Assembly: GCA_049841175.1 (NCBI GenBank)
Contig: JASGHA010000004.1
Coordinates: 38,077 to 102,076 of the forward strand
DNA from: Rubrivivax sp.
Lineage (GTDB): Bacteria; Pseudomonadota; Gammaproteobacteria; Burkholderiales; Burkholderiaceae_C
Reading direction: 5' to 3'
Length of the DNA: 64,000 bases
Shown here: in pieces, positions 1-64,000 of the stretch
How the letters are laid out: each line of letters opens with the position of its first letter
Numbering within the stretch: the first letter of the stretch is position 1
Position numbers and translations under genes: made by a program
The notes under the pieces: model-generated
The model's input: the letters and a program-made list of their open reading frames with translations, nothing else
Database searches by the model: none
What the model was told of the DNA's origin: nothing

Positions 1-1
1 G

Positions 2-973
2 CAGTACGACTACACGCCGGGCTCGGCCAGCGCGATCCGGCCGACCGAAGGCACGATCGTCGAGCGCATCGCGCCGCGGCTGGAAGTGCGCCGCGACGCC
101 GAGCTGGAGCTGCCGCACATCCTCGTGCTGATCGACGACCCGGCGCGCACCGTCATCGAGCCGCTGGCCGCCGCGCGTGAGCGCCTGGCGCCGCTGTACG
201 ACACGGCGCTGATGCTGGGCGGCGGCCGCGTCGCCGGCTTCGCGCCCGACGCCGGCCTGCAGGCGCAGGCCCTGGCCGCGCTGCAGGCGCTGGGCGACGC
301 CGACGCCTTCGCCGCGCGCCACGGCCTGCCGGCGCGTACGGCACCGATGCTGTTCGCCGTCGGCGACGGCAACCACTCGCTGGCCACCGCCAAGGCGAAC
401 TGGGACCGCCTCAAGGCCAGCGCCGGCCCCGACCATCCGGCGCGCTGGGCGCTGGTGGAGGTGGAGAACATCCACGACCCGGCGATGGAGTTCGCGCCGA
501 TCCACCGCCTGCTGATCGGCGTGACGGTGGACCTGCGCGCCGCGCTGGCGGCGCACTTCGGTGAGCGCGTGCAGATCGTCGAGCAGCCCGACGCCGCGGC
601 GATGCGTGCCGCGCTCGCCGCCCAGCCGCGTTTGTTGCACGCCGCCGGCCTGCTGCAGCCGGGCGGCCGCAACGCGCTGGTCGTCGTGCACGGCGCGCCA
701 GCGGCGCAGCTGGACGTCGCCAGCTTCCAGGGTTTCGTCGACGCGCTGCTGGCGCAGGGCGGGGCCCAGGAGGTCGACTACGTGCACGGCGACGAGGCGC
801 TGGCTCGGCTGACCGCGCAGGACGGCCACGCCGGCCTGCACCTGGCGACGCTGGGCAAGAGCGAGCTGATCGCACGCGTCGCGCGGCACGGGCCGCTGCC
901 GCGCAAGAGCTTCTCGATGGGCGAGGCCGACGAGAAGCGCTTTTATCTCGAAGCGCGTCGCATCCGGCCGTAG
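2..973 (+). CDS. DUF1015 family protein (5' end outside the window)
   Basis: Frame is open from base 2 (QYDYTPGSASAIRPTEGTIVERIAPRLEVR). Contains AVGDGNHSLATAK, LVEVENIHD and a C-terminal LPRKSFSMGEADEKRFYLE, typical of DUF1015. Confidence 0.8.
   Translation, partial: QYDYTPGSASAIRPTEGTIVERIAPRLEVRRDAELELPHILVLIDDPARTVIEPLAAARERLAPLYDTALMLGGGRVAGFAPDAGLQAQALAALQALGDADAFAARHGLPARTAPMLFAVGDGNHSLATAKANWDRLKASAGPDHPARWALVEVENIHDPAMEFAPIHRLLIGVTVDLRAALAAHFGERVQIVEQPDAAAMRAALAAQPRLLHAAGLLQPGGRNALVVVHGAPAAQLDVASFQGFVDALLAQGGAQEVDYVHGDEALARLTAQDGHAGLHLATLGKSELIARVARHGPLPRKSFSMGEADEKRFYLEARRIRP
896..973 (+). repeat. 78-bp direct repeat, copy 1 (3' end of the DUF1015 gene)
   Basis: ctgccgcgcaagagcttctcgatgggcgaggccgacgagaagcgcttttatctcgaagcgcgtcgcatccggccgtag matches 3814-3891 with 4 mismatches. 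Confidence 0.95.
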
Positions 974-1002
974 ACGGGCGGGGCGCCGGCCCGCGCCACC
1001 TC

Positions 1003-1008
1003 TAGAAT
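1003..1008 (+). promoter_or_regulatory. Putative sigma70 -10 box (TAGAAT) of a near-leaderless uORF transcript
   Basis: TAGAAT lies 9 nt before the TTG start, with identical spacing in the paralogous module (14403-14408). Confidence 0.45.
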
Positions 1009-1017
1009 CACCTGATC

Positions 1018-1392
1018 TTGAGCAAGCGCCATCCCCTCGTCCCCTGGCTCGCCGCACTGGTGATCCTGGTGGCGACGCTGGCGCCGTCGGTGTCGCAGGC
1101 GCTGGGGTTCGCTCGCAGCGCCGCAGCGGTGGAGATCTGCACCGCGCAGGGCTCGGTGTGGGTCGACGCCGATACCGGCGACGAGACGGGCGGCCCGGTC
1201 AGCGTTGCTCACTTGTTCGAGCACTGCCCGTTCTGCTCGCTGCACGCTCCGGCGCTGGGCCTGCCACCGGCGCCGCTGGCGCTGCCTGGCGCGCCGCTGG
1301 GCGCCGAGCCGGTGCCGCGCGCCTTCCTGGCGGCCGCCCGCACGCCGCACGCCTGGGTCACGGCCCAACCGCGCGCACCGCCGCGGGTCTGA
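1018..1392 (+). CDS. DUF2946 family CruR-like regulatory uORF (CxxC, C-terminal RAPP arrest motif)
   Basis: N-terminal hydrophobic helix, EICT, HCPFCSLH and the ending QPRAPPRV; lies directly upstream of a TonB-dependent receptor. Confidence 0.85.
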   Translation: MSKRHPLVPWLAALVILVATLAPSVSQALGFARSAAAVEICTAQGSVWVDADTGDETGGPVSVAHLFEHCPFCSLHAPALGLPPAPLALPGAPLGAEPVPRAFLAAARTPHAWVTAQPRAPPRV

Positions 1393-1480
1393 ACGACCCG
1401 CTGACGCGCCGCTGCGGCCGTCACGCCTTCCGCACCGGGCATCCCGGCCCGCCCCGTCCAGACCGTCCGTCGGCAGTGGC
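1393..1480 (+). promoter_or_regulatory. Conserved post-uORF leader element (hairpin plus C-rich tract)
   Basis: ccgctgacgcgccgctgcggccgtcacgccttccgc...tcccggcccgcc is shared with 14799-14885; contains the hairpin TGACG-C-GCCGC-T-GCGGC-CGTCA. Confidence 0.5.
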
Positions 1481-1590
1481 CTCGCTGCCGCGACCGTTCA
1501 GGGCGCGGTGCGACCGAATGTCGTTCGCCGGCCCCTTGCGTCCCCGTACCGCCGCCGACGGCTCCTTCTCAAAATATCTCGAAGCCACCC

Positions 1591-3765
1591 ATGAAAAATA
1601 CCAAGTTCACTGCCGCAGCCCCTCGCCGGTCTGTGCTGAGTGCCGCTCTGACTGCTGCGCTCTGTTCGGGCGCCTGGGCTCAGGACATTCAGCAACTGCC
1701 GACGGTGACGGTTTTCGGAGAGCGCTTGTCACCTTTTGGCAGTTCGCTCAACGGGGATAACCTGGGCAGCCGGCGGTTTGCCACCAACGATACCGCCGCG
1801 TTGCTCGAAGGTACTCCCGGGGTCAGCCTCTATACCGGCGGCGGCGTCTCCAGCCTTCCCGTCATCAATGGCCTGGGCGACGATCGTCTGAAGATTACGG
1901 TGGACGGCATGAGCATCACCTCGGCCTGCCCCAACCACATGAATCCCGCCTTGTCCTACATCGATCCGGCGGCCGTCGCACAACTCAACGTCTACGCCGG
2001 CATCGTTCCCGTGAGCCAAGGCGGCGACAGCATCGGCGGCGCCATCGTGGTGAAGTCCGCACCGCCGGTTTTCGCCCAGCCGGGCGAAGGGCTCAAGACC
2101 TCCGGGGGCGTCAGCGCATTCCATCGCAGCAATGGCGGCGTGAACGGCGTCAGCGTTCAGGCGAATGCCGCGAGCGAGAAATTCGCCATCGGCTATGTCG
2201 GCAACACGGTCGAGGCCGGCAACTACGAGGACGGGAATGGGCGGGAACTCGCGGCCAGCCGCTACAAGGTGCACAACCATGCGCTGAACTTTGCTGCGCT
2301 CTCCGGTTCGGATCTGTGGACGGCCGCCATCGGTTTTCAAGACATCCCTTACCAGGGTTATCCGAATCAATCGATGGACATGACGTCCAACAAGAGCCTG
2401 TCGATCAACATCGGCTACGCCGGGACGTTCGACTGGGGCGCCCTCGAAGCCCGTGTCTTCCGTCAGCGCGTCCGTCACAAGATGGACGTCCTGCCGGACA
2501 AGGCGGAAGCCGCCGGTTTCGCCGCCGCGGATTCCTACATGCCCATGGACACCCGCGCTGTCGACCTCGGCTATTCGCTCGTCGGCACCGTGACGCTCGA
2601 TGGCGGCCAGGTCGCGAGATTCGGCCACGAGTTCCACCGCTACACCCTGGACGACTGGTGGCCGCCTCTGGCGGGCTCCGGTGCGATGGAGCCCGACACC
2701 TTCTGGAACGTCAAGGACGGGCGGCGCGACCGCCTGGCCTTGTTCTCCGAACTGGACACGAAGATCGACGACAGGTGGTCGACCCAGATCGGCGCGCGCG
2801 TTGAACGCGTGGCGATGAACACAGGTGACGTCCAGGGTTACTACGACGCGACTGCGCCGTATGGCGATGCCTACGAGTCGGATGCTGCGGCCTTCAATGC
2901 GAAGAGCCACAAGCGCAGCGACTGGAATCTCGATTTGACCGCTTCCGCGCGCTATGTGCGCAGCGACCGGGAAACCTACGACCTGGGTTTCTCGCGGAAG
3001 ACCCGATCACCCAATCTGCACGAGCGCTATACCTGGTCCAGCGAAGCGATGATGGCCGGCCTGATGAACAACTGGTTCGGCGACCTCAACTCCTACGTCG
3101 GGAATCTGAATCTCAAGCCCGAAGTGGCTTACAGCCTGAAGGCCAGCGCTGATTGGCACGATGCCGCCCGCCAGGATTGGCAACTCAAGGTGGTGCCCTT
3201 CTTCACCTATGTCCACGACTACATCAACGCGACCCCGAACACGTCGTCGAACATGTACAACATGAGCGGCCTCGTCGGGCGCAAGTCCCTGACCTTTGCC
3301 AACCAGGATGCCCGGCTGTACGGGATCGACGTCGCCGCCAGAAAATATCTGGGGAAAGCCGGTGGTGATTGGACGATGCGCGCTGCCGTAAACTACACGC
3401 GAGGCAAGACGACGGCCGGCGACAATCTCTACAACATCATGCCGCTGAACGCTCGGGTGGCCGTCGACCACGCCCTCGAAGCTTGGTCGAACTCGCTTGA
3501 AGCGGTGCTCGTGCGTGCCAAGAAGGACGTCAGCGAAGTGCGCGCCGAGCAAGCGACCGCCGGGTATGCGATCGTGAATTATCGAGGTAGTTACAAGTTC
3601 AGCGAGACCGTCCGACTGGACGCCGGCATCGATAACCTGCTGAATCGGCAATACGATCTGCCGCTGGGCGGGCTGGAATATGCCAGCGCCAGCATGACGA
3701 GCGCTCCTCAGCCGGTGCGCGCGATGGGTCGCTCGTTCAACGTCGGGCTCACGGTCAGCTTCTGA
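1591..3765 (+). CDS. TonB-dependent receptor, putative copper receptor (OprC/NosA-like)
   Basis: Signal peptide, TonB-box-like TVTVFG, plug motif ITSACPNHMNP (CxxxM), C-terminal GIDNLLNRQY...GRSFNVGLTVSF ending in Phe. Confidence 0.85.
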   Translation: MKNTKFTAAAPRRSVLSAALTAALCSGAWAQDIQQLPTVTVFGERLSPFGSSLNGDNLGSRRFATNDTAALLEGTPGVSLYTGGGVSSLPVINGLGDDRLKITVDGMSITSACPNHMNPALSYIDPAAVAQLNVYAGIVPVSQGGDSIGGAIVVKSAPPVFAQPGEGLKTSGGVSAFHRSNGGVNGVSVQANAASEKFAIGYVGNTVEAGNYEDGNGRELAASRYKVHNHALNFAALSGSDLWTAAIGFQDIPYQGYPNQSMDMTSNKSLSINIGYAGTFDWGALEARVFRQRVRHKMDVLPDKAEAAGFAAADSYMPMDTRAVDLGYSLVGTVTLDGGQVARFGHEFHRYTLDDWWPPLAGSGAMEPDTFWNVKDGRRDRLALFSELDTKIDDRWSTQIGARVERVAMNTGDVQGYYDATAPYGDAYESDAAAFNAKSHKRSDWNLDLTASARYVRSDRETYDLGFSRKTRSPNLHERYTWSSEAMMAGLMNNWFGDLNSYVGNLNLKPEVAYSLKASADWHDAARQDWQLKVVPFFTYVHDYINATPNTSSNMYNMSGLVGRKSLTFANQDARLYGIDVAARKYLGKAGGDWTMRAAVNYTRGKTTAGDNLYNIMPLNARVAVDHALEAWSNSLEAVLVRAKKDVSEVRAEQATAGYAIVNYRGSYKFSETVRLDAGIDNLLNRQYDLPLGGLEYASASMTSAPQPVRAMGRSFNVGLTVSF

Positions 3766-3813
3766 GCGCCGTTTCAACGGCCTGAACGAGTTCGCCCCGG
3801 CCCGCGAAGGCTT

Positions 3814-3891
3814 CTGCCGCGCAAGCGCTTCTCGATGGGCGAGGCCGACGAGAAGCGCTTCTATCTCGAAGCGCGCCGCATCCTGCCGTAG
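3814..3891 (+). repeat. 78-bp direct repeat, copy 2 (orphan duplicate of the DUF1015 3' end)
   Basis: 74 of 78 bases identical to 896-973, including the stop codon. Confidence 0.95.
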
Positions 3892-3894
3892 CGC

Positions 3895-4515
3895 TCAGCC
3901 CGGCGCGTGCTCGCGGTGCGGCGCCAGGCGCTGCAGCTCGTCGGGCAGGCGCTGCTGCAGCGCCGCGGCGGCGAACACCTGGCCGCCGTGGGCATGCGCG
4001 AAGCTGGCGGCATCGCCCTGGCTCGCGAAGGCCGGCAGGTTCAGCCGGCGCATCGGCCCGGCGGCGGTCGAGCCGTGCACGAAATGCGCCCGCGCCAGCG
4101 GCAGCCAGCCGCGGCCGTCGTGGGCCTGCACCCAGACGCCGGCGATGTCCTCGCGCCGGCGCCCGCGTGCGTGGCGCGGCACGGCCTGCAGGTAGTGGAA
4201 CAGGCACAGCGGCGAGTCGGTGAAGTGCGCGTGGCCGTCGGCGTAACGCACCTCGCTGGCCCAGCGCGGCCAGCGGGCGGCATACATGCCGCAGACGGGG
4301 CAGCGCGCTTCGGCCGGCACCGCGGCCGGGCGCTCGGGCGTGGCGACGTCCAGCCTCTCGGGCGCCCAGGTCGGCGCGCTGATGCAGACCTCGCCCGGGC
4401 CGTCGTCGCCGGCGTCGGCGGCCGGCTGACGTTCACGCCGCGCCCAGGCGGCGGCGCCCATGCCGGCGCAGGCGGCCAGCGCGGCGGCGGCCAGCAGGCG
4501 GCGGCGGGAGCACAT
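3895..4515 (-). CDS. nosL: NosL family copper chaperone, second paralogue (CPVCGM type)
   Basis: ATG at 4515 (MCSRRRLLAAAALAAC); motifs RCPVCGM, FTDSPLCLFHY, FVHGS...GPM...PAF; last gene of the nos operon. Confidence 0.75.
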   Translation of the reverse strand: MCSRRRLLAAAALAACAGMGAAAWARRERQPAADAGDDGPGEVCISAPTWAPERLDVATPERPAAVPAEARCPVCGMYAARWPRWASEVRYADGHAHFTDSPLCLFHYLQAVPRHARGRRREDIAGVWVQAHDGRGWLPLARAHFVHGSTAAGPMRRLNLPAFASQGDAASFAHAHGGQVFAAAALQQRLPDELQRLAPHREHAPG

Positions 4516-5066
4516 CACATGCGGCCGTCGTGGCGCACGCCGCCCGACAGGTCCACGTCCTCGGCCTTGATCGCGGCGAAGGCCAGCACCTTGCCGCCGT
4601 TCTTCGTCGCGAAGGCCTGGGCGTCGGCGACGTTGGCGAAGCCGGCCGAGGTCGGCCCCATCGAGCCATGTTTGCGGCTGCCGAGCACGAAGGTCGCGGT
4701 CTTGGCATCGATCCAGTGGCCGACCGGGCGCTCCCAGTCGGCCTGGGCCATGTCCTGCACCCAGGCGGCGGCCACCGGGCGCACCTGCTCGGGCGCGATC
4801 AGCGTCGACAGCAGCTCGGTGGCGTCGCAGAACCAGACGGTCTGGTCGCTGTCCTTGTAGCGCAGCTGGCCCTTGGGGCCGCCGTAGTCGGCCAGCAGCA
4901 TGCCGTCGAGCGCGCAGCTGGTCTTGGCGTCGGCCTCGATCGGCGCCAGCGCGGCACCGGAGCTGCCGCCGCGGCTGCAGGCGCCCAGCCCGACGGCCAG
5001 CAGGCCGGCGCAGCCGCACAGCAGGCGGCGGCGGGTGAGGGCGGTTTGAAGAGTCGATTCGGTCAC
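4515..5066 (-). CDS. nosL: Nitrous oxide reductase accessory lipoprotein NosL
   Basis: GTG start overlapping the nosY stop; lipobox LGAC; CALDGMLLADYGGPKGQ, FVLGSRKHGSMGP. Confidence 0.9.
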   Translation of the reverse strand: MTESTLQTALTRRRLLCGCAGLLAVGLGACSRGGSSGAALAPIEADAKTSCALDGMLLADYGGPKGQLRYKDSDQTVWFCDATELLSTLIAPEQVRPVAAAWVQDMAQADWERPVGHWIDAKTATFVLGSRKHGSMGPTSAGFANVADAQAFATKNGGKVLAFAAIKAEDVDLSGGVRHDGRM

Positions 5067-5890
5067 GGCTTGAACCTCCAGGCCGCCGCGGCCAGCGGCA
5101 GCACGATCCAGACACACATCGCCCCGCCCAGCCGCCAGGGGTCGGCCAGCGCGGGCGGCACGACGCTCGCCAGCCCGTAGAGGCGGCGCACGTCGTCCAG
5201 CGAGAACACGTTGAGCACGCGGAACACGTCCGCCGGGTTGGCCAGCAGCAGCCAGGCCGCGAAGTCGCCGCCCCATTCGCCGCCCGAGGCCACCAGCAGG
5301 CCCAGCAGCACGAGGTCGAAGACGAGCACGAAGACGAACCACAGCGCGATCGCCAGCCCCGAGGCCTGGGCGCGGTCGCGCGCCAGCACCGACACGAGCG
5401 TCGCCAGGCTCAGGAAGGACAGGCCCAGCAGCACGGCGCTGAAGACGAAGCCGCCGTAGTGCAGCAGCGCGGCGTCGCCGAAACGCTGCACCAGCACGAC
5501 GGCGACGACGGCGAAGCCGGCGCAGGTCGACAGCGCCAGCGCCGCGGCCAGGCCGGCGAACTTGCCGACCAGCAGCTCCAGCCGCGTGATCGGCAGCGAC
5601 AGCAGCAGGTCCAGCGAGCCGCGCTCGCGCTCGCCGACGATGGCGTCGAAGCCCAGCAGCAGCGCGATCAGCGGCACCAGGTAGATCACCAGGCTGACCA
5701 GGCTGGCGATCGTCAGCTCCAGGCTGCGCGGGCCGATCTGGCCTTGCGCCGCCGAGCCGAAGTACGTGATGGCCAGCGATAACACGGTGAACACCACCGC
5801 GACGACCAGCACCCAGCGGTTGCGCAGCCGGTCGCGGAACTCCTTGGCGGCCAGCGCGCCGGCCTGGCGGAACTCGAAACGCGCGTTCAT
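5063..5890 (-). CDS. nosY: NosY ABC transporter permease
   Basis: AKEFRDRLRNRW, LLGFDAIVGERERGSLDLLLSLP, multiple transmembrane helices; ATG at 5890. Confidence 0.92.
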   Translation of the reverse strand: MNARFEFRQAGALAAKEFRDRLRNRWVLVVAVVFTVLSLAITYFGSAAQGQIGPRSLELTIASLVSLVIYLVPLIALLLGFDAIVGERERGSLDLLLSLPITRLELLVGKFAGLAAALALSTCAGFAVVAVVLVQRFGDAALLHYGGFVFSAVLLGLSFLSLATLVSVLARDRAQASGLAIALWFVFVLVFDLVLLGLLVASGGEWGGDFAAWLLLANPADVFRVLNVFSLDDVRRLYGLASVVPPALADPWRLGGAMCVWIVLPLAAAAWRFKP

Positions 5891-5892
5891 GC

Positions 5893-6861
5893 CTACACCT
5901 CCTGGCGGACGGTGGCGGACACCAGCACCGGCAGCTCGCCGCCTTGCTGCAGCCCGAAATAGACGTCTTCCAGCGACGGCTCGCGCACGACGAGGTCGTC
6001 CAGCCCGGCGCCGGCCAGGCGCGCCAGCAGCGCCATCTTCTGCGGCCGCGGGCACTCCAGCAGCGCCCGCTCGCCGTCGCGGTTGACGAAACGCACGCCC
6101 GGGGGCAGCGAGCCTGCGAGCCCGGCGATGGCCGCCGCTACGCCGCTGATCTGCACCCGCAGCGGTTGCGCCGAACGTTCGCGCAGCGCCTGCACGCTGC
6201 CCTGGGCGCGCACGCGGCCCTGGGCCAGCAGCGCCAGCGCGTCCACACGCTTCTGCAGCTCGGCCAGGATGTGCGAGCTGACGACGATCGTCGTGCCGCG
6301 CGCGCGCAGCGCATCCAGCTCGGCATAGAACTCGCGCACCGCCAGCGGGTCCAGGCCGGTGGTCGGTTCGTCCAGCAGCAGCAGCTTCGGCTCCCCGAGC
6401 AGCGCCTGGGCGAAACCGAGCCGCTGGCGCATGCCCTTGGAGTAACTGCGCACCGGGCGCGAGGCCGCGGCGCCCAGGCCCACGCGTTCCAGCAGCGGCG
6501 CGCATTCGGCCGCCGGTGCGCCCTTCAGCCGGGCGAACAGCCGCATCGTCTCGACGCCGCTCAGGTTGTCCCAGAGCACCAGGTTCTCGGGCAGGTAGCC
6601 GATGCTGCGCCGCACCTCGCGGAACCGGCGGCCGCCGACGTCGACGCCGCCCACCGTCACGCGGCCGGCGCTGGGTTGGATCAGGCCGAGCAGCAGCTTG
6701 AACAAGGTGCTCTTGCCGGCGCCGTTGTGGCCGACGAGCGCGAACAGCGTGCCCGCCGGCACGGCGAGCTCGATGCCGTCGAGCGCCTGCACCGTCTGGC
6801 TGCGGCCGCGGTAGCACTTGCCGACGCCGTGCAGCGCCAGCGCTTCAGCGTGTGCGTTCAA
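5893..6861 (-). CDS. nosF: NosF ABC transporter ATP-binding protein
   Basis: Walker A GHNGAGKST, signature YSKGMRQR, Walker B LLLLDEPT; lies between nosD and nosY. Confidence 0.92.
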   Translation of the reverse strand: MNAHAEALALHGVGKCYRGRSQTVQALDGIELAVPAGTLFALVGHNGAGKSTLFKLLLGLIQPSAGRVTVGGVDVGGRRFREVRRSIGYLPENLVLWDNLSGVETMRLFARLKGAPAAECAPLLERVGLGAAASRPVRSYSKGMRQRLGFAQALLGEPKLLLLDEPTTGLDPLAVREFYAELDALRARGTTIVVSSHILAELQKRVDALALLAQGRVRAQGSVQALRERSAQPLRVQISGVAAAIAGLAGSLPPGVRFVNRDGERALLECPRPQKMALLARLAGAGLDDLVVREPSLEDVYFGLQQGGELPVLVSATVRQEV

Positions 6862-8095
6862 TCCATTCGCTCCCGTTAGTGTGGCCCGGCGTCATCGCCG
6901 GGCGGTCGTCGACGACGCTGGGCACACGCAGCACCGGAAACTGCTGCGCCAAGAGGCGCAGCGCCTGCACCGCCGGGCTGCCCATCAGCAGGCGCAGCGC
7001 CGGGTGGCGGTTCTGCAGCCGGTCGACGACGTCGTTGGCCTCGTAGGGCACGTCGCCGACGCCGTCGCCGTCGCGGTCCCAGCCGAGGTAGTTGCTGAAG
7101 AAGTTGCCGCCGTTCCAGTGCTCGTCGCGGCCGCCGACGTAGCGCACCTGCTCGCGGTTGGCGATGAAGTCGTTGTGCTCGACGGTGTTGCGTGTCGAGC
7201 CGGCGGCCAGGTGCACGCCGACGGCGTTGCCGACGATCAGGTTGCGGCGCAGCGTCGCGTACTCGACGTCGTAGATGAAGAAGCCGCGCTCGTTGCCGGC
7301 GACGACGTTGTCCTCGACGACCGAGTCCTGCAGCGTGCGCAGCATGATGCCGTGGTCGCTGTTGCCCCAGGTGCGGTTGCGGCGCACCACCTGGTCGCGC
7401 ACCTCCATCAGCGCCAGCCCGCCGCGGTTGGCCCAGCTGTCGTTGTCCTCCCACAGGTTGCGGTAGGAGTTCATGTAGTGCGTGCCGTAGCGGCTGTGGT
7501 GCAGCCGGTTGCCGCGGAACACGGCGTCGTGCGAGACGTCGACGTACAGCGCGTCTCGCACGAAGCTGATCTGGTTGCCGACGATCTGCGCGCGCAGCGT
7601 GTTGTAGAGCTGCACGCCGTTGCCGCGCTGCGCCGAGTTCAGGTCGCGCAGGCCGGTGATGACGTTGTCCTCGACGCGCACGTTGTTGGCCTTCTCGATC
7701 CACAGCCCGAAGAGGTTGTAGGTCAGGTCGCAGCGGCGGATGACGGCGCGGTGCGCTCCCGGCTGCACGTAGATGCCGGCCTGCTGGTCGACGAGGCTGT
7801 GGCCCGAGTCGCGCACGATCAGGCCCTCGATCGTGACGTCGGTGGCGCGGATGCGGATGACGTCGCCGCGCTGGCCGCCGGAGATCGTCGGCCGGTCGAC
7901 GCCGCGCAGCGTCAGCGGCTTGTCGATGACGAGCTGGGTGTCGTAGCGCCCGCGCTCGATCTCGACGACGTCGCCGGCCGCGGCGCGCGCCACCGTGCCG
8001 GCCAGGTCGCCGCCCGGCGCCACGCGCCAGGTCGCGGCCCAGGCCGGCGCCGTGACCAGCGCCACGGTGCAGGCGAGCGCGCGAAGGTGTTTCAT
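6845..8095 (-). CDS. nosD: NosD periplasmic maturation protein (beta-helix)
   Basis: ATG at 8095 overlaps the nosR stop; RGNGVQLYN, RYGTHYM, GNFFSNYLGWDRDGDGVGDVPY. Confidence 0.93.
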   Translation of the reverse strand: MKHLRALACTVALVTAPAWAATWRVAPGGDLAGTVARAAAGDVVEIERGRYDTQLVIDKPLTLRGVDRPTISGGQRGDVIRIRATDVTIEGLIVRDSGHSLVDQQAGIYVQPGAHRAVIRRCDLTYNLFGLWIEKANNVRVEDNVITGLRDLNSAQRGNGVQLYNTLRAQIVGNQISFVRDALYVDVSHDAVFRGNRLHHSRYGTHYMNSYRNLWEDNDSWANRGGLALMEVRDQVVRRNRTWGNSDHGIMLRTLQDSVVEDNVVAGNERGFFIYDVEYATLRRNLIVGNAVGVHLAAGSTRNTVEHNDFIANREQVRYVGGRDEHWNGGNFFSNYLGWDRDGDGVGDVPYEANDVVDRLQNRHPALRLLMGSPAVQALRLLAQQFPVLRVPSVVDDRPAMTPGHTNGSEWIERTR

Positions 8096-10698
8096 GCGTC
8101 GGGCAGGCCGGCGGCCTTCAGCAGCAGGAACAGCGAGGTGCCGATCATCAGGTTCTTGAAGCCGACGTAGCTGGCCATGTCCATCCAGCTCGCCTGGCGG
8201 AAGTTCATCCGCCACCACGGGCCTTCCTTGACGTAACGCCGGCCCTGCAGGCGGATCAGCACTTCGTAGAGGCTCCAGCCGAACCACCAGCCGATGACCG
8301 CGGCCTGCGACAGCCGGCCGCCGGCGGCCAGGCCCCAGGCGACGGTGACGGCGAGCGCCAGCGCCAGCCCGGCGGCCGACAGCGTACGATGCTCGCGCCA
8401 GCCGTCGCGGGTCCAGGGCCAGAGGTGGTCGCGCAGCTCGTGCGCCCACCAGGCGAGGCCGCGGGCGCTGGCCGGGTAGGGCGGGCGCGCCGGGGCGCTG
8501 GCCATGCGCGGGTCGGGGCCGTCGTTCGTGCGCGGCGCCGCGGCTTCGGGCTGGATGGGGATGAAGTAGCCGTCGCGGCCGATCGGCGTGATCAGCAGGC
8601 CGTCGCGTTCGCGGCGCTTGCGTTCCTGCGACAGCGGCGGGCAGGCCTTGGTGTCGGTGTAGAGCACCATGCAGTCCAGGCAGTGCAGGCACTCGCGGTG
8701 GTCGATGCGGCCCGCGGCGTCGATGGCCTGCGCGCCGCAGTCGGTGGCGCAGGCCTTGCAGCGGTTGCAGTCGATCTTGCGGCGCAGCCCGAACCAGCGG
8801 AAGGTGCTGGGCATCGCCAGCGCCGCGCCCAGCGGGCAGATGTACTTGCAGTACGGGCGCTCGATGAAGATCGACAGCCCCAGCAGCGTGGCGACGAACA
8901 GCCCGTAAGGCCAGGGCCGGTTCCAGATGCCGACGAGGAAGGTGGTCTTGAACGGTTCGACCTCGGCCAGCTGCTCGGCGGTCGTCATCGACACCATCGA
9001 CACCGCCAGCAGGCCGAAGAAGACGGCGTACTTGCCCCACTTCAGCCGGTCGTGCCAGGCGCGCGGCAGCTGGCGCTGGAAACGCGCCAGGCCGATCTTG
9101 CCGGCGACCTTGTAGATCGCTTCGGACAGCGAACCGAACGGGCACAGCCAGCCGCAGAACAGGCCGCGGCCGAACAGGAACACCGTGACGGCGATGAAGA
9201 TCCAGAACAGGAAGATGAACGGGTCGGACAGGAACAGCGACCAGGTCCACTGGAACAGCACCGAGTGGAACCAGGTCAGCACCTGCGTCACAGAAGGCTG
9301 GGCCATCAGCCCGAAGCCGACGAAGACGATGGACAGCGCCCAGGCCGTGTACTTGAAGGCGTTGACGGGCCACTTGTTCCTGCGCGTCGAGCGTTCGGTC
9401 AGCCGGTCGCGTTGGGACCAGACGACGCCGACGGCCAGCAGCAGCGCGGCGAACAGCGCGATCTTCAGGCGCTGCGTCGACCACACGCGTTTCCACGGCG
9501 CGTCGTCTTCGTCGGCTTCGGGCCGGCCTCCTTGCAGCAGCTCGCCGGGCAGCCAGTAGCCCGACTCGAAGCGCGCGAAGCTGCGGTGGCCGGTGGCGCG
9601 GTCGACGCGGCTGCCCAGGAAGGCCAGCTTCCACGGGTAGGCGGCCGAGAAGGCGCTGGAACGCACGATGAAGATCGCCGACTCGGTGACCGCCGGCGCG
9701 CCGGCGGCCTCGAGGCCGTAGAGGTTCATCGCGTCGAGGTCGCGGAAGGTGAAGGCGTCGTGGCCCTGCTTGATCTGCACGCGGTCGAAGATGCCGCCGC
9801 GCACGAAGCCCGAGCCCTTGAACGACTCCTTGCCGGCGCTGCGCACGATGAAGATCGCGTTCTCGCCGTCGGCCAGCTGCGAGCGCAGGCGCGTGTAGCC
9901 GGCGTCGCCGAGCACGCTGGCGCCGACGCCGGGGTGGTTGAGGTCGCCGAACCAGAGTTCGATGAACGGCGCGCCGCCGTCCGCTTCCTGCCCGACCTGC
10001 TGCGGCGTCACGCGCAGGCGCTTGACGAGGCCGGTCTCCACGAGCTGCGGCCAGGTCCAGCGGCGCTCGGCGCCGGCCCATTGCGCGGGTTCGCGGTGCA
10101 CCGGCGCGATCAGCCCGACCTGGCGGCCGACGGCCGCGCCGGCCAAGCCCATCACCTGGTTCTGCGCGATGACGGTGACGGTGGCGCCGGAGATCGCGTC
10201 GACGCCGAGGATGTTCTCGTCGGGCCGCGAAGGCCCGACCTCGATCTTGTCGGCGATGCCCTTGCCGACGTACTGCTCGTTGAACTTGAGCAGCGCCGAC
10301 TCGGGGATGCCCAGCAGCAGGATCGGCTCGGAGTGCTTGAGCACCTTGACGCCGACGTAGCGGCCGTCCTTGGCGATGCCGATCAGCGTGACCACCGGCT
10401 TGCCCGAATACGCCGGCGTGTCGGTGACGTCGGTCGACAGCACGACCCAGCCCAGCAGCGTGTCGCCGGCACCGTAGGCCTCGACGTAGGGCGGGCTGCC
10501 GCGGCGCGTGGAGAAACGCGTCGCGCCGGGGAACACGTCGGCGCAGGGCACGCGCGAACACAGCTCGGGCGCGGTCGCCAGGTCGGCGGGCAGTTCGGCC
10601 TCGTAGGCACCGCCGGCGGCGCGTGCGGGCAGTGCGGCGGCGAACGCCAGCCACAGCGCGAGGAGGAACAGGGGCAAGGGCAACAGGGACTTCCTCAT
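8092..10698 (-). CDS. nosR: NosR membrane flavo-iron-sulfur protein
   Basis: FMN-binding DAISGATVT, FCGWLCPFG, YCKYICPLG and ferredoxin motifs CNRCKAC and CLHCLDC. Confidence 0.93.
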   Translation of the reverse strand: MRKSLLPLPLFLLALWLAFAAALPARAAGGAYEAELPADLATAPELCSRVPCADVFPGATRFSTRRGSPPYVEAYGAGDTLLGWVVLSTDVTDTPAYSGKPVVTLIGIAKDGRYVGVKVLKHSEPILLLGIPESALLKFNEQYVGKGIADKIEVGPSRPDENILGVDAISGATVTVIAQNQVMGLAGAAVGRQVGLIAPVHREPAQWAGAERRWTWPQLVETGLVKRLRVTPQQVGQEADGGAPFIELWFGDLNHPGVGASVLGDAGYTRLRSQLADGENAIFIVRSAGKESFKGSGFVRGGIFDRVQIKQGHDAFTFRDLDAMNLYGLEAAGAPAVTESAIFIVRSSAFSAAYPWKLAFLGSRVDRATGHRSFARFESGYWLPGELLQGGRPEADEDDAPWKRVWSTQRLKIALFAALLLAVGVVWSQRDRLTERSTRRNKWPVNAFKYTAWALSIVFVGFGLMAQPSVTQVLTWFHSVLFQWTWSLFLSDPFIFLFWIFIAVTVFLFGRGLFCGWLCPFGSLSEAIYKVAGKIGLARFQRQLPRAWHDRLKWGKYAVFFGLLAVSMVSMTTAEQLAEVEPFKTTFLVGIWNRPWPYGLFVATLLGLSIFIERPYCKYICPLGAALAMPSTFRWFGLRRKIDCNRCKACATDCGAQAIDAAGRIDHRECLHCLDCMVLYTDTKACPPLSQERKRRERDGLLITPIGRDGYFIPIQPEAAAPRTNDGPDPRMASAPARPPYPASARGLAWWAHELRDHLWPWTRDGWREHRTLSAAGLALALAVTVAWGLAAGGRLSQAAVIGWWFGWSLYEVLIRLQGRRYVKEGPWWRMNFRQASWMDMASYVGFKNLMIGTSLFLLLKAAGLPDA

Positions 10699-10712
10699 CT
10701 CGGCACGAATGG

Positions 10713-10743
10713 AAAAAACCCCGCCCGCGGGTGCAGGCGGGGT
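10713..10743 (-). terminator. Intrinsic terminator-like hairpin between nosZ and nosR
   Basis: Minus strand reads ACCCCGCC-loop-GGCGGGGT followed by a T-tract, about 15 nt before the nosR ATG. Confidence 0.6.
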
Positions 10744-10795
10744 GACAAGACTCTCCTGAGGACGTTTTCCGGAGAGAGGGACGGGCGACGAGGCG

Positions 10796-12718
10796 TCAGG
10801 CCTCGACGATCATGCGGGTGCGCATCTCCAGGTGCAGCGCATGGCAGAAGTGCGTGCAGTAGCACCAGTAGATGCCCGGCTTGCCGGCCGTGAACGTCAC
10901 CGACTTCGTCTCCTGCGGGTTGACGATGAAGTTGACGTTGTGGTTCGGAATCGCGAAGCCGTGCGTCAGGTCCTCGACCTTGTCCAGGTTGGTGAGGATC
11001 AGCGTCACCTCGTCGCCGGACTTCACCTTGAACTCGCGCAGGCTGAACGCCGGCGCCTGCGAGGTGAGCTTGACGGTGACCTTCCTGCCGTTGCGCGTGA
11101 CGCCGGACTCCTTCGGGTCCTTCACCGCGATCGGCGATTCGTCCAGCGTGTAGACCTGCTTGGGCTTGACGATGTCGCGCTTGAAGATGATGAAGTCGTG
11201 CGGCTCGCCGCGCACCGGGTGGTCGGCCAGCAGCACCATCTTGTCGCCCGAGATGTCGATGAACTGCTCGTTCTCCGGGTGCAGCGGGCCCACCGGCAGG
11301 AAGCGGTCCTTGCTGAACTTGCAGCCCACCGCGAGGTACTTGCCGTCGGCGGCCGCGGTCTCGCTGTGCGTCGCGCTCAGGTGGCCCGGCTGGTAGTGCA
11401 CGTCCAGGCGGTCGACGACGTACTTGGCGCTCTTGTCGCCCTGGTGGAACTTGATCGCGGCGGCGACGTTCCACTTGACAATCTGGCTGTCCAGGAACAG
11501 CGTCGTGTAGGCGTTGCCGCGGCCGTCGAAGGCGGTGTGCAGCGGGCCCAGGCCCAGCTCGACTTCGGCGACGATGACGTCGTCGAGCTTCTCGAGCTTG
11601 CCGTCGAACCAGTCCAGCACCTTGGCCAGTTCGATGACCGTGCCGGTGGGCGAGAGCTTGCCCGAGCAGATGAAGTACTTGCCGTCGGGCGAGGCGTTGA
11701 CGCCGTGCGGGTTCTTCGGCACCGAGACGTAGCCGGAGAGCGCGGTCTTCGGGTCCTGGTTGGCTTCACGCGTGGCGTCGACCACCGGCACCTTGCTGTC
11801 GCCGATGGTCTTGAACTTGCCGGCCTTGACCGCGGCCTCGATGCGCGCGACGTGGAAGAACACGCAGGCGTCGCGCTCGGCGGCCATCATGTCCTCGTAG
11901 TGCACGCCGCCTTCGGTGTTGTACTGGTTGGTCGCCGCGAGCTTGCCGTTGTACGAGGTGGCGACGAGGTCGCAGTTGCCGTCGATCAGCGCCTGCCAGC
12001 GCACTTCCATCGTCTCGGCGTCGACGCAGCTGAAGATCGAGCGGTACTTGCTGCCGTCCTCGATCGCCGCGTTGGGCAGCGGGATGCCGAACTCGCCGCC
12101 GCAGAACACGCGCGTCGTGTAGTTGATCGCCGGATCGACCGGGTCGCGCTTGTCCGGGAAGATGCCGTGGAAGCCCTGGACGTTGGGCAGCTGCGTGATC
12201 TTGTCGCAGACGAAGTAGTCCAGGCGGATGCGCGCGACGCGGGCGTTGATCTTGTTGTTGATCCACGCGTAGCGGCCGTCGTAGTTGCCGTCCTTGTACG
12301 AGGCGTGCGTGTGGTGGGTGTCGGCCACCGTGTAGCGCAGCGAGCCGTCGGGCTTGCGGCCCATGACGTCCTTGGACTCGTTGGTGACCCCCCAGCCGAC
12401 CAGCGCGTCGGGGCAGAACACCGGGATGCGGTGGATCTCGCGGCCCGAGGGCAGGCCCAGCACGCGCATGTCGCCGGTGTGGCCGCCGCTCCACAGACCG
12501 TAGTAGGCGTCGAGTTCGCCCGGGGCGAGGTGCGTCGCGTTGGCGGCACCGGAATGGCTGCCGGCAGCAGCCGAGGCCGGCGCGGCCGCTCCGGCGGCAC
12601 CGCTCTTGTCGGTGCAGGCGCCGACGGCCACCGCCAGGCCCGACAGGGCCGCGGTGTTCAGGAAGCGGCGCCGCGCCGGCACGTCGGCCGCGGCTTCGGG
12701 GGTCTTGTCGTGTTGCAT
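10796..12718 (-). CDS. nosZ: Nitrous-oxide reductase, clade I (Tat-exported)
   Basis: Twin-arginine RRRFL; CuZ histidines (DTHHTH, FHG, PKNPHG, GPLHT, EPHD); CuA motif CTHFCHALHLEM. Start placed at ATG 12718. Confidence 0.97.
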   Translation of the reverse strand: MQHDKTPEAAADVPARRRFLNTAALSGLAVAVGACTDKSGAAGAAAPASAAAGSHSGAANATHLAPGELDAYYGLWSGGHTGDMRVLGLPSGREIHRIPVFCPDALVGWGVTNESKDVMGRKPDGSLRYTVADTHHTHASYKDGNYDGRYAWINNKINARVARIRLDYFVCDKITQLPNVQGFHGIFPDKRDPVDPAINYTTRVFCGGEFGIPLPNAAIEDGSKYRSIFSCVDAETMEVRWQALIDGNCDLVATSYNGKLAATNQYNTEGGVHYEDMMAAERDACVFFHVARIEAAVKAGKFKTIGDSKVPVVDATREANQDPKTALSGYVSVPKNPHGVNASPDGKYFICSGKLSPTGTVIELAKVLDWFDGKLEKLDDVIVAEVELGLGPLHTAFDGRGNAYTTLFLDSQIVKWNVAAAIKFHQGDKSAKYVVDRLDVHYQPGHLSATHSETAAADGKYLAVGCKFSKDRFLPVGPLHPENEQFIDISGDKMVLLADHPVRGEPHDFIIFKRDIVKPKQVYTLDESPIAVKDPKESGVTRNGRKVTVKLTSQAPAFSLREFKVKSGDEVTLILTNLDKVEDLTHGFAIPNHNVNFIVNPQETKSVTFTAGKPGIYWCYCTHFCHALHLEMRTRMIVEA

Positions 12719-12814
12719 GTGACTCGGAAGGTCAGGGTGGGGCGGCTCCCGACGACCGACGGTCATCACCTTGGAGCGCGAAGCGGATGCTGCGGATTTG
12801 GTGAATTCATCGCC

Positions 12815-12828
12815 TTAAACGAGTTCAA
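12815..12828 (-). promoter_or_regulatory. Possible FNR/DNR-type box in the nosZ/cytochrome c divergent promoter
   Basis: Minus strand reads TTGAA-CTCG-TTTAA against the consensus TTGAT-N4-ATCAA (imperfect match). Confidence 0.35.
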
Positions 12829-12919
12829 GGATTTCCGGAGGGCCCCGGGCTATGGTTCGCGCCCACACCGCCTCGACGGCGGCCCCGCTGCCCGCAGCGC
12901 CCTCCCGACACCGACCTCC

Positions 12920-13360
12920 ATGACTCTCGCCCGCACCCTGATCGCCACCGTCGTCCTCGCCGCGCTCGCCGCCTGCGGCCGCCAGGAACCGCCGGCCGCG
13001 CCGGCCGCCGCCCCCGAGGCCTCGACGCCCGCGCCGGCCACCGCCACCTCCTCCACCGCCCCGGCGACGCCGGCCGCGACCGAAGTCGCCGCCGCGCCGG
13101 CGGCCAACGACACCGGCAAGTCGACCTACGGCAAGGTCTGCGTGATGTGCCACGGCGCCGGCATCGGCGGCGCGCCGAAGTTCGGCGACAAGGCCGCCTG
13201 GGGCCCGCGCATCGCGCAAGGCCAGGACACGCTGTACAAGCACGCGCTCGAAGGCTTCACCGGCAGCCAGGGGATGATGCCGGCCAAGGGCGGCGGCGCG
13301 ACGCTGAGCGACGACGACGTCAAGGCCGCCGTCGACTACATGGCGGCAGCCGCGAAGTGA
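12920..13360 (+). CDS. Cytochrome c5-like lipoprotein (NosC-type electron donor)
   Basis: Lipobox LAAC, Ala/Pro/Thr-rich linker, CVMCH heme motif, GAPKFGDKAAW...MPAKGG. Confidence 0.88.
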   Translation: MTLARTLIATVVLAALAACGRQEPPAAPAAAPEASTPAPATATSSTAPATPAATEVAAAPAANDTGKSTYGKVCVMCHGAGIGGAPKFGDKAAWGPRIAQGQDTLYKHALEGFTGSQGMMPAKGGGATLSDDDVKAAVDYMAAAAK

Positions 13361-13365
13361 GTGCC

Positions 13366-14394
13366 ATGCCGTCGCTGACGCCGAACGCCGTCACCCGGCG
13401 CCGGCTGCTGCTCGGCGGCGGCCTGGTCATGGCCACGCCGCTGGCGGCGCAGGCGATGCCGGCCGCCGCGGCCGGGCACGAATCGCGGGTGCTGATGGGC
13501 ACGCGCATCGACCTCACCGTCGTCGACGCCGACCCGGCGCGCCGCACCGCGGCGCTGGCCGCGGCCTGGCAGCGCATGGCGGCCGACGCGGCGCGCTGGA
13601 GCCGCTTCGACGGCGACAGCGAGCTGGCGCGGCTGGCGGCCGCGGCGGGCACGCAGGCCGTGGGCGTCGGCCGCGACACCGCCGAGCTGCTGCGCGGCGC
13701 GCGCCGCTGCGCCGAGGCCACCGGCGGCTGTTTCGACCCCACCGTCGGCGCCTACGAAGACTGGCATTTCGGCGACGGTGCCGAGGCCCGTGTGCCCGCC
13801 GCCGCGCGGCTGGCGGCCCAGCGCCGGCACGTCGGCTTCGAGCATCTGGAGATCGAGCGCGACGCGCCGCGTGCGCGCCTGGCGCGCGCCGGGATGCGGC
13901 TGGACCTGGGTGGCTTCGCCAAGCTGCCGGTGCTGGCCGGCGGGCTGCAGGCGCTGCAGCAGGCCGGCGTGCGCCGTGCGATGGTCAACGGCGGCGGCGA
14001 CGTGCTGTGCCTGGGGCAGGGCGATGACCCGGCCTGGCGCATCGGCGTGCGCGACCCGGCCCAGCCTTCGCGGCTGCGCGGCGTCGTCGCGCTGCGTTCG
14101 GGCGTCGTCGCGTCCTCGGGCGACTACGAGCGTTTCTTCATCGACGCCCAGGGCCGGCGCCAGCACCACATCCTGGACCCGCGCAGCGGCTGGCCGACAC
14201 GCGGCCTGCACGGCGTGACGCTGGTGGCCGAGCAGGTCGAGGCCGTCAACGGCCTGGGCGCGGCGATCATGGTCGGCGGCGTGCGCCGGGCGCAGAGCTG
14301 GCTGGCCGGCCGCGCCGGGGTCGATGCGCTGGCCGTCGGCGACGACGGCGCCTGGTTCGCCGGGCGCATGGCCGAGCGCCTCGCTGCGCTCTGA
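13366..14394 (+). CDS. nosX: NosX/ApbE FAD:protein FMN transferase
   Basis: Tat-like TRRRLLL; VLMGT, FDPTVG, DLGGFAK, NGGGD, SSGDYER, HHILDPRSG. Confidence 0.9.
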   Translation: MPSLTPNAVTRRRLLLGGGLVMATPLAAQAMPAAAAGHESRVLMGTRIDLTVVDADPARRTAALAAAWQRMAADAARWSRFDGDSELARLAAAAGTQAVGVGRDTAELLRGARRCAEATGGCFDPTVGAYEDWHFGDGAEARVPAAARLAAQRRHVGFEHLEIERDAPRARLARAGMRLDLGGFAKLPVLAGGLQALQQAGVRRAMVNGGGDVLCLGQGDDPAWRIGVRDPAQPSRLRGVVALRSGVVASSGDYERFFIDAQGRRQHHILDPRSGWPTRGLHGVTLVAEQVEAVNGLGAAIMVGGVRRAQSWLAGRAGVDALAVGDDGAWFAGRMAERLAAL

Positions 14395-14417
14395 GTGCGC
14401 CCTAGAATCGCTTGACC

Positions 14418-14798
14418 TTGAGCAAGCGCGGCCGCCACCCATTCGCCCTCTGGATCGCCGCGCTGGTGATCCTGATGGCGTCGCTCGCGCCGTCGGTGTC
14501 GCAGGCGCTGGGTTTTGCGCGCAGCGCCGCGGCGGTGGAGATCTGCACCGCGCACGGCGCGGTCTGGGTCGACGCCGACACCGGCGACGAGACCGGCGGC
14601 GCGGTGAGCGTCGGCCACCTGTTCGAGCACTGCCCCTTCTGTTCGCTGCATGCCCCGGCGATGGGCCTGCCGCCGGCGCCGCTGGCCTTGCCCGGCGCGC
14701 CGGCGGGCGCCGAGCCGCTGCCACGTGCCTTCCTCGCGGCCGCCCGCACGCCGCACGCCTGGGTCACGGCCCAACCCCGCGCACCGCCGCGGGCCTGA
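14418..14798 (+). CDS. DUF2946 family CruR-like regulatory uORF, second copy
   Basis: Closely paralogous to 1018-1392; HCPFCSLH, ending QPRAPPRA. TTG at 14418 was chosen because TAGAAT lies at 14403-14408. Confidence 0.85.
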   Translation: MSKRGRHPFALWIAALVILMASLAPSVSQALGFARSAAAVEICTAHGAVWVDADTGDETGGAVSVGHLFEHCPFCSLHAPAMGLPPAPLALPGAPAGAEPLPRAFLAAARTPHAWVTAQPRAPPRA

Positions 14799-14885
14799 AC
14801 GAAAACCGCTGACGCGCCGCTGCGGCCGTCACGCCTTCCGCCCTGGGCCTCCCGGCCCGCCCGTCCTGGCCGTCGGTCGGCCGGG
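14799..14885 (+). promoter_or_regulatory. Conserved post-uORF leader element, second copy
   Basis: Near-identical to 1393-1480. Confidence 0.5.
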
Positions 14886-14935
14886 GCTCGTCGCCGTGCC
14901 CGCCGAGGGCTGCGGCGCCACCGGATTTCGTTCCC

Positions 14936-17140
14936 ATGTTCTGCTCCCGTACCCCCATCGCGGCCGCCGTGCTGCTGCTCGCCGCCACCGCGTCCGCCCA
15001 GGACGCCGCCGACACCTCGACCAGCCCCGACCAGATCGTCATCACCGGCACGCGTGACCGCTTGCACCTCGCCGAACCCGGCAGCACCGGCAGCCGCCTC
15101 GGCCTGACGGCGCGCGAGACACCGGCCACCGTGCAGACGCTGACCCAGGAGGAGATCCAGGCCAAGGGCCTGCGCACCGCACGCGAGGCCTTCGCCGAGA
15201 TCCCCGGCGTCATCGCCGGCAACGTGCCCGGCAACCCGGCCGCAGTGATGATGCGCGGCTTCTCCGGCAACACCGTCTCCATCCTGCAGGACGGCGTGCG
15301 TGTCTCGACCTCGACCATCGTGCAGCGCGACACCAACACCTGGCACTTCGAGCGCATCGAGGTGCTGAAGGGCCCGGCCTCGGTGCTCTACGGCGAAGGC
15401 GCGCTCGGCGGCGTCATCAACAAGGTGACGCGCAAGCCGACGCTCGACGGCAACCACGTCGACACGCTGGCGAGCGTCGGCAGCTTCGGCACGACGACGG
15501 TGGCCGTCGGCGCCAACGTCAAGCTGTCGGACAGCGTGGCGTTGCGCGTCGATGCCAGCCAGCTCGACTCGGACAGCCTCTACGACGTCGAGGACAACCG
15601 CACACGCTCGCGCGGCGCCACGGCCAGCATGCTGTTCGAGCCCGGCGAGCGGCTGTCGGTGCTGCTCGCCGTCGACCACTTCAAGGACCGCTACGACAGC
15701 ACCTACGAGGGCCTGCCGCTGGTGCAGGCCGCGGTCGCGCGCGACCGCAGCGGCATCGTGCAGAGCGCCAACGGCCTGGTCATCGACCGCTCGCTGCGCC
15801 GGCGCAACTACAACCCCGACGGCGCGTACTCCGGCGCCGAGGACACGACGCTGCGCTCGCACATCGACTGGAAGTTCGCCGCGGGCTGGACCTCCAGCAC
15901 CGACCTGACGGCCTACACCGCGCACCGCGCCTTCGTGTACAGCTATGTGCAGAGCTTCGTCGCCGCCAGCGACGCCTTCCCCGATGGCAGCCTCGCGCGA
16001 TCGGCGCAGCGCTTCTATCACGACCACGACTTCTGGAACGTGCGCAGCGCGTTGGCGCACGACGGCCTCGTCGCCGGGCGGCGCAACCGCTTCACCGTCG
16101 GCGCCGAAGTCAACGACACCGACTTCTCCAGCCTGCGCCAGATCGCGCCGACCAGCGTGCTGGCCGCCGTCGACCCCTGGGCACCGCAAGTCGGCAGCTT
16201 CCCGAGCGCCGACAGCGTCTACACCGCCACCAACCTGAACTACGACTCGAAGCTGAAGACGCGTTCGCTGTTCGCCGAGGACGCCTTCAACCTGACACCG
16301 GCCTGGCTGCTGGTGGCCGGCCTGCGCCACGACGACATCGACCTGCAGCGTGTCGTCACCGACTACAACGCCACGCCCGACACCGTGCAGCGCTCGCGCC
16401 CGCACTACAGCCCGCTGTCCTGGCGCGTCGGCACGACCGTCGATCTGTCGAAGGCGACGACGTTGTACGCGCAAGTCACCTCGGCGGCGGTGCCGGTGTC
16501 GACGATGCTGCTGCAGTCGATCAAGAACACCAGCTTCAAGCTCAGCCAGGGGCGTTCGGCCGAAGTCGGCTTCAAGTCCACGGCCTTCGACGGCCGGCTG
16601 ACACTGACCGGCGCGCTCTACCAGATCGTGCTGCACGACATCCTGACGCGCGACCCGGCCGACCCGTCGTTGACGGTGCAGGGCGGCACGCAGTCGTCCA
16701 AGGGGCTGGAGCTGGTGGCCGCGGCGGCGCTGACGCCGGCGCTGTCGGCCGGGGCCGGTGCCGGATACGTCGACGCGCAGTACGACAAGCTGATCGAAGC
16801 CGGCGGCGCGGTGCGCAGCGGCAACCGCTCGATCAACACGCCGGCGACGACCGCCAACGCCTGGCTGGCCTACGCGCTGCCCGGCCTGCCGCTGAGGCTG
16901 AGCGGTGCGCTGCACCACGCCTCGGGCTTCTACACCGACACCGCCAACTCGATCCACGTCGACGGCCACACGACGCTGGACGCCGCCGTGGCCTGGCGCA
17001 TCGCGCCCGAGACCACGCTGACGCTGCGCGGCCGCAACCTGACCGACGCCTTCTACGGCGAGTACTCGGGCTATCTGACGACCAACGTCTACATCGGCGC
17101 GCCGCGCAGCGTCGAGCTGTCGCTGACGTCGAAGTTCTGA
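14936..17140 (+). CDS. TonB-dependent receptor (siderophore/metallophore type, BfrG-like context)
   Basis: Signal peptide, QIVITG, plug ERIEVLKGPASVLYG, C-terminal GRNLTD...GAPRSVELSLTSKF. Confidence 0.92.
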   Translation: MFCSRTPIAAAVLLLAATASAQDAADTSTSPDQIVITGTRDRLHLAEPGSTGSRLGLTARETPATVQTLTQEEIQAKGLRTAREAFAEIPGVIAGNVPGNPAAVMMRGFSGNTVSILQDGVRVSTSTIVQRDTNTWHFERIEVLKGPASVLYGEGALGGVINKVTRKPTLDGNHVDTLASVGSFGTTTVAVGANVKLSDSVALRVDASQLDSDSLYDVEDNRTRSRGATASMLFEPGERLSVLLAVDHFKDRYDSTYEGLPLVQAAVARDRSGIVQSANGLVIDRSLRRRNYNPDGAYSGAEDTTLRSHIDWKFAAGWTSSTDLTAYTAHRAFVYSYVQSFVAASDAFPDGSLARSAQRFYHDHDFWNVRSALAHDGLVAGRRNRFTVGAEVNDTDFSSLRQIAPTSVLAAVDPWAPQVGSFPSADSVYTATNLNYDSKLKTRSLFAEDAFNLTPAWLLVAGLRHDDIDLQRVVTDYNATPDTVQRSRPHYSPLSWRVGTTVDLSKATTLYAQVTSAAVPVSTMLLQSIKNTSFKLSQGRSAEVGFKSTAFDGRLTLTGALYQIVLHDILTRDPADPSLTVQGGTQSSKGLELVAAAALTPALSAGAGAGYVDAQYDKLIEAGGAVRSGNRSINTPATTANAWLAYALPGLPLRLSGALHHASGFYTDTANSIHVDGHTTLDAAVAWRIAPETTLTLRGRNLTDAFYGEYSGYLTTNVYIGAPRSVELSLTSKF

Positions 17141-17142
17141 GC

Positions 17143-18273
17143 ATGCAGCGCTGGCGCGGGGTGGTGCGCAAGGCGCACCTGTGGCTGGGCCTGGGTCTGG
17201 GCGGCCTGTTCGCCGTGCTCGGGCTCAGCGGCTCGGTGCTGGTGTTCTACGAGGCGGTGGACGCGGCGCTGCACCCGGAGATCCGCGTGCGCAGCACGCT
17301 GCCGGCGCCGGGCTGGGACTCGCCGGTCTGGGATCAGGCGCTGGCCACCGTGCGCGCGCGCTGGCCCGAGCGCCGCGGCGCCTGGCGCTTCGAGGCCACC
17401 GGCCGGCCCGGGCCGCTGGCGGCGCGCTACCAGCCGCCGGGCGTCGGCCACCACGGCCAACGCATCATGGTCTGGCTGTCGCCCGACGGCCGCCAGGTGC
17501 TGCGCGAAGACGAGTGGGGCCGCTACGCGATGACCTGGCTCTACGACCTGCACATGAACCTGCTGCTCGGCGAAGGCGGCCGCGCCGTCGTCGGCTGGGC
17601 CGGCGTCGCGACGGCCGCGCTGCTGGCCAGCGGGCTCTGGGCCTGGTGGCCACGCGGCAGCTGGCGGCGTGCGCTGCACTTCAAGCGCGAGGCCGAACGC
17701 ACGCGCCGGCTGCGTGACCTGCACAAGATCGCCGGCCTGGCCGGCCTGCCGCTGCTGGCGATGCTGGTCGTCACCGGGGTGATGCTGGCGCTGCCCGACG
17801 AGAGCAACGCGGTGCTGGCGCGCACGCTCGGGCCGGTCACCCAGCCCGGGCCGGTGCGCGCGGCGTCGTCGGGCGAGCCGGTGGGCATCGCCACCGCGCT
17901 GGCCGTCGCGCACCGCGTGATGCCCGCAGGCCGGCTGGCCTGGGTCGAGGCGCCGGGGCCGGGCTTCGGTGCCTACATGGTGCGCGTGCAGCAGCCGGGC
18001 GACCCGAGCTGGCGTTTCCCGCACAGCAGCGTCTGGATCGACCCGGCCAGCGGCGCGGTGCTGGCGGTGCAGGACCGGCAGCGTTTCGGCGCCTCCAACG
18101 TCGTCAACAACTGGCTGCACCCGCTGCACGACGCCTCTGCCGGCGGGCTGTGGCTGCGCGTGCCGGTGGCGCTGGCCGGCCTCGTGCCGGCGCTGCTGCT
18201 GGCCACCGGCGTCTGGCGCTGGGCGCTGCTGCGCCGTGCGCGCCGCGGGGCGCTCAGCCGGCGCGGCGCCTGA
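17143..18273 (+). CDS. PepSY-associated TM helix domain protein
   Basis: AHLWLGL...GLSGSVLVF, LYDLHMNL, RDLHKIAG, WLHPLH; coupled to the receptor gene. Confidence 0.88.
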   Translation: MQRWRGVVRKAHLWLGLGLGGLFAVLGLSGSVLVFYEAVDAALHPEIRVRSTLPAPGWDSPVWDQALATVRARWPERRGAWRFEATGRPGPLAARYQPPGVGHHGQRIMVWLSPDGRQVLREDEWGRYAMTWLYDLHMNLLLGEGGRAVVGWAGVATAALLASGLWAWWPRGSWRRALHFKREAERTRRLRDLHKIAGLAGLPLLAMLVVTGVMLALPDESNAVLARTLGPVTQPGPVRAASSGEPVGIATALAVAHRVMPAGRLAWVEAPGPGFGAYMVRVQQPGDPSWRFPHSSVWIDPASGAVLAVQDRQRFGASNVVNNWLHPLHDASAGGLWLRVPVALAGLVPALLLATGVWRWALLRRARRGALSRRGA

Positions 18274-19003
18274 GCAGGTAGATGTCCATGATCCAGCCGT
18301 GGCGCGCGCGCGCTTCGGCGCGTGCGGCCAGGATCTTCGGCCCCGCCTCGGCCAGCGGCCCGGCGACGGTGATCTGCTCGGGCATGCCGACGTAGGCGCC
18401 CCACCAGATCTCGACGCCCTGCGGGTCCAGCGCCTCGAAGGCGCCGCCGGCGTCGAGCATGACGACGACGGTGTCGACCCCCGGCGGCCAGCCGTCCTCG
18501 CGCAGCCGGCGCCCGGTGGTGACGACGAAGGGCGCGCCGATCTCGTTGAGCGGGATCGCGTGCGCCGCGGTCAGCGCGTGCACCGAGGTGATGCCCGGCA
18601 CCACCGTCACCTGCGGCGGCGGCTGCAGCCGTGCGGCGATGCGCAGCGTGCTGTCGTACAGCGACGGGTCGCCCCAGACCAGCAGCGCGACGCGGCGCGC
18701 GCCGGGGTGCTCGGCGATCGTCCGCATCCAGACCTCGGCGATGGCGTCGTGCCAGTCGTCGACGCGGCGGCGGTAGTCGGCGGTGGCCGGGTCACGCACC
18801 GGCAGGTCGAACTCGGCGACCACGGTCTTGGCGTCGCGCAGCACCTCGGCGCAGATCGTGCGCCGCAGCTCGGCCAGGTCGGCCTTGTCCTCGCCTTTGC
18901 GCGGGATCAGCACCAGGTCGGCCGCGGCCAGCGTGCGCATCGCCTGCAGCGTCAGGTGCTCGGGGTTGCCGGTGCCGATGCCCACCAGCGCCAGTTCGAT
19001 CAT
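18254..19003 (-). CDS. cobF: Precorrin-6A synthase (deacetylating)
   Basis: LVGIGTGNPEHLT, LIPRKGEDK, YRRRVDDWH, LVWGDPSLYDST, VPGITS, GWIMDIYLL. Confidence 0.9.
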   Translation of the reverse strand: MIELALVGIGTGNPEHLTLQAMRTLAAADLVLIPRKGEDKADLAELRRTICAEVLRDAKTVVAEFDLPVRDPATADYRRRVDDWHDAIAEVWMRTIAEHPGARRVALLVWGDPSLYDSTLRIAARLQPPPQVTVVPGITSVHALTAAHAIPLNEIGAPFVVTTGRRLREDGWPPGVDTVVVMLDAGGAFEALDPQGVEIWWGAYVGMPEQITVAGPLAEAGPKILAARAEARARHGWIMDIYLLRRRAG

Positions 19004-19068
19004 CGTCGTCGGTCCTCGTGTCGCCGGGGGGGCGACGGGCGGGCGAGTGTACGGCCCGGGGCCGGTGT

Positions 19069-20493
19069 TCAGGCCGAGGCATAGGGCTCGCGCGGCCGCG
19101 TGTCGGCGTCGATGCGCAGCGCCCGGCCCAGCGCCGGGTAGGCGCGCTGGGCGCAGTCGCGGCGTTCGCAGAGCTTGCAGCCGGGGCCGATCGGCACCGC
19201 GGCGTCGGCACGGTCCGGCGCCAGGCCGCGGCCGTAGACCAGCCGGCCGGCATGGCGCAAGTCGCAGCCCAGCGCGACGGCGAAACGGCGCCCGGGTCGG
19301 CCCCAGCCGCCGTCGTGCTGCGTCACGCAGCGGGCGATCCACAGGTAGCGCCGGCCGTCGGGCATCTGCGCTAGCTGCGTCAGCACCTGGTCGGGCTGGG
19401 CGAAAGCTTCGTAGACCTTCCACAGCGGGCAGGTGCCGCCGGTGCGCGAGAAGTGGAAGTCGGTCGCCGACTGGCGCTTGGAGATGTTGCCGGCGCGGTC
19501 CACGCGCACGAAGAAGAACGGCACGCCGGGCGCGCCGGGGCGCTGCAGCGTCGACAGCCGGTGGCAGACGGTCTCGAAGCTGACGCCGTTGCGCCGCGCC
19601 AGCAGCTCGATGTCGTAGCCCAGCGCCTCGGCGGCGCCGAGGAAGGCGCCGTAAGGCAGCAGCAGCGCGCCGGCGAAGTAGCTCGCCAGGCCGATGCGCG
19701 CCAACGCCCGCGCTTCGTCGCTCGGCAGTGCCGGGTCGGCGACCAGTGTGGCGATCGGCGAGGCGGCTTCGAGCAGCGCCAGCTGCGCCGCCATCTGGAA
19801 GCCGCGCTGGCCGGGCGCCAGCTCGGGGTGCAGGCGCAGCGTGCGGCGTACCGGGTCGTAGCGGCGCAGGCCGGCGGCTTCGTCGGGTGCGGCCAGATGC
19901 ACGGCGACGCCGTGGCGGCGTTCCAGCCGCTGCTGCAGTGCCGGTGCCAGGTCGGCGGCTGAAGGCGAGGCCACGCCCAGTTCGGCGTGCAGCGCCTCGG
20001 CCAGCGCGTCGAGCTCGGCGACGTGGTTGTGGCGGGCGTAGAAGAAGTCGCGCACCGCCTCGTGCGGCTGCAGCGGGCCGACCTGGGCCAGCAGCTCGCG
20101 GTCGCCGGCCTGCGCGGCCAGTGCCTGCAGCCGCTGCCGCGTGTCGTCGGCGTGGCGGTGCAGGGCGATGACGCGGCGCGCCAGCCCCGGCATCTGCCGC
20201 GCCAGCGCCTGCAGCTCGGCCTGCGCCACCGGCTCGGCCGCGTCGCTGTCGGCCACGGCTTCCTGGAGCTGGGCCACCAGGCGCGCCTCGTCGTCTTCGC
20301 TGAACCACTGCGCGTCCACGCCCAGGGTGGCCTGCAGCTTCAGCAGCACCGGCACCGACAGCGGCCGCTGGTCGTGCTCGATCTGGTTCAGGTAGCTCGG
20401 CGACAGGCCCAGTTGTTGGGCCAGCGCCGCCTGCGTCAGGCCGCTGCGTTCGCGCAGCGTGCGCAGGCGCACGCCCATGAAGGTCTTGCGCAT
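19069..20493 (-). CDS. XRE-family short-chain fatty acyl-CoA regulator (ScfR/RamB/PrpR-like)
   Basis: HTH LSPSYLNQIEHDQRPL, ETVCHRLSTLQRPG, RVDRAGNISKRQSA, GGTCPLW, GPGCKLCER. Confidence 0.9.
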   Translation of the reverse strand: MRKTFMGVRLRTLRERSGLTQAALAQQLGLSPSYLNQIEHDQRPLSVPVLLKLQATLGVDAQWFSEDDEARLVAQLQEAVADSDAAEPVAQAELQALARQMPGLARRVIALHRHADDTRQRLQALAAQAGDRELLAQVGPLQPHEAVRDFFYARHNHVAELDALAEALHAELGVASPSAADLAPALQQRLERRHGVAVHLAAPDEAAGLRRYDPVRRTLRLHPELAPGQRGFQMAAQLALLEAASPIATLVADPALPSDEARALARIGLASYFAGALLLPYGAFLGAAEALGYDIELLARRNGVSFETVCHRLSTLQRPGAPGVPFFFVRVDRAGNISKRQSATDFHFSRTGGTCPLWKVYEAFAQPDQVLTQLAQMPDGRRYLWIARCVTQHDGGWGRPGRRFAVALGCDLRHAGRLVYGRGLAPDRADAAVPIGPGCKLCERRDCAQRAYPALGRALRIDADTRPREPYASA

Positions 20494-20505
20494 CGTGTCC
20501 GGGGC

Positions 20506-20615
20506 TTCGCAGTCTTCGCAAGATGGCGCAGACGGCTTCGCATTCATTTGCCTCTTCAGGCGTTTCGGGGAGTCGCCAGCATAGCGAAGATTGCGAACAT
20601 TCCGAACTCTCCGAT
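20506..20615. promoter_or_regulatory. 9-bp-periodic TTCGC/GCGAA repeats in the divergent promoter; candidate operator
   Basis: TTCGCA at 20506 and 20515; GCGAA/GCGAA/CCGAA/CCGAT at 20584, 20593, 20602 and 20611. Confidence 0.4.
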
Positions 20616-20621
20616 GAGCCC

Positions 20622-21062
20622 ATGCACGCCGTGCAAGACCTCCACCGCCGCCTGGCTGCCGCTCCCGCGCCGGAGCTGCCGCCGCTGGACCGCCTGACGC
20701 TGACCGAACTGGTGCTGCCCGAGCGGGCCAACCACTACGGCACGCTGTTCGGCCCCTATGGCCTGGCGCTGCTGGGCAAGGCCGCCTACCTGGTGGCGAC
20801 ACGCTTCACGCGGCAGGCCATCGTGATGGCGGCGGCCAGCCGGGTCGAGTTCCTGAAGCCGGCGCCGGTGGGCAGCGTGTTGCGTGTCGAGGCGCGCATC
20901 GCACGCGTGGGGCGCAGTTCGCTCACCGCCACCGTCGTCGCCAGTTTCGACGCCGCGCCCGGCACCCAGGCCGAGCAGGCCTTGCTCGGCAGCTTCGAGA
21001 TGGTGGCCGTCGACGAGCACGGCCGGCCGACGGCGGTGCTGGCGCGGCCAGCGCAAGCCTGA
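20622..21062 (+). CDS. Acyl-CoA thioesterase (HotDog fold)
   Basis: LVLPERANHYGTLFG, VEFLKPAPVGS, RVGRSSL, FEMVAVDEHGRP. Confidence 0.85.
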   Translation: MHAVQDLHRRLAAAPAPELPPLDRLTLTELVLPERANHYGTLFGPYGLALLGKAAYLVATRFTRQAIVMAAASRVEFLKPAPVGSVLRVEARIARVGRSSLTATVVASFDAAPGTQAEQALLGSFEMVAVDEHGRPTAVLARPAQA

Positions 21063-21078
21063 ATGCCGTCGCCGGGGC

Positions 21079-22783
21079 TCAGCCCGCCTGCGGATCCTCG
21101 GCGCTGACGCAGCAGTTGCGCCCGCGGCGCTTGGCGGCGTAGAGCGCCTCGTCGGCGCGCTGCAGCGCCACGACGACCGGGGTCGCGTGGCCGTCGGCCC
21201 AGGCGACGCCGGCGCTCAGCGTGACGTGGCCGGCTTCGGCGAAGGCGTGGCCTTGCACCGCCAGGCGGATCTTCTCGGCCACGCGGGCGGCGTCGTCCAG
21301 GCCGGCCAGGTCGGGCAGCAGCACGGCGAACTCCTCGCCGCCCAGGCGCGCGGCAAGGTCGGTCTCGCGGATCGAGGCTTCGAGCAGGCGCGAGATCTCC
21401 TGCAGCACACGGTCGCCGACGCTGTGGCCGAAGCGGTCGTTGACCGACTTGAACAGGTCCACGTCGAGCATCAAGAGGCCGATGCCGCGCCCGGTGCGGC
21501 GCGCGCGCGCCTCCTCGTCGGCGGCACGCTGCTCGAAGGCGCGGCGGTTGGCCAGGCCGGTCAGCGCGTCCTGCGAGGCCAGCCGGGCGAGTTCGGTGTT
21601 GGCCGCCGAGAGCTGGCGCGTGCGGTCGTCGACGGTTTGCTCCAGCTGCGCGTTGACCTGCTCCAGCCGCGCCTCGCGGTCGAGCAGGCTTTCGGTCATC
21701 GCGCGCACCGACTCGGTCATCGCCTCCAGCTCCGGCGAACCGCAGCGCTGCGGGAAGACGGCGCTGGCGCTGTCGCCGTCGCGCACCGCGACGACGGCCG
21801 CGGCCAGCTGTTCCAGCGGCCGGCTGATGCGCACCGCCAGCACGTAGGCGAGCGCGGTGACCAGCAGCGAGGCTGCGAGTCCGACGATGAACAGCCGGTC
21901 GCGCAGTGCCGAGATCGGCGCCGTCGCCACGTCGAGCGGCTGGCGCAGCACGACGCTCCAGCCCAGGTCCGACTGCAGTGTGGCCGGCACGGCCGCACGC
22001 GCCACCAGGTACGCCCGGCCATCGGCATCGGTCTGCACGCCGAAGTGCCCGGTGCGTGGTTCCTCGGGCTGGCGCATGTCCGGCGCATGCAGCGGGAACA
22101 GCAGCGTGCCGTCGCGCGCCAGGATCATCGCCTCGGTGCGCAAGGCCGCCGGGTCGCCGCGCACGGCGTCGGCCACGGCCCGGGCCACCCACTGCCAGCG
22201 CACGTGGGCGGCGAGCACGCCGCGCGCCTGGCCGTCGTGGTCGCGTACCGGCGCTGCCAGGTCGATGAAGTGCTGGGAGTCGGACGCTTCGTGTGCCTGC
22301 CGCGGTGCCAGTTGCGCGTCATCGTGAACGTCGCCGGTGTAGGCGCCGCGCAGGCCGGCGGCAAACCAGGGGCGTTGGCTGACATCGACGTTCCTGGGCA
22401 GCCCGCCGGTGGCGTTGCGCACCCGCCCGGCGGCGTCGGCCACGCCGATCCAGACGTATTCGTCGTTCGTCTCCTTGCGCAACCGCAGCGAGCGCAGCAC
22501 GCGTGCCGAGTCCAGCCGGCTTTCGACCAGCGAGGGCACCTGGCTGAGGATCACGAACTTCCTTCTCGCGCTCCTGCAGGCGCACGGCGAGCTGGAAGGC
22601 GGCCGAGCGCGCCGAACCCAGCAACTGCTGGCCGACGAACTCCTCGCGCTGGTGGCTGGCCAGCTGCTCCGCATACAGGCCGACGCCGAGCAGGGTGCAC
22701 AGGGCCAAGCCACCGGCCCACAGCGTGAGCCTGACTCGGAACGACCCCCAGGCCCGGGGCGAGACGTCCGGCGCCGGGTTCAT
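21079..22783 (-). pseudogene. Cache-HAMP-GGDEF diguanylate cyclase with one apparent +1 frameshift near 22558 (may be an assembly error)
   Basis: The N-terminal TM part (MNPAPDVSPRAW...EREKEV) and the remainder (VILSQV...DALTGLANRR...RLGGEEF) are in different frames. Confidence 0.75.
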
Positions 22784-22895
22784 CGGCCGACGCCGGGCCG
22801 CGCCACCGCGGGCATCCTGCACATGGACATGCCGTCACTGTGAATCAGCGCGGCGGCCCTGTCACGGCCAGGCTTCACGCCTGGCGGCCTGTCGT

Positions 22896-23453
22896 TCAGC
22901 CGCGGCGGCGCTTTCCGGCGAGCAGCAGGCCGCCGAAGGCCGCGGCGACCAGCGGCAGCGTCGCCGGCTCGGGCACGGCCGCGAAGTCGGTCACGACGGC
23001 GGTGGCGCTGCCGCCCCAGCCGTCGTTGGAGTTCATCGCCAGGCCGAAGACGGCGTCGTGGTCCAGCACCAGGCTGAAGCGGCCGGACTGCGGGTCGAAG
23101 CTGCCGCCGGCGCTCAGCGCCTGGAACTGGCCGTCGAGCAGCCAGCCGAAGACGTCGTTGTCCGAGCCGCCGTCGTCGGCGGTCGTGTAGGCCCAGTCGA
23201 AGCTGATCGCCGTGCCGGCGGCCAGCGCGACGGTGGCCGTCAGCTGGGTGGGCACGAAGGCCTGGTCGGGGTCGTTGGTGAAGTCGGCCGAGACCAGCGT
23301 CAGGCTGTCGGGCGCGATCGTCGCGACGCCGTTGCCGCCGTCGGTGTTGGCGACGGTCCAGGCCAGCGCGTCGACCGGGCCGGCGTGGGCGGCGAGGCAG
23401 CCGGCGGCCAGCAGGGCGGCGGCGACAGGGCGGAGCAGGGGGCGGGCGTTCAT
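22896..23453 (-). CDS. PEP-CTERM sorting domain protein
   Basis: Signal peptide; C-terminal VPEPATLPLVAAAFGGLLLAGKRRRG; ATG at 23453. Confidence 0.88.
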   Translation of the reverse strand: MNARPLLRPVAAALLAAGCLAAHAGPVDALAWTVANTDGGNGVATIAPDSLTLVSADFTNDPDQAFVPTQLTATVALAAGTAISFDWAYTTADDGGSDNDVFGWLLDGQFQALSAGGSFDPQSGRFSLVLDHDAVFGLAMNSNDGWGGSATAVVTDFAAVPEPATLPLVAAAFGGLLLAGKRRRG

Positions 23454-24835
23454 CGGGCGAAGCTCTGGTTGGCGAAGACCGAGCCGGCGAGGTCGGCGTC
23501 GGTGAAGCTGAAGACGAACCACTGGTTCGGGTTGTCCTGGCCGTCGGCGGTCGTCGGCAGGAAGTCGTTGTCGTTGCCGACGTACAGCGTGTGGCGCGTG
23601 ACGCCGTCGACGACGACGTCCTCGCCGAAGGCCATGCCTTCGAGCTTGGCCGGGATCGCGCTGGCCTTGATGCCGGCGGCGCCGAGCTTGGCGGCGATGT
23701 CCAGGAACAGCGTCTTGGCCAGCGCGTAAGGCGCCAGCGTCGAGGCGCCGCTCTTGCCGCTGACGTCGGTGCCGGTGGCCAGGTCGACCTTGTAGATGCG
23801 CTTGACGACGGCGCTGGAGCCGTCGCCGCGGCCCTTGCCGTCGCGTTCCAGCACCAGCAGCTCGTGCTCGTTGAGCGCCAGGATCTCGCTGCTGTTGTAG
23901 GTCTTGGCCTTGTCGGCGAGGTAGTTGTCGTAGACGTACTGCTGGGTCGCGCCGCTGGCCAGGTCGATCTTCAGGATGCGGTTGTAGCGGCCGCCGTCGC
24001 CGCCGTCCTGGATCAGCGGGCTCTGCACCATCGCGAACAGCGTCTTGCCGTCGGGCGAGATCGCCAGGCCTTCCATGCCCTTGTTGGCGACGCGGCCGCT
24101 GGTGTTGGTGCCGATCTCGGCGCTGCCGGACGCCGACTTGTGCGCCACCGCCAGCTCGGCCGGCAGCTTGGTGACGCGGCCGCGCGCGCCGGTGGCGCGG
24201 TCGAACTGGTAGACGTAGGGGCCGTACTCGTCGGAGACGAAGACCGTCGTGCCGCTGCGCGCCAGGCGGATGCCCTCGGGGTCCAGGCGGGCGTCGTTGC
24301 TGTCGGCCGAAGTCGTCGCCGGGTTGAAGTTGTCCGAACGGCCCGAGAAGTAGAAGCGGTTGGCGCCGTTGGCCGCCGGTACCGCGCTGAAGCCGCCGGC
24401 CGGGCTGCCGTAGGCGAGCGCCGTGCGGCTGTAGAGCAGCGTCGTGCCCAGCAGCGTCGGCGTCAGCGTGAACGGCAGGCCGGTCCTGGCGTCGGGCGTT
24501 GCGCTCAGCGCCAGCGACAGCGTGTGAAAGCGCGGGATGTAGCTCGTCGTGTCGTCGACGGCGCTGTTCCAGGCGACGGCGTTGGGGCCGCGGTCGGGCA
24601 GGGCGAGGAAGGTGCTGCCGCCGGCCCAGGTGAGGCCCGAGCCCAGGCCGCCGAGCAGGTCGCCGCGCTGGCCGTTTTCCAGCGGCCCGCTCTGGCCCGA
24701 GAAGTCGCTGCCGTTGCCCGGCAGCGAACCGATGGCGATCAGGTCGACGGCGAAGGCCGCGCCCGAGGCGCAGCCCAGGGCCAGCGCCGCGGCGGCAGCC
24801 AGCAGGCTGCGGTGATGGGTGGACATCGAGCTCAT
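23450..24835 (-). CDS. Esterase-like activity of phytase family protein
   Basis: Signal peptide, LPDRGPN, LDPEGI, VSDEYGP, NKGMEGLA, KLEGMAF, GNDNDF. Confidence 0.85.
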   Translation of the reverse strand: MSSMSTHHRSLLAAAAALALGCASGAAFAVDLIAIGSLPGNGSDFSGQSGPLENGQRGDLLGGLGSGLTWAGGSTFLALPDRGPNAVAWNSAVDDTTSYIPRFHTLSLALSATPDARTGLPFTLTPTLLGTTLLYSRTALAYGSPAGGFSAVPAANGANRFYFSGRSDNFNPATTSADSNDARLDPEGIRLARSGTTVFVSDEYGPYVYQFDRATGARGRVTKLPAELAVAHKSASGSAEIGTNTSGRVANKGMEGLAISPDGKTLFAMVQSPLIQDGGDGGRYNRILKIDLASGATQQYVYDNYLADKAKTYNSSEILALNEHELLVLERDGKGRGDGSSAVVKRIYKVDLATGTDVSGKSGASTLAPYALAKTLFLDIAAKLGAAGIKASAIPAKLEGMAFGEDVVVDGVTRHTLYVGNDNDFLPTTADGQDNPNQWFVFSFTDADLAGSVFANQSFAR

Positions 24836-25005
24836 GGTGTTGGTGTTCGGACGATGACGAGCGCGCCGATGCTCGTGGGGGGCCGTGAAGCTTCCGTGAC
24901 GGTCCCCCGGTTCCGGGGGGCGCAGGGCCGGCCGGCGGCTGAACCCGGCCGACGCCGGGCCCGGCTTTCGTTACCGTCGCGGCGACCGAACGACAACGAA
25001 CCGCC

Positions 25006-26598
25006 ATGGACTTCGCGCTCGCCTATCTCGCCCGGCAGGAGATCCTGCTGCTCTTCGTGCTCGTCGGCTTCGGCGCGCTGGCCGGCCGCGCCCGGCTGGC
25101 CGGCGTCTCGCTGGGCGCCGCCGCGGTGCTGTTCCTGGCCATCGCGCTCAGCGCCTGGGGCAAGTCGCGCGGCCACGAACTCGTCGTGCCCGAGGCGCTG
25201 GGCACGCTGGGTTTGACGCTGTTCACCTTCGCGATCGGCGTGATGTCGGGGCCGGGCTTCTTCGCCTCGCTCAGGCGCGGCATCTGGCCGATCCTGGCGA
25301 CCGTCGCGGTGCTGACGACGGCCGCGGTGGTGGCCGTGCTCGGCGGCCGCCTGCTGGGGCTGGACCCGGCGCTGGTGGCCGGCGCCTTCGCCGGTGCGGT
25401 GACGAACACGCCGGCGCTGGCCGCCGCGCGCGAAGCCGCCGGCAACAGCCCGCTGCCGACGATCGGCTACGCCGTGAGCTACGTCTTCGGCGTGCTCGGC
25501 ATGCTGCTGGCGACGCAGTTCGCGCTGCGCGACCGCGCCAACGACCATGACTCGCCGGCGCCGCTGGTCAACTGCACGGTGCGGGTCGAGACCGACACCG
25601 AGCCGCGCATCGGCGAGATCGAGCGCCGCCACGAGGGCCGCATCCGCTTCTCGCGCGTCAAACACGGCGGCAGCCGTTTCCCGACGCAGGCGCCGGGCGA
25701 TGCCGACGTGCTGCGCCGCCACGACCTGGTCACCGTCGTCGGCCCGGAGGACATCGTCGCGCGAGTCGCCGCCGAGCTGGGGCACACCTCGTCGCACACG
25801 CTGCACGCCGACCGCAGCGAGCTCGACTTCCGCCGCGTCACGCTGTCCAACGTGCAGCTCGCCGGCAACACGATCGCCGGGCTGGGGCTGATGCGGCGCT
25901 TCGGCGCCACCGTGACACGCGTGCGCCGCGGCGACGTCGACATGCTGGCCAACGACGACCTCGTGCTGCAGCCCGGCGACCGCGTGCGTGTCATCGCGCC
26001 GCGCGAGCAGATGGCGGCGGTGTCGGGTTTCCTCGGCGACTCCGAGCGTGGGCTCTCGGACATCAACCCGGTGGCGCTGGGCCTGGGCATGGCCGCCGGC
26101 ATCCTGCTCGGCAAGTTCGTCTTCCCGGTGCCGGGCGCCGAGTTCTCGATCGGCTCGGCCGCCGGCACGCTGGTGCTGGGCCTCGTCTTCGGTCAGCTGT
26201 GCCGCGTCGGGCCGGTGGTGACGACGCTGCCGCATTCGGCGGCGCAGGCGATCGCCGAGCTCGGGCTGCTGGTCTTCCTCGCCCAGGCCGGCACCAAGGC
26301 CGGCGGCCAGCTCGGCGCGGCTTTCGCGTCGGGCGCCTGGATCGATCTGCTGCTGCTCGGGCTGGTCGTCACGGCGACGACCGCCGTCGCGGTGACGCTG
26401 GTGATGCGGCGCGTCTTCGGCATGGGCTGCACGCGGCTGGCCGGCGTGCTGGCCGGCACGCAGACGCAGCCGGCGGTGCTGGCCTTCGCCAACGGCCGCA
26501 CCGGCCACGACAGCCGTGTCGCCCAGGGTTACGCGCTGGTCTATCCGGCAGCGATGATCACCAAGATCCTGCTCGGCCAGGTGCTCGGCGGGCTGTAG
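25006..26598 (+). CDS. Aspartate:alanine exchanger (AspT/YidE/YbjL) family transporter with TrkA-C domains
   Basis: GAFAGAVTNTPALAAA, AGTQTQPAVLAFA, YALVYP and two internal TrkA-C-like repeats. Confidence 0.88.
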   Translation: MDFALAYLARQEILLLFVLVGFGALAGRARLAGVSLGAAAVLFLAIALSAWGKSRGHELVVPEALGTLGLTLFTFAIGVMSGPGFFASLRRGIWPILATVAVLTTAAVVAVLGGRLLGLDPALVAGAFAGAVTNTPALAAAREAAGNSPLPTIGYAVSYVFGVLGMLLATQFALRDRANDHDSPAPLVNCTVRVETDTEPRIGEIERRHEGRIRFSRVKHGGSRFPTQAPGDADVLRRHDLVTVVGPEDIVARVAAELGHTSSHTLHADRSELDFRRVTLSNVQLAGNTIAGLGLMRRFGATVTRVRRGDVDMLANDDLVLQPGDRVRVIAPREQMAAVSGFLGDSERGLSDINPVALGLGMAAGILLGKFVFPVPGAEFSIGSAAGTLVLGLVFGQLCRVGPVVTTLPHSAAQAIAELGLLVFLAQAGTKAGGQLGAAFASGAWIDLLLLGLVVTATTAVAVTLVMRRVFGMGCTRLAGVLAGTQTQPAVLAFANGRTGHDSRVAQGYALVYPAAMITKILLGQVLGGL

Positions 26599-26693
26599 CG
26601 CCGGGCGTGGCCCCGCGGCGCGCGGGCCGGTGCGGCGCGCACCGATAATCGCGCCCGTTCCGACACCGCCGCCCCACGAGGGCCGCCTGCGCC

Positions 26694-28395
<1,702 letters not shown>

Positions 28396-28534
28396 TAGTT
28401 CTCAGGCCGGGACGGCACGAACTGTCAACGCTTGTGGGTTCGCCGAGCGGACCCGAGGGTTTTTCGGAGATAATAGCTGTGCGTCGCGGCCTTCGGGCCG
28501 TCGACGTTCGTCTATTTCTCTTCATGACCTTCAA

Positions 28535-28566
28535 TATCCCGCGGGCTTGCCCGCGGGATACTTTTT
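28535..28566 (+). terminator. Intrinsic terminator after panBC
   Basis: TATCCCGCGGG-CTTG-CCCGCGGGATA followed by CTTTTT. Confidence 0.7.
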
Positions 28567-28585
28567 TAAGAGTTACAGACGAGTT

Positions 28586-29152
28586 TCATGCGCCGATCGG
28601 CAAGACAGCCTTGCCATATTGCGCGTGCAGCACCTCGGCCATCGCCAGGTAGATCGCCGAAAGGCCGCAGACGATGCCCTCGAAGCCGGCGATCATGCCG
28701 ATCGTCGCCGAGCCGCTGAAGTCGCGTGCGGCGAGCAGCGCGAACAGCAGCGTCAGGCTGCCGAACACGAACTGGATCGCGCGGTTGCTGCGCCAGGTGC
28801 CGACCCACATCCAGGCGGTGAACACGCCCCACATCACGAGGTACCAGCCCATGAAACCCTCGGGCGTGGCGTCGGCCCAGCCGAGCTTGGGCAGCACGAT
28901 CAGCGCCACCAGCGACAGCCAGAAGAAGCCGTAGCTGACGAAGGCGGTAAGGCCGAAGGTGTTGCCCTTGCGGAACTCCAGGATGCCCGCGACGATCTGC
29001 GCGGCGCCGCCGTAGCAGAGGCCCATGGCGAGCACCATGGCGCTCATCGGGAAGAATCCTGCGTTGTGGATGTTCAGCAGGACGGTGGTCATGCCGAACC
29101 CCATCAGGCCGAGCGGCGCAGGGTTGGCGAAATGGTCGTTGGAAGCAGACAT
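28586..29152 (-). CDS. satP: Acetate/succinate uptake transporter (GPR1/FUN34/YaaH family)
   Basis: FANPAPLGLMGFGMTT, GNTFGLTAFVSYG; six TM helices. Confidence 0.92.
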   Translation of the reverse strand: MSASNDHFANPAPLGLMGFGMTTVLLNIHNAGFFPMSAMVLAMGLCYGGAAQIVAGILEFRKGNTFGLTAFVSYGFFWLSLVALIVLPKLGWADATPEGFMGWYLVMWGVFTAWMWVGTWRSNRAIQFVFGSLTLLFALLAARDFSGSATIGMIAGFEGIVCGLSAIYLAMAEVLHAQYGKAVLPIGA

Positions 29153-29473
29153 GCGAGCCCTCGCGGAGGCTGGATAAAAGGCTCGCGACTGTATCAGGGT
29201 ATACCCTAAATTCTGATATCCGATGGTCTCGCTGCGAGATTCCCCGGGGAATTATCGGGATATTCAATGAGCTGATCGCCGGTGTCACTGGAAGCCCGGG
29301 ATGCTCTGTTCGAATTTTTGCAACAGAGGCGTCGACGACGGCGAACGCAGAGCCCGAGCGGCCCGCTCAGAATTGCTTCCGTACCGAAAGCGCTCCTCGG
29401 TGATGCTGCCCCGGCGGGGTATGCAAAGCGATCGAACAGCGCCACCGGCCCGACTTCCCTACAGGACTGCACG

Positions 29474-30073
29474 ATGAAGATCCTCCAGATCAATGCCAGC
29501 GCCCGCCGCGAAGGTGCCAACTCGACCCGCGTCGCCAACGACGTCGTCGCCGGCCTGCGCGCCGCGAACCCGGATGCCGAACTGACCGTGCGCGACCTCG
29601 CCGTCGACCCGCTGCCGGTGCTCGACGAAGCCGCGCTGGGTGCGCTGTTCACGCCGGCCGAAGCCCGCACCCCGGAACAAGCCGCCCGCGTCGCCGTGGC
29701 CGACGCCGCCATCGCCCAACTGCAGGCGCACGACGTGCTGGTGCTCGGCATGCCGATGTACAACTTTGGCGTGCCGGTCCAGTTCAAGAACTGGATCGAC
29801 GCCGTGGCCCGTGCCGGCGTCACCTTCCGCTACACCGCCACCGGCCCCGAAGGCCTGGTCACCGGTAAGAAGGTCATCGTCGCGCTGGCGCGTGGCGGCA
29901 TCCACCGCGACACGCCGGCCGACTCGCAGGTGCCCTACCTGAAGTCGGTGCTGGGCTTCCTCGGCATGACCGACGTGCGTTTCGTCTACGCCGAAGGCCT
30001 GAACATGGGCCCGGAAGCCGCCGCACGCGGTTTCGCGCAGGCTCAAGCCGACATCGCCGCCGCGCTGGCATGA
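29474..30073 (+). CDS. azoR: FMN-dependent NADH-azoreductase
   Basis: [47 protein letters not shown]. Confidence 0.92.
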
Positions 30074-30119
30074 TCGTCCGCGGCGGCAGGTGCCGCCGCA
30101 GACATGCCAAGAGGAGCCC

Positions 30120-30620
30120 GTGACGATCGCCTTGCCCGCCCACGAACTGCAGATGACGGTGCTGATGACACCGGACACCGCCAACTTCTCGGGCAAGGTG
30201 CACGGCGGGGTGATCCTGCGCCACCTCGACCAGGTGGCCTACGCCTGCGCCGCGCGTTATGCGGGGCGCTACGTCGTCACGCTGAGCGTCGACCAGGTGA
30301 TGTTCCGCCAGCCGATCCAGGTCGGCGAGCTGGTCACCTTCCTCGCCTCGGTCAACCACACCGGCCGCTCCTCGATGGAGATCGGCATCAAGGTGCTGGC
30401 CGAGGACATCCGCGCCGGCGTCGTGCGCCACGTCAACAGCTGCTTCTTCACGATGGTCGCCGTCGACGACGGCGGTCAGCCGGTGGCCGTGCCGACACTC
30501 GAGGTGCGCACGCCCGACCAGAAGCGCCGCCATGCCGCGGCCGAGATGCGCCGCGCGATGCGGCGCGAGATGGAAGCCAAGGCCGCCGCGATCCACGAGG
30601 CGCACGCGCGCGGCGAATGA
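30120..30620 (+). CDS. Acyl-CoA thioesterase (YciA-like HotDog)
   Basis: PDTANFSGKVHGG, VVTLSVD, VNHTGRSSMEIGIKV, FTMVAVD; GTG start after GAGGAG. Confidence 0.88.
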   Translation: MTIALPAHELQMTVLMTPDTANFSGKVHGGVILRHLDQVAYACAARYAGRYVVTLSVDQVMFRQPIQVGELVTFLASVNHTGRSSMEIGIKVLAEDIRAGVVRHVNSCFFTMVAVDDGGQPVAVPTLEVRTPDQKRRHAAAEMRRAMRREMEAKAAAIHEAHARGE

Positions 30621-30641
30621 GGCCGCGCCGGCGGCGGCTCG

Positions 30642-31667
30642 TCAGTCGCTGCTGACGGCGTCGGCCGGCGTGCGCCAGTGGCTGGGCGGCGGCGGCTCGG
30701 GCGACAGCTCCAGCGGCTGGCCGTGCGGCGTCGCCAGCGCGCGGTCGACCAGCGCGCGCGACAGCGGCGACGCGAAGGTCTGGATGAAGTCGTAGGCGTA
30801 GTCGCGCAGGTAGCTGCCGCGGCGTACCGCCAGACGCGTCGTGTTCACCTCGAACAGATGGCGCACGTCGATCGCGTGCAGGCCGTGGTCGCGCGCCGGG
30901 TCGTAGGCAATCGAGGCGACGATGCCCACGCCCAGGCCGAGTTCGACGTAGGTCTTCACGACGTCGGCGTCCATCGCCGCGAGCACGATCTCGCGGCCCA
31001 GGTTCTCGCGTTCGAAGGCCTCGTCGATGTGGCGCCGGCCGGTGTAGCCGGGTTCGTAGGTCACCAGCGGGAACTGCGCCAGGCGTTCGAGCGTCAGGCG
31101 CTGGCCGCGGCGGTCCTCCTCGGCCAGCGCGTGGCCCTGCGGCACGACGACGGCGTGGCTCCAGCGGTAGCAGGGCAGGGCGACGAGTTCGTCGTAATCG
31201 GCCAGCGCCTCGGTGGCGACGCCGATGTCGGCCTCGCCGTCGATCAGCCAGCGTGCGATCTGGCGCGGCGAGCCCTGGTTGAGGTGCAGCGTGACCTGCG
31301 GGTTGGCGGCGAGGAAGTCGCGCACCACCGGCGGCAGCGCGTAGCGGGCCTGCGAGTGCGTCGCCGCCACCGTCAGCGTGCCGGTGCCGGCGCGCGCGAA
31401 GTCGGCGCCGGCGCGTCTCAGGTTGTCGGACTCTGCGAGCAGGCGTTCGATGATCGGCAGCGCCACCTTGCCCGGCTCGGTGAGCCCGGTCAGGCGTTTG
31501 CCGACACGCACGAAGAGGTCGACGCCGAGCTCGTCCTCGAGTTCGCGCACCTGGCGGCTGACGCCCGGCTGCGAGGTGTGCAGCACCTCGGCGACCGAGG
31601 TGAGGTTGAAGCGTTGCCGGACGGCTTCGCGGACGGCGCGGAGTTGCTGGAAGTTCACGCTGCGCAT
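30642..31667 (-). CDS. cysB: CysB/Cbl family LysR transcriptional regulator
   Basis: NFQQLR...TSQPGVSRQVRELEDELG, ATHSQARYALP, DADVVKTYVELGLGVGI. The start may be the GTG at 31658. Confidence 0.85.
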   Translation of the reverse strand: MRSVNFQQLRAVREAVRQRFNLTSVAEVLHTSQPGVSRQVRELEDELGVDLFVRVGKRLTGLTEPGKVALPIIERLLAESDNLRRAGADFARAGTGTLTVAATHSQARYALPPVVRDFLAANPQVTLHLNQGSPRQIARWLIDGEADIGVATEALADYDELVALPCYRWSHAVVVPQGHALAEEDRRGQRLTLERLAQFPLVTYEPGYTGRRHIDEAFERENLGREIVLAAMDADVVKTYVELGLGVGIVASIAYDPARDHGLHAIDVRHLFEVNTTRLAVRRGSYLRDYAYDFIQTFASPLSRALVDRALATPHGQPLELSPEPPPPSHWRTPADAVSSD

Positions 31668-31753
31668 GGTGCAGGCGTTGTTTGCATGAACGAACGAATC
31701 GATTCGCCGACCGTCATGCGCTCAGCGAATAAGCGATCGTGTGCCGGGCCGTT

Positions 31754-31779
31754 TAAGAAATTCCGCGTGCCGTCGCCCT
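31754..31779 (+). promoter_or_regulatory. Candidate variant sigma28-class promoter of the flagellin gene
   Basis: TAAG-N14-GTCGCCCT; the same motif occurs at 41596 and 55217. Confidence 0.35.
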
Positions 31780-31837
31780 GTGGTGACGAGACCGAGGCGC
31801 AACGCTCTCGGACCACCACCCCACCGGAGCACCCGTC

Positions 31838-32749
31838 ATGCTGAGCCTTCACACCAACGCCGCGTCTCTGTCCACGCAGAACTCCGTCGGCAACACGCAG
31901 CGTTCGCTGTCCTCGTCGATGTCCAAGCTGGGCACCGGCTATCGCATCAACTCGGCGATGGACGACGCCGCCGGCCTGCAGATCGCCACCCGCCTGGACG
32001 CCCAGACGCGCGGCATGGCCGTCGCCCAGAAGAACACCCAGAACGGCATCTCGATGATGCAGACCGCCGAAGGCGCGTTCGCCGAGACGACCAGCATCCT
32101 GCTGCGCATGAAGGACCTGGCGACCGAAGCCGCCAACGGCTCGTCGACCGCCGACGACAAGACCGCGATGCAGTCGGAATACGACGCGCTGGGCCGCGAA
32201 CTGACCAACATCGTCAAGAACACCTCGTTCGGCGGCCAGAAGCTGTTCGGCGTCGGCACCAACGCCGCGGCCGTCACCGGCGGCACGAGCACGCTGGGCA
32301 AGGGCACCGGCGTCACGTTCCAGATCGGCGCCAGCGCCGCTGAAACGATGACCGTCAACGTCTCCGACGCCCTCAGCAAGCTGACCGCCGACGACGGCAG
32401 CCTGGGTCTGGCCAGCGCCTCCTTCGTCACGACCGCCGACGCGACGACGGTCGGCACCGAGCTGACGGCCTCCGCCAACGCGACCATCACGAAGCTGGAC
32501 ACGGCGCTGGCCGACGTCGGCACGGTGCGCTCGGCGCTGGGCGCGGCGTCCAACCGCCTCGACCACGTCTACGACAACCTGTCGAACATGAGCACCAACA
32601 CGCAGGCCGCCAAGAGCCGCATCATGGACGTCGACTACGCCAGCGAGACCGCCAACATGACCTCGCATCAGCTGCTGCTGCAGGCCGGCACCTCGATGCT
32701 CAAGCAGAGCAGCAGCATGTCGCAGCTCGCCCTGTCGCTGCTGAACTGA
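31838..32749 (+). CDS. lafA: Flagellin, lateral (LafA-like)
   Basis: MLSLHTN, GYRINSAMDDAAGLQIA, SALGAASNRL, SRIMDVDYASETA; short variable region. Confidence 0.92.
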   Translation: MLSLHTNAASLSTQNSVGNTQRSLSSSMSKLGTGYRINSAMDDAAGLQIATRLDAQTRGMAVAQKNTQNGISMMQTAEGAFAETTSILLRMKDLATEAANGSSTADDKTAMQSEYDALGRELTNIVKNTSFGGQKLFGVGTNAAAVTGGTSTLGKGTGVTFQIGASAAETMTVNVSDALSKLTADDGSLGLASASFVTTADATTVGTELTASANATITKLDTALADVGTVRSALGAASNRLDHVYDNLSNMSTNTQAAKSRIMDVDYASETANMTSHQLLLQAGTSMLKQSSSMSQLALSLLN

Positions 32750-32866
32750 GTCCGACGCGCGGCGCGCCCGCGCCGCCCGCGTCGCAGGGCCGACCGGCAT
32801 CGCCGGCCGGCCTTCTTGCCGTCCACCGGCCGCTGCCGGCACGGCTCATCGTCGAGGAGCAGGCGC

Positions 32867-34786
32867 ATGGCGCTGCAGGACGTCCGTCGCAACGACCGCT
32901 ACGACACGAACTGGCGCGCCGGCGTCGCCGCCGTCGGCGCCGGCCGCTGGGGTGAAGCCGAGCGGGGCTTCCAGCGTGCGGTGCAGGCTTCGCCCGGCGC
33001 TCACGCCGCCTGGCTTTACCTGGCGCGCGCGCAGCTGCAGCTGGGCAAGCTCGACAGCGCGGTCGCCGCGGCGCGCCGCGCGCTGGCGCTGAAGGCCGGT
33101 GACACGGTGACCGCGATGCTGCTCGGCGAGTGCCTGACGCGCCGCCACCGCCATGCCGAGGCCGCCGAGGTGCTCGAAGCCGCGCTGGCGGCGAACGCGC
33201 CCACGCCCGACCTGCTGTCGGCGGCCGGCAGCGCGCTGCTGCTCGCGCAACGCCCGCAGGAAGCCATCGCGCGGCTGATCCAGGCCAGCATGCTGAGCCC
33301 GGCCGACGCGCTGCTGCACTACCGCCTGGGCCTGGCCTTCAAGCGCCTGGGCGCCGAGAGCCAGGCCTCGATCTGTTTTCGCACCGCGCTGTCGGTCGAC
33401 CACGACGGCGCCATCGCGCCGCTGGCGCTGCCGCTGCTCGTCAGCTCCAGCCAGCAGAGCTGCGACTGGAGCGAGCTCGAACACGACGGCGCGGCGCTGC
33501 TCGCGCTGCTCGACGGCGCCAGCGTCGAACGCGGCGGCGAGATCTCGCCGTTCTCGCTGCTGGCGCTGCCCAGCACGCGTGCCCAGCAGCGCCGCGCCGG
33601 CGCGCTGCACACCCGCCACCTGCTGCAGGGCGTGGCCCCGTCGTTGCCACCGCCCGGCCCACGCCGCCCGGGGCGTGTGCGCGTCGGCTACCTGTCGTCG
33701 GACTTCCACAACCACGCCACCGCGCTGCTGATGGTCGGCCTGCTCGAATGCCGCGACCGCGAGCGGTTCGAGGTCTACGCCTACACCCACAGCGCCGCCG
33801 ACGGCAGCGCGCTGCAGCAGCGCCTGCTGGCCGCCTGCGACCACGTCGTCGACGTCGCGCGCCTGAGCGACGCCGAGGTCGCCGAGCGCATGCGCCGCGA
33901 CGGCGTGGACATCGGCGTCGACCTCAAGGGCCACACGCGCGGCACGCGCATGACGGTGTTCGCGCAGCGCCCGGCGCCGGTGCAGGTGTCCTTTCTCGGC
34001 TACCCGGGCAGCACCGGCGCCGACTTCCTGGACTACGTCATCGGCGACCCGGTCGTCACGCCGTTGGAGCATGCCGCCGACTACAGCGAGTGCATCGCCC
34101 AGATGCCGCACTGCTACCAGCCCAACGACGACCGGCGCGCGCTGCCGCCGGCGCCGCCGCGCGCCGCGCTCGGCCTGCCAGAAGACGCGCTGGTGCTGTG
34201 CTGCTTCAACCAGAGCTACAAGATCACGCCCGAGCTGCTGGCGCTGTGGGCGCGCATGCTGCACGAGCTGCCGCGGGCGGTGCTGTGGCTGCTGGCCTGG
34301 AACGCCGACGGCCAGCGCCGGCTGCTGGCCGCGCTCCAGGCGCTGGGCATCAGTGCCGAACGTGTGGTCTTCGCCGAGCGCCTGCCGGTCGACCAGCACA
34401 TCGCGCGGCTGCGCGCGGCCGACCTGTTCCTCGACACCTGGCCGTACAACGCGCACACGACGGCCAGCGAGGCCTTGTGGGCCGCGGTGCCGGTGCTGAC
34501 GGTGCCGGGCGAGACCTTTGCCTCGCGCGTGGCTGCCAGCCTCGTCGCCGCCTGCGGCCTGCCGGAGCTGGCCTGCGCCGACGCCGAGGCCTATGTGCGC
34601 GCCGCCGTCGAACTCGGCCGTTCGCCCGATCGCCTGCAGGCGCTGCGCTGCCATCTGGACGCGCGGCGTGCCGGTCTGCCGCTGTTCGACACCGAGCGCT
34701 ACACGCGCGACTACGAGGCGCTGCTGCTGCGCATGCACGAGCGCCGGCTGCAGGGCCTGGCGCCGGCGGCGCTGCCCGCCGCCTGA
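32867..34786 (+). CDS. TPR-containing O-GlcNAc transferase-like protein (GT41/SPINDLY-like)
   Basis: N-terminal TPRs; RVGYLSSDFHNHAT, DLKGHT, APVQVSFLGYPG, FNQSYKI, DTWPYNAHTTASEALW. Confidence 0.9.
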   Translation: MALQDVRRNDRYDTNWRAGVAAVGAGRWGEAERGFQRAVQASPGAHAAWLYLARAQLQLGKLDSAVAAARRALALKAGDTVTAMLLGECLTRRHRHAEAAEVLEAALAANAPTPDLLSAAGSALLLAQRPQEAIARLIQASMLSPADALLHYRLGLAFKRLGAESQASICFRTALSVDHDGAIAPLALPLLVSSSQQSCDWSELEHDGAALLALLDGASVERGGEISPFSLLALPSTRAQQRRAGALHTRHLLQGVAPSLPPPGPRRPGRVRVGYLSSDFHNHATALLMVGLLECRDRERFEVYAYTHSAADGSALQQRLLAACDHVVDVARLSDAEVAERMRRDGVDIGVDLKGHTRGTRMTVFAQRPAPVQVSFLGYPGSTGADFLDYVIGDPVVTPLEHAADYSECIAQMPHCYQPNDDRRALPPAPPRAALGLPEDALVLCCFNQSYKITPELLALWARMLHELPRAVLWLLAWNADGQRRLLAALQALGISAERVVFAERLPVDQHIARLRAADLFLDTWPYNAHTTASEALWAAVPVLTVPGETFASRVAASLVAACGLPELACADAEAYVRAAVELGRSPDRLQALRCHLDARRAGLPLFDTERYTRDYEALLLRMHERRLQGLAPAALPAA

Positions 34787-34800
34787 AAGGCACGCCGACG

Positions 34801-35995
34801 GTGCTCAAGGAGATCGCGGTCGCCGACCTGCGGGTCGGCATGTTCGTGCACAAGATCTGCGGCTCGTGGATCGACCACCCGTTCTGGCGCACGCGCTTCG
34901 CGCTGCGCGAGGCGCAGGACGTGGACAAGCTGCGCGCCAGCGGCGTCGAGCGCCTGATCATCGACCTGGAACGCGGTGTCGACGTGCTGCCGGCGCTGGT
35001 GCCGGTCGACGAGCCGCTGCCCGACGCGACCCCCGAGCCGGCGCCGCCGCCGGAGCCGCCGCGTGTCGGCCGCGACTACGTGCAGGCCGCGGCGCTGTGC
35101 CGGCGCAGCCTGGCGCCGCTGCGTTCGCTGCACGACAGCGTGCGCCTGGGCCGCGCCGTCGCCACCGAGGCCTGCCGAGCACCTGGTCGACGAGATCGTC
35201 GACTCGGTCGAGTACGAGCCGACGCTGCTCGTCGCCGTCGCCCGGCTGAAGGCCGCCGACGAGTACCTGTACCTGCACGCGCTGGCGGTGTCGGCGCTGA
35301 TGGTCGCGCTGGGCCGCCAGATGGGGCTGCAGACACCTCAGCTGCGCGAAGCCGCGCTCGCCGGGCTGCTGCTGGACATCGGCAAGGCGCGGCTGCCGTC
35401 GGAGCTGCTGACGCGCCCGGCGCGGCTGCAAGGCGACGAACTGGCGCTGATGCGCCGCCACGCCGAGATCGGCCACGCGCTGCTGTCGCGCCTGGACGGC
35501 GTGCCGCGCAGCGTGCTGGACGCCGTGCGCCACCACCACGAGCGCCTGGACGGCAGCGGCTACCCCGACAAGTTGCGCGCCGAGGCCATTCCCGCTTTCG
35601 CGCGCATGGCCGCGGTCTGCGACGCCTACGACGCCGTGACCTCGCGCCGGCCCTATCGCGCGCCCTGGGACCCGGGGCTGGCGATGCGCCACCTGGCGCA
35701 GTCGCCGCGCGAGTTCGACGCCGTCATCGTGCAGCACTTCGTCAAGGCGGTCGGCATCTATCCGACCGGCACGCTGCTGCGGCTGAAGTCCGAGCGCCTG
35801 GCGGTCGTCGTCGGCCGCGGGGCGTCGCTGCTGACGCCGCGTGTGCGGGTCTTCTATTCGATCGACGAACGCCATGCGATCGAGCCCTTCGATCTCGACC
35901 TGTCCGACCCGCGCTGCGAGGACGCCGTCGCCGGCATCGAGCCGCCGGAGGCCTGGCGCTTCCCGGGGCTGGAGCAGCTCTGGCTGCGTGGGTGA
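34801..35995 (+). pseudogene. DUF3391/HD-GYP c-di-GMP phosphodiesterase with one apparent +1 frameshift near 35175
   Basis: VLKEIAVADLRVGMFV...WIDHPFW, then a shifted frame with HHERLDGSGYP and VCDAYDAVTSRRPY. The first HD dyad reads LLDIGK rather than LHDIGK. Confidence 0.75.
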
Positions 35996-36101
35996 TCGGC
36001 GTTTGGCGGGCAGGCCGCTCTAGCGCTGCTGCTCGCGGACGGGCTCTGACTTGCTTCGTTCGTGAACTTTGGCTGTGAGGGAAGGCCGGCGTGCGGGGGC
36101 C

Positions 36102-36210
36102 GCAGCGAGCCACGGTCGCCGGGTGGCCGGTTCCGTTCATGTCCCCCGGCCCGGCAAGCCGGGCCTCCTCCTAATACTTCACTCCACCGGCCACCCGGCG
36201 CCCGCGGCAG
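36102..36210 (-). ncRNA. Stem-loop-hairpin-loop-stem RNA element, IS110 bridge/seek-RNA-like, copy L
   Basis: Outer stem 36109-36131/36186-36208 encloses GGAGTGAAGTATTAGGAGGA-[hairpin]-GGGGGACATGAACG; the loops are identical to the copy at 40181-40279. Confidence 0.5.
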
Positions 36211-36440
36211 GGCGGTGCTGGGGCTGTTCGCTCGGGGGTGGTGGGCCTCCCCCCGAGGACGGGCGGTGGGCTTGGCGGCCATGATCGGGCGGCTCAGAAT
36301 CGTGCGCGACCGACGCCGTTTTCGGCGTCTTTTTTACGCCTGGGGAGGATCCTCGCGACGGAAATCTCAAGCGCGACAAAGGCTTGAGTTGTCGTCCAGG
36401 GTGTCTGTTACGCGAGCGTTGGATTTTTATGCGGCGTCTG

Positions 36441-36466
36441 GTTGTTGCATATAACAATAGTTAGTC
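36441..36466 (+). other. attI-like recombination site
   Basis: gttgttgcatATAACaataGTTAGTC: inverted AAC/GTT simple site directly before the first cassette. Confidence 0.65.
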
Positions 36467-36482
36467 ACCTTTTGGAGACTCT

Positions 36483-37973
36483 GTGGACTTTCTGCAGCTA
36501 GAAGAGAAACTAGCCAGCTATGGGTCTGGCGGATACTACTTAATCGAGTCCTTCCTGATAAAGCTTTTACAAGCGGAGGCAAAGTTCAGGAAGCAGGACT
36601 TCGTACACAGTTCAGGCAGCAACATCGCCACCTTCGATGCATTTGCGCCCATCGGCTTCGGCGACATCCCTGGTTCAGTATCAATTGAAATTGTTAGAAC
36701 TTTAAGTCCAAACAGGGTTATTAAAGAAGCGAGTCGCTACGCAAGTGTGGCGAAGGAGGCTAATGCAACGCTTCTAATAATATCCCTCACGAAGTTCAGC
36801 GAAGGCATACTTCCATTCATTGCGAAACATTTTCCAGTGGCCGCGAAGGTTCATCTTTGGGGCCCAAGTGAGATCCAACTCCTAATTGATCGCCATACAG
36901 AAACGGCAGAAAAGCTGGCGGAAAACCTATTTTCCAATCGCTTTAAAGTTGCACTGGAAAGCAATGCTGATGACTGGCAAAAGCAACGAGAAGGCGTTGT
37001 AAACGCCGTTCGAGATCAATACAGATCTGGTCGTTTTTCAATGTTTCTTGGCGCTGGCGTATCGAGTAGCGCTGGATTGCCAGATTGGGACACGCTCCTA
37101 AATTCCTTATTTGTGTCAATGCTCACTGATGGAGCGCCAAATGCGAAGCTTGCCGACGCCGAGCAAATCTCCAGCATTGTCAAACGGCTTAGGCAGATTG
37201 ATGGGCCGTCGGCTTTAATGTTGGCAAGATACATTCGCAAAGGAATTACAACCGACTCCCCCGCCGAGCAGGGAAAATTCATTGGTGCAGTGACAACCCA
37301 GCTTTATGGGCTCCGCAATAAAAAGCACTCAATAAGCTCAAGTCTAATCAAATCAATTGCAAGCCTTTGCGCTCCAAGCCGCACAGGTGCCAAAGTTCGT
37401 TCGGTGCTGACCTACAACTTTGATGATTTGCTTGAGCGAGAGATAAAAGCGCGAGGGCTATCTTATCGAAGCATATTTGAAGAGCTCGACCTGCCTTCGC
37501 CGGAAGAGTTGCCAATATATCATGTTCACGGCTTCCTACCAGAAGATCGATCAGCGTATGAGAACATAAACAAGGCAACACTGGTCTTCTCTGAAGAGGG
37601 GTATCACCATATTTACCGTGAAGCCTACCACTGGTCGAATTTGATTCAACTTAATAGCCTCAAAGAAACGTCATGCCTAATGGTCGGATTGTCTTTAACC
37701 GACCCAAACTTGCGCAGACTTCTAGAAATATCTGCAAAATCAATTGACAAGCCTAAGCACTTCGCTTTCATGAAGCGAATTACATATGATAGCTTTTCCA
37801 CTGAGGGGGAAAAATCCGTCGTGCGCGCCCCAGTTGGAATAGTAAGACGCTTCCTAGATAGGCACCATAAGCTTAATGAGGAGGTTCTTAGAGAGTTGGG
37901 TGTCAACATAATTTGGTACGAAAATTATGATGAAATTCCATCCATTCTCCATCAAATTGGGAAAGGTGTCTAA
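36483..37973 (+). CDS. SIR2-family protein with an N-terminal restriction-endonuclease-like domain (cassette 1)
   Basis: FLGAGVSSSAGLPDW, LTYNFDDLLE, IYHVHG, LVFSEEGY, LMVGLSLTDPNLRRLL; the stop codon overlaps the attC R'' box. Confidence 0.85.
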   Translation: MDFLQLEEKLASYGSGGYYLIESFLIKLLQAEAKFRKQDFVHSSGSNIATFDAFAPIGFGDIPGSVSIEIVRTLSPNRVIKEASRYASVAKEANATLLIISLTKFSEGILPFIAKHFPVAAKVHLWGPSEIQLLIDRHTETAEKLAENLFSNRFKVALESNADDWQKQREGVVNAVRDQYRSGRFSMFLGAGVSSSAGLPDWDTLLNSLFVSMLTDGAPNAKLADAEQISSIVKRLRQIDGPSALMLARYIRKGITTDSPAEQGKFIGAVTTQLYGLRNKKHSISSSLIKSIASLCAPSRTGAKVRSVLTYNFDDLLEREIKARGLSYRSIFEELDLPSPEELPIYHVHGFLPEDRSAYENINKATLVFSEEGYHHIYREAYHWSNLIQLNSLKETSCLMVGLSLTDPNLRRLLEISAKSIDKPKHFAFMKRITYDSFSTEGEKSVVRAPVGIVRRFLDRHHKLNEEVLRELGVNIIWYENYDEIPSILHQIGKGV

Positions 37974-38084
37974 CTGACGGTTCAACGCGGACGCCAAAAC
38001 GGGCCATCGCTTCGCGATTTTGCTGGCCCGTTTTGGTGCTCTACGCGCCTCGCGCTCCGGCGTCGGTTAACCTGGGCGTTATGC
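37968..38084 (+). other. attC site 1
   Basis: R'' GTCTAAC (37968), L'' GGTTCAAC, central inverted repeat CCAAAACGGGCCA/TGGCCCGTTTTGG, L' GGTTAACC, R' GTTATGC (38078). Confidence 0.9.
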
Positions 38085-38103
38085 GCATCGCATAAGGAAG
38101 AAC

Positions 38104-38772
38104 ATGATCGAAGATGATGATTTCGAACTGAATCGGATCATGGATGAGCTTGAGGAAGGCTCCAAGGAAATTAATGAGATTAATTCGGAATTGGAGAATT
38201 ATTTCGAATGGCTTGAGGTGCTCACTGGCCTGAATAAAATTTCAAAAAAATTTGTATCGAACATGGATTCGCTATCATCCATCCATGGATCAATTTCAGA
38301 TACCATTGACAATAGCTTTCTAATAGGAACGCTATGGTCGGGAGTTATATCTTCTTACGAAGGATTTGTGCATGACCTTTTTGATTTATTGCTTTCAAAT
38401 AGAATTCATGCGCAAGCGGCCGTAGAAGGAGCCCCAAGCCTAGATAAGGGGCTTTTGGATCAAATAAAGCTAAATAAAAACAAATATATATCCGCTGAAG
38501 ACCTCCGGTTCTTGTTCAGGAAAGCTACGCTGAGCAACCCTAACAAAGGTGCTGCACTGGCAAACCATCTATTCAAAACAAATATTCCAGAGATCGAAGA
38601 CAAAGAAATGCTAAGTGCTTTGAAAATAAGGAATGCCTACACGCACAATAATGGTGGAGTCGAAGTTTCCCTGTCATCTTTAGAGCTATTTCACGACAAA
38701 ATCGACACCGCGGTTGGTGGTTATATTAAAGAAATCTTAAATCAGGCAAATAGCCGCATATCCAAAGATTGA
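38104..38772 (+). CDS. HEPN-domain putative RNase (cassette 2)
   Basis: VISSYEGFVHDL plus an Rx4H motif RNAYTH(NNG); acidic N-terminus. Confidence 0.7.
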   Translation: MIEDDDFELNRIMDELEEGSKEINEINSELENYFEWLEVLTGLNKISKKFVSNMDSLSSIHGSISDTIDNSFLIGTLWSGVISSYEGFVHDLFDLLLSNRIHAQAAVEGAPSLDKGLLDQIKLNKNKYISAEDLRFLFRKATLSNPNKGAALANHLFKTNIPEIEDKEMLSALKIRNAYTHNNGGVEVSLSSLELFHDKIDTAVGGYIKEILNQANSRISKD

Positions 38773-38777
38773 GAGGG

Positions 38778-38864
38778 GCATAACATGGCGCTCAGCCGCG
38801 CTCCCTTCGGTCGCTGGACGCTGCGCGATAAAGCCGGGCAGCGCCGGTTAGATCTACATTAGGC
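38778..38864 (+). other. attC site 2 (R' crossover base altered)
   Basis: R'' GCATAAC is the exact complement of the cassette-start GTTATGC; ...GCTGCGCGATAAAGCCGGGCAGCGCCGGTTAGATCTAC; R' reads ATTAGGC instead of GTTAGGC. Confidence 0.88.
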
Positions 38865-38880
38865 CTCGCTATCAGTCTCC

Positions 38881-39681
38881 GTGGCTCACCATCCGCTCGT
38901 GCGCATACACCCGAACCGATGCAAGCAAGCCAAAGCGCTTCCTGCAACGCCGCGAACTTGGGCGGAACGTCATGCTCCCCTCGCCCAGGTTATCGCGGCG
39001 TACAGCACTCTTGCAGCGGTGGTTGTCGCAGGGCTCGGCTTTTGGTTCACGGTCATACCCCTTTACCAGAAGGCCGCGGTTGACGAGCAACTTGCGAAAC
39101 GTGAAGCTGAACTCAAGCAGTTGGATTCAGAACTCGCACGCGCAAGACGGGAGGCATACGAACTAGTGCGGTCCGGTCTGCTGGAACAGACTGCGATTCG
39201 TGCGTCGTTCGACTGCGCAGGTTTCTTTAGGGACGGTGGGGCAACGGCCATAGATCGCCTGTCTGAACCATTGGCGTCGTGCATTTTGAAGGCCAGCGGA
39301 TCCATCGTTGAAGCAAAGCGATTGACCGAGGGGGACAGCCAAACGCTCATGCGGGAGAGCGAGCGGTTCGTAGCGGAGTGGGAGCAACGACGCCTTGCGA
39401 CACTCGAGAAGGTCAAGGAGATTCCCAGTCGGGCATCCATCGATTCGACAATCCTTGCCGAGGAGGGGCCCCACTCCAAGCGGGTGACAGACTACTTGAC
39501 GAAGATCGAGCCCTATCTGAGCGAAGCGGATCGGCAAAGGCAAAGGCAACGTCAGTTCGAGCGCCGAGTTCGTCAAACTCAGTACCAGATGGCGTTGAAC
39601 TTCGGCACTGAACTGAGCACAGCCATGCTGAAGTTCTATCGTGCAGGCATTTGGCCCGCGGTCAAGCTCACAGCGCAGTAG
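38881..39681 (+). CDS. Hypothetical membrane-anchored coiled-coil protein (cassette 3)
   Basis: Single TM (TLAAVVVAGLGFWFTVIPLY) followed by heptad-like QLAKREAELKQLDSELARARRE; start uncertain. Confidence 0.65.
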   Translation: MAHHPLVRIHPNRCKQAKALPATPRTWAERHAPLAQVIAAYSTLAAVVVAGLGFWFTVIPLYQKAAVDEQLAKREAELKQLDSELARARREAYELVRSGLLEQTAIRASFDCAGFFRDGGATAIDRLSEPLASCILKASGSIVEAKRLTEGDSQTLMRESERFVAEWEQRRLATLEKVKEIPSRASIDSTILAEEGPHSKRVTDYLTKIEPYLSEADRQRQRQRQFERRVRQTQYQMALNFGTELSTAMLKFYRAGIWPAVKLTAQ

Positions 39682-39743
39682 CTACTCGGCGCCCACAAGG
39701 TGCGGCGAGGCCTTGTATCTTCCAAGAGACCGCAGTGAGCAGT

Positions 39744-40016
39744 GGTATCGCTCCTCGTAGTAGACTTGGCCTTGATCGGTGTACTCCTGGCCCTCGCTCA
39801 GCAGGCTGTAGATCAGCCGGGCGAGTTTGTGTGCGGCGGCCGTGACGGCTTTGGCCTTGTCCATGCGGGCGCACAAACGCCGGTAGTACGCGCCCAGCGC
39901 CGACTGGCTGGTGCGCAGCGCCTTGGCGGCGCGGTTGACCGTGGGACGGGTCTTGCCGCTCATGACCTTGCCGCCGGTGATCTTGGTGCCCGGGCACAGG
40001 CCCATCCAGGATGCGA
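39744..40016 (-). pseudogene. IS110-family transposase C-terminal remnant
   Basis: ASWMGLCPGTKITGGKVMSGKT...SALGAYYRRL...KAVTAAAHKLARLIYSLL...GQEY...YYEERY; N-terminal DEDD domain absent. Confidence 0.85.
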
Positions 40017-40180
40017 CTTCCCCTTCCCAGCGTCGGATTGCTGACTTGCACCTTCAATCCTGACGTCTCGACGTCGTGCTGGGTTGTGGGAAGTCCCTTC
40101 GTATTCCCTCCACCGACCACCCGACGCCCGCGGCAGCCAACGACAGTTGTGTGCCAGCGGTGTGCTACCAAAGCCTCGGA

Positions 40181-40279
40181 GCCGGACGTCGGGGCGTGTC
40201 CCGGAGTGAAGTATTAGGAGGAGGGCGGGCGCAGCCCGCCCGGGGGACATGAACGCAGGGACACGCCCCGGCGGCCGGC
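40181..40279 (+). ncRNA. Stem-loop-hairpin-loop-stem RNA element, IS110 bridge/seek-RNA-like, copy R
   Basis: Outer stem 40181-40202/40258-40279; same two loops as copy L, with different but paired stems. Confidence 0.5.
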
Positions 40280-40408
40280 TCTTGCGCCGTTGCTAGCGGA
40301 CGTGATCCAACGAGTTCCTTTGTGGGCTTGAGAGGCGTGAGACGGCCGGAGTGCTTCAGCAGCGGCGAGCCACGGCCGCCGGGCGGCAGCAGACGCCGCA
40401 GGGTTTAA

Positions 40409-41594
40409 GGAAGGTCTGCACAACACGCCGAGCGACCGGATCGGCGCGACATCGTTAGCGACGGCTTTGTGCAGGAGCGCATTGCGCCCCCGAGCCAGCG
40501 TTGTAGGACGGAGAAACGAAGCAAATGGCGCCCAGCGGGGGACGTTTGGCGCCCACCGGGCGCACTCATCCCCGGGCTCCCATGAGATGCCTTCGCGCCA
40601 TCCACAGGTTCGCCAGCGCGAACAGCGTCTGGATCTGCGCCGTGTTCTTGGCCAGCCCCCGGTACCGCACCTTGGTGAAGCCGAACTGCCGCTTCAGCAC
40701 GCGAAACGGGTGCTCCACCTTGGCCCGCACGCTGGCCTTGAGTTGTTCGATTCGCTCGGTGATCGCATCCTGGCGATCCCGCGCGTCGAGCAGCCGCCGC
40801 AGCCCCGGGCGCAAGGCCACGTGCCAGGTCGGCCCTCGCGCCTCGGGCCTCTTGTGCACGCCCTGGTAGCCGGCGTCGCCGAAGGCGTTGCGTTCCTCGC
40901 CATGCAGCAGTTGTCCGGCCACGTTCAGGTCGTTGACGTTCGCCGGCGTGGCCACCACCGTGTGCACCAGCCCCGAGGCCGCGTCCACCCCGATGTGCGC
41001 CTTCATCCCGAAGTACCAGTTGTTGCCCTTGCGGGTCTGCTTCATCTCCGGATCGCGCTCGCCTTCGGCGTTCTTCGTCGAGCTGGGCGCCGCGATCAGC
41101 GTCGCGTCCACCACCGTGCCGGTGCGCAGCATCAGGCCCTTGTGCTGCAGCAGATCGGCCACCAGGCGCAGCATGTCGGCCGCCAGTTCGTGGCGCTCCA
41201 GCAGGTGGCGAAACCGCAGGATCGTCGTCTCGTCGGGCAACCTCTGCGTCGCACCATCGAGCCGAGCGAACTCCCGGTACAGCGGCACGTCGTGCAGCGC
41301 CTCTTCCATCGCCGGGTCGCTCAGCCCGAACCATTGCTGCAGGTAGTGGATGCGCAGCATCGTCTCCAGCGCAAACGGCGGCCGCCCGGTCCTGGCTCGC
41401 GGATAGTGCGGCTGCACGATCTCCACCAGCGCCGCCCACGGCACCACGCGGTCCATCTCCTCGAGGAACTCGCGCTTGCGCGTCTTCTTCGTCGACAGGT
41501 TCAGGCCAAGTCCGAGCTGCTTCATGTCGGGCATCCTCGCCTGCCTACCTCGCACGGGCAAGCCGGCTTCGCGGGGGCGTTTTGCAGACCTTCC
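40409..41594 (-). mobile_element. IS5-family insertion sequence (IS5 subgroup), apparently intact
   Basis: Terminal inverted repeats GGAAGGTCTGCA(C/A)AA; TTAA target duplication at 40405-40408 and 41595-41598; 1186 bp. Confidence 0.95.
40566..41525 (-). CDS. IS5-family DDE transposase
   Basis: KTRKREFLEEM, LSDPAMEEAL, VDATLIAAPSS, YFGMKAHIGVD, GDAGYQG, RAKVEHPF. Confidence 0.95.
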   Translation of the reverse strand: MKQLGLGLNLSTKKTRKREFLEEMDRVVPWAALVEIVQPHYPRARTGRPPFALETMLRIHYLQQWFGLSDPAMEEALHDVPLYREFARLDGATQRLPDETTILRFRHLLERHELAADMLRLVADLLQHKGLMLRTGTVVDATLIAAPSSTKNAEGERDPEMKQTRKGNNWYFGMKAHIGVDAASGLVHTVVATPANVNDLNVAGQLLHGEERNAFGDAGYQGVHKRPEARGPTWHVALRPGLRRLLDARDRQDAITERIEQLKASVRAKVEHPFRVLKRQFGFTKVRYRGLAKNTAQIQTLFALANLWMARRHLMGARG

Positions 41595-41664
41595 TTAAGC
41601 CGCATAGCCGGCAGGTCGCCCTCAATCGGTGCGCGGGACCCGCCCGCAGATTGCAGAGGTGGAT

Positions 41665-42561
41665 ATGTCCTGGTCCCGGCTGAGCGCCGTCGCTCCGATC
41701 GTTTTCGACGCCGCCCCGCTGCGGGGCCGCGAAGCGCCGGCCGCCGCCGCGCTGGCCGGCGCCGTGACGCCGCCGCTGCCGACGGCCGCGGCCGCGCCGG
41801 CGGTGCAGCCGGCGATCGTCGAGCTGCCGCCGGGCGTCGCCGTCGGCGACGTGCTGAGCTTCGAGGTCGTCGAGACCGGCGCGCGGCTGCGGCTGACCGC
41901 TCGCGGCGCGATGCCCGGCTCGACCCCGCCGGGCTGGCAGCTCGACCCGCTGGCGCTGCGCCAGGTGCACGGTGCCGCAGCCGACGATGCCGCGGCGCTG
42001 GCCGTCGCCTGGCGCGCCGGCATCGCCCAGCGCCTGCGCGCCGCGGCCGGCGAGGCGCCGGGCGCGCTCGCCACGCCGCAGCCGCCGCCGGCGCCCTGGC
42101 CGGCCTCGTGGCTGGGGCTGCCGCTGGCGCTGACGATCCCGCTGCCCGACGACGGCGAAGACGCCGCGCCGCCGCCGCCCGGGCTGCGGCGCGCGCCGGC
42201 GCTGCATCTGGTCGTCGACCTGCCGCGGCTCGGGCGTGTCGCGGCGCATCTGCAGCTCGGTGTCGGCGGGCTCTGGCTGGGGCTGGCCTGCGTGCGGCGC
42301 GAGACGCTGCCGGCGCTCAAGCGCGCGCTGCCGGCGCTGGCCACCGGCCTGCGCGACGCCGGCATCGTGCTGCTGCGCTGCCGCGTGCAGGTCGGCGGCC
42401 TGGCCGCCGGCATCGGCGCGGTGCCGCTCGGTGTGCTGCCGGTGGGTTCGCTGCTGCCGCCGTCGCTGTTCGCCGCGGCGACCGAGGTCGTGCTGGCGCT
42501 GGTGCAGGCCGATGCGCGCGACGGCCTCGGCACCGAAAGGCTCAGCCGAGAGTCCCGATGA
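41665..42561 (+). CDS. Hypothetical protein with a FliK-like C-terminal domain
   Basis: ATG after GAGGTGG; Pro/Ala-rich; LHLVVDLPRLGRVAAHLQL resembles hook-length-control C-termini. Confidence 0.5.
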   Translation: MSWSRLSAVAPIVFDAAPLRGREAPAAAALAGAVTPPLPTAAAAPAVQPAIVELPPGVAVGDVLSFEVVETGARLRLTARGAMPGSTPPGWQLDPLALRQVHGAAADDAAALAVAWRAGIAQRLRAAAGEAPGALATPQPPPAPWPASWLGLPLALTIPLPDDGEDAAPPPPGLRRAPALHLVVDLPRLGRVAAHLQLGVGGLWLGLACVRRETLPALKRALPALATGLRDAGIVLLRCRVQVGGLAAGIGAVPLGVLPVGSLLPPSLFAAATEVVLALVQADARDGLGTERLSRESR

Positions 42562-44641
42562 CGCTCACTTCGCGCGACTCCGGGATCTCGTTGTACGACA
42601 GCACCGCGAGCCCCGGCGCGAACAGCCGCGCGTAGCGCGCCAGCAGCGGCCGGATCTGCGGCATCACCAGCAGCACCGGCGCGGCGGCGAGCTGCTTCAT
42701 CTGCTCCAGCACCATCGGCATGTGGGTCTGCAGCTGCGACAGCAGCTTGGGGTCGACCGGGAAGTTGTCCAGCGCGACCTTGGCGCCACCCTGGCGGGCG
42801 TTGTTCAGCGCGCCCAGCAGCAGGTTCTCCAGCTCGGCGCCGAGGCTGAAGGCGCGCATCGTCGGCCCCGGGCCGGCGATGGTGTTGACGATCTGGCGGC
42901 GCAGCGTGCAGCGCACCTCGGCGGCCAGCAGCACCGGGTCCTTGGTCGTCTCGGCGTTCTCCAGCAGCGTCGTGGCGATCGGCACGATGTCCTTGATCGA
43001 CACGTTCTCGGCCAGCAGCAGGCGCAACACCTTCAGCAGCTGGCTGTGCGTGTAGGCCTTGTCCAGCGCCGCGGCGAGCTTGGGCGCCAGCGCGCCGCAG
43101 CGTTCGATCAGCGCCGGCACGTCCTCGTGGCGCAGCAGCTCGCCGAGGTGGTCGCGCACGAGCTTGGAGACGTGCGTCGCGACGACGCCCGCCGGCTCGA
43201 CGACCTGGTAGCCCAGGCCCAGCGCGTGCGCCTTCTGCTCGGGCTCGATCCAGACCACCGGCAGCTGGTAGGCCGGCTCGATGCCGGGCACGCCGTCCAG
43301 GTCGCCGTAGGTCTGCGGCGAGGGCAGGGCCATCAGCCGGTCGGGGAAGACCTCGGCCATCGCGATCGGCGTGCCGCCCAGCAGCACCGCGTACTGCGTC
43401 GGCCGCAGCGACAGGTCGTCGCGCGCGCCCAGGCGCGGCAGCACCAGGCCGAGCTGCTCGCTCATCGTCTGGCGCACGCCCTTCAGCCGCTTGTCCAGCG
43501 GCGCGCCCTGCGCCGGGTCGACCAGCGCCGCGAGGCGGTAGCCGACGGTCACCGCCACCGGCTCGACCACCGGCAGCGTCGGCCAGTCGATCTCGGCCTC
43601 GCGCTCGGCGACCAGCGCCTGCTCGACCGCCTTGGCGGTGTCGTCGGCCGGGGCCACCACCGGGCGGCGCGCCATGCGCCAGGCGACGAAGCCCAGCACA
43701 GCGGCGAAGCCGACGAAGGTCGGCCACGGCATGCCGGGGATCGCGGCCAGCGCCAGCATCACGCCGGCGGCGCCGTAGAGCACCGGCGGCGAGGCCAGCA
43801 GCTGGCGGCCGATCTGCTGCTCGACGTCGCCCGAGTCGCTGACGCGCGTGACGATGATCGCCGCCGCCGCCGACAGCAGCAGCGCCGGGATCTGCGCCAC
43901 GAGGCCGTCGCCGATGGTCAGCAGCGCGTAGGTGCGGAAGGCCTCGGCCAGCGGCAGGCCGTGCATCCAGGCGCCGATCGCGACACCGCCGATCATGTTG
44001 ATCAGCAGGATCAGGATGCCGGCGATGGCGTCGCCGCGCACGAACTTCGACGCGCCGTCCATCGCGCCGTAGAAGTCGGCCTCCGAGCCGACCTCGCGCC
44101 GCCGCGCCTGCGCCTTCTCCTGGTTGATCAGGCCGGCGTTCAGGTCGGCGTCGATCGCCATCTGCTTGCCCGGCAGCGCGTCCAGCGTGAACCGCGCCGA
44201 AACCTCGGAGATGCGTTCGGCGCCCTTCGTCACGACGACGAAGTTGATGATCATCAGGATCACGAAGACGACGATGCCGACGACGAAGTTGCCGCCGATG
44301 ACGACGTTGCCGAAGCTCTCGATGACGCGGCCGGCGGCGTGCGTGCCCTCGTGGCCGTTGAGCAGCACGACCCGCGTCGAGGCGACGTTGAGCGTCAGCC
44401 GCATCAGCGTCGTCGTCAGGATGATCGTCGGGAAGACGGCGAAGTCCAGCGGCCGCTGCGTCGTCACCGCGACCAGCACGACGATGACCGCGAGCACGAT
44501 GTTGAACGTGAACAGCACGTCCAGCAGCAGCGGCGGCAGCGGCAGCACGACCATCGCCAGGATGGCCAGCAGGAAGGCCGGCGCGGCGAGGCGGTTGCGC
44601 TTCAGCGCGGCCAGCAGGGTCTGGGTGGGGGTGTTGCTCAT
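42542..44641 (-). CDS. flhA: Flagellar export apparatus protein FlhA
   Basis: RISEVSARFTLDALPGKQMAIDADL, FYGAMDGASKFVRGDA, LTIGDGLVAQIP. Confidence 0.97.
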   Translation of the reverse strand: MSNTPTQTLLAALKRNRLAAPAFLLAILAMVVLPLPPLLLDVLFTFNIVLAVIVVLVAVTTQRPLDFAVFPTIILTTTLMRLTLNVASTRVVLLNGHEGTHAAGRVIESFGNVVIGGNFVVGIVVFVILMIINFVVVTKGAERISEVSARFTLDALPGKQMAIDADLNAGLINQEKAQARRREVGSEADFYGAMDGASKFVRGDAIAGILILLINMIGGVAIGAWMHGLPLAEAFRTYALLTIGDGLVAQIPALLLSAAAAIIVTRVSDSGDVEQQIGRQLLASPPVLYGAAGVMLALAAIPGMPWPTFVGFAAVLGFVAWRMARRPVVAPADDTAKAVEQALVAEREAEIDWPTLPVVEPVAVTVGYRLAALVDPAQGAPLDKRLKGVRQTMSEQLGLVLPRLGARDDLSLRPTQYAVLLGGTPIAMAEVFPDRLMALPSPQTYGDLDGVPGIEPAYQLPVVWIEPEQKAHALGLGYQVVEPAGVVATHVSKLVRDHLGELLRHEDVPALIERCGALAPKLAAALDKAYTHSQLLKVLRLLLAENVSIKDIVPIATTLLENAETTKDPVLLAAEVRCTLRRQIVNTIAGPGPTMRAFSLGAELENLLLGALNNARQGGAKVALDNFPVDPKLLSQLQTHMPMVLEQMKQLAAAPVLLVMPQIRPLLARYARLFAPGLAVLSYNEIPESREVSVIGTLG

Positions 44642-45774
44642 CGGGTCGGGGTCTCGGCCAGGTGCGGCGGCACCGGCAGGTCGTCGGGCAGTTCGGGGCG
44701 GCGCACGCGCCGGCCGTCGCGGAAGGCCTGCAGCTGCATCACGTAGCCCAGCACCAGCGCCACGGCGCGGTACAGCGCCGCCGGCACCTGCTGGTTGACC
44801 TGGCTGGTGTGATAGATCGCGCGGGCCAGCGGCGGCGCCTCGACGACCTGCACGCCGTGTTCGGCGGCGACGCGGCGGATGTACAGCGCCATCTCGTCGA
44901 CGCCCTTGGCGACGACGAAGGGCGCCTGCGCGCGGCGCTGGTCGTACTTCAGCGCCACGGCGTAGTGCTCGGGGTTGACGACCACCGCGTCGGCGCCGGG
45001 CACGGCCTTGCGCACGCTGCGCTGCGCGATCTGGCGCTGCAGCTGGCGGATGCGCTGGCGCACCTCGGGCCGGCCTTCGGTGGTCTTGTGCTCTTCCTTC
45101 ACTTCCTGCTTGCTCATGCGCTGCTGGCGGCGGAAGAGGAAGGTCTGCAGCGGCAGATCGATCAGCGCGAAGAGCACGAAGACCGCGACCAGCGCGAGGA
45201 TGCCGCCGCGCACCAGCGCCAGGCCGTCGGCGAGCGCGCGGTCCAGCGTCATGCCCTGCAGCCGCAGGTAGTCCTCGGGCGCCGTGCTGGCGACGTGCCA
45301 GAGCACGGCCACCAGCGCCAGCGTCTTCAGCAGCGAGCCGGCGAACTCGGCCCAGTGGCGCGCGCCGAACAGGCGGCCGAGGTTGCTCGCCGGGTTCAGG
45401 CGCTCGGGCTTGGGCTCCAGGTTCTTCGCGCTCGCCACCCAGCCGCCGGGCAGCAGGCCGGCGACGACGGCCAGGAGCGGCACCGCCAGCAGCGGCAGCA
45501 CCATCTTCAGCAGCAGCAGGATCGAGGTCGAGAACAGCGTCGACCAGACCTCGGCCAGCGCGCCGTCGCCGTCCAGCGGCACGAAGGCCGCGCCGAACAG
45601 CAGGCGGAAGTCGGCCAGATAGCCGGGCAGCAGCATCACGAAGACCTGCAGCCCGACGACGATGCCGGCGGCCGTCGCCCAGTCGCGCGAGCGCGGCACC
45701 TGGCCCTGCTCGCGCGCCTTGCGCAGCTTCTGCGGTGTCGCCTTCTCGGTCTTGTCGCCGCCGGACTCAGCCAT
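44638..45774 (-). CDS. flhB: Flagellar export switch protein FlhB
   Basis: KTEKATPQKL, VKEEHKTTEGRPEV, autocleavage site NPEHYAVAL. Confidence 0.96.
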   Translation of the reverse strand: MAESGGDKTEKATPQKLRKAREQGQVPRSRDWATAAGIVVGLQVFVMLLPGYLADFRLLFGAAFVPLDGDGALAEVWSTLFSTSILLLLKMVLPLLAVPLLAVVAGLLPGGWVASAKNLEPKPERLNPASNLGRLFGARHWAEFAGSLLKTLALVAVLWHVASTAPEDYLRLQGMTLDRALADGLALVRGGILALVAVFVLFALIDLPLQTFLFRRQQRMSKQEVKEEHKTTEGRPEVRQRIRQLQRQIAQRSVRKAVPGADAVVVNPEHYAVALKYDQRRAQAPFVVAKGVDEMALYIRRVAAEHGVQVVEAPPLARAIYHTSQVNQQVPAALYRAVALVLGYVMQLQAFRDGRRVRRPELPDDLPVPPHLAETPTR

Positions 45775-46546
45775 GCGTGGTCCTCAGGCCGTGTTCGATC
45801 AGGTCGAGCACACGCTGCATCATCGCCAGGTAGTGCGCCGGCAGGTAGCGCACCAGTGCCACCAGCATCAGCAGGCCGAAGCAGGTGACGACGGCGAAGC
45901 CCAGCGAGTACAGGTTCAGCGCCGGCGAGACGCGGTTCAGCAGCCCCAGGCCGATCTGCACCACCAGCGCCGACAGCACCAGCGGCAGCGCCAGCAGCAT
46001 CGCCGCCGAGAACACCCAGGCCACGGCCAGCGGCAGCGCCTGCAGCGACAGCCCGGCCAGCCCGCCGCCCACCGGCCAGGCCTTGAAGCTGGCCCCGGCG
46101 ACGCCGGCGACGACGAGGTGGCCGTCGACGGCGAAGAACACCAGGATGCCCAGCACGTGCAGCAGGCTGGAGACGACGTCCGAGGACTCGCCGTTCATCG
46201 GGTCGTTCATCACCGCCATCGACAGCCCGATCTGCGACGAGGCCAGGTAGCCCAGCGTCGCCAGCACCGCGTTGACGAGCTGGAAGGCCAGCCCGAGCAC
46301 CAGGCCGATCAGCGCCTGCTCGACGGTGGCGGCGACGCCGGCCAGCGAGAACGGGTCGATCGCCTGCGCCGGCTGCGCGACGGGCAGCAGCACGACAGCC
46401 ATCACCAGCGCCAGCAGCACGCGCTGGGTCAGCGGCAGCAGCGCGTCGCCGAGGATCGCGGTGGCGGCCAGGAAGGCGAGCACGCGGCAGAAGGGCCACC
46501 AGAGTTGCCCGATCAGCCCCAGCCACTGGCCGTAGAGCGCTTCCAT
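45767..46546 (-). CDS. fliR: Flagellar export protein FliR
   Basis: Hydrophobic; QIGLSMAVMNDP, LNRVSPALN. Confidence 0.93.
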   Translation of the reverse strand: MEALYGQWLGLIGQLWWPFCRVLAFLAATAILGDALLPLTQRVLLALVMAVVLLPVAQPAQAIDPFSLAGVAATVEQALIGLVLGLAFQLVNAVLATLGYLASSQIGLSMAVMNDPMNGESSDVVSSLLHVLGILVFFAVDGHLVVAGVAGASFKAWPVGGGLAGLSLQALPLAVAWVFSAAMLLALPLVLSALVVQIGLGLLNRVSPALNLYSLGFAVVTCFGLLMLVALVRYLPAHYLAMMQRVLDLIEHGLRTTHG

Positions 46547-46551
46547 CGCCG

Positions 46552-46824
46552 TCAGCCCACGAGCGTCGCCGCGCGCTGGAAGACCGAGATGCAGAAGTCC
46601 ATCATCGAGCCGACCAGCCAGCGCCCGGCCAGCGCGACGACCAGCAGCGTCGCCAGCAGCCGCGGCAGGAAGCTCAGCGTCTGCTCGTTGATCTGCGTGG
46701 CGGCCTGGAACAGCGCCACCAGCAGCCCGACCAGCAGCCCGGGCACGACCAGCACCGCGACCATGCGCGTCACCAGGCCCAGCGCCTCGCTGACGAGGTC
46801 GGCGGCGATCTCCGGGGTCATCAT
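46552..46824 (-). CDS. fliQ: Flagellar export protein FliQ
   Basis: FQAATQINEQTLSFLPRL. Confidence 0.95.
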   Translation of the reverse strand: MMTPEIAADLVSEALGLVTRMVAVLVVPGLLVGLLVALFQAATQINEQTLSFLPRLLATLLVVALAGRWLVGSMMDFCISVFQRAATLVG

Positions 46825-46835
46825 CGCCGCGGCTC

Positions 46836-47609
46836 CTAGAACTTCTGCACGCTGGTGACCAGCGTGTCCACGGTCAGCGTCCAGCCGTCGACGAGCACGA
46901 ACAGCAGCAGCTTCAGCGGCAGCGAGATGACCAGCGGCGACAGCATCATCATGCCCATCGCCATCAGCAGCGAGGACACGACGAGGTCGATGACCAGGAA
47001 CGGGATGAACAGCATGCAGCCGATCTGGAACGCCGTCTTCAGCTCGCTGAGCACGAAGGCCGCGAGCTTGACGGTGAACGCGTGCTCCTCGGGCTGGGCC
47101 ACCGGCGGCTCGCCGGCCAGCCGCGAGATCTGCGCCAGCGCGGTCTTGCTGGTCTGCGCCAGCATGAAGGCCGAGATCGGCTTGGCGGCGCGTTCCAGCG
47201 CCTCGCTCATCACGATGCGGTCTTCGTCGTAGGGCACCAGCGCCTCGGTCCAGACGCGCTCGCCGACCGGGCGCATCACCAAGCAGGTGAGGATCAGCGC
47301 GACGCCGGTGATGATGCGGTTGGGCAGCCCCTGCTGCAGCCCCAGCGCCTGGCGCAGCAGCGCCAGCACGATGACGAAGCGCGTGAAGCTGGTCATCATC
47401 AGGACGAGCGCCGGCAGCAGCCCCAGCAGCGTCATCAGGATGACGATCTGGGTCTTCACCGTGAAGTCGGTGGTCGCGCCGCGCGTCGTCGTGCTGAGCA
47501 CCGGCACGCCGTTGGCCGCCAGCGCCGAGGCGCCGGCCACCAGCAGGCCGGCGGCCAGCGCCCAGCGCGCCGCGCGGCCCCAGCGCGGGGAGCCCGGGGT
47601 GAAGCTCAT
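46836..47609 (-). CDS. fliP: Flagellar export protein FliP
   Basis: MTSFTRFVIVL, SELKTAFQIG, PFLVIDLVVSS, LFVLVDGW. Confidence 0.96.
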   Translation of the reverse strand: MSFTPGSPRWGRAARWALAAGLLVAGASALAANGVPVLSTTTRGATTDFTVKTQIVILMTLLGLLPALVLMMTSFTRFVIVLALLRQALGLQQGLPNRIITGVALILTCLVMRPVGERVWTEALVPYDEDRIVMSEALERAAKPISAFMLAQTSKTALAQISRLAGEPPVAQPEEHAFTVKLAAFVLSELKTAFQIGCMLFIPFLVIDLVVSSLLMAMGMMMLSPLVISLPLKLLLFVLVDGWTLTVDTLVTSVQKF

Positions 47610-47947
47610 GCCTCGGGCAGCCCGAGGTCCAGGTCCGAGACCTCGACGACCTTCAGCCCGTACTTGTCGCCGGTGACGACGACCTCGGCGCGGCCGATCG
47701 TCGTGCCGTTGACCTTGATCGTCAGCGCCTCGCCGGCCAGCGTGTCCAGCGGCACGACGCTGTCGGCGCGGATGCGGCTCAGCTCGTCCAGCGAGATGCG
47801 CGCCGAGCCGACTTCCAGCGTCAGCGTCACCGGGATCTTGCGCATCAGCTGCGCCAGCTTGCGTCGCGGCGCGGGCGCCTCGGGCGCCGGTTCGTCGGCG
47901 TCCAGGTCCAGCGTGTCCAGCGGGTCGATCGGAAGCGGTTCGCTCAT
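47606..47947 (-). CDS. fliN: Flagellar motor switch protein FliN
   Basis: IPVTLTLEVGS, IKVNGTTIGRAEVVV; ATG at 47947. Confidence 0.9.
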   Translation of the reverse strand: MSEPLPIDPLDTLDLDADEPAPEAPAPRRKLAQLMRKIPVTLTLEVGSARISLDELSRIRADSVVPLDTLAGEALTIKVNGTTIGRAEVVVTGDKYGLKVVEVSDLDLGLPEA

Positions 47948-47958
47948 CGTCTTGGCTT

Positions 47959-48789
47959 TCAGTCGGAGTCGGTGAAACAGGTGAGGCACAGCCGGCCGTC
48001 GTGCTCGGCGACGCGGGCCTTGAACAGGCGCAGGCCGTCGACGAGGGCGTCGGCCTCGCCGAGCGTGATCGGAAGCACGTCGCCGACCTTCAGCGCGGCG
48101 ACGTCGGACAGCGGCAGCTGCTTCTCGAGCAGCTGGGCGACGAGGCGGAACTCCAGCCGCGTGGCCAGCGGCGCGACGGTGGCCTGGGCGCTGGAGGGCA
48201 GGCGCTCGGTGGCGAGCTGGGTCCACAGCCGCTCCAGCCACGACGGCGCCAGCGCGACACGCAGGCGCGCCGGCTCGCTCATGCCGGCCTCGGCGATCGT
48301 CGCGTCCAGCACCCAGGTGCCGCGTGCCGGTGCCGCCGCCGGCGTGCCGGACGACGGTGCCGCGACGGTGCCCGGCTCGGCGGCCAGGCCGGCGTCGAGC
48401 CGGCGCGCCGCCAGCGCCGCCCAGGCGGCGCCCAGCTGCCCGGCCAGGCGCTCCTCGGTCGTGGTGGCCGTCGTGTCCTCGGCCTGCGCCTCGGTGCCGA
48501 AGCGCCGCGCCATCAGCGCCAGCAGCAGCCGGCGGTCGGCACCGCAGACCAGGGTGCCGCGTGCGAACGCGTAGGCGTGCCAGCCGCTGCCTTCGGCTTC
48601 CTGGTCCAGGCGCGCGAGCGAGGCGTCGACGACCTCGAAGCCGGCGCGGTGGCGCTGGTTGACCTGACGCCGCAGCCAGCCGGCCAGGTCGGCGCGCCAG
48701 CGCCGCGCGAACGCGTCGAGCAGGTGCACCGGGCGCCCGAGCGAGGTCGGGTCGATCGGCCGGCAGGGGGACGAACGGGATGCGGTCAT
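47959..48789 (-). CDS. fliM: Lateral-type FliM/FliN-domain switch protein
   Basis: IDPTSLGRPVHLL; C-terminal SpoA domain LKVGDVLPI...FKARVAEHDGRLC; positioned before fliN. Confidence 0.8.
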   Translation of the reverse strand: MTASRSSPCRPIDPTSLGRPVHLLDAFARRWRADLAGWLRRQVNQRHRAGFEVVDASLARLDQEAEGSGWHAYAFARGTLVCGADRRLLLALMARRFGTEAQAEDTTATTTEERLAGQLGAAWAALAARRLDAGLAAEPGTVAAPSSGTPAAAPARGTWVLDATIAEAGMSEPARLRVALAPSWLERLWTQLATERLPSSAQATVAPLATRLEFRLVAQLLEKQLPLSDVAALKVGDVLPITLGEADALVDGLRLFKARVAEHDGRLCLTCFTDSD

Positions 48790-49146
48790 GGCATTCAATG
48801 AGGCGTCGAGCGACGAATTCTAGAAATCGATCGGCATTTCGTTAGCGCAATTAAGTGGAATATGCAGCGCTTTCTTTCCGATCGATCATTTGGCGTGGCC
48901 TGCATCATGCAAACCATGCCGGGTCGGATGGCGGGCGTTTTTTCAGGGAAACATCCGACTCACAATAAATGAAAAACGCGCCCCAAGATGGCAATTATGA
49001 ACCTATCATTTTTGCTATCTGGTGTCATTCGGGGCGATATCCAAATCTGTCATGCCGTTAAAGAAGAGAACTAGTTCACGTGTCCGAAGCTCTCCGCGGG
49101 TTACGGCCTGCAACAGCCCGGAAGCCGCGCTTAGCATGCGTCGCAT

Positions 49147-49233
49147 CAGGGCACACCCGAGCGAAAGCCGGGGTCGCAAAGCTTCCGGTCTAACCGTCCC
49201 CCCGAGCGGGACGCACGACAGCGGGGCCGCCGG
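49147..49233 (+). ncRNA. c-di-GMP-I (GEMM) riboswitch
   Basis: GGCACACC-cgagc-GAAA-gccg-GGGTCGCAAAGCTTCCGGTCTAA...ACAGCGGGGCCGCC matches the GEMM consensus (GNRA tetraloop, receptor and P1 pairing). Confidence 0.85.
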
Positions 49234-49593
49234 GCGAAGCCGCCTCGTGCACCTCGGACACACGGGGTGCGTCGGCATCGTCTGTCCATGGCGCGACGCG
49301 CCGCGGAGACCCTTTGCGTTCGCGCGGGTCGAGCCCTGCAACGAGCTCCGCACCGATGCCACGAACGCCACTTCCACCGACCGTCAACTGCACCGCCCCG
49401 AGCGCGGTGCCGCCGGTTCGCGGGTCGCCGACGTCAGCGCTGCGGGCCTCCGCCAGATGGGTCTCGGATTCGAATTCGATGTTCGGCATGCGTTTTCAGT
49501 GTTTTCGCTGACGGCTAATGCCGTGGTTATTCGCGGGCTCCGGAATCACGCTCGGACGACAAGCTCCGGTGTCACGAAAAATTAATGCGTCGT

Positions 49594-49625
49594 CACCGTC
49601 AAGTGCTTTGACGGTGGACCGATAA
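49594..49625 (+). promoter_or_regulatory. Sigma28-like promoter with an overlapping perfect palindrome, upstream of fliE
   Basis: TCAA-N15-ACCGATAA (49599-49625); CACCGTCAA-N5-TTGACGGTG (49594-49616). Confidence 0.55.
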
Positions 49626-49731
49626 ACGCTCATCCCCGTGTTCTTGGCGTAATGGGCCGACAGCAGGCCCGGGCCGCCGCATGGTCTGAAGTTCCTGGTC
49701 GCCGCGAATGCGGCCGTTTCCTGGAGGTTTG

Positions 49732-50067
49732 ATGTCGCAAATGTTGATGTCGGTCCTGGCGCAAGCCGTGCGCATGGCGGGCGAGGGCATGCGCCTGGGC
49801 GCCGGCGCCGCGGCCGAGCCGCTGCCGGCCGCCGGAGAGCACGGCGCCACCGGCTTCGCTTCGAGCCTGGTCGACGCCGTGCGCGGCGTCGACGCCCAGG
49901 CCCAGGCGGCCGACGCGCAGCTCGCCGCGGTCGACTCCGGGCAGTCCAGCGATCTCGTCGGCGCGATGCTCGCCAGCCAGCAGGCCGACCTGTCGTTCTC
50001 GATGCTGCTGCAGGTGCGCAACAAGGTCGCCGGCGCGGTCGACGAGCTGATCAAGCTGCAGCTCTGA
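49732..50067 (+). CDS. fliE: Flagellar hook-basal body protein FliE
   Basis: GGAGG RBS; AMLASQQADLSFSMLLQVRNKV. Confidence 0.93.
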   Translation: MSQMLMSVLAQAVRMAGEGMRLGAGAAAEPLPAAGEHGATGFASSLVDAVRGVDAQAQAADAQLAAVDSGQSSDLVGAMLASQQADLSFSMLLQVRNKVAGAVDELIKLQL

Positions 50068-50077
50068 GGACGACGCC

Positions 50078-51745
50078 GTGGCCAACCCGCTCGTCTCCAC
50101 CCTGCGTCCCGCGTTCGCCCGGCTGCGTGCCGGCGGCCTGCCGGCGCTGCCGCCCGGGCTGCTGCGCGGCCTGACGCCGCTGCTGCTGGCCGCCGCCGCT
50201 GTGACGGCGCTGGTCGTCGCCTTCCAGTGGCGCGACCAGTCCAGCTACAAGCCGCTGTTCGGCGCCCGCGAGAAGGTCGCCGCCGCGGACATGATGGCCG
50301 TGCTCGACGCCGAGCACGTGCACTACCGCGTGCATCCCGACAGCGGCCAGGTGCTGGTGCCCGAGGCCGAGCTCGGCCGCGTGCGCATGCTGCTGGCCGC
50401 CAAGGGCGTCACCGCGCGCCTGCCCGCCGGCCTGGAGCTGATGGACCGCGACGACCCGCTGGGCGTCAGCCAGTTCGTGCAGGACGTGCGTTTTCGCCGC
50501 GGCCTCGAAGGCGAGCTGGCGCAGAGCATCATGACGATGGACGCCGTCGACTCGGCGCGGGTGCACCTCGCGATCGCGCGCAGCTCGTCCTTCGTCACCG
50601 CCGCCGACGACCGCAGCTCGGCCTCGGTCGTCGTCACGACCAAGCCCGGGCGCACGCTGAACCCCGAGCAGATCGCCGCGACGATCAAGCTCGTCGCCGG
50701 CAGCGTCGCCAACCTCGACGCCTCGCGCGTCAGCGTCGTCGACCAGGCCGGCAACCTGCTGTCGGCGCGTGTCGACCTCGAAGACGGCCTCGAAGGCCTG
50801 GCCTCCGGCGGCCTGGACGCGCGCCACCGCTACGAGCAGGACACGCGCCGCGGCGTCGACGACCTGCTGGGCCCGGTGCTGGGCGCCGGCAACTACCGCG
50901 TCAGCGTCACCGCCGAGGTCGACAACGACCGCGTGCAGGAGACGCGTGAGGTCTACGGCGCCGACCCCAAGGTCACCAGCGAAGCGCTGCGTCAGGAGAT
51001 GAACCGCGAAGGTCTGGCCGTCGGCGTGCCCGGCTCGCTGAGCAACCGCCCGGTGGCGGTGGCGGCCGCGGCCTCGGGCGCCGACCCCTCGGGCCAGGCG
51101 CAGCGCAACGCCAGCACGCGCCAGTACGCCTACGACCGCAACATCACGCAGATCAAGCGCAGCCGCGGCCGCCTCGAACGCCTGAACGTCGCCGTCGTGC
51201 TGGCCGCCAGCGCCGCGCCCGGCGGTGCCGCGGCCTGGACGCCGCAGCAGCTGGCCGACATCGAGCGCACGCTGGCCAGCGGCCTGGGCATCAACAAGGA
51301 ACGTGGCGACCGCCTCGCCGTCTCGGCGATGCCGTTCCCGGCGCCGCCGGCGCCGACGCCCTGGTACGGCGAACGCAACCTCTGGGTCGACGTCGGCGGC
51401 TGGCTGCTCTACGCGGCCGGCGGGCTGATGCTGTTCTTCGGCGTCGTGCGCCCCGGCATGCGCATGCTGCAGCAGCGTGCCAGTGCGGCGCCGACGCCGC
51501 TGGTGCCGCTGGGTGCCGGCCCCGAGGGCGCTGCCGCCGCGGCGCTGGCGGGGCCGGGGGGCGCGGCTGCCGCGCTGCCCGGGCGTTCGCCGGTGGCGCC
51601 GCTGCTCGCCAACTACGACCTGCCGCCGCCGGGATCCGCCGTCGACGTGCTGGTCGACCACCTGAAGGTGCTCGCCTCCAAGGAGCCCGAGCGCGTCGCC
51701 GAGGTCGTCAAACAGTGGGTGCAGAAGCATGACCGAGCCGAGTAA
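50078..51745 (+). CDS. fliF: Flagellar MS-ring protein FliF
   Basis: GLELMD...SQFVQDVRFRRGLEGELAQSI, ARVHLAI, GVPGSLSN. Confidence 0.96.
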   Translation: MANPLVSTLRPAFARLRAGGLPALPPGLLRGLTPLLLAAAAVTALVVAFQWRDQSSYKPLFGAREKVAAADMMAVLDAEHVHYRVHPDSGQVLVPEAELGRVRMLLAAKGVTARLPAGLELMDRDDPLGVSQFVQDVRFRRGLEGELAQSIMTMDAVDSARVHLAIARSSSFVTAADDRSSASVVVTTKPGRTLNPEQIAATIKLVAGSVANLDASRVSVVDQAGNLLSARVDLEDGLEGLASGGLDARHRYEQDTRRGVDDLLGPVLGAGNYRVSVTAEVDNDRVQETREVYGADPKVTSEALRQEMNREGLAVGVPGSLSNRPVAVAAAASGADPSGQAQRNASTRQYAYDRNITQIKRSRGRLERLNVAVVLAASAAPGGAAAWTPQQLADIERTLASGLGINKERGDRLAVSAMPFPAPPAPTPWYGERNLWVDVGGWLLYAAGGLMLFFGVVRPGMRMLQQRASAAPTPLVPLGAGPEGAAAAALAGPGGAAAALPGRSPVAPLLANYDLPPPGSAVDVLVDHLKVLASKEPERVAEVVKQWVQKHDRAE

Positions 51746-52757
51746 CGCCGTCGCCGAAGCGGTGGTGGCGCCGCCGACGCCCGTCGAGCGCGCCGCCATC
51801 GTGCTGCTGAGCATGGGCGAGGAGCCCGCCGCGGCGGTGCTGCGCTGCCTGTCGCGCGAGGAGCTGCTGGAGGTCACGCAGGTGATGTCGCGGCTCAGCG
51901 GCATCAAGGTCGAGACCGTGCGCCTGTCGCTGCAGCACTTCTTCGACGACTACCGCGAGCAGAGCGGCGTGCACGGCGCCTCGCGCTCGTACCTGCAGCG
52001 CTCGCTGGATCTGGCGCTGGGCCGCGAGGTCGCCGGCAGCGTGCTCGACACGCTTTACGGCGACGCGATCCGGCCGAAGATGGCGCGCCTGCAGTGGGCC
52101 GCGCCGCGCTGGCTGGCCGACCAGATCGCCCACGAGCACGTGCGCATGCAGGCCGTGTTCCTGGCCTTCCTGCCGTCGGCGTTGGCCGGCCAGGTGGTCG
52201 AGGCGCTGCCGGCCGACGGCCGCGACCGCGTCCTGCTCAACGTCGCCCGCCTGAAGGAGATCGACCGCGAGCTGCTCGCCGACCTGGACACGCTGGTCGA
52301 CCGCTGCCTGGCGAGCTTCAGCACCCAGGCCACCGCCGTCGAAGGGCTGCGCCAGGCCGCCGAGATCCTCAACCGCCTGCCCGGCGAGCGCCAGACGCTG
52401 GTCGAGCAGCTGCGCGCGCACGACCCCGAAGTCGTCGCCGAGATGGAAGTCAGCCTCTACGACTTCGGCATCCTGGCGCGCCAGACCGAAGCCAACATCA
52501 CCCGCATCATCGAGGCCGTGCCGCTGGAGCAGTGGGCGGTGGCGCTCAAGGGCTGCGAGCCCGCGGTGCGCGACGCCGTGCTGCAGTCGATGCCGCGCCG
52601 TCAGGCCCAGGCCTTCGAGGACACGATGCGCCGCAGCGGCCCGGTGCCGCTGTCGCGTGTCGAGCAGACGCGCCAGCAGATCATGGCGCAGGTGAAGGCG
52701 CTCGCCGATGCCGGCGAGATCGAGGTCCAGCTCTTCGCCGAGGCCGTCGTCGAATGA
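51729..52757 (+). CDS. fliG: Flagellar motor switch protein FliG
   Basis: RAAIVLLSMGEE, WAVALKG, MPRRQA...VEQTRQQI. Confidence 0.94.
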   Translation: MTEPSNAVAEAVVAPPTPVERAAIVLLSMGEEPAAAVLRCLSREELLEVTQVMSRLSGIKVETVRLSLQHFFDDYREQSGVHGASRSYLQRSLDLALGREVAGSVLDTLYGDAIRPKMARLQWAAPRWLADQIAHEHVRMQAVFLAFLPSALAGQVVEALPADGRDRVLLNVARLKEIDRELLADLDTLVDRCLASFSTQATAVEGLRQAAEILNRLPGERQTLVEQLRAHDPEVVAEMEVSLYDFGILARQTEANITRIIEAVPLEQWAVALKGCEPAVRDAVLQSMPRRQAQAFEDTMRRSGPVPLSRVEQTRQQIMAQVKALADAGEIEVQLFAEAVVE

Positions 52758-53462
52758 GCAAGAGCCGGCCCTACCGCTTCCCGCCGCTGGCCGGGCTGAC
52801 CGCCGGCACGACGCTGCCGGCCGTCGCCGGGGCCGACGCCCAGGCCGCCGCCGCACGCGGCTACGCCGAGGGCCAGCAGCGTGGCTGGCGCGAGGGCTAC
52901 GACGCCGGCGCCGCCCAGGGCCGCGAAGACGGCTGGGCCACCGGGCTGGCGCAGGCGCGCGAGCACGCCGAAGCCGAGCTGCTGCGCCGCCTGCAGCTCA
53001 AGCTCGCCGAGACCGCACGGCCGCTGGAAGCTGCGCTGGCGGCGCTGGAGAGCGCCCAGGCCGAGGCCCAGGCGGCGATGCGCCGTGAACTCGTCGACCT
53101 GGTCGGCCGCGTCGCGCGCCAGGTCGTGCGCTGCGAACTCGCGCTGCAGCCGCAGCAGATCCTCAAGCTCGTCGACGAGACGCTGGCGACGATGCCGCCG
53201 CCGCACGACGGTGTCGAGGTGCGGCTGAACCCCGAAGACCTGCGCCGCATCGAGGACGTCGACGCCGAGGCCGCACGCGCGCTGGCAGCTGCTCGCCGAC
53301 CCGCGCCTGGCGCCGGGCGAATGCCGCGTGCGCAGCGGCCGGCGCGAAGCCGACGCCGGCTGCCGCCAGCGCCTGGACGCGGTGATGGAGCAGGTCGGCG
53401 CCCAGCTGATCGAAGCGCCCGCCGACGCCGAGGCCTCGGCCGTCGAGGAGGCCGGCGCATGA
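52754..53462 (+). pseudogene. fliH: FliH with an apparent +1 frameshift near 53280
   Basis: GxxxG repeats and RLNPEDL, then WQLLADPRLAPGECRV in the shifted frame. Confidence 0.8.
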
Positions 53463-54773
53463 TCGGTCGCGCGCTGCAGAGCGTTCGCCTGGCCGAGGTG
53501 CCGGTCGCCACGCCGACCGGGCGCCTGGTCGGCGCCAGCGGGCTGCTGCTGGAAAGCGTCGGCTGCGCGCTGCGCACCGGCCACCGCTGCAGCATCGAGA
53601 CCGTCGGCGGCGAGTGGATCGACGCCCAGGTCGTCGGTTTCCGCGACGAGGTCAGCTACCTGATGCCGTTCCGGCCCGCGACCGGGCTGGCCACCGGCGC
53701 CCGCGTGCTGCCCGGTGCCGAGGACACGACGCAGCTGATCGGCCCGTCAGTGGCTGGGCCGCATCGTCGACGGCCTCGGCGAGCCGGTCGACGGCCGTGG
53801 CCGGCTCGGCGGCGAGCACGTGCTGCCGGCGCATCCGCCGCGCATCAACCCGCTCAAGCGCCGCCCGGTCGACGCGCCGCTGGACGTCGGCGTGCGTGCG
53901 ATCAACGGCGTGCTGACGCTGGGCAAGGGCCAGCGTGTCGGCCTGATGGCCGGCTCGGGCGTCGGCAAGAGCGTGCTGCTCGGGCTGATCACGCGCCAGA
54001 CGGTGGCCGACGTCGTCGTCGTCGGGCTGATCGGCGAACGCGGCCGCGAGGTGCGCGAGTTCATCGACCTGTCGCTCGGCGAAGCCGGGCTGCGCGCGCG
54101 CGGTGGTCGTCGTCGCGCCGGCCGACGAGTCGCCGCTGATGCGGCTGCGCGCCACCGAGCTGTGCCACACGATCGCCGCGCACTTCCGCGACCAGGGCCA
54201 GGACGTGCTGCTGCTCGTCGACTCGCTGACGCGCTACGCGATGGCGCGGCGCGAGGTCGCGCTGGCGCTCGGCGAGCCGCCTGCCACACGCGGCTACCCG
54301 CCGTCGGTCTTCAGCCGCCTGCCGCAGCTCGTCGAGAGCGCCGGCAACGGCGAGAACCCGGCCGGCAGCATGAGCGCCATCTACACCGTGCTCGCCGAAG
54401 GCGACGACCAGCAGGACCCGGTCGTCGACACCGCGCGCGCCATCCTCGACGGCCACATCGTGCTGTCGCGCGAGCTGGCCGAACGCGGCCACTACCCGGC
54501 GATCGACATCGCCCAGTCGATCAGCCGCTGCATGGCGCTGGTCACGAGCCACGGCCACCAGGCCGCGGCGCGCCAGCTCAAGGAGCATGGCCGCTCGCCA
54601 CGCCCAGGTGCGCGACCTGCTGCCGCTGGGCGCCTACGTGCCCGGCGCCGACCCGGCGACCGACCGCGCGGTGCAGGCCTACCCGCGCGATCGAGGCCTT
54701 TCTGCAGCAAGGCACGCGCGAAGCCGCGCCGCTGGCCGACAGCGTGCAACGTCTGGAGGAACTGACCCGATGA
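53459..54773 (+). pseudogene. fliI: Flagellar ATPase FliI with four apparent +1 frameshifts
   Basis: Walker [27 protein letters not shown] and GHYPAIDI are spread over successive frames; shifts near 53750, 54097, 54586 and 54689. Confidence 0.85.
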
Positions 54774-55206
54774 ACCGTGCCCAGGCTTCGCTGCAGGCCG
54801 TGCGCCGGCTGGCCGAGCTGCGCGCTCGCGACGCCGAGCGGCTGCAGACCGAACTCGCCGAACGCCAGGCGCAGCGCCGGCGCCAGGCCGAGGCCGTCGA
54901 ACGGCTGAACGCGCTGTGCGTCGGCGTCGGCGCCAGCGCCGTGCCGGCGGCCGTGCTGGCGGCCAACTGCGCCGCCTACAAGGAGTCGCTGCTCGAACTC
55001 GGCCGCCGCCAGCAGGACGTGCTGGCCCGCCACGACGCCGACGTCGACGCCGCGCGCCTGGCGCTGATCGCCGCCTCGACGCGCCGCATGGCGCTGGAGC
55101 AGGCCGTCGACGGCCGCCAGCAGCGCCTGGACCGCGACGCCGCCGGCCGCGAGCAGAAGCGCCGGACGACATCGCCACCCAGGTGTGGCTGCGGGGCCAG
55201 CGATGA
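54770..55206 (+). pseudogene. fliJ: FliJ with an apparent -1 frameshift near 55163
   Basis: Coiled coil after fliI; the C-terminal DDIATQVW lies in a shifted frame. Confidence 0.75.
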
Positions 55207-55284
55207 GCACGCGGCTTCAGCAATCGTGCGCGGCGGTCGCCTTGCGCTCTGGAGAAGGGGCCTGACGCCCCGGGAGCCACGACC

Positions 55285-56644
55285 ATGAGCAGCCTCGTTC
55301 GACCCCGCCTCGACCGCCACCCAGCTGGCGACCGCGTACACGCAGAACGCCTACAAGCTGCTGTCCACGCAGAGCACGGCGGCGCAGACCACGTCCACCG
55401 CGCTGACCAAGCTGCGCACCGCGCTGACGACCTTCGAGTCGGCGCTGTCCTCGCTGTCCTCGTCCAAGGGCGTGAAGACGCTGGCGGCGAGCTTCGACAA
55501 CACCGCCTACGCCAGCGCGACGGCGACGAGCAAGGCCGCCACCGGCGCCTACTCGTTCTTCGTCGAGCAGGTCGCCACCAAGCACCAGACGAGTTTCGCC
55601 GCGCTGCCCGACGTCACCGCTGCCGGCGCCGGCACGCTGTCGCTGTCGGTCGGCGGCAGCAGCTTCGGTGTCGCGCTGAGCGGCGCCGACAGCGACGGCG
55701 ACGGCAAGGTCTCGGCCAGCGAGATCGCGCGGGCGATCAACGCCAGCAGCGACAACGCCGGCCGTGTCGTCGCCAGCGTGATGAGCGTCAACGGCCAGAA
55801 CCGCCTCGTGCTGACGGCCGCCGAGACCGGCGCCGCCGGCGCGATGACGCTGGACGCCTCCGGCGTCACCGACACGGGGCTGGCCAGCGCGCTGTCGACC
55901 GAGAAGCTGCTGGTGCAGGGCCGCGACGCCGTGCTCTGGCTCGGCGAGCAGGGCAGCGGCGTGAAGATCGAGCAGGCCAGCAACAGCTTCACCGGCATCA
56001 CCGGCGTCACCGTCAACCTGACCAAGGCGATGGCCGCCGGCGACAAGCCGGTGACGCTGAACGTGGCCGACGACGTCTCGGCCACGGCCGACAACGTCAA
56101 GAGCTTCATCAGTGCCTACAACGCGCTGGAGAGCGTGCTCGACGGCATGACGGCCAACGCCACCAGCAGCGGCACCGCCGCCGGCCCGTTCGCCAGCGAT
56201 TCCGGCGTGCTGGCGCTGAAGAGCCGCCTGGGCAACCTGCTGCGCCAGTCCGTCGGCGGCGTGCGCCTGGCCGACTTCGGCGTCTCGATCGGCCGCGACG
56301 GCCAGATGTCGCTGGACCAGAGCAAGCTCGAAACCGGACTGAAGGCCAAGCCCGAGGGCCTGGCGACGCTGTTCGGCAGCGCGCGCACCGGCGCGACCAG
56401 CGGCGTGCTCGGCAGCCTCGCCGAGCTGGCGCGCAGCTGGAAGTCCGCCGACGGCCAGATCGCCAGCCGCATGGCCTCGGTCGACCGGACGCAAAAGAGC
56501 ATCACCAAGCGCCAGGAGGCGCTCGATCAGCGCTACGAGAGCCTGTACCAGATCTACCTGAAGCAGTTCACCAAGCTGCAGGACCTGCAGAACTCGATGA
56601 GCAACACCAGCAGCCTGTTCGGCAGCCTGGCCACCACCAGTTGA
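55285..56644 (+). pseudogene. fliD: Flagellar filament cap FliD with an apparent +1 frameshift in the first codons
   Basis: ATG AGC AGC c TCG TTC GAC CCC..., then continuous: FVEQVATKHQ, SNSFTGITGVTVNL, YLKQFTKLQ. Confidence 0.85.
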
Positions 56645-56669
56645 CCCTCCGTCCACCCGGAACCCGCCC

Positions 56670-57056
56670 GTGATCCAAGACGCCTACCACAGCTACCACG
56701 CCGTCGACCTCGGGGCCCGCACCGCGCAGGCCTCGCCGGTGCAGCTCGTGCTGATCCTCACCGACGGCCTGATCGAGGAACTCGCCCGCGCGCGGGCCCA
56801 CATCGTCGCGCGCCGCTACGAGGCCAAGGCCCAGAGCCTGGAGAAGTGCGTCGCGATCCTCAACGGCCTGTCCAGCGCGCTCGACCTGGAGCAGGGCGGC
56901 GAGCTGGTGCAGAACCTCGAGCGCCTGTACGACTTCTGCGCCCGCCAGCTCTACAAGGCCGGGCAGCAGCTGGAGCCGCGCCACGTCGACGAGGTCGTCG
57001 CGCTGCTGCAGACGCTGCGCAACGGCTGGCAAGGCCTGCAGGCGCGCCATGGCTGA
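56670..57056 (+). CDS. fliS: Flagellar chaperone FliS
   Basis: ASPVQLVLIL, LDLEQGGELVQNLERLYDF, LRNGW. Confidence 0.93.
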   Translation: MIQDAYHSYHAVDLGARTAQASPVQLVLILTDGLIEELARARAHIVARRYEAKAQSLEKCVAILNGLSSALDLEQGGELVQNLERLYDFCARQLYKAGQQLEPRHVDEVVALLQTLRNGWQGLQARHG

Positions 57057-57348
57057 GGCGCAGGCGATGGACCGTCTGAGCGCCGCGCTGCGCCAGGCCG
57101 CCGAGCGCGGCGACTGGGACGCGCTGGCCGCGGCCGACGCCGCCGCGGCGGCGCTGCTGCGCGAACGCCTGGAGGCCGGGGCCAGCGACGACGCCGCCGC
57201 GCTGGCGCGCCTGCGCGCTGCCCATGCCCATGCGCAGCGCCGCTGCGCCGAAGCCTCGGCCGACGCCGGCCGGCGCCTGCTCGAACTCGCCCGCCGGCGC
57301 GACGCCGCCCAGGGTTATGCGGCGCTCGACGCCGAGGAGGCCGCATGA
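57049..57348 (+). CDS. FliT-like small flagellar protein
   Basis: Follows fliS; GDWDALAAAD; helical. Confidence 0.6.
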   Translation: MAEAQAMDRLSAALRQAAERGDWDALAAADAAAAALLRERLEAGASDDAAALARLRAAHAHAQRRCAEASADAGRRLLELARRRDAAQGYAALDAEEAA

Positions 57349-58424
57349 TCGTCGACACCCTGCCGCCGGCCCCGGCTGCCGCCACCCCGCCCGACGCGCC
57401 GGTGCGCCCGGCCGCCGCCCCGGTGACGCCGGTGCAGGCCGAGCCGGCCGCCGTCGCGCTGCCGGCCTGGAACGACAGCCTGCTGGCCGCGGCGCTGGCG
57501 CCGACCCTCGCCGCCGACACGCCGGCCGCCGCCGAAGGCGCCGAGGCCGCTCAGGACGACCCGGCCGATGGCGCCGACGCCGTGCCGGCCGACTGGGCCG
57601 GGGCGCTCCAGGTCGACGTGCTGGCGACCCTGTGGCGTGCGGTCCAGGTGCCGAATGCGACGCCCGACGCGGCTCCCGTGGCCACCAACACCGCCAGTAC
57701 CGGCTCTCCGGCGCCGGCCGTTGCCGTCAGCGCGCCTGCGGCCGCCACGCTGCCCGTCGTGGCCGCGCCGGCAGCGCTCGCCACGCCGATGCCGGCCGCG
57801 GGTGCCGCAGCGCTGCCCGACGCCCAGACCCCGGCCCCGGCCACCGCCGTGGCCGACACCGCCCGTGCGCCGGCCGCCGTCGCCGCCCCGGCGCGCAGCA
57901 GCGACGCCGCGCCGGCGCCTGAAGTCGCCGACGTTTCCACGCTCGCCGCACAGGCCCCGGCCGCCGGCCGCAGCCCGGCGCCGGCCGTCGACGCGACCCC
58001 GGCGCTGAAGCTGCCGGCCGCACGCGACGCCTGGAACCAGCCGCTGGTACAGGCGCTGGGCGATCGCCTGCGGCTGCAGCTCGGCCAGGGCGTCGAGCAG
58101 GCGACGATCCGCCTGGACCCGCCCGAGTTGGGCTCGATCGAGATCGTCGTGCGCCGCGAAGCCGGCGTCGTGCACGTGCAGCTGAGCGCCAGCCATCCCG
58201 ACGTGCAGCGCCAGCTGCAGCAGCTCGGCGAGCCGCTGCGCCAGGAACTCGCCCAGCGCCAGGGCGCCGAGGCCAGCGTCGAGGTCGCGCGCCACGGCGC
58301 CGACGCCGACGGCCGCGGTGCACGCGAGCAGGCGCAGCGCGAAGCCGAGGTCGGCCGCGCGCTGGCCGAAGCCGGCGACGAGGACGCCGCCCCGTTCACC
58401 TTCCCGACCCGGACCGCCGCATGA
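57345..58424 (+). CDS. fliK: Flagellar hook-length control protein FliK
   Basis: Pro/Ala-rich N-terminus; ATIRLDPPELGSIEI, VQRQLQQ...LRQEL. Confidence 0.88.
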   Translation: MIVDTLPPAPAAATPPDAPVRPAAAPVTPVQAEPAAVALPAWNDSLLAAALAPTLAADTPAAAEGAEAAQDDPADGADAVPADWAGALQVDVLATLWRAVQVPNATPDAAPVATNTASTGSPAPAVAVSAPAAATLPVVAAPAALATPMPAAGAAALPDAQTPAPATAVADTARAPAAVAAPARSSDAAPAPEVADVSTLAAQAPAAGRSPAPAVDATPALKLPAARDAWNQPLVQALGDRLRLQLGQGVEQATIRLDPPELGSIEIVVRREAGVVHVQLSASHPDVQRQLQQLGEPLRQELAQRQGAEASVEVARHGADADGRGAREQAQREAEVGRALAEAGDEDAAPFTFPTRTAA

Positions 58425-58873
58425 AGAAGTCTCTCGTCATCGCGCTGGCCGCGGCCGGCACCGTGCTGGTCGCCGCCGCCGGCGGCGCCTGGTGGTGGCA
58501 CTCGCGCCAGACCCCGGCCGCGGCCGACGGCAGCGCCGCCCCGGCCCCGCGCCACGACGTCGAGTACCGCTACGTCACGCTGGACAAGACCATCGTGATG
58601 CTGCGCCCCGACAACGGCGGCAACCACTACCTCGCGCTGGACCTCGTGTTCAAGACGCCGGTGAAGAAGGAGCGCGAGACCAAGGACCACCTGCCGCTGC
58701 TGCGCACCATCGTCGTCAAGGCGATGTCGGCGCACACGATGGAGAGCGCCGACAAGCTCGGCATCGAGGACTTCACGCGCGAGATCAACGAGGCCTTCCG
58801 CAAGAGCTACGCCGCCGAGCAGGCCGAGCCGCCGTTCGACGAGGCGCTGATCGCCAAGCTGATCATCGAATGA
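58421..58873 (+). CDS. fliL: Flagellar basal body-associated FliL (LafF-like)
   Basis: N-terminal TM helix, HYLALDLVF, ALIAKLIIE. Confidence 0.82.
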   Translation: MKKSLVIALAAAGTVLVAAAGGAWWWHSRQTPAAADGSAAPAPRHDVEYRYVTLDKTIVMLRPDNGGNHYLALDLVFKTPVKKERETKDHLPLLRTIVVKAMSAHTMESADKLGIEDFTREINEAFRKSYAAEQAEPPFDEALIAKLIIE

Positions 58874-59592
58874 GCGCGCTGCCCCAACTCCGCTACGACG
58901 CGTACGGCGAGCCGCCCGCGGCCGCCGGCGCGCTCGACGAGCAGCGCCTGCTGCTCGCGCACGCGGCCATCGTCAAGCGCGTGGTGCGCCAGTTGCACGC
59001 CCAGGTCGGCGGCGTGATGGGCCGCGAGGACATGGAGCAGGTCGGCCTGATGGGCCTGCTGGAGGCGCTGCGCCGCTACGGCCCGCCCGACGAGCGTTTC
59101 CCGGCTTTCGCCGCGGCGCGCGTGCGCGGCGCCGTGCTCGACGAGCTGCGCCGCCAGGACTGGCGCCCGCGCAGCGTGCGCCAGGAGAGCCACCGCGTGC
59201 GCGACGGCGTGCGCGAGCTGCGCCGCCGCCTCGGCCGCGAGCCCAGCGACAGCGAGGTCGCCGCGGCGCTGGGCATGACGCTGCAGGCGCTGCAGGAGGC
59301 GCAGCGCGCCGAGAACGCCGAGGAGCTGGCGAGCTTCGACGAACTCGTCGCCGAGATGGCCGAGATCCCGTCGGACCAGCGCTCGCCCGAGGACGCCTAC
59401 GTCGCGCGGCGCAGCCTGGAGCAGGCGCTGCGCAGCCTGGACGAGCGCGAGCAGCGTGTCGTGCAGCTCTATTACGAGTTCGACCTCGGCCTGCGCGAGA
59501 TCGCCGCGGTGCTCGGCCTGACCGAGGCGCGCGTCTGCCAGATCAACAAGGGGGCGTTGCGGAAGATGAAGGTCTTCCTGCAGGGCGCCTGA
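58870..59592 (+). CDS. fliA: Flagellar sigma factor (FliA/LafS)
   Basis: EDMEQVGLMGLLEA, RVRGAVLDELRRQDWRPRSVR, LTEARVCQI. Confidence 0.92.
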   Translation: MSALPQLRYDAYGEPPAAAGALDEQRLLLAHAAIVKRVVRQLHAQVGGVMGREDMEQVGLMGLLEALRRYGPPDERFPAFAAARVRGAVLDELRRQDWRPRSVRQESHRVRDGVRELRRRLGREPSDSEVAAALGMTLQALQEAQRAENAEELASFDELVAEMAEIPSDQRSPEDAYVARRSLEQALRSLDEREQRVVQLYYEFDLGLREIAAVLGLTEARVCQINKGALRKMKVFLQGA

Positions 59593-59607
59593 CAGCGAAA
59601 GACCCTC

Positions 59608-60528
59608 ATGCAATCGATCGTCGGCGTCCTCATCATCCTCGGCTGCGTCTTCGGCGGCTTCATGCTGCACGGCGGGCGCTTCTCGGTCATCTGGCAGCCG
59701 GTCGAGCTGCTGATCATCGTCGGCGCCGGCGTCGGCGCCATCGTGCTCGGCAACCCGCGCCACGTGCTCGCCGAGATGTGGCTGCAGATCCGCAAGGTGA
59801 TGCTGCGCAAGAAGCACGGCGACGAGTTCCACCGCCAGCTGCTGCTGCTGATGTACGAGCTGCTGCAGACCGCCGCCGGCGGCCTGAAAGCGCTGGACGC
59901 GCACGTCGAGGCGCCGCACGAGAGCGAGCTCTTCAAGCGCTACCCGCTGGTGCTGCACGAGCCCAAGCTGCTGCACTTCATCGTCGACAACTTCCGCCTG
60001 ATGGCGATGGGCAAGATCAACGCCCACGAACTCGAGGGCGTGCTCGACCAGGAGCTCGAGGCGATCCACGAGGAGCTGTCGCAGCCGGCGCGCTCGCTGG
60101 CCAAGATCGGCGAGGCGATGCCGGGCTTCGGCATCCTGGCCGCGGTGCTGGGCATCGTGATGGCGATGAACGTCGTCGCCGACGGCGCCTCCACCGGCGA
60201 GATCGCGGTGCGCGTGGCCTCGGCGATGGTCGGCACCTTCATCGGCATCTTCTTCTGCTACGGCGTGCTCGACCCGATCAGCAACATGATGAAGCAGCTG
60301 GTCGACGAGGACCTGAGCGCGCTGGAGTCGGTGAAGGTGGTGCTGGTGACGCACGTCTCGGGCAAGCCGCCGCTGCTGGCCATCGACGCCGGCCGCCGCC
60401 TGGTGCAGCTCAACGCCAAGCCCAGCTTCGCCCGCCTGGAGGGCTGGATCGACAAGATGCAGAACCCCGGCGACCCCGACGCCGTTCCGCAGCGCCGAGC
60501 CGGAGACAAGCGTGCCCAGCAAGCCTGA
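59608..60528 (+). CDS. motA: Flagellar stator MotA (LafT)
   Basis: IWQPVELLII, EAMPGFGILAAVLGIV, AMVGTFIGIFFCYG. Confidence 0.94.
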   Translation: MQSIVGVLIILGCVFGGFMLHGGRFSVIWQPVELLIIVGAGVGAIVLGNPRHVLAEMWLQIRKVMLRKKHGDEFHRQLLLLMYELLQTAAGGLKALDAHVEAPHESELFKRYPLVLHEPKLLHFIVDNFRLMAMGKINAHELEGVLDQELEAIHEELSQPARSLAKIGEAMPGFGILAAVLGIVMAMNVVADGASTGEIAVRVASAMVGTFIGIFFCYGVLDPISNMMKQLVDEDLSALESVKVVLVTHVSGKPPLLAIDAGRRLVQLNAKPSFARLEGWIDKMQNPGDPDAVPQRRAGDKRAQQA

Positions 60529-61498
60529 AGCCCTGGCCGCCAAGGGCGGCGGCCACGGCGAGACCATCGTCAAGCGCGCCTCGCGCAAGGGCCACGAAGG
60601 CGGCCACGGCGGCGCCTGGAAGGTCGCGTTCGCCGACTTCTGCCTGGCGCTGCTGTGCCTGTTCCTCGTGCTCTGGCTGCTGGCCGCGCGCGACAAGGAG
60701 AAGGCCGAGGACGCGCTGCGCGCCAGCGGCGCCGGCCTGCTGGCCGACGGTGCCGGCGCGCGCCCGGAGGGCATCGGCGACCGGCCTTCGGGCAGCCTGA
60801 TCGACCGCACGCCGGTGCCCTGGCAAAGCAGCGCCGAGCGCCGCAGCGAGGAGCCGGGCGAGCAGGAGCCGCTGATCGGCAAGCGCCGGCTGGAGTCGCC
60901 CGAGGACCTGCGCGAGCTGCAGCAGACGCTGGCCAAGCTCGGCGAGAAGGCCGGGCTGTCGAACAACCTGCAGAGCGTCGTCACGCCGGCCGGCCTGCGC
61001 ATCCTGCTGCACGACACCGACCGCCAGGGCCTGTTCGAGCTCGGCAGCGCGCGCCCCGGCGCCCGGCTGCAGCAGCTGCTGCGCGAGATGGGGCCGCTGT
61101 TCGCGCAGCTCGAGAACCAGCTGCTGATCGTCGGCCACACCGACGCCGTGCCCTATGCCGGCGACGGCCTGGGCTCGGTGTCCAACTGGGGCCTGTCCAG
61201 CGGCCGGGCGATGGCCGCGCGCACCTGGCTGCGTGTCGGCGGCATGCCCGACCGCAGCGTGCTGCAGGTCGTCGGCATGGCCGACAGCGCGCCGCTGGAC
61301 CCCGAGGACCCGCGTGCCGCGGTCAACCGCCGCATCGAGATGCTGCTGCTGACCGGCGCCCAGGCGCGCGCGATCGAAACGATGTTCGGCGCACCGGTCT
61401 CGCGCGTGCCGCTGACCGAAGGCTCGGACGCCGCCGGCGGCCCGGCCGAGAGCTCGATGCTGCGCCAGCTGCTGCCGACGCGGCTGGGCGTGCGCTGA
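60512..61498 (+). CDS. motB: Flagellar stator MotB (LafU)
   Basis: GGAWKVAFADFCLAL, OmpA-like VGHTD, NWGLSSGRA, NRRIE. Confidence 0.93.
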   Translation: MPSKPEALAAKGGGHGETIVKRASRKGHEGGHGGAWKVAFADFCLALLCLFLVLWLLAARDKEKAEDALRASGAGLLADGAGARPEGIGDRPSGSLIDRTPVPWQSSAERRSEEPGEQEPLIGKRRLESPEDLRELQQTLAKLGEKAGLSNNLQSVVTPAGLRILLHDTDRQGLFELGSARPGARLQQLLREMGPLFAQLENQLLIVGHTDAVPYAGDGLGSVSNWGLSSGRAMAARTWLRVGGMPDRSVLQVVGMADSAPLDPEDPRAAVNRRIEMLLLTGAQARAIETMFGAPVSRVPLTEGSDAAGGPAESSMLRQLLPTRLGVR

Positions 61499-61538
61499 AC
61501 AGGACCCGGCGATGAGAACCAGAACGAGAGGAAGCACC

Positions 61539-61832
61539 ATGAGGATCGTCAGCAACGGCATCGGCCCGGTGGCCCCCGCTGCAGCCACCAGCGCCAGCGA
61601 ACGTGTCGAGACGACGAGCGCCGCCGCCCCGGCGGCCGCGGCCGTCGTCGCGCCCGGCGCGGCGCTCGAGTCCGACGTGCTGAAGCCCGCCGCCACGGCG
61701 CTGGCCGCGATGCCCGAGGTCGACGAGGCGCGGGTCGCCGAGATCCGCGACGCGATCGCGCGCGGCGAGATCGGCTTCGACGCCTCCAAGCTCGCCGGCC
61801 TGATCCTGCGCTACCACGGAGGCCGCGGGTGA
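61539..61832 (+). CDS. flgM: Anti-sigma28 factor FlgM
   Basis: EVDEARVAEIRDAIARGE...KLAGLI. Confidence 0.88.
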   Translation: MRIVSNGIGPVAPAAATSASERVETTSAAAPAAAAVVAPGAALESDVLKPAATALAAMPEVDEARVAEIRDAIARGEIGFDASKLAGLILRYHGGRG

Positions 61833-62254
61833 CGCGTCGCGACGCCTACCGCCGCCTGCTGGCCGGCATCAACGCCGACCTGGGCGCCTACGCCGCGCTG
61901 GCCGAGCTGCTGGAAAAGCAGTTCCGCGCGCTGCTGGCGCACGACGCGATGGCGCTGCAGGCGCTGGGCCCGAGCATCGAGGCGCGTGTCGTCGAACTCG
62001 ACCGCCGCCGTGCCGAACGTGTCGAGCTGGCGGCCGCGCTGGGCGCCGGCGACGCGCCCCGGCCGGTCGAGCGTGTGCTCGAACCGCTGCCGGCGGCCAC
62101 GCGCGAGATCGCGCTGCAGGCCTGGCGCACGCTGGAGACGCGGCTGCAGGTCTGCCGGCGCAAGAACACGCGCAACTGCGAGCTGCTGATGGGGCAGCAC
62201 GCGCATCTGGCGCAACTCAAGGGCGGCGAGGCCGACACCTATGCTCCGGCCTGA
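61829..62254 (+). CDS. flgN: Flagellar export chaperone FlgN
   Basis: Follows flgM; helical; CRRKNTRNCELL. Confidence 0.8.
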   Translation: MTRRDAYRRLLAGINADLGAYAALAELLEKQFRALLAHDAMALQALGPSIEARVVELDRRRAERVELAAALGAGDAPRPVERVLEPLPAATREIALQAWRTLETRLQVCRRKNTRNCELLMGQHAHLAQLKGGEADTYAPA

Positions 62255-62942
62255 AGCCCTCTACACCTCGCCGGCCAGCCCGGCCGTGCCGCAGGGCGTC
62301 GCCCCGGCGGGCGACGGCTCGCCGTCGGCCGAGTTCCGGTCGCTGCACGAGGAGATCGTGCGTTATGTGCGCGACGGCGAAGTCGCCGGCCTCGAGCCGG
62401 CGGCCGGCGGCGCGGCGAGCACGCTGGGCGCCGAGGCGCGGGTGCTGCTGCTGCGTTCCGGCGCCACCGACGACGCCGTCGACGACGAGCAGCGCCGCCG
62501 CTTCGTCGAGCAGGTCGCGCCGCTGGCGCGCGAAGCCGGCGCCCGCCTGGGCGTCGCGCCCGAGATCCTGACCGCGCAGGCGGCGCTGGAGTCGGGCTGG
62601 GGCCAGCGCCCGCTGCGTGCCGCCGACGGCAGCGACAGCCACAACCTCTTCGGCCTGAAGGCCGGTGGCGGCTACGGCGGCGAACGGGTCGCCGCGGCGA
62701 CCACCGAATACGGCGCCCAGGGTGCCTACGCGACGGTGGAGTCGTTCCGCCGCTACGACAGCGCCGCCGAGTCCTTCCGCGACGTCACGCGGCTGCTGCA
62801 GAGCCCGCGCTACCGCGCCGTGCAGGGCACCGGCGCCGACGTCGGCGCCTATGCCGCCGGCCTGATGCAGGGCGGCTACGCCACCGATCCACGCTACGCC
62901 GACAAGCTGCAGGCCGTCGTGCGCAGCCTGCCGCGGCCTTAA
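62241..62942 (+). CDS. FlgJ-like peptidoglycan hydrolase (GH73 glucosaminidase domain)
   Basis: AQAALESGWG, HNLFGLKA, FRRYDS, GYATDPRYADKL. Confidence 0.88.
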   Translation: MLRPEALYTSPASPAVPQGVAPAGDGSPSAEFRSLHEEIVRYVRDGEVAGLEPAAGGAASTLGAEARVLLLRSGATDDAVDDEQRRRFVEQVAPLAREAGARLGVAPEILTAQAALESGWGQRPLRAADGSDSHNLFGLKAGGGYGGERVAAATTEYGAQGAYATVESFRRYDSAAESFRDVTRLLQSPRYRAVQGTGADVGAYAAGLMQGGYATDPRYADKLQAVVRSLPRP

Positions 62943-63652
62943 CGGGGCGAGGACGACATGCTTTCCGGCTCCACCTGCCCCGCTTCGACGACACGCGCCC
63001 GGATGACGTTGCCGTTGGCGGTGTTGCGCACGCGGATCATCTCGCCGCGCCGGCCGGCGTCCAGAGCCTGCCCGGGCACGACGACCTCGACCGACTCGCG
63101 CCGGGCGCGGATCTGCACGCCGTCGCCGCGGCGCACCAGCAGCGGCTCGACGAGCACGCGCGGGCCCAGCGGCTGGCCGGCGGCCAGCGAGCGCTGCGCG
63201 ACGCGGCCGATCGCCTCGTCGGCCTCGGCGAAGAGTTCGGCGCCGGGCGTGATCTCGCGGCGCTCGAAGACGACGTCGTCGGCGCCGATCACGTGCCCCG
63301 AGGCCAGCGGCAGCGCGGCCACCGGCAGCTCGGCGCTGAGCCGGGCGCGCACGACGAACACCTGGCCCGGCGCGTCGCTGCCGGGACAGGAAAGCTCGAA
63401 GCGCATGCGCGAGGGCATGCGTGTGTCCAGTGCGCGCACTTCGGGGGCCGTGCAGGCCGGTGGCCGGCTGGCCGTCGCCGCCCGCGCCTCGACCTGGACC
63501 TGCGGCTCGTGCCAGCCGGCGCGCTCGGCCTGCTCGAGCAGCAGCTTGCGCGCTGCGGCCGCCACCCGCTCTTCGGCTGAGGGCGCGGCCTGCGCCGCGG
63601 CGGCGAGCGCGGCACCGATCAACAAGGTATTCGTCAAGCGGAGGACATGCAT
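62939..63652 (-). CDS. flgA: Flagellar P-ring assembly chaperone FlgA
   Basis: Signal peptide, SAF-like domain, LVRRGDGV, GQALDAGRRGEMIRVRN. The start may be a downstream TTG. Confidence 0.88.
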   Translation of the reverse strand: MHVLRLTNTLLIGAALAAAAQAAPSAEERVAAAARKLLLEQAERAGWHEPQVQVEARAATASRPPACTAPEVRALDTRMPSRMRFELSCPGSDAPGQVFVVRARLSAELPVAALPLASGHVIGADDVVFERREITPGAELFAEADEAIGRVAQRSLAAGQPLGPRVLVEPLLVRRGDGVQIRARRESVEVVVPGQALDAGRRGEMIRVRNTANGNVIRARVVEAGQVEPESMSSSPR

Positions 63653-64000
63653 GGCAATCGATTTCACGAAGGCGCTGGGGGTGCACCCGCAGGCGCTGGC
63701 CCTGCGGGCCCGGCGCACCGAGGTGCTGGCCTCGAACATCGCCAACGAGAGCACTCCCGGCTTCCAGGCCCGCGACGTCGACTTCGCGCAGGCGCTCTCG
63801 CAGGTCGGCGACGAGGCCGCCGGCGGCCCGGCATTAGACACCGACGACGCGCTGAAGTACCGCGTGCCGTACCACGCGCGCCTGGACGGCGGCACCGTCG
63901 AACTCGGCGTCGAGCAGGCCGCGTTCTCGCAGAACGTCTCGGACTTCCAGACCAGCCTGACGTTCGTGAACATGAAACTCAGAGGCCTCGCGAAGGCCAT
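63651..64000 (+). CDS. flgB: Flagellar basal-body rod protein FlgB (3' end beyond the window)
   Basis: MAIDFTKALGVHPQAL...EVLASNIANESTPGFQARDVDF; GGAGG RBS. Confidence 0.93.
   Translation, partial: MAIDFTKALGVHPQALALRARRTEVLASNIANESTPGFQARDVDFAQALSQVGDEAAGGPALDTDDALKYRVPYHARLDGGTVELGVEQAAFSQNVSDFQTSLTFVNMKLRGLAKA

Follow-up and report, generated by a model that had tools for sequence, protein, structure and literature searches.

Do the two DUF2946 open reading frames (ORFs) at 1018–1392 and 14418–14798, which flank the nitrous-oxide reductase (nos) genes of Rubrivivax sp., control copper uptake, and is that copper destined for NosZ? No biological sink for nitrous oxide is known other than nitrous-oxide reductase, an enzyme that fails under copper scarcity. 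The window analysed here is a 64,000-nucleotide stretch of the Rubrivivax sp. genome.

The clade I nos cluster between the two modules has checked coordinates of 3895–12718 on the minus strand. It comprises nosZ (10796–12718; TIGR04244 match, 976 bits), nosR (8092–10698; NF046105 match), nosD (6845–8095), nosF (5893–6861), nosY (5063–5890), nosL (4515 to about 5069), and a second nosL (nosL2, 3895–4518), the last two each with a Pfam match. Divergent from nosZ, on the plus strand, are genes for a cytochrome c (12920–13360) and an ApbE/NosX flavin transferase (13366–14394). The proteins of the nos cluster are 92–96% identical to those of R. gelatinosus. The whole Rubrivivax sp. genome contains four DUF2946 genes, each upstream of a TonB receptor.

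The two leader ORFs, denoted cruR1 and cruR2, are on the plus strand. CruR1 has 124 codons, with CPFC at residues 70–73 and RAPP at 119–122, followed by RV and the stop; CruR2 has 126 codons, with CPFC at residues 72–75 and RAPP at 121–124, followed by RA and the stop. Both match Pfam DUF2946 (PF11162) far above its gathering cut-off of 23.7 bits (84.9 bits, E 9e-24, and 81.6 bits, E 1e-22, respectively), and both have a signal-peptide-like N-terminus. A sequence-only reading of this DNA had described near-duplicate DUF2946 ORFs with CPFC and a C-terminal RAPP, a description borne out by coordinates, Pfam match, and motifs alike. The start codon common to both is TTG, found in cruR2 at 14418; the second ORF also has an extra in-frame TTG at 14412. 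The proteins are 88% identical, and CruR2 is 92% identical to its R. gelatinosus orthologue at the same site. The codons of the two copies differ by 26 synonymous and 14 non-synonymous changes, and residues 67–81 and 102–124 (CruR1 numbering), the CxxC and arrest segments, are invariant. The spacer from CPFC to RAPP is exactly 45 residues in both copies, within a tolerance of 45 ± 2. Alignment with relatives shows the CxxC to be invariant, and 32 of 35 homologues end in R(A/G)PP plus 2–3 residues before the stop.

The similarity of the two leaders extends beyond the ORFs. From TAGAAT to ~140 nt past the stop codons, the DNA of modules 1 and 2 is 87% identical, far above chance; the similarity starts 1 nt 5′ of TAGAAT and stops before the two receptor genes. 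The intergenic region of module 1 (1393–1590, plus strand, 198 nt) is homologous to module 2 over its first ~140 nt, and in that of module 2 (14799–14935, plus strand, 137 nt) the homology reaches the receptor ATG. Both regions are richer in C than in G. From mid-uORF onward, the excess of C over G reaches 24 percentage points in 78-nt windows in both modules, and an excess running from the uORF 3′ half through the intergenic region recurs in 34 of 35 homologues. A local hairpin at about 1400–1424 is repeated in region 2, with a stability at the level of shuffled sequence (z −0.1 to −0.3). Searches of both leader intergenic regions found neither an intrinsic terminator nor an Rfam element. By analogy with known CruR leaders, intergenic region 1 is likely a zone of Rho loading and termination.

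The TAGAAT hexamers resemble −10 boxes and lie at 1003–1008 and 14403–14408 on the plus strand, the second being identical in R. gelatinosus. The equal spacing to TTG remarked on from the sequence alone is exactly 9 nt in each copy. No matching −35 box was found in either module. Among homologues, 30 of 33 have a TANNNT hexamer 4–12 nt before the start codon, with 4.0 expected by chance, which suggests that the uORF mRNAs are leaderless or nearly so. In E. coli, UUG initiates leaderless mRNAs poorly. The B. pertussis transcript is at odds with a leaderless design: 5′RACE mapped its start 45 bp upstream of the presumed start codon, giving a 45-nt 5′UTR, whereas the Rubrivivax uORFs start at a TTG 9 nt after the −10-like box.

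Each leader precedes a different TonB-dependent receptor, as had been noticed earlier, and the two receptors are unrelated beyond the fold (BLASTP E 0.36). Receptor 1 (1591–3765, plus strand, 724 aa) is OprC/NosA-like, and the solved structures that match it best are all of P. aeruginosa OprC (6FOK, E 7e-25). As in OprC and P. stutzeri NosA, it has a TonB plug and barrel and all four ligands of the CxxxM-HxM copper site (PMC8610252): in a HMMER alignment to 6FOK, its C, M, H, and M fall on OprC Cys143, Met147, His323, and Met325. The relationship is a distant one, with 138.4 bits against TIGR01778 and a cut-off of 472.45. Receptor 1 is OprC-like in its predicted copper site but lies outside the curated TIGR01778 equivalog. 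Its nearest relatives are 96% identical (uncultured), then 77–75% (Methylophilus sp. 5).

Receptor 2 (14936–17140, plus strand, 734 aa) is of the siderophore-receptor type (TIGR01783, 245 bits). Its closest solved structure, matched over the full length, is B. pertussis CrtA/BfrG (9RVQ, E 4e-87; next best 1e-32), the entry for CrtA (PMC12914433). The six proposed ligand-site residues of CrtA, Y130, W265, E337, Q356, H358, and R395, align pairwise (HMMER) to T, E, Y, S, D, and A and so are not conserved in receptor 2, with local misalignment possible at such divergence. The PepSY-TM gene reported to follow is indeed present 2 nt after receptor 2 (17143–18273, plus strand, 376 aa; PF03929, E 6e-48) and is the last of operon 2; its inner-membrane product is probably a reductase. 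The order cruR–receptor–PepSY_TM is the same in R. gelatinosus.

Taken against the published CruR system, every sequence-testable feature of Bordetella CruR is present in both ORFs (PMC9426467). The B. pertussis CruR (Bp2923)–BfrG/CrtA–Bp2921 operon likewise combines a DUF2946 uORF with a signal peptide, a CxxC, a 45-residue spacer, and RAPP near the stop (Roy et al. 2022, PMC9426467; Hachmi et al. 2026, PMC12914433), a long C-rich intergenic region that lacks an intrinsic terminator, and a TonB receptor followed by a PepSY_TM gene, as in module 2. It differs in that CruR is 145 aa with three residues after RAPP, compared with 124 and 126 aa and two residues here, and in that Rubrivivax sp. 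has two near-identical leaders. Both ORFs are therefore, probably and by this analogy, CruR-type copper-responsive uORFs, each heading its own outer-membrane copper-uptake operon.

By homology with Bordetella CruR, we infer the following course of regulation. TAGAAT would serve as the −10 box of the uORF promoter, and its position 9 nt 5′ of TTG would leave the uORF mRNA with little or no 5′ leader. Translation by the first ribosome would halt at the C-terminal RAPP, and the halted ribosome would cover the intergenic region and the C-rich 3′ segment of the uORF against Rho, allowing RNA polymerase to continue into the receptor gene. When copper is present, the CPFC of the nascent chain, held a fixed 45 residues before RAPP, would bind it and release the stall; the ribosome would terminate, Rho would load, and transcription would end before the receptor. 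Copper shortage would therefore switch on both importers, the OprC/NosA-like receptor for ionic copper and the CrtA/BfrG-like receptor with its PepSY_TM protein for chelated copper.

The signal-peptide-like N-terminus and conserved Cys and His residues could instead mean that the DUF2946 products are mainly mature exported copper-binding proteins, such as periplasmic partners of the receptors, rather than cis leaders. This is improbable, given that the CruR and CutF peptides cannot be detected in cells and work solely in cis. The post-stop non-coding region is nearly as conserved between the modules as the ORF (80% and 87% identity), and the C-terminal arrest segment is the best-conserved portion of DUF2946 leaders, both in the alignment with relatives and in the comparison of the two copies. 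Less probable still is a reversed polarity, in which copper binding induces the stall and the stall turns the downstream gene on. Rhodobacter capsulatus CutF, the leader of CutO, behaves in this way and is likewise a copper-sensing nascent peptide of the DUF2946 superfamily (Ozturk et al. 2023, PMC9973294). However, CutF-type leaders lie a few nucleotides before a cuproenzyme gene that copper switches on, and the Rubrivivax leaders instead gate importers, which are expected to be copper-repressed. The intergenic distances of 137–198 nt resemble that of CruR (162 nt) and not the stem-loop spacers of the CutF type (<100 nt), the RAPP motif and 45-residue spacing match CruR exactly, and a stem-loop masking the receptor ribosome-binding site, looked for in both modules, was seen in neither. 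CutF-like genes are also found directly upstream of nosZ or nosR, as in two relatives (G129 and G026), whereas Rubrivivax sp. nosZ has no such uORF.

The two CruR modules have different histories. An insertion of 2.9 kb, bracketed by the two copies of an 83-nt duplication, placed module 1 at the 3′ end of a DUF1015 gene beside nosL. The left copy (891–973, plus strand) forms the 3′ terminus of the intact DUF1015 gene and matches the DUF1015 3′ end of R. gelatinosus at 80 of 83 positions. The right copy (3809–3891, plus strand), 93% identical to the left, is a remnant DUF1015 3′ end still at the original site, 3 nt away from the stop of nosL2, and holds a perfect 12-bp inverted repeat. An R. 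gelatinosus genome (L044) with an otherwise identical nos cluster has the empty site. The leaders found with the nearest relatives of receptor 1 share only 28–29% identity with CruR1, and module 1 is thus chimeric, joining a leader of Rubrivivax type to a foreign OprC-like receptor. The resident copy is module 2, which adjoins nosX as in R. gelatinosus. The idea that one leader design had been reused for two receptors thereby holds.

Whether the modules serve NosZ is less clear. The sequence-only reading had two copper routes feeding NosZ maturation, a claim that does not stand as worded, and had suggested that module 2 may be co-transcribed with the nos genes. Co-transcription with nosX is possible: TAGAAT lies 8 nt and the uORF2 start 24 nt after the nosX stop, a search found no terminator after nosX, and metatranscriptome contigs from a relative run across the junction, but module 2 has its own −10-like box. 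A link between DUF2946 and N2O reductase genes was already noted by Ozturk et al. (2023, PMC9973294), yet the survey of synteny proposed earlier finds this arrangement to be rare. A receptor-type CruR module near nosZ occurs in 2 of the 81 nosZ-bearing Burkholderiales genomes sampled, Rubrivivax sp. itself and one other of its family (G090), where three unrelated genes separate the module from nos. In the 53 nosZ-positive Burkholderiales genomes from outside the family, no DUF2946 gene lies within 15 kb of nosZ.

These counts, with the lack of module 1 in one R. gelatinosus genome, favour general copper-acquisition operons, serving for example cbb3 or caa3 oxidases, whose place beside nos is a lineage-specific accident with no dedicated line to NosZ. 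To this explanation we give an even chance. The published role of CrtA/BfrG-type receptors is the supply of copper to haem-copper oxidases (PMC12914433), OprC is also present in non-denitrifiers, and findings on whether NosA contributes to NosZ maturation conflict, one nosA knockout having no NosZ defect (PMC8610252). Against it, NosA was originally defined through copper loss in NosZ and has been linked to NosZ copper loading (PMC8610252). Module 2 directly adjoins nosX in every Rubrivivax-like sequence seen, the inserted module 1 is likewise placed at the edge of the nos cluster, and Cu(I), favoured in anoxia, is the form that OprC takes up. That the modules supply copper to NosZ is plausible, but the link is weak.

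A bolder and rather doubtful reading is that CruR-type leaders are portable, self-contained cassettes of ~530 bp, made up of the −10 box, the leaderless uORF, and the Rho-loading spacer. Having no Shine-Dalgarno sequence, such a uORF would begin where its own transcript begins. Translation and protection from Rho would then be limited to transcripts from the cassette's own promoter, and read-through from upstream nosX would be aborted. Insulation of this kind would explain a working fusion to a foreign OprC-like receptor beside nos genes. In Rubrivivax, the outcome would be a copper-limitation regulon that brings in ionic and chelated copper where NosZ is made.

The regulatory principle is already known, and cruR1 and cruR2 are ordinary members of the published CruR class. 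CruR with an OprC-type receptor and CruR with a receptor and PepSY_TM are the commonest contexts (Roy et al. 2022, PMC9426467), so the Rubrivivax design is itself not new. P. aeruginosa oprC too has a cruR homologue upstream and is copper-repressed (Bhamidimarri et al. 2021, PMC8610252), with the difference that the receptor 1 gene physically adjoins a nos cluster and carries a leader unlike that of its closest relatives. New here are the module 1 insertion with its empty site, the chimeric make-up, and the −10-like hexamer before the start codon. If leaderless translation of the uORF is true, the published CruR model would need refining. The locus sets two copper importers with the same type of nascent-peptide switch beside nos, with one module in some strains and two in others. 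It makes testable the parts played by OprC/NosA-type and CrtA-type import in N2O reduction, the portability of CruR, and leaderless translation, and it offers a tractable model in Rubrivivax gelatinosus, where NosZ copper trafficking is already studied.

Two DUF2946 upstream ORFs (uORFs) lie on the plus strand of the window: cruR1 at 1018-1392 (124 codons), which heads module 1 with receptor 1, and cruR2 at 14418-14798 (126 codons), which heads module 2 with receptor 2 and a PepSY_TM gene. In a profile search both products match Pfam DUF2946 with scores well over the cut-off, and the two proteins are 88% identical. Their N-termini are basic and hydrophobic, end in SQA-LG, and appear by eye to be signal-peptide-like. 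In CruR1 and CruR2 alike, a CPFC motif is followed by exactly 45 residues, RAPP, two residues, and the stop. The leader DNA is 87% identical from one base before a TAGAAT hexamer, positioned 9 nt upstream of the TTG start codon in both modules, through the uORF and to about 140 nt past its stop. The spacers between uORF and receptor measure 198 nt in module 1 and 137 nt in module 2, and C exceeds G from mid-uORF across the intergenic region of both. Scans of the two leader regions recognised no intrinsic terminator and no sigma-70 promoter, and Rfam returned zero matches in either leader at a permissive threshold. Codon differences between cruR1 and cruR2 are mostly synonymous (26, with 14 non-synonymous), and the segments HLFEHCPFCSLHAPA and RAFLAAARTPHAWVTAQPRAPP are free of any codon change, which indicates that the peptide itself is under selection in both copies. 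The sequence-only reading had described these ORFs, motifs, and spacings, along with the receptors and the nos cluster, and recomputation on the window found it right in all particulars.

The leader pair is real and was correctly identified, yet it belongs to a published class. Bp2923/CruR of Bordetella pertussis is a DUF2946 protein encoded by an upstream ORF (Roy et al. 2022, PMC9426467). A ribosome stalled at RAPP, close to the C-terminus, bars Rho from a C-rich stretch, and transcription continues into bfrG and a PepSY_TM gene; copper, acting via CxxC, frees the stall and leads to Rho-dependent termination within a 162-nt intergenic region (PMC9426467). The CxxC-RAPP distance of 45 residues is important for regulation (PMC9426467). 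The account of CruR given when the leaders were first noticed agrees with this literature. Both Rubrivivax leaders resemble B. pertussis CruR in family, CxxC motif, RAPP near the stop, 45-residue spacing, long intergenic region, excess of C over G, and lack of an intrinsic terminator. Of 35 Burkholderiales DUF2946 homologues, 34 have more C than G around the uORF stop, a skew absent in the 5' part of the uORF, and 32 carry R[AG]PP followed by two to three residues before the end. From these sequence features, a CruR-type copper-responsive mechanism, with copper response, Rho dependence, and stalling all predicted, is likely for both leaders.

Two elements follow the uORF stop. A hairpin, identical in sequence between the two copies, is present in both modules and many relatives; it was rejected as an unusually stable structure, since its stability does not exceed that of shuffled sequence (mean z -1.2). 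The motif CTGAACG sits at or just 3' of the uORF stop (window 1388-1396) in several distantly related leaders, those of both modules and of the compared loci L015, L017, L063, and L064, with a shorter CTGAAC in L019, and a GC-rich hairpin lies 10-15 nt 3' of it. CTGAACG may act as a conserved signal for pausing or termination.

At the other end of the uORF, TANNNT (seen as TAGAAT, TATAAT, TACAAT, and TAAAAT) occurs 4-12 nt, mostly 6-9 nt, 5' of the candidate start codon in 30 of 33 homologues from many Burkholderiales families, where 4.0 are expected by chance. Several of the 33 have, by eye, a reasonable -35 box at 17-19 nt. The simplest reading is that TANNNT is a -10 box set for transcription start at or just before the start codon, which would yield a leaderless uORF mRNA. 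Against it stand the transcription start of B. pertussis, which lies 45 bp ahead of the presumed start codon (PMC9426467), the lack of a -35 box in the Rubrivivax copies, and their UUG start codon. FNR/CRP-like half-palindromes at window 1012-1025 and 14412-14425 (CTGATCTTGAGCAA and TTGACCTTGAGCAA) overlap the uORF start codon just 3' of TAGAAT, with two mismatches to TTGAT-N4-ATCAA. The match may be coincidence or coding constraint; were the box real, its position would be repressor-type. A search for FNR-type boxes found none in the nosZ promoter region.

The receptors differ from each other far more than their leaders do, with no relationship detected between them beyond the shared TonB-receptor fold. 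All six solved-structure matches of receptor 1 (1591-3765) are variants of P. aeruginosa OprC, and its C, M, H, and M align to Cys143, Met147, His323, and Met325, the ligands of the OprC copper site defined in PMC8610252. Its score falls far under the TIGR01778 equivalog cut-off; by alignment, receptor 1 appears OprC/NosA-like in its copper site and is not a curated TIGR01778 member. Receptor 2 (14936-17140) is a siderophore-type TonB receptor (TIGR01783) with the PepSY_TM gene (17143-18273) directly 3' of it. Among solved structures, 9RVQ, which is B. pertussis CrtA/BfrG (PMC12914433), is by far the nearest to it. In the same alignment the six proposed CrtA ligand-cavity residues are unconserved, so receptor 2 is CrtA-like in operon architecture and not demonstrably in ligand. 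According to PMC8610252 and PMC12914433, OprC takes up ionic Cu(I)/Cu(II) and CrtA takes up chelated Cu(II). PepSY_TM relatives are reductases. The earlier proposal of two distinct copper routes describes the pair fairly. Roy et al. 2022 (PMC9426467) explicitly list either operon type as a common CruR context.

The source genome (G000) has four DUF2946 genes in total, each directly ahead of a TonB receptor, and would thus hold four separately gated TonB receptors. The other two leaders are at G000:C7:58355-58657 (minus strand, L011) and G000:C8:677674-677991 (plus strand, L012). Their tails are variant (...LGAQGPPLPL-stop and ...PARGPPARRAG-stop) and their CxxC contexts differ; one heads a 775-aa receptor and the other a receptor followed by MbnP.

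Beyond a 96% match, identity to receptor 1 drops to 75-78% in its nearest relatives, which come from metagenomes and Methylophilus sp. 5, and the DUF2946 leaders that they carry are only 28-29% identical to CruR1. CruR1 instead falls into one group with CruR2 and further leaders of Sphaerotilaceae type (51-57% identity). Because CruR1 is Rubrivivax-like and the leaders of the receptor's relatives are dissimilar, module 1 is a Rubrivivax-type leader joined to a foreign-type receptor. The chimera supports the earlier idea that one leader design has been reused, and shows that the leader behaves as one unit. Homology between the two leaders reaches the position of the receptor 2 ATG. A further ~30 nt of leader homology into the receptor 2 coding sequence, considered for the direction of copying, was set aside as marginal, with 25 of 3000 random windows scoring as well. 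On a metagenome contig (L059:5207-14175), DUF2946, an OprC-like receptor, DUF2946, TonB, a receptor, PepSY_TM, and ExbBD stand in order, including a dedicated TonB-ExbB-ExbD set; in Methylophilus sp. 5 (L060:1606-10287), the OprC-like and receptor plus PepSY_TM modules adjoin. Each module at these two loci has its own dissimilar DUF2946 leader. The two import routes are recurrently paired in betaproteobacteria; what sets Rubrivivax apart is only that the two modules share a leader.

In database searches the leaders come closest to a sequence annotated as Rubrivivax gelatinosus. One R. gelatinosus genome (GCA_015751865.1) carries the same nos cluster, with proteins 92-96% identical to those of the window, and the same cytochrome c / ApbE / DUF2946 / receptor 2 / PepSY_TM order, with receptor 2 98% identical over the part of the gene covered by that locus. 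It is without module 1, and 3 nt separate the end of its DUF1015 gene from the stop of nosL2. In the window, the intact DUF1015 gene ends at 973 with an 83-nt segment whose second copy, 93% identical, lies at 3809-3891, exactly the position of the DUF1015 end in R. gelatinosus. The repeat copies and the empty R. gelatinosus site point to module 1 as a 2.9-kb insertion bracketed by a duplication, the expected trace of one crossover with a circular DNA molecule. Alternatively, R. gelatinosus may have lost an older module 1 through recombination between the 83-nt repeats. CruR1 is the outgroup to CruR2 and its R. gelatinosus orthologue (25-26 synonymous differences versus 10), and a 96%-identical receptor 1 copy with the same leader occurs in two uncultured samples. 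In G138, a genome of the same genus, both the nos cluster and the CruR context differ, which made it uninformative, and a search of genome contigs with CruR2 found one distant locus at 49% identity, too remote to help with synteny. The DUF1015 3'-end remnant, between receptor 1 and the convergent nosL2, contains a perfect 12-bp inverted repeat at 3823-3860 (AAGCGCTTCTCG / CGAGAAGCGCTT, 14-nt loop); as no canonical terminator is found there, the repeat may be a two-way transcription stop.

The two modules enclose a complete clade I nos cluster, with nosZ, R, D, F, Y, L, and a second nosL on the minus strand and a cytochrome c gene and ApbE/nosX on the plus strand. Tandem NosL paralogues at 3895-5069 (minus strand; Pfam NosL E 3e-43 and 1e-17) close the nos operon, and the same pair is found in R. 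gelatinosus. Module 2 abuts nosX, with 8 nt from the nosX stop to TAGAAT, and a terminator scan found none between them. This adjacency recurs in R. gelatinosus, an isolate assembly, and metagenomes. Contigs of a 94-97% relative in two metatranscriptomes run from nosX into the uORF; the evidence is weak, since contigs of this sort may include DNA and do not show where transcripts end.

A copper defect of NosZ is what defined NosA (PMC8610252). Linkage to nos was surveyed at a distance of 15 kb in 151 genomes of the family, 28 of them with nosZ, and in another 53 genomes with nosZ sampled across the order. Four of the 28 (the source genome, G090, G129, and G026) have a DUF2946 gene at this distance or closer, and none of the 53 does. 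G090 has an operon of CruR, receptor, and YcnI genes that is convergent with the nos cluster; nnrS and two U32-peptidase genes separate the operon from nosX. The nearer CruR relatives (55-58% identity) head other copper operons, away from nos. Bracketing of the nos cluster by two modules is a Rubrivivax peculiarity. The arrangement had been proposed to serve copper supply to NosZ. It may reflect selection for copper supply during denitrification, but the comparative data (none of 53, and four of 28 with two of another kind) do not show such selection. A specific role of the modules in NosZ maturation is rather doubtful.

In G129 (L005:10562-10870, minus strand) and G026 (L006:8873-9151, plus strand), nosZ is immediately preceded by a divergent DUF2946 uORF. 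Its product combines a signal peptide and CALC with a tail of ...PPARGPPPYL-stop or ...PPARAPPF..., and in G129 the uORF stops some 24 nt short of the nosZ ATG. This kind of uORF was rejected as a new class, having already been noted by Ozturk et al. 2023 (PMC9973294), who mention DUF2946 leaders 5' of N2O-reductase genes in general terms. This CutF-like arrangement could make NosZ synthesis copper-dependent. The window differs, its nosZ having no DUF2946 uORF directly upstream.

Both leaders belong to the CruR class, and that regulatory class is already known. The points of note are the natural leader-receptor chimera, the insertion beside the nos cluster that is present in the window and absent in an R. 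gelatinosus genome, and the pattern of a -10 box at the start codon across the family. If the uORF mRNA is leaderless, read-through transcripts from nosX would have the UUG at an internal position and without a Shine-Dalgarno sequence, and might stay untranslated and be ended by Rho. Co-transcription of module 2 with the nos genes would then be unproductive.

Follow-up and report, generated by a model that had tools for sequence, protein, structure and literature searches.

A cassette array with candidate anti-phage genes at a probable orphan integron platform in a Rubrivivax genome

Results

Layout of the array between flagellar genes

The window, by which we mean the entire 64-kb stretch of Rubrivivax DNA analysed here, contains an attI homologue followed by three gene cassettes, lying between the flagellin module and flhA and lacking an adjoining integrase gene (Table 1). 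The island around 36441-39681 has a GC content of 43-48 %, against 70-76 % in its flanks, in keeping with the AT-rich reading frames that an earlier note, made from the sequence of this stretch, had remarked upon. That note described an integrase-less integron cassette array of candidate anti-phage genes inside a lateral flagellar locus. The stretch is indeed a genuine integron gene-cassette array with candidate anti-phage genes, and it interrupts the gene order from flagellin to flhA as proposed. The word "lateral" is unsupported: tblastn revealed one FlhA and one flagellin in the whole genome, which is 99.85 % complete, and not the genes of a second flagellar system. A link between the array and flagella as phage receptors, also suggested, fares no better; the flagellar position is probably a coincidence, because the five other attI copies of this genome adjoin unrelated housekeeping genes.

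Table 1. Features of the cassette array and its surroundings (window coordinates)
Feature	Position	Strand	Description
Repeat X	36009..36290	+	Dispersed structured repeat, identified by genome BLAST and by aligning six loci
attI	36285..36466	+	Homologous to the region between intI_C8 and the first insert
Terminator-like hairpin and T-run	36312..36335	+	Left edge of attI module; conserved in attI copies
Cassette 1	36461..38078	+	1618 nt; SIR2 ORF 36483-37973, 496 aa
attC1	37968..38084	+	Canonical, 117 nt
Cassette 2	38079..38858	+	780 nt; HEPN-like ORF 38104-38772, 222 aa, Rx4H motif
attC2	38778..38864	+	87 nt
Cassette 3	38859..39743	+	Truncated; ORF 38881-39681, 266 aa, one N-terminal membrane helix; no attC left
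IS110-family transposase gene fragment	39744..40020	-	Internal fragment; common to DSM 1709
Repeat X'	40104..40395	+	Right side of array
IS5-family insertion sequence	40406..41597	-	Transposase 40566-41561; missing in DSM 1709

Recognition of the attC sites

The attC sites were sought with a covariance model derived from 15 attC sites of class 1 plasmids and Vibrio fluvialis, none of them from the Rubrivivax genome, and the entire window was scanned on both strands with filters off. Both sites named in the earlier note were recovered with exactly its ends. The best match in the window, attC1 (25.6 bits, E 2e-4), is composed in order of an R'' box (GTCTAAC), a 5-nt spacer, an L'' box (GTTCAAC) with one extra base, an L' box (GTTAAC), a 6-nt spacer and an R' box (GTTATGC); its fold z-score is about -4. 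The imperfect palindrome R''(RYYYAAC)-L''...L'-R'(GTTRRRY), the extrahelical base and the model match by which attC sites are recognised are thereby all accounted for. The attC2 site, bounded by R'' GCATAAC and an R' box, ATTAGGC, in which A replaces the usual G, scored 17.5 bits (E 0.03) on the strand originally read. Alone, this score is borderline because two GC-rich coding matches in the window, false and without AAC or GTT, score the same; the site was accepted because its place, strand and homology settle its identity. The same 87-nt attC, with an R' box of GTTAGGC and a score of 19.0 bits, occurs in a complete integron that carries a HEPN homologue (L068). Moreover, attC2 is similar to the blaOXA-198 attC, and sites of its type are abundant among groundwater metagenome contigs. 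Comparison with the blaOXA-198 and L068 sites also showed that GTTAGAT (38847-38853), a candidate for the R' box, is instead the L' box of attC2.

Held-out true attC sites scored 14 to 33 bits with this model, which also detects attC sites in other arrays of the Rubrivivax genome. Its scan of the window found no attC after the third ORF. Two hand-written scanners were uninformative in this 70 % GC genome, returning many false matches and missing attC1, and Rfam, which contains no attC family, returned only noise for positions 35500-41000.

Complementarity between the first six bases of a cassette and its own R'' box is the signature of a circular cassette intermediate. This signature is present here: the cassette start (TTRRRY) complements its own R'' at all six bases in cassette 2 and at five of six in cassette 1. 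Two details pointed out in the earlier note, the overlap of the SIR2 stop codon with the R'' box of attC1 and the exact complementarity of the GTTATGC that begins cassette 2 to the GCATAAC that opens its attC, are both found in the sequence.

Cargo of the cassettes

The product of cassette 1 matches Pfam SIR2_2 (1.4e-17), retains the GAGxS, Asn and His motifs, and has partial matches to ThsA over the SIR2 domain only; it is probably a stand-alone protein that depletes NAD+ upon infection. The cassette 2 ORF matches Pfam HEPN_RiboL-PSP weakly (3e-4; 21.1 bits, below the gathering score of 28.4). Its residues R176, N177 and H181 (motif RNAYTH) are invariant in 12 homologues, in agreement with the catalytic Rx4-6H motif of HEPN RNases, and the product is a candidate HEPN-type RNase. 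Cassette 3 would encode a membrane-anchored protein. As the earlier note supposed, the SIR2 and HEPN genes look like defence genes by their retained SIR2 motifs and invariant Rx4H motif, and the cargo of the array appears to be of a defensive kind; PADLOC detected no complete known defence system among the cassette genes.

Both genes occur elsewhere in association with attC sites. A SIR2 homologue in V. fluvialis is flanked by attC sites, and the SIR2 cassette recurs in L013 and in a metagenome contig (X1), with homology that stops at the core sites. The copy in X1, 97 % identical, covers exactly 36467-38081, and metagenome contig homology breaks at 36467, 38081 and 36462. Cassette identity in the array is also backed by Pseudoalteromonas. 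Further SIR2 homologues reside in defence islands and in a P2 prophage hotspot. The HEPN cassette recurs in L068, L069 and L070, its homology again ending at core sites; the L068 homologue (81 %) is the first cassette beside a true IntI. A homologue of cassette 3 (L071) starts after GTTAGGC and has GCCTAAG behind it. We considered whether SIR2 and HEPN form a two-gene system and rejected this, since the neighbours of SIR2 homologues vary everywhere and HEPN is found without SIR2; the two are independent cassettes.

The array is partly decayed, as seen in the one mismatch between the cassette 1 start and its own R'', the ATT of the attC2 R' box, the missing attC of cassette 3 and the insertion sequence fragments downstream. 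Because of the G-to-A change in attC2 and the loss of the cassette 3 attC, only cassette 1 retains two intact sites.

The attI site, its copies and the resident integrases

A search of the whole genome for intI, which the earlier note had recommended, yielded two intact genes, both above the TIGR02249 cut-off. "Integrase-less" is thus accurate for the array, which has no intI beside it and, like a CALIN, lacks the intI adjoining attI and cassettes that makes an integron complete, but not for the genome. The nearest intI (C4:19949-20896) lies on the same contig, 54 kb upstream of the array. The second is on contig C8 with a homologous attI adjoining; its product, IntI_C8, is 68 % identical to IntI1. 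The covariance model detected no attC belonging to the IntI_C8 locus itself.

Approximately 180 nt upstream of cassette 1, ending in GCATATAAC-N4-G|TTAGTC, match the intI-adjoining region on contig C8. They contain GTTA-type repeats (GTTACGC, TTATGC), an L box, GCATATAAC, at 36447-36455 and an R box, GTTAGTC, at 36460-36466, and the crossover falls between 36460 and 36461. The left flank (36102-36466) can be aligned with five other loci, the intI_C8-proximal region included, all of which diverge past G|TT. In total, six related attI copies are present in the Rubrivivax genome, five of them without intI, and across nine copies in two strains the similarity ends at one common G|TT. Most copies keep the L box and the core GTT, while the flanks fall to 80-90 % identity. 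Judged by this homology, by the shared crossover point and by the position of its homologues beside intI in two strains, the site that had been called attI-like is a real attI homologue and a paralogue of the attI beside IntI_C8, and it looks functional. No IntI coding remnants were found left of the orphan copies, and no sigma-70-like promoter was detected within the attI module.

The other copies differ in condition. Copies B, C and D carry identical 2.7-kb units of the IS91 family (a tyrosine recombinase and a Y2 transposase) exactly at the crossover. Some platforms may be fossils, because the core is degenerate in copies E and F (CTT, ATT) and no attC could be detected at either.

Repeats and insertion sequences

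The core of repeat X (36102-36211) contains the stem GGTGGCCGG...CCGGCCACC. The repeat stands where intI would be expected in five of the six attI copies, and further copies of it follow one another every 333 nt at C12:381050-382070. A 33-nt direct repeat is common to the left repeat X (36180-36211) and to X' (40104-40136). We entertained the possibility that an IS110 element had inserted into the attC of cassette 3 and rejected it: the fragment is internal and both ends of the element are absent, so that it represents a deletion scar and not a targeted insertion. The IS5 copy arrived later, given that it is missing in DSM 1709. The earlier note had overlooked the IS110 fragment, the IS5 copy, the flanking repeats, the G-to-A change in attC2 and the absence of an attC from cassette 3.

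The same locus in other strains

Comparison with relatives, likewise recommended, uncovered both an empty site and a differently occupied one. In strain IM 151 the site is empty, the HD-GYP gene and a FliK-like gene lying about 80 nt apart. The listed genomes of the same genus are too remote to be compared for an empty site (identity to the window proteins 46-48 % for FlhA and no more than 51 % for HD-GYP). In Rubrivivax gelatinosus DSM 1709 this locus carries the same attI with different cassettes: the strain is syntenic with the window up to 36464, continues with 1.04 kb of different cassettes, and then shares the IS110 fragment. Its array has an attC of 31.3 bits whose R'' complements the cassette start at seven of seven bases. 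The sole IntI of DSM 1709 is 88.7 % identical to IntI_C8 and has a homologous attI beside it; the third cassette at this IntI shares 93.5 % identity with the cassette that comes first at an orphan attI of a different contig, and the strain possesses at least four attI platforms. Classical attC-bounded cassettes also occur at the same attI point in a further locus (L064), and a sediment metagenome contig (X4) has the same attI with different DNA beyond the crossover.

Discussion

We conclude, with a probability of roughly 0.8, that the array, which lies in a Rubrivivax genome near to R. gelatinosus, represents an orphan integron platform. The chief alternative is that an integron piece with its attI was moved once by repeats or insertion sequences and has since only decayed, an inert relic unused by any integrase. 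The direct repeats of X that bracket the module, the IS110 and IS5 debris, the mutated R' box of attC2, the cassette 3 that has lost its attC and the degenerate cores of copies E and F are all compatible with such a history. A relic would not, however, be expected to have different cassettes behind the same attI at the same locus in DSM 1709, nor different DNA behind it in the sediment contig; one DSM 1709 cassette is common to an IntI-linked array and an orphan attI, and the core GTT and L box are kept in most copies while the flanks diverge. We therefore regard an inert relic as unlikely.

That an integron integrase inserted the cassettes at an ordinary secondary site, of the attG type with a GWT consensus, and that the upstream sequence is not an attI, is very improbable: such insertion is documented and may give rise to small CALINs (bioRxiv 10.1101/2022.09.11.507474), but attG sites are without extended common sequence (bioRxiv 10.1101/2022.09.11.507474), whereas the roughly 180 nt before this crossover have homologues in the intI_C8-proximal region and in eight further copies, all ending at G|TT. 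Even less credible is that the six conserved sites are not IntI sites but docking sites for a recombinase encoded by the Xer-like gene in the 2.7-kb IS91-family unit; in copies B, C and D these units do lie precisely at the crossover, yet classical attC-bounded cassettes are found at that point in the window, DSM 1709 and L064, and the site, with the GTTA repeats and the L and R boxes of an attI, takes the place of attI beside intI in two strains.

For an orphan platform, a mechanism can be proposed in which IntI_C8 acts in trans on the window attI, and circular cassettes would have been inserted there by attI x attC recombination. Mobilisation in trans by an IntI encoded elsewhere, an idea already put forward in the earlier note, is plausible because the genome has two intact IntI genes, one with a homologous attI. 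Cassette 1, flanked by attI and attC1, both intact, may still be excisable. Cassettes 2 and 3 would be frozen, the former by the ATT in place of GTT in attC2 and the latter by loss of its attC, presumably in the rearrangement that left the IS110 debris. The whole module probably entered the intergenic spacer by recombination through the bracketing dispersed repeat X. More broadly, the integron of R. gelatinosus and its near relatives may be a distributed one, in which one class 1-like IntI serves several scattered attI platforms with their own strain-specific cassettes, cassettes move between platforms, and the platforms spread via the dispersed repeat. We advance this tentatively, at a little short of even odds.

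Integrase-less cassette clusters are common in genomes. To our knowledge, the attI sites of most integrons are unknown, and for that reason nobody searches for them. The locus is a clean natural case, in which the same orphan attI holds different cassettes in two strains and a third strain is empty. A cassette is common to an orphan platform and an integrase-linked array, the cognate integrase can be identified, and the question of whether one integron integrase can service several dispersed attI sites becomes testable. If the distributed integron is real, integrase and insertion site can be separated from each other, and many CALINs could be satellite platforms that are still live and not debris. 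The locus also adds three compact candidate defence cassettes, encoding a SIR2, a HEPN and a membrane protein, that are easily cloned.

The SIR2 protein resembles the SIR2 NADase ThsA of Thoeris (PDB 8wc0) in its SIR2 domain with GAGxS, Asn and His motifs, and differs in its other domain, which is N-terminal and unrelated to SLOG. It has no ThsB partner, and we rejected a Thoeris identity for this cassette since the match is restricted to the SIR2 part and no TIR gene is present. As single-gene effectors of abortive infection, the candidate SIR2 and HEPN proteins would belong to a type that integron cassettes are now known to carry. Like phage-defence integron cassettes (bioRxiv 10.1101/2024.07.02.601719; PMC12614218), those of the window are small single-gene candidates in the first array positions, although none of the three matches a complete PADLOC system. 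Cassettes inserted at attG (bioRxiv 10.1101/2022.09.11.507474) likewise lie outside a complete integron; the target in the window, in contrast, is an extended conserved attI paralogue and not a bare GWT site. With sedentary chromosomal and class 1 integrons the array shares its attC architecture, G|TT cassette boundaries, and attI L and R boxes with GTTA repeats, whereas its integrase gene and attI are physically uncoupled, a repeat replacing intI in five copies. The closest description is that of CALINs (Cury et al. 2016, PMC4889954), which the array matches in having at least two attC sites, no intI for several kb around, insertion sequences nearby and IntI elsewhere in the genome. An attI does not enter into the definition of a CALIN, and in most integrons none is looked for; unlike a CALIN so defined, the array of the window keeps a recognisable attI, paralogous to that of a resident integron, and is one of several such platforms.

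Sequence features of the cassette array

The genome containing the window (C4:38077-102076) is 5.45 Mb in size with a GC content of 70 %, and within the window GC content is 43-48 % at 36.4-38.8 kb and about 58 % at 38.8-39.7 kb. The array is bordered on the left by genes for flagellin, a GT41/TPR glycosyltransferase and an HD-GYP protein, and on the right by an IS110 fragment, a repeat, an IS5-family element, a FliK-like gene and flhA. Since Rfam holds no attC family, true attC sites were gathered from eight class 1 integron arrays (plasmids) and one Vibrio fluvialis array, and 15 of these were aligned with the R and L stems alone imposed to give our own covariance model, R1. In a search of the whole window with filters off, attC1 was the best match, and both predicted sites were recovered with exactly the ends assigned to them in the earlier note. 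Held-out true sites scored 32.9 bits (dfrA5) and 14 bits (Vibrio SIR2 cassette). Two GC-rich coding matches lacking AAC/GTT score like attC2, which therefore needs its context: it directly follows the HEPN stop codon, its R'' is complementary to the cassette start, and a complete integron with a HEPN homologue carries the same 87-nt attC (19.0 bits). R1 found no attC 3' of ORF3 in the window.

Both attI and attC1 retain GTT, and cassette 1 is thus flanked by two intact sites. attC2 reads ATTAGGC where its counterpart in the homologous attC reads GTTAGGC; as two sites that recombine must share their first base (PMC2811028), attC2 probably recombines poorly. A scar terminates cassette 3: 62 nt, followed by an internal IS110 fragment without either IS end. 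Copies of a dispersed repeat, X, bracket the module and have a 33-nt direct repeat in common, an arrangement that would fit entry of the module by homologous recombination through X.

Coordinates of features in the window and on contigs (C) of the same genome
Feature	Location	Size	Strand or arrangement	Match
SIR2 ORF	window 36483-37973	496 aa	same strand as other two ORFs	Pfam SIR2_2, 1.4e-17
HEPN-like ORF	window 38104-38772	222 aa	same strand	weak HEPN_RiboL-PSP
ORF3	window 38881-39681	266 aa	same strand	no family match
attC1	window 37968-38084		+	R1, 25.6 bits, E 2e-4
attC2	window 38778-38864		+	R1, 17.5 bits, E 0.03
intI_C8	C8:724169-725113
attI copy E	C12:34237-35930
2.7-kb unit	C8:88158-90845; C12:205802; C8:725425-728110	2.7 kb	C12 copy on reverse strand
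IS110/IS1111-like element	C4:21196-22710; C7:108032-111626; C8:95552-98602; C12:192976-203113; C15:70476-71991	1.5 kb
Repeat X	window 36102-36211 and 40150-40260; C12:381050-382070	~110 nt	structured, in inverted pairs

Paralogous attI platforms

Five further loci of the genome carry the 360 nt that precede the crossover, at 80-89 % identity, and in one of them this sequence separates the start of an intact integrase gene, intI_C8, from its first insert. Every copy ends with GCATA(T/C)AAC-N2-4-G|TT, beyond which the sequences are unrelated, and the region contains GTTACGC and GTTATGC repeats similar to the integrase-binding repeats of attI1. At the five orphan copies repeat X, a structured element, occupies the place of intI, and no IntI coding remnant is left. 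The family is present in only 2 of the 61 genomes of the GTDB genus.

In the orphan copy E the core is degenerate (CTTGGGC), and a gene pair of 47-53 % GC comes next, encoding a 194-aa ORF and a 356-aa GmrSD_N (DUF262) protein. This pair is another defence-like load, and no attC was detectable there.

Integrases and strain comparison

The array had been described as integrase-less, which is correct for its immediate surroundings, where no intI is found, and incorrect for the genome, which carries two intI genes, both intact. Over 305 residues IntI_C8 shares 68 % identity with the class 1 integrase IntI1; the model detected no attC at its locus in this genome, which is therefore In0-like. At C4:21066-21084, between intI_C4 and its attI, is a perfect LexA-box-like palindrome, TACTGTATGCGCATACAGT; visual inspection revealed no such box 5' of intI_C8.

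The HD-GYP protein is 85 % identical to its counterpart in R. gelatinosus DSM 1709, and the genome is that of a Rubrivivax. Collinearity between DSM 1709 and the window extends to 36464. The next 1.04 kb of DSM 1709 is different DNA and includes a cassette for a small lipoprotein; the R'' (GCCTAAC) of its attC (31.3 bits) is complementary to the start of the cassette. The same IS110 fragment, repeat X' and the FliK-like gene follow, with no IS5 element in the locus. An empty site, which the earlier note had proposed to look for in relatives, was found in strain IM 151, where the HD-GYP stop codon and the region upstream of the FliK-like gene are about 80 nt apart. A sediment metagenome contig carries the window's attI followed by yet other DNA.

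The single IntI of DSM 1709 is 88.7 % identical to IntI_C8 and is accompanied by a homologous attI and by attC sites scoring 21 and 41 bits. The third cassette of this array and the first one beside an orphan attI of a different contig are 93.5 % identical over 321 nt, and both start at the same GTTATGC. This sharing provides the strongest evidence for movement of cassettes between the integrase-linked array and orphan platforms.

Cassette cargo

The SIR2 protein aligns to ThsA (PDB 8wc0) across the GAGxS, Asn (YNFD) and His (VHG) motifs but, unlike ThsA of Thoeris, lacks SLOG and a ThsB partner. In V. fluvialis a 60-nt attC ending GTTAGAT lies 5' of the homologue, and the R'' (ATCTAAC) of a second attC, on its 3' side, overlaps the stop codon; in Pseudoalteromonas a 31.5-bit attC stands 5' of the SIR2 homologue. 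A drinking-water metagenome contig (1963 nt) matches 36467-38081 at about 97 % between unrelated flanks, a span of exactly one cassette. Other homologues occur in defence islands, an integrative element and a P2 prophage hotspot; because their neighbours differ every time, SIR2 is a stand-alone gene. The HEPN protein has the invariant motif R176-N177-x3-H181. An 81 % homologue is the first cassette beside a true IntI (TIGR02249, 488 bits), with further cassettes downstream that include an EcoRI restriction-modification pair, and homology of the HEPN cassette starts at G|TTAT in four loci. ORF3 has one membrane helix. Judged from these sequences, a defence role is somewhat favoured for the SIR2 cassette, an even call for the HEPN cassette and doubtful for ORF3.

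A 45 % homologue of ORF3 lies directly 3' of a 404-aa protein, with a weak match to a CAP12/PCTIR TIR domain, on a phage-like metagenome contig (L072, 3770-5834); the two may form a defence pair. The attC2 core (window 38781-38862) alone is matched by dozens of groundwater metagenome contigs with differing flanks (summed depth up to about 590), and attC of this type appears to be joined to many different environmental cassettes.

Mobile elements at attI loci

Three attI copies carry, precisely at their G|TT crossover, an identical 2.7-kb unit with genes for a Xer-like tyrosine recombinase (338 aa) and an IS91-family Y2 transposase (419 aa). The unit terminates in a hairpin bearing R''/R'-like boxes (GTCCAAC...GTTATGC), to which the attC model gave no score; it may represent an IS in cassette-like packaging or, alternatively, one with attI as its target. 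An IS110/IS1111-like element (340-aa transposase, about 10 copies, start TACAAGGGCATCCCC) is inserted into attI_C4 and directly 5' of attC R' boxes, in a manner similar to the IS1111-attC group, and all position-checked copies (C4, C7, C8, C12) are within an integron or attI locus. Repeat X forms three tandem 333-nt units on C12 and occurs in more than 10 further places; no intact IS110 was seen beside the two copies in the window, and X has no Rfam match.

Flagellar setting

The earlier designation of the locus as a lateral flagellar one is unsupported, the genome encoding a single FlhA and a single flagellin. The flagellar position of the array looks incidental, since other attI copies adjoin genes for HPPD, a radical SAM protein, TauE and a Liv permease. 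FlhA of this sole flagellar cluster (window 42542-44641) shares 46-48 % identity with its counterparts from genomes of the same GTDB genus, a level no higher than that seen with other families of the order, and the flagellar locus is 94 % identical to that of DSM 1709; the type of flagellar system may differ from that found in most congeners.

Relation to known systems

An attG insertion was considered as the identity of the array and rejected in comparison with known attG cases. The literature searched yielded no account of a set of integrase-less attI paralogues that serve as platforms for arrays differing between strains. Integron-borne defence cassettes have already been described, and the array itself falls within the definition of a CALIN, an attC cluster lacking an integron integrase (PMC4889954).

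Follow-up and report, generated by a model that had tools for sequence, protein, structure and literature searches.

Among the effectors of bacterial immunity, SIR2 NADases form a major class, and to our knowledge each characterised SIR2 defence system has a different sensor. The nearest of them to the protein described here, by SIR2 sequence and by fold, is ThsA of type I Thoeris (a SIR2–SLOG NADase; PDB 8btp, 6lhx and 8wc0), which has the same catalytic Asn and His and likewise places a sensor domain and an NADase in one polypeptide. DSR2, DSR1, KomC (Kongming), Sir2-HerA and SPARSA also share the SIR2_2-type NADase fold and sensor-gated NAD+ depletion with it, and DSR1 and DSR2 are single-gene systems too, whereas KomC, Sir2-HerA and SPARSA need a partner gene (KomB, HerA and a short pAgo, respectively). 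By the titles of their PDB entries, ThsA and KomC, the closest in fold, were solved as helical filaments, and filamentation reportedly activates Avs5, a further SIR2 effector.

It is established that compact defence systems can travel in integron cassettes (10.1101/2024.07.02.601686); the text of that paper names no cassette related to SIR2, sirtuins or NAD. A Mucilaginibacter protein combining SIR2 with a restriction nuclease was predicted to be antiphage by ESM-DefenseFinder and called a ‘previously undescribed combination’ (10.1101/2025.01.08.631966). This is the domain combination found here, mentioned there in passing and on computational grounds, and the family of our protein has Bacteroidota members. 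Literature searches that paired SIR2 with Mrr_cat, or that looked for SIR2 among papers on integron cassettes, returned nothing beyond this mention. No PADLOC 2.0 model covers the full Mrr-like–SIR2 protein, the family is not among the PADLOC systems, and the family’s N-terminal domain is without a Pfam model.

Here we describe a member of this family encoded in a 64,000-nucleotide stretch of Rubrivivax sp. DNA (the window). The locus is a mobile single-gene integron cassette, and we regard it as probable, though well short of assured, that it encodes a stand-alone abortive-infection anti-phage protein, in which a SIR2 NADase would be gated by a Lys-less Mrr-type sensor.

The SIR2 gene and its integron cassette

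The gene, its domains, the boundaries of its cassette and the neighbouring ORFs of the array were placed as follows.

36460..36466, + strand: R'-type core site GTTAGTC, the 5' cassette boundary, with the cassette proper from 36461
36483..37973, + strand: complete ORF of 496 aa, in which an Mrr_cat-like domain is fused to a SIR2_2 domain
36483..36902, + strand: PD-(D/E)xK (Mrr_cat-like) domain, residues 1–140, placed by AF2, Foldseek, hhalign and motif statistics
36546–48, 36636–38 and 36687–89, + strand: key N-terminal codons E22, D52 and E69
36693–95 and 36714–16, + strand: V71 (the catalytic Lys position) and R78
36903..37022, + strand: helical linker, residues 141–180, placed by AF2 secondary structure and conservation
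37023..37970, + strand: SIR2_2 NADase-type domain, residues 181–496, placed by Pfam PF13289, PADLOC, PDB sequence match and Foldseek
37416–18 and 37527–29, + strand: N312 and H349, which with GAGVS (residues 190–194), D314 and H347 make up the SIR2_2 motifs
37968..38072, + strand: attC of the SIR2 cassette, 105 bp, placed by single-strand fold and core pairing
37968–74 and 38066–72, + strand: R'' GTCTAAC (which includes the TAA stop) and R' GTTAACC of this attC
38104–38772: HEPN-like ORF in the adjacent cassette, 3' of the SIR2 gene
38778–38853: attC-like site of the HEPN-like ORF
38881–39681: 266-aa ORF

The ORF at 36483–37973 was present exactly where the original prediction had placed it; it lies on the + strand, starting with GTG (GGAG lies 7 nt 5' of the start) and ending with TAA at 37971–37973. 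The motifs that had been named were likewise located, with GAGVS at residues 190–194, TYNFD at 310–314 and HVHG at 347–350 in the SIR2 part, and FDAF at 51–54, IEIVR at 68–72 and VHLWGPSEIQLLID at 123–136 in the N-terminal part. A homology search with the 496-aa protein found more than 1300 homologues, and the family is therefore far above chance expectation; it ranges across Pseudomonadota, Bacteroidota, Bacillota and Actinomycetota.

The cassette boundaries were marked by core sites and by comparison with other copies. GTTAGTC precedes the start codon by 22 nt, and the DNA resembles the Rhodoferax copy (L090) and those of metagenome contigs (L091–L093) from 36460/36461 onwards; at the other side, similarity to other copies ends at 37978–37995, just inside attC. 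The similarity amounts to 75% with the Rhodoferax saidenbachensis copy and 80% with the metagenome contigs. An upstream repeated element stops at about 36456–36459, and Rfam gave no match in this repeat nor anywhere in 35500–41000. Close relatives carry GTTAGAC, GTTAGAT or GTTAGAG at an equal distance from the start codon, and in them [GA]TCTAAC likewise overlaps the stop, with the inverse cores matched (GTTAGAC with GTCTAAC; GTTAGAT with ATCTAAC). The sixth base of R' in our attC is off consensus (core consensus, RYYYAAC for R'' and GTTRRRY for R'). The single-strand fold of the site, in which R''/L'' pair with L'/R', has a free energy of −33.3 kcal/mol (z = −5.1; 0 of 200 shuffles were as good). 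The following cassette starts at 38067, and the SIR2 cassette measures 1.6 kb, with one ORF between the core sites. The SIR2 gene is a single-gene integron cassette.

Base composition sets the cassette apart from its host, with a GC content of 46.2% for the ORF (GC3, 46.7%) against 72% in both flanks; the window as a whole is about 71% GC, with a low-GC island at roughly 36.3–39.7 kb. The gene was absent from all 40 related genomes searched (24 belonging to the host genus and 16 to the host order). The cassette is a horizontally acquired, mobile and accessory element. Two integron integrases in the genome scored above the TIGR02249 cut-off, the nearest at C4:19949–20896, on the same contig and 54 kb upstream, and the second on contig C8. 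Because no intI above this cut-off adjoins the cassettes, the array classes as integrase-less (CALIN); at its right edge are a fragment of the IS110 family and a transposase of the IS5 family. The SIR2 cassette resembles the described integron defence cassettes (10.1101/2024.07.02.601686) in being a compact one-gene candidate that comes with an attC and shares a small array with unrelated cassettes that differ in GC content, but differs from them in having no adjacent integrase.

The two neighbouring ORFs were considered as partners and set aside, as neither the HEPN-like ORF (38104–38772) nor the 266-aa ORF (38881–39681) was found in 80 related loci by tblastn. A separate attC-like site belongs to the HEPN-like ORF, and the GC contents of the three array ORFs are unlike (46% for SIR2, 39% and 58% for the others), so we treat them as independent cassettes. 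When every ORF lying no more than 3.5 kb from the SIR2 gene was clustered across the 80 loci, no neighbour family was common to more than 7 of them, and the SIR2 protein would therefore act alone. The earlier proposal that the cassette holds no partner gene agrees with both observations, the one ORF between the boundaries and the want of any conserved neighbour in 80 loci.

A SIR2 domain behind an Mrr-like domain without its lysine

Pfam matched SIR2_2 (PF13289) at residues 307–434 (E = 1.4e-17; 64.5 bits against a gathering cut-off of 24.5 bits). The best PADLOC model was ThsA1 (E = 6.5e-20), of which the SIR2 part alone aligned (positions 103–276 of 478), and weak scores were returned for LmuA, Dsr1, Dsr2, PDC-S25 and PDC-S65. 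In a PDB sequence search, the closest solved relative was EcThsA (8wc0; E = 1.5e-4), with TYNFD aligned to TTNYD and YHVHG to YKMHG, which places N312 and H349 at the catalytic Asn and His of ThsA. An AF2 model of the protein, built from an alignment of 48 homologues, reached a pLDDT of 82 and a pTM of 0.79; Foldseek searches of the PDB with its SIR2 domain returned BcThsA (E = 1.3e-11), KomC of Kongming, SeThsA, EcThsA and DSR2, so that its structural neighbours are all NAD+-hydrolysing defence effectors. G190, G192, N312, D314, H347 and H349 were conserved in 153 of 153 family members, and the catalytic apparatus therefore appears intact. These matches bear out the SIR2_2-type C-terminal domain of the original prediction, and we infer from them that it is an NAD+ hydrolase of the ThsA/KomC/DSR2 kind, active as an NADase.

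Membership of the named SIR2 systems was nonetheless rejected in each case. The protein lacks the SLOG/STALD domain of ThsA, ending instead with its SIR2 domain, and its sensor-type domain is N-terminal, has a PD-(D/E)xK fold and implies no signalling molecule; nor was a ThsB TIR partner found, there being no TIR gene in the array and no neighbour conserved in 80 loci. It is not a Thoeris ThsA on these grounds. DSR proteins exceed 1000 aa and have C-terminal sensors, whereas ours has 496 aa only, and it scored 20.9 and 13.6 bits with the NCBIfam Dsr1 and Dsr2 equivalogs, far under their cut-off of 1400 bits. Sir2-HerA, SPARSA and Kongming were set aside because the cassette holds a single ORF, without the partner gene that these systems need, and has no conserved neighbour.

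Residues 1–160 had no Pfam match, Mrr_cat included, in the window protein or in 48 relatives (hmmscan), and a PDB sequence profile search with the N-terminal domain gave noise alone; structure prediction and profile–profile comparison were therefore required to identify it. An AF2 model of residues 1–162 (pLDDT 88.7; pTM 0.84) ran in the order helix, helix, three strands, helix, strand, helix, strand, helix, which an alpha-beta-beta-beta-alpha-beta core fits. The top Foldseek matches in the PDB were MspJI (E = 2.9e-4; TMq 0.58), EcoT38I, FokI, EcoO109I and N.BspD6I, all in keeping with the restriction-endonuclease fold that had been predicted. Cdn1 was also weakly present among the matches, and cyclic-oligonucleotide sensing by a restriction-endonuclease fold, as in NucC and Cdn1, was weighed for this reason and set aside, as no cyclase partner is conserved. 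Aligned by hhalign with an Mrr_cat profile that we made from 22 Mrr_cat segments in related genomes, the N-terminal profile scored 95.1% probability (E = 3.2e-8) over 122 columns, with four motifs in register: FE helix, D, (E/Q)xK strand and the closing ‘v.LIDG..L’ strand–helix. The domain thus resembles Mrr/MspJI-type (type IV, modification-dependent) restriction endonucleases in fold and in the order of these motifs, and differs from them in being fused to SIR2 and not being itself the effector. It differs from Mrr_cat (PF04471), whose Pfam model is blind to it, in that the window protein has no catalytic Lys.

In the family alignment, E22 lies in helix 1, followed by D52 and then by E69-x-(K) on a strand; these acidic residues are conserved in 97%, 96% and 93% of 153 family members, respectively. 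The catalytic D...(D/E/Q)xK triad is incomplete in the window protein, where D52 and E69 remain and Val stands at position 71, as the missing catalytic Lys of the original prediction had implied. K71 occurs in only 28 of the 153 members. Most homologues below 50% identity have Lys at 71 (motifs IEIK, VEVK and IDVK), whereas almost all relatives of at least 50% identity have V, T, I, A or S, and on this alignment the loss of the catalytic Lys is specific to one clade. Position 71 requires 8 parsimony changes on a tree of the SIR2 part (0 of 200 label shuffles had as few) and position 78 requires 16. A basic residue stands at 78 in 109 of the 125 Lys-less members, R78 of the window protein among them, compared with 2 of the 28 with K71. 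Because this basic residue accompanies the loss of K71, ‘degenerate’ may here mean ‘rewired’; the pattern at 71 and 78 may reflect a relocated lysine function or shared ancestry alone. Further along the chain, W165 and R169 are the invariant residues of the helical linker.

The N-terminal profile, run against 1.84 billion representative proteins, gave 371 clusters at 50% identity, of which the best 150 were mostly about 500 aa long or shorter fragments. A Pfam scan of 10 clusters of other lengths found SIR2_2 in 6, and the other 4, all short, had no family at all. Two of the 6, each with ExK intact, carry a further module ahead of the domain, Mrr_N in P0263 (Mrr_N, N-terminal domain, SIR2) and an N6 DNA methylase in P0235 (methylase, N-terminal domain, SIR2), and the module is therefore linked to DNA. 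The cluster lengths and the Pfam matches support a fixed pairing of the N-terminal domain with SIR2. This domain context of relatives, with the AF2 fold, the Foldseek matches and the hhalign result, upholds the prediction of an Mrr-like PD-(D/E)xK N-terminus without Lys.

Genomic surroundings of the family

Relatives of the gene occupy varied sites. The Vibrio fluvialis copy adjoins gpQ, the portal gene, in a P2-like prophage; its position is that of the cos-proximal hotspot between gpA and gpQ, where Rousset et al. (PMC9122126) demonstrated anti-phage systems. The Stutzerimonas stutzeri copy is beside an integrase and OLD-TOPRIM and UvrD genes (Gabija-like). When 125 genes flanking 33 family members were compared with PADLOC models, about one in ten matched very strongly, the matches being to DRT UG10, a CBASS cyclase with NucC, Shedu SduA and GajA, and further to a type IV restriction endonuclease, Ppl, PDC-S54, PDC-S56 and mad3. 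Flank matches to DndA/SspA and RtcR were discounted, since the genes behind them are probably of the nifS and nifA types and belong to a nif locus. The Rhodoferax copy stands alone between Rrf2/oxidoreductase and Mnh antiporter genes (housekeeping), and the copy of the metagenome-contig lineage lies between nifB and nifA. Some relatives thus have defence-type surroundings, and the housekeeping surroundings of the Rhodoferax and nif copies give none. The phage collection contained no homologue of the SIR2 protein, and plasmid records held only one full-length copy.

Proposed function and alternative readings

The Mrr-like–SIR2 family is a solid, testable defence candidate, and one that is unsurprising to specialists. 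In the mechanism that we propose, the N-terminal domain would descend from an Mrr-type PD-(D/E)xK nuclease that lost its Lys and kept the acidic residues for metal or substrate binding; no longer cutting DNA, it would serve as a sensor and assembly module. It would bind a nucleic-acid cue of infection, for example foreign, modified or damaged DNA, and binding would lead to oligomerisation and so switch on SIR2. Active SIR2 would then deplete NAD+, and the infected cell would cease to support phage growth. The sensor and assembly role is put forward because the domain comes from a DNA-acting family, stands at times behind a DNA-binding or DNA-modifying module and has an acidic pocket without lysine; a phage-defence phenotype, the sensor role of the N-terminus and DNA as the trigger are what we infer from this picture. 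That a dead restriction enzyme has been reused specifically as a reader of modified or foreign DNA, with binding nucleating SIR2 oligomers and leading to NAD+ depletion, is a tentative suggestion that we think somewhat doubtful. If true, type IV restriction-style recognition would here be wired to abortive infection and not to DNA cleavage, and the ExK orthologues, together with the Mrr_N-fused and methylase-fused relatives, would trace an evolutionary path from cutter to sensor.

The acidic residues are 93–97% conserved after the loss of Lys, with E22, D52 and E69 nearly invariant in the Lys-less clade, and a basic residue stands at 78, so catalysis might be retained. The protein would then be a bifunctional effector with a still-active N-terminal nuclease, its lysine function moved (for example, to R78), that cuts DNA as well as hydrolysing NAD+; the counts of basic residues at 78 in members with and without K71 point the same way, as does the full E..D..ExK set found in most of the distant orthologues. 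We consider this unlikely, however, as V, T, I, A or S at 71 is a non-conservative replacement, and the 71/78 anti-correlation is largely that of one clade (8 changes at 71 and 16 at 78 by parsimony), so that shared ancestry could account for it. Dual activity in the ExK orthologues would, on the bifunctional reading, be the ancestral state. A role outside defence, in which the gene either keeps the array stable as a toxin or addiction-type cassette or encodes a SIR2 deacylase or ADP-ribosyltransferase with proteins or DNA as substrates in a DNA-transaction pathway, would suit the copies found among housekeeping genes. Toxin genes are frequent in chromosomal integrons, and deacylation and ADP-ribosylation are among the reactions that SIR2 folds catalyse. 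But sequence and fold are nearest to defence NADases and not to CobB-type sirtuins, no antitoxin-like partner is conserved and defence genes recur beside relatives, and we hold a role outside defence to be very improbable.

Whether or not the family defends, the cassette could be a silent passenger in this host, an intact ORF carried in an IS-flanked array without expression, integrase or Pc promoter. A consensus scan upstream of the ORF found no sigma-70-like promoter, a terminator-like hairpin lies upstream of the cassette at 36312–36335, the closest intI is 54 kb away and IS elements (the IS110-family fragment and the IS5-family transposase) sit at the right edge of the array; with no such promoter and so distant an integrase, expression in the host is uncertain. 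A consensus scan is, though, a crude instrument for a betaproteobacterium of 72% GC, and the ORF, to judge by its reading frame, is full length, keeps all SIR2 catalytic residues and has a good ribosome-binding site. On balance we find a silent passenger distinctly unlikely. Returning to the proposed sensor-gated NADase, the ExK orthologues, the Lys-less ones and the forms fronted by Mrr_N or a DNA methylase make up a natural separation-of-function series, by which the step from a restriction-type domain to the triggering of NAD+ depletion becomes directly testable. The locus also brings a SIR2 case to the mounting evidence for integron cassettes as stores of compact defence genes, and the cassette, with its 1.6 kb, could be cloned and tested straight away.

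Downstream cassettes and the right edge of the array

Beyond the SIR2 cassette, the window carries the following features up to and including the right edge of the array.

Features downstream of the SIR2 cassette (window coordinates)
38104–38772, second cassette ORF, 222 aa, 39% GC
38778–38853, attC-like site of the second cassette, GCATAAC ... GTTAGAT
38881–39681, third cassette ORF, 266 aa, 58% GC
39682–40005 (−), C-terminal fragment of a transposase, adjoining the third cassette ORF and beginning immediately past its stop codon
40566–41561 (−), IS5-family transposase, next after that fragment

The second cassette ORF gave a weak match to the RiboL-PSP HEPN family (E = 3e-4, below the cut-off) and contains an Rx4H motif (RNAYTH). 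An 87% identical copy of its attC lies elsewhere in the genome, on another contig (C7:109548–109625).

The product of the third ORF, which had no family match in Pfam, PADLOC or NCBIfam, appears to carry a single hydrophobic helix, after which comes a long stretch of charged, coiled-coil-like sequence. A complete attC is absent 3′ of this ORF because the insertion sequence fragment abuts its stop codon. That transposase fragment has no Pfam match but looks like a member of the IS110 family; pieces ~89% identical to it occur at seven other sites in the genome, one of them (C4:23654–23947) 3 kb from the intI of this contig.

A repeated element at the left boundary and recombinases in the genome

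Upstream of the SIR2 cassette lies a repeated element of ~370 bp (36085–36459), the 3′ end of which (...GCATATAAC) coincides exactly with the cassette junction. Five copies are present in the genome, with 77–90% identity and different DNA after each, and in two of them (C8:87798–88155 and C12:206162–205805) a gene for a 346-aa tyrosine recombinase lies ~150 bp beyond the element. The element had no match in Rfam; it includes a terminator-like hairpin and T-run (36312–36335). A short internal piece (36130–36185) recurs at over 20 genomic positions, and the right edge of the array has a single copy of it in inverted orientation (40100–40279). The hairpin stem of this piece shows paired changes, GGCCCGGC..GCCGGGCC versus GGGCGGGC..GCCCGCCC.

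The tyrosine recombinase, present in three copies, gave partial matches in the integron-integrase (TIGR02249) search, in which two full-length genes scored above the cut-off.

Integron integrases in the genome
C4:19949–20896 (−), full-length integron integrase
C8:724169–725113 (−), full-length integron integrase

After the C4 gene comes a 7-kb stretch with a lower GC content (60–67%).

Relatives of the SIR2 protein

Among the public copies compared at the DNA level, the closest (L091:6001–7491) shared 90% protein and 80% DNA identity. In this and two further metagenome contigs (L091–L093), the SIR2 gene lies between nifB and nifA, with an unannotated 244-aa ORF upstream of it.

In a 561-aa member of the family (P0150), a long insert separates the N-terminal and SIR2 domains, D52 and K71 are replaced by His and Arg, and GEGVS and HVNG stand in place of GAGVS and HVHG; judged by sequence, both domains look inactivated.

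A homologue with 45% identity in the Firmicute Paenibacillus amylolyticus (L013) is flanked by near-identical direct repeats (L013:5930–5960 and 7590–7615) of sequence CGTGAATAC(A/G)(G/A)GAACGTTA(G/A)G, which suggests cassette-like mobility outside Proteobacteria.

Follow-up and report, generated by a model that had tools for sequence, protein, structure and literature searches.

The link between c-di-GMP riboswitches and flagellar genes has been known since 2007, when GEMM elements upstream of fliE, fliM, fliF and other flagellar genes were already listed (PMC1950547, Table 2). The GEMM section of that paper names delta- and gamma-proteobacteria, Firmicutes and Planctomycetes as main carriers, and beta-proteobacteria, Laf-type clusters and a 500-nt leader are not mentioned in that section. 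The element described here, located in a 64-kb stretch of DNA from a Rubrivivax species (hereafter the window), belongs to the same RNA family as the tabulated examples and takes the same 5' position before early flagellar genes, fliE and fliM included. The window is, in that respect, a solid but fairly ordinary further example, and the novelty implied by an earlier note on this DNA shrinks in view of the 2007 table. Our literature search returned no paper in which c-di-GMP riboswitches are connected with lateral flagella or with Rubrivivax, nor did it return a definition of the RF03167 'GGC' variant.

In Clostridioides difficile, the c-di-GMP-I riboswitch Cd1 precedes the flgB operon and acts as an OFF switch in a long leader. 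The two loci are alike in that a class-I aptamer sits, in the window by prediction, at the 5' end of an early flagellar leader of ~500 nt with further regulatory elements downstream of the aptamer. However, Cd1 works by means of an intrinsic terminator directly behind its aptamer, whereas none was found in the window; moreover, phylum and flagellar hierarchy are different, and the leader in the window contains a sigma28-type promoter-like element. Riboswitches may also operate through Rho-dependent termination, as is the case for the Mg2+-responsive mgtA leader of Salmonella and the FMN riboswitch of E. coli ribB. With these the window shares a long leader devoid of an intrinsic terminator and a C-rich, G-poor and, as modelled, unstructured stretch behind the sensor, and Rho serves here as a working model. 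Finally, the gene order of Flag-2/Laf clusters is lfhAB-lfiRQPNM-lafK-lfiEFGHIJ, in which LafK, encoded between lfiM and lfiE, is a sigma54-dependent regulator (PMC6993521). The window preserves this arrangement as flhAB-fliRQPNM / X / fliEFGHIJ, and the element in the slot presumably serves, as LafK does, to switch on the early genes. LafK acts as an activator protein, though, whereas the slot is non-coding here and holds the riboswitch leader, and no sigma54 activator is encoded on the 260-kb contig.

The aptamer and its flagellar gene cluster

Scanning of the whole window with Rfam models (cmscan) yielded a sole match, c-di-GMP-I (RF01051), which covers the full model (1-87) at an E value of 8e-8 and scores 19 bits above the curated gathering score of 35 (Table 1); a covariance-model search of the whole genome returned the same match. 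The earlier note had placed a GEMM element at 49147-49233 on the plus strand between fliM (minus) and fliE (plus), about 500 nt before fliE, and had proposed exactly such an Infernal search. Each of these points holds, the match being slightly longer than the element noted and its 3' end lying 496 nt before the fliE ATG. As fliE is the next plus-strand gene, the aptamer is placed as a 5' regulatory element.

P1 reads GC-ACA-CCCG(A)GC-GAAA-GCCGGG-GUC-GC and is followed by an AAA linker and the P2 hairpin, which agrees with the GEMM definition of a P1 hairpin composed of 2-bp and 6-bp stems, a 3-nt internal loop and a GNRA loop, in this case GAAA, followed by an AAA linker and P2 (PMC1950547). 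P2 contains a receptor-like CUAA bulge, and its opposite half is CACGA as compared to a UAUGG-like consensus. Positions 11, 38 and 83 of the model correspond to G49150, A49178 and C49230, which we take to be equivalent to the ligand contacts G20, A47 and C92 of Vc2; a single relative (L029; loci of the comparative set carry the prefix L) differs by an A at the first of these positions. The aptamer thus resembles Vc2 from Vibrio cholerae in the GAAA tetraloop of P1, the AAA linker, the CUAA bulge and the G/A/C contacts, but differs from it in two respects. The 3' half of the receptor is ACG, not AUG, a feature common to 14/14 flagellar-locus aptamers, and a short outer helix directly after C49230 is impossible in the window, whereas distant relatives have such a helix (CUCAG/CUGAG or UUCGAG/CUCGAA) after a 4-nt linker.

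When tested explicitly on 14 orthologous aptamers, the canonical structure was 94.6% paired with compensatory changes at seven pairs, and none of 500 shuffles reached the observed score. A de novo fold of the same 14 sequences by RNAalifold was wrong and driven by GC content, and it was discarded in favour of this explicit test. The RF01051 model gave zero matches in 14 control genomes. The element is a genuine c-di-GMP-I aptamer, far beyond chance, and judged by its sequence it is best explained as part of a functional class-I c-di-GMP riboswitch.

FliF from the window is 92-93% identical to FliF of Rubrivivax gelatinosus DSM 1709, which assigns the DNA to a Rubrivivax species (Sphaerotilaceae, Burkholderiales) and agrees with the betaproteobacterial host assumed earlier; fliM is 88-95% identical at the protein level to FliM of other Rubrivivax species. 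Downstream of the aptamer, Pfam identifies a co-directional array on the plus strand, fliE-F-G-H-I-J-fliD-S-?-K-L-fliA-motA-motB-flgM-flgN-glucosaminidase gene, which extends to 62942 with gaps of at most 26 nt between intact ORFs. A small ORF lies between fliS and fliK, and flgA and flgB-L are found beyond the gene with the glucosaminidase domain. The gene for the FliA-type sigma factor (~58873-59592) lies within this array, and FlgM is encoded in the cluster as well. As assembled in this genome, fliH, fliI and fliD are frameshifted, whereas fliH and fliI are intact in DSM 1709 (L028); a further strain with a complete genome (L077) likewise has the locus. The window also contains a flagellin gene (31838-32749), a TPR-GT41 glycosyltransferase gene and an HD-GYP-like gene. 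An inserted SIR2/HEPN/transposase segment is present in the window as well.

The gene order, annotated with Pfam in the window and on contig C4 beyond it and compared to that published for Laf/Flag-2 clusters (PMC6993521), matches in the following blocks: flhAB-fliRQPNM divergent from fliEFGHIJ, a fliD-S-T-K-L-fliA-motA-motB block, and flgN-M-A divergent from flgB-L. The top-ranked NCBIfam models are LafA for the flagellin (318 bits, below the cut-off of 365) and LafU for MotB (190 bits, below the cut-off of 383). By its gene order the cluster is lateral, Laf/Flag-2-like, which is what the earlier note had proposed. Its remark that neither flhDC nor lafK is in view also stands, and can be extended: none of the 19 genome matches to Sigma54_activat lies on contig C4 (260 kb), and FlhC has no match in the whole genome. 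The term 'secondary' flagellum fares less clearly. A second flagellar set, comprising flhB, fliR, fliQ, fliE, flgC, flgB, fliP, fliM, flgF, flgG, flgA and flgH in a different gene order, is present on contig C8 (926-941 kb), but the only FHIPEP/flhA gene of the genome is the one in the window, so that either system may be the primary one.

Table 1. Features of the fliM-fliE region (positions of the window)
Feature	Position	Strand	Basis
fliM, ATG 48789, first gene of the divergent fliM-N-P-Q-R-flhB-flhA operon	47959..48789	-	FliMN_C, Pfam
Box TAGTTCACGTG..CGAA, candidate protein operator, centre ~65 nt before the predicted start	49072..49088	+	invariant in four Rubrivivax species
Putative sigma70-type promoter TGCAAC-N17-TAGCAT, predicted start ~49144	49109..49137	+	conserved hexamers
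c-di-GMP-I (GEMM-I) aptamer, P1 GAAA / AAA linker / P2	49140..49234	+	RF01051, 54.2 bits; covariation on 14 orthologues
Post-aptamer domain, candidate expression platform	49235..49365	+	74-88% identity in four Rubrivivax species; role inferred
C-rich, G-poor, weakly structured stretch, candidate rut-like Rho-loading site	49339..49400	+	composition, modelled leader
Sigma28-type promoter-like TCAAG-N14-ACCGATAA (promoter 49599-49625), with inverted repeat	49594..49625	+	conserved, four Rubrivivax species
fliE, ATG 49731, SD GGAGG 49723-49727	49731..50067	+	PF02049

Occurrence in related flagellar loci

Starting from FliF, 48 related loci were gathered and all were scanned with Rfam, and a whole-genome check was added. 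A c-di-GMP-I aptamer between fliM and fliE, on the fliE strand, was present in 10/48 loci: R. gelatinosus DSM 1709, two Aquabacterium MAGs, a Rhizobacter MAG, Curvibacter soli, Paracidovorax anthurii, a Rhodocyclaceae MAG and three unclassified MAGs. Searching the DNA of 222 congeneric species brought in another two Rubrivivax species with an aptamer at the same place, and the carriers amount to 13 loci in all, including four Rubrivivax species. The Rhodocyclaceae locus (L031) has two nearly identical aptamers, one facing fliE and the other fliM. Leader lengths range from 173 to 638 nt across the comparative set. Among 40 relatives, none of the other GEMM-I matches adjoins a homologue of fliE or fliM, and the link emerged only when FliF was taken as the starting point.

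In the FliF tree, the carriers occupy deep branches of several families, whereas the 38 related loci without the aptamer represent a few derived clades (Oxalobacteraceae, Steroidobacteraceae, Acidovorax, Crenobacter). Presence of the aptamer requires four to five changes on this tree as compared to ten expected by chance. This distribution is compatible with an ancestral element that may have been lost several times, for example in the Oxalobacteraceae, Steroidobacteraceae and Acidovorax clades. In related clusters devoid of the riboswitch (Massilia, Duganella, Steroidobacter), the fliM-fliE intergenic region measures only ~400-600 nt, which is too short for lafK.

With the aptamer at the fliM/fliE position in each of 13 loci, there is a strong case that it controls the fliE operon in cis. 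The earlier proposal of direct control of this operon at the RNA level gains from this constancy of position, but only in part, as a platform that reaches fliE was not found in the window.

Promoter-like elements and the leader of fliE

Comparison of the ~940-nt intergenic region among four Rubrivivax species, with FliM identities of 75-95%, revealed only five alignable blocks, that is, the upstream box, TGCAAC-N17-TAGCAT, the aptamer, ~130 nt behind the aptamer, and 49575-49640. The TAGTTCACGTG box stands in flanking DNA that is unalignable among the four species. In L029, L030, L034 and L036, palindromic boxes of the type GTGnA-N4-TnCAC precede the promoter by a variable ~45-75 nt, and the presence of such boxes in several carriers points to a protein regulator as well.

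Both hexamers of the putative sigma70-type promoter are nearly invariant in the four Rubrivivax species (TAGGAT in one), and the -10 hexamer ends ~7 nt before the aptamer. A strict consensus promoter scanner made no call at 49109-49137. Sequences of the form TTGCAA/TTGACA-N17/18-TAGCAT/TACTAT/TAGAGT, which end 5-9 nt before the aptamer, are also found in L029, L031, L033, L034, L036 and L065. As promoter-like hexamers recur at a like distance in most carriers, the aptamer is most likely located at the very 5' end of its transcript.

The second promoter-like element, of the sigma28 type, lies 106 nt before the fliE ATG and has a 9-bp inverted repeat (49594-49616) that spans its -35 region and spacer. 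In DSM 1709 both arms of the repeat are altered together (GGACTTCAGG/CCTGAAGTCC), and the Rhizobacter locus L030 has the same layout as Rubrivivax. A sigma28 motif as a general feature of the cluster family was considered and rejected: only L030, L073 and the Rubrivivax loci have it ahead of fliE, and in most of the 48 related loci no [ACGT]C[CG]GAT[AT][AT] word occurs within the ~900 nt that precede fliF (locus positions 3001-3900). Ahead of the flagellin gene, no comparable CCGATAA motif was found. Since a sigma28-like promoter lies between aptamer and fliE, fliE could be expressed without the riboswitch transcript. The conserved upstream box, the sigma28-type promoter and the presence of genes for FliA and FlgM in the cluster also make it too strong to say, as the earlier note did, that the RNA may act in place of a protein regulator.

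The domain behind the aptamer contains an invariant CGGGCGAAGCCGCC, a covarying hairpin at ~49246-49270 and a GGCGCGACGCGCC hairpin at 49290-49302, and RNAalifold and RNAfold predict alternative pairings for it. The 5' half of the aptamer has a complement in segment 49305-49338 (GGAGACCCUUUGCGUUCGCGCGGGUCGAGCCCUG), with a calculated duplex energy of -44.9 kcal/mol (z = -2.4 versus shuffles); the z values of the corresponding duplexes in other loci range from -3.4 to +0.3, and GC-rich RNA pairs well generally. In the unconstrained minimum-energy fold, 49305-49338 displaces P1, and the fold with the aptamer forced is just 3.7 kcal/mol worse. For the window, these models make an anti-aptamer pairing suggestive. 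Another long-range contact may involve CCGAUGCC at 49353-49360, which is complementary to GCAUC..GG at 49143-49151 and represents, ~120 nt downstream, the sole complement of the GCAUC 5' flank. All pairs of this GCAUC/GAUGC helix are invariant or vary by G-C/G-U only, without covariation in the four sequences. The long-range helix and the anti-aptamer pairing are both plausible but weakly supported. Beyond ~49365, no alignment is possible over a further ~200 nt, even within the genus.

No intrinsic terminator was found after the aptamer, U-tract terminators included, and folding of the aptamer has no predicted effect on the fliE SD in a 600-nt model of the window. A terminator-like match at 48917-48933 lies upstream of the aptamer and within chance expectation, and was dismissed. 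Within the modelled leader, pairing is lowest in the C-rich stretch; per 60 nt, its C/G counts amount to 26/15 and 28/15, and GC skew is -0.26 and -0.16 at 49300-49449. Similar stretches in which C exceeds G are present in the leaders of L028, L031, L034, L065 and L067. By composition and modelled structure, the stretch would suit Rho loading. A metagenome scan for platforms of the Rubrivivax type, using an invariant 22-mer, returned two unrelated chance matches.

Proposed mode of control and rival readings

We propose that the putative sigma70-type promoter, with a predicted transcript start at ~49144, would produce a 496-nt untranslated leader continuing into fliE and the co-directional flagellar array, and that high c-di-GMP would most likely lower read-through into fliE, that is, act as an OFF switch. 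The switch would rest on competition: without ligand, 49305-49338 may pair with the 5' half of the aptamer, and the ligand-locked aptamer would release this segment. In the relatives, the released CCUUUC-type segment would pair with the SD of fliE or of a non-conserved leader ORF, or would precede a U-run. For Rubrivivax, where no SD or U-run partner is present, premature Rho-dependent termination at 49339-49400 is our best guess. The sigma28-type promoter would provide later, FliA-dependent expression independent of the riboswitch, and the riboswitch promoter may represent the FliA-independent entry point of a hierarchy lacking LafK and FlhDC. To the central part of this proposal, namely that the riboswitch is functional and controls, most likely in a negative sense, the passage of transcripts from its own promoter into the fliE array, we assign a probability of roughly 0.6. 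Given such gating, Rho-dependent attenuation as the means used in Rubrivivax is tentative and somewhat doubtful. We regard the most far-reaching version as unlikely; for this family of Laf-like clusters without LafK and FlhDC, it combines a riboswitch-led sigma70 promoter as the sole FliA-independent entry to the whole hierarchy, in which an RNA sensor would replace the master regulator, with, in Rubrivivax, an unusual split architecture whose closing helix forms ~120 nt downstream around an inserted multi-hairpin domain, Rho attenuation in the 500-nt leader, and a sigma28 loop.

The direction of the switch was read from folding models of relatives. In L073, the aptamer lies just 173 nt from the fliE ATG and is accompanied by SD-complementary sequence, and forcing the aptamer lowers predicted accessibility of the fliE SD from 0.61 to 0.36. 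L029, L031, L034 and L036 share a conserved CUGGAAGG-N4-7-AUG ~160 nt after the aptamer. A CCUUUC segment of L029 and L034 has two alternative partners, GAAAGG of P1 and the CUGGAAGG Shine-Dalgarno sequence, and with the aptamer forced, modelled SD accessibility drops from 0.39 to 0.18 in L029 and from 0.48 to 0.20 in L034. In L067, a short hairpin together with U6 lies immediately downstream of the anti-aptamer segment, and in L036 SD accessibility was unchanged upon forcing the aptamer. For L031 the folding constraint was not canonical and the result not usable. In these models, 4/6 examined relatives (L073, L029, L034 and L067) look like OFF switches. c-di-GMP generally represses flagellar motility and is inversely related to flagellar gene expression, and an OFF direction in the relatives fits this usual relation.

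The same target operon may nevertheless be under control of an ON switch, in which the ligand promotes read-through and c-di-GMP turns on lateral-type flagella, for instance for surface-associated movement or attachment. The accessibility of 49340-49360 is 0.41 with the aptamer forced as compared to 0.56 without it in the 600-nt window model, and less Rho loading upon ligand binding would agree with an ON switch, provided that Rho is the effector. Many GEMM-I elements are also predicted to be ON switches, with a terminator competing with P2, in the GEMM account of 2007 (PMC1950547). However, the modelled difference in the window is small, folding of the four relatives points to OFF, and the general inverse relation of c-di-GMP and flagellar expression speaks in the same direction, which leaves the ON reading rather unlikely.

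Sparse RNA data bear on the question of whether the riboswitch transcript reaches fliE at all. They consist of unstranded metatranscriptome contigs from related strains (runs X5, X6, X11 and X25), RNA-seq from an isolate having been looked for without success. The X5 contig covers 49251-49498, overlapping X6 contigs run from 49333 to 50600, through fliE into fliF, and X25 contains a 206-nt contig (49163-49368) that is identical to the window. No contig of X5, X6 or X25 covers the AT-rich spacer 48783-49043, whereas in X11 one contig, which may be DNA carry-over, spans the whole intergenic region. Coverage and gap fit a transcript that starts near the aptamer and is able to reach fliE.

A different view of these data is that, in Rubrivivax, the riboswitch transcript is uncoupled from fliE and ends within ~49340-49600, with fliE being transcribed from the sigma28-type promoter only and the short RNA serving as a trans regulator or sponge or being a leftover. 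This would be in line with the stop of conservation at ~49365, with the conserved sigma28-like element and with the X25 contig, which is the sole piece assembled between 48000 and 50600. Where this contig ends (49368) says little about a discrete short RNA, though, since sampling of the organism in X25 is sparse. Other flagellar genes of the window yield a few contigs of similar depth in X25. FlgM holds FliA until basal body and hook are complete, and FliE-FliJ are needed for building them, so that expression of fliE from a sigma28 promoter alone would be illogical. The X6 contigs that run into fliF, the association of the aptamer with fliE in 13 loci and the short, SD-complementary leader of L073 also count against an uncoupled transcript, which we consider quite improbable.

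Control of a small protein-coding gene in the leader rather than of fliE is very improbable. ORFs of 65-99 codons exist on the plus strand (49267-49518 and 49314-49511) and on the minus strand (49489-49190), the codons of the latter being fairly gene-like, and the shared CUGGAAGG-AUG arrangement of the four relatives could be viewed as a start site. However, the peptides behind this AUG are mutually unrelated, no leader ORF has a Pfam match at E values up to 1, and tblastx of the leader against relatives detects similarity in all frames and over the aptamer only. GC3 of the plus-strand ORFs is 0.58-0.72 as compared to at least 0.92 in real genes, and DSM 1709 lacks these ORFs. On these grounds they were rejected as genes on either strand, as was a decayed lafK, since no leader ORF matches any protein family here or in relatives. 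Finally, a chance covariance-model match in GC-rich intergenic DNA without any RNA function, for which nothing but the high G+C content of the aptamer (0.73) speaks, is negligible in view of the score, the conserved position and compensatory changes, and the empty control genomes.

Taken together, knowledge of the riboswitch class itself is unchanged by this example. What goes beyond routine is its setting, that is, the lafK slot, the lack of a known master regulator, a long leader without a standard platform, a sigma28-type promoter inside this leader, and orthologues that appear to be wired differently. In the most far-reaching version, if true, the sigma28 promoter would close a positive loop, because fliA is located in the same co-directional array. 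The 13 loci with the riboswitch and the 38 without it form a natural series for showing how one aptamer is wired to different outputs, and the comparative set could also show what stands in for LafK in these clusters. For the Burkholderiales, the locus would offer a concrete case of second-messenger control of flagella at the RNA level, positioned at the top of an array that includes fliA, flgM and the motor genes.

A putative RNA hairpin ahead of fliE

Between the c-di-GMP-I aptamer and fliE lies a sigma28-type promoter-like element, whose -35 region and spacer are spanned by an inverted repeat (see table). The two arms of this repeat differ in concert between Rubrivivax species, and an identical layout of element and repeat is found in the Rhizobacter locus L030. 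Such covariation within a palindrome points to a putative hairpin of the read-through RNA more than to a binding site for a protein.

Coordinates of aptamers and neighbouring features (C8 and C13, other contigs of the same genome; L029, L030, L031 and L067, related flagellar loci; L001, the C13 locus)
Feature	Location	Remarks
Sigma28-type promoter-like element	window 49594-49625	inverted repeat over -35 and spacer
Same layout, Rhizobacter	L030 3570-3604	
Aptamer, Rhizobacter	L030 3222-3317	64 bits (RF03167; gathering score 59)
Aptamer, fliE-linked	L029 2933-3033	
Aptamer toward fliM	L031 2780-2867 (-)	77.2 bits
Aptamer toward fliE	L031 3220-3307 (+)	76.4 bits
Second aptamer of the genome	C13:425599-425685 (= L001 1501-1587)	78.4 bits
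Second flagellar set	C8:926174-941203	different order: flhB-fliR-fliQ-fliE-flgC-flgB, fliP, fliM, flgF-G-A-H
dCache-HAMP-GGDEF gene	window 21079-22713	~9 kb ahead of flagellin gene
HD-GYP-like (HD_5) gene	window 34976-35995	within flagellar cluster; adjoins flagellin and TPR-GT41 glycosyltransferase genes
Insertion	window 36483-41561	SIR2_2-domain gene, weak HEPN match, DDE transposase, two ORFs without family match

Aptamer variants in related loci and elsewhere in the genome

Two near-identical copies of the aptamer stand back to back in a Rhodocyclaceae MAG (L031), and the top family for the Rhizobacter aptamer is c-di-GMP-I-GGC rather than RF01051. In L029, from a MAG labelled Acidobacteriota whose nearest locus is nevertheless that of Aquabacterium (L036), A replaces G at the site that we take to be the ligand-contact position G20 of Vc2; a G20-to-A change marks the 3'3'-cGAMP-selective GEMM-Ib riboswitches of Geobacter. 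Directly 5' of the Paracidovorax anthurii aptamer (L067, ~3180-3200), TGGCAAAGTGCCTGC fits the pattern of a putative sigma54-type promoter (GG-N10-GC), whereas sigma70-like hexamers precede the aptamer in other carriers.

The sole other c-di-GMP-I aptamer of the Rubrivivax genome, on C13, is located 18 nt upstream of an ORF with a signal peptide and subtilisin-like motifs. Subtilases are named among the GEMM-associated families in the 2007 paper (PMC1950547).

Integrity and surroundings of the flagellar cluster

As assembled, window 53229-55310, which takes in fliH, fliI and the start of fliD, has broken reading frames. FliI is intact in R. gelatinosus DSM 1709 and Aquabacterium, and in comparison fliI here falls into five frame segments. 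The frame of fliH changes near 53230-53280, and the ATG of fliD (55285) is not in frame with the remainder of that gene. At each of the frameshift points (~53279, 53749, 54096, 54582/54586 and 54686/54689), related-strain contigs from five runs, four of DNA and one of RNA, have one base fewer; the extra bases lie outside long homopolymers. Either the genes for the flagellar ATPase are truly decaying in this strain, or the assembly is locally in error. The genome also carries a second flagellar set, and no second FHIPEP/flhA was detectable across the whole genome (99.85% complete).

An insertion of lower GC content splits the cluster, with the HD-GYP-like gene on one side of it and flhA on the other. 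This HD-GYP-like gene and the dCache-HAMP-GGDEF gene could possibly represent local sinks or sources of c-di-GMP.
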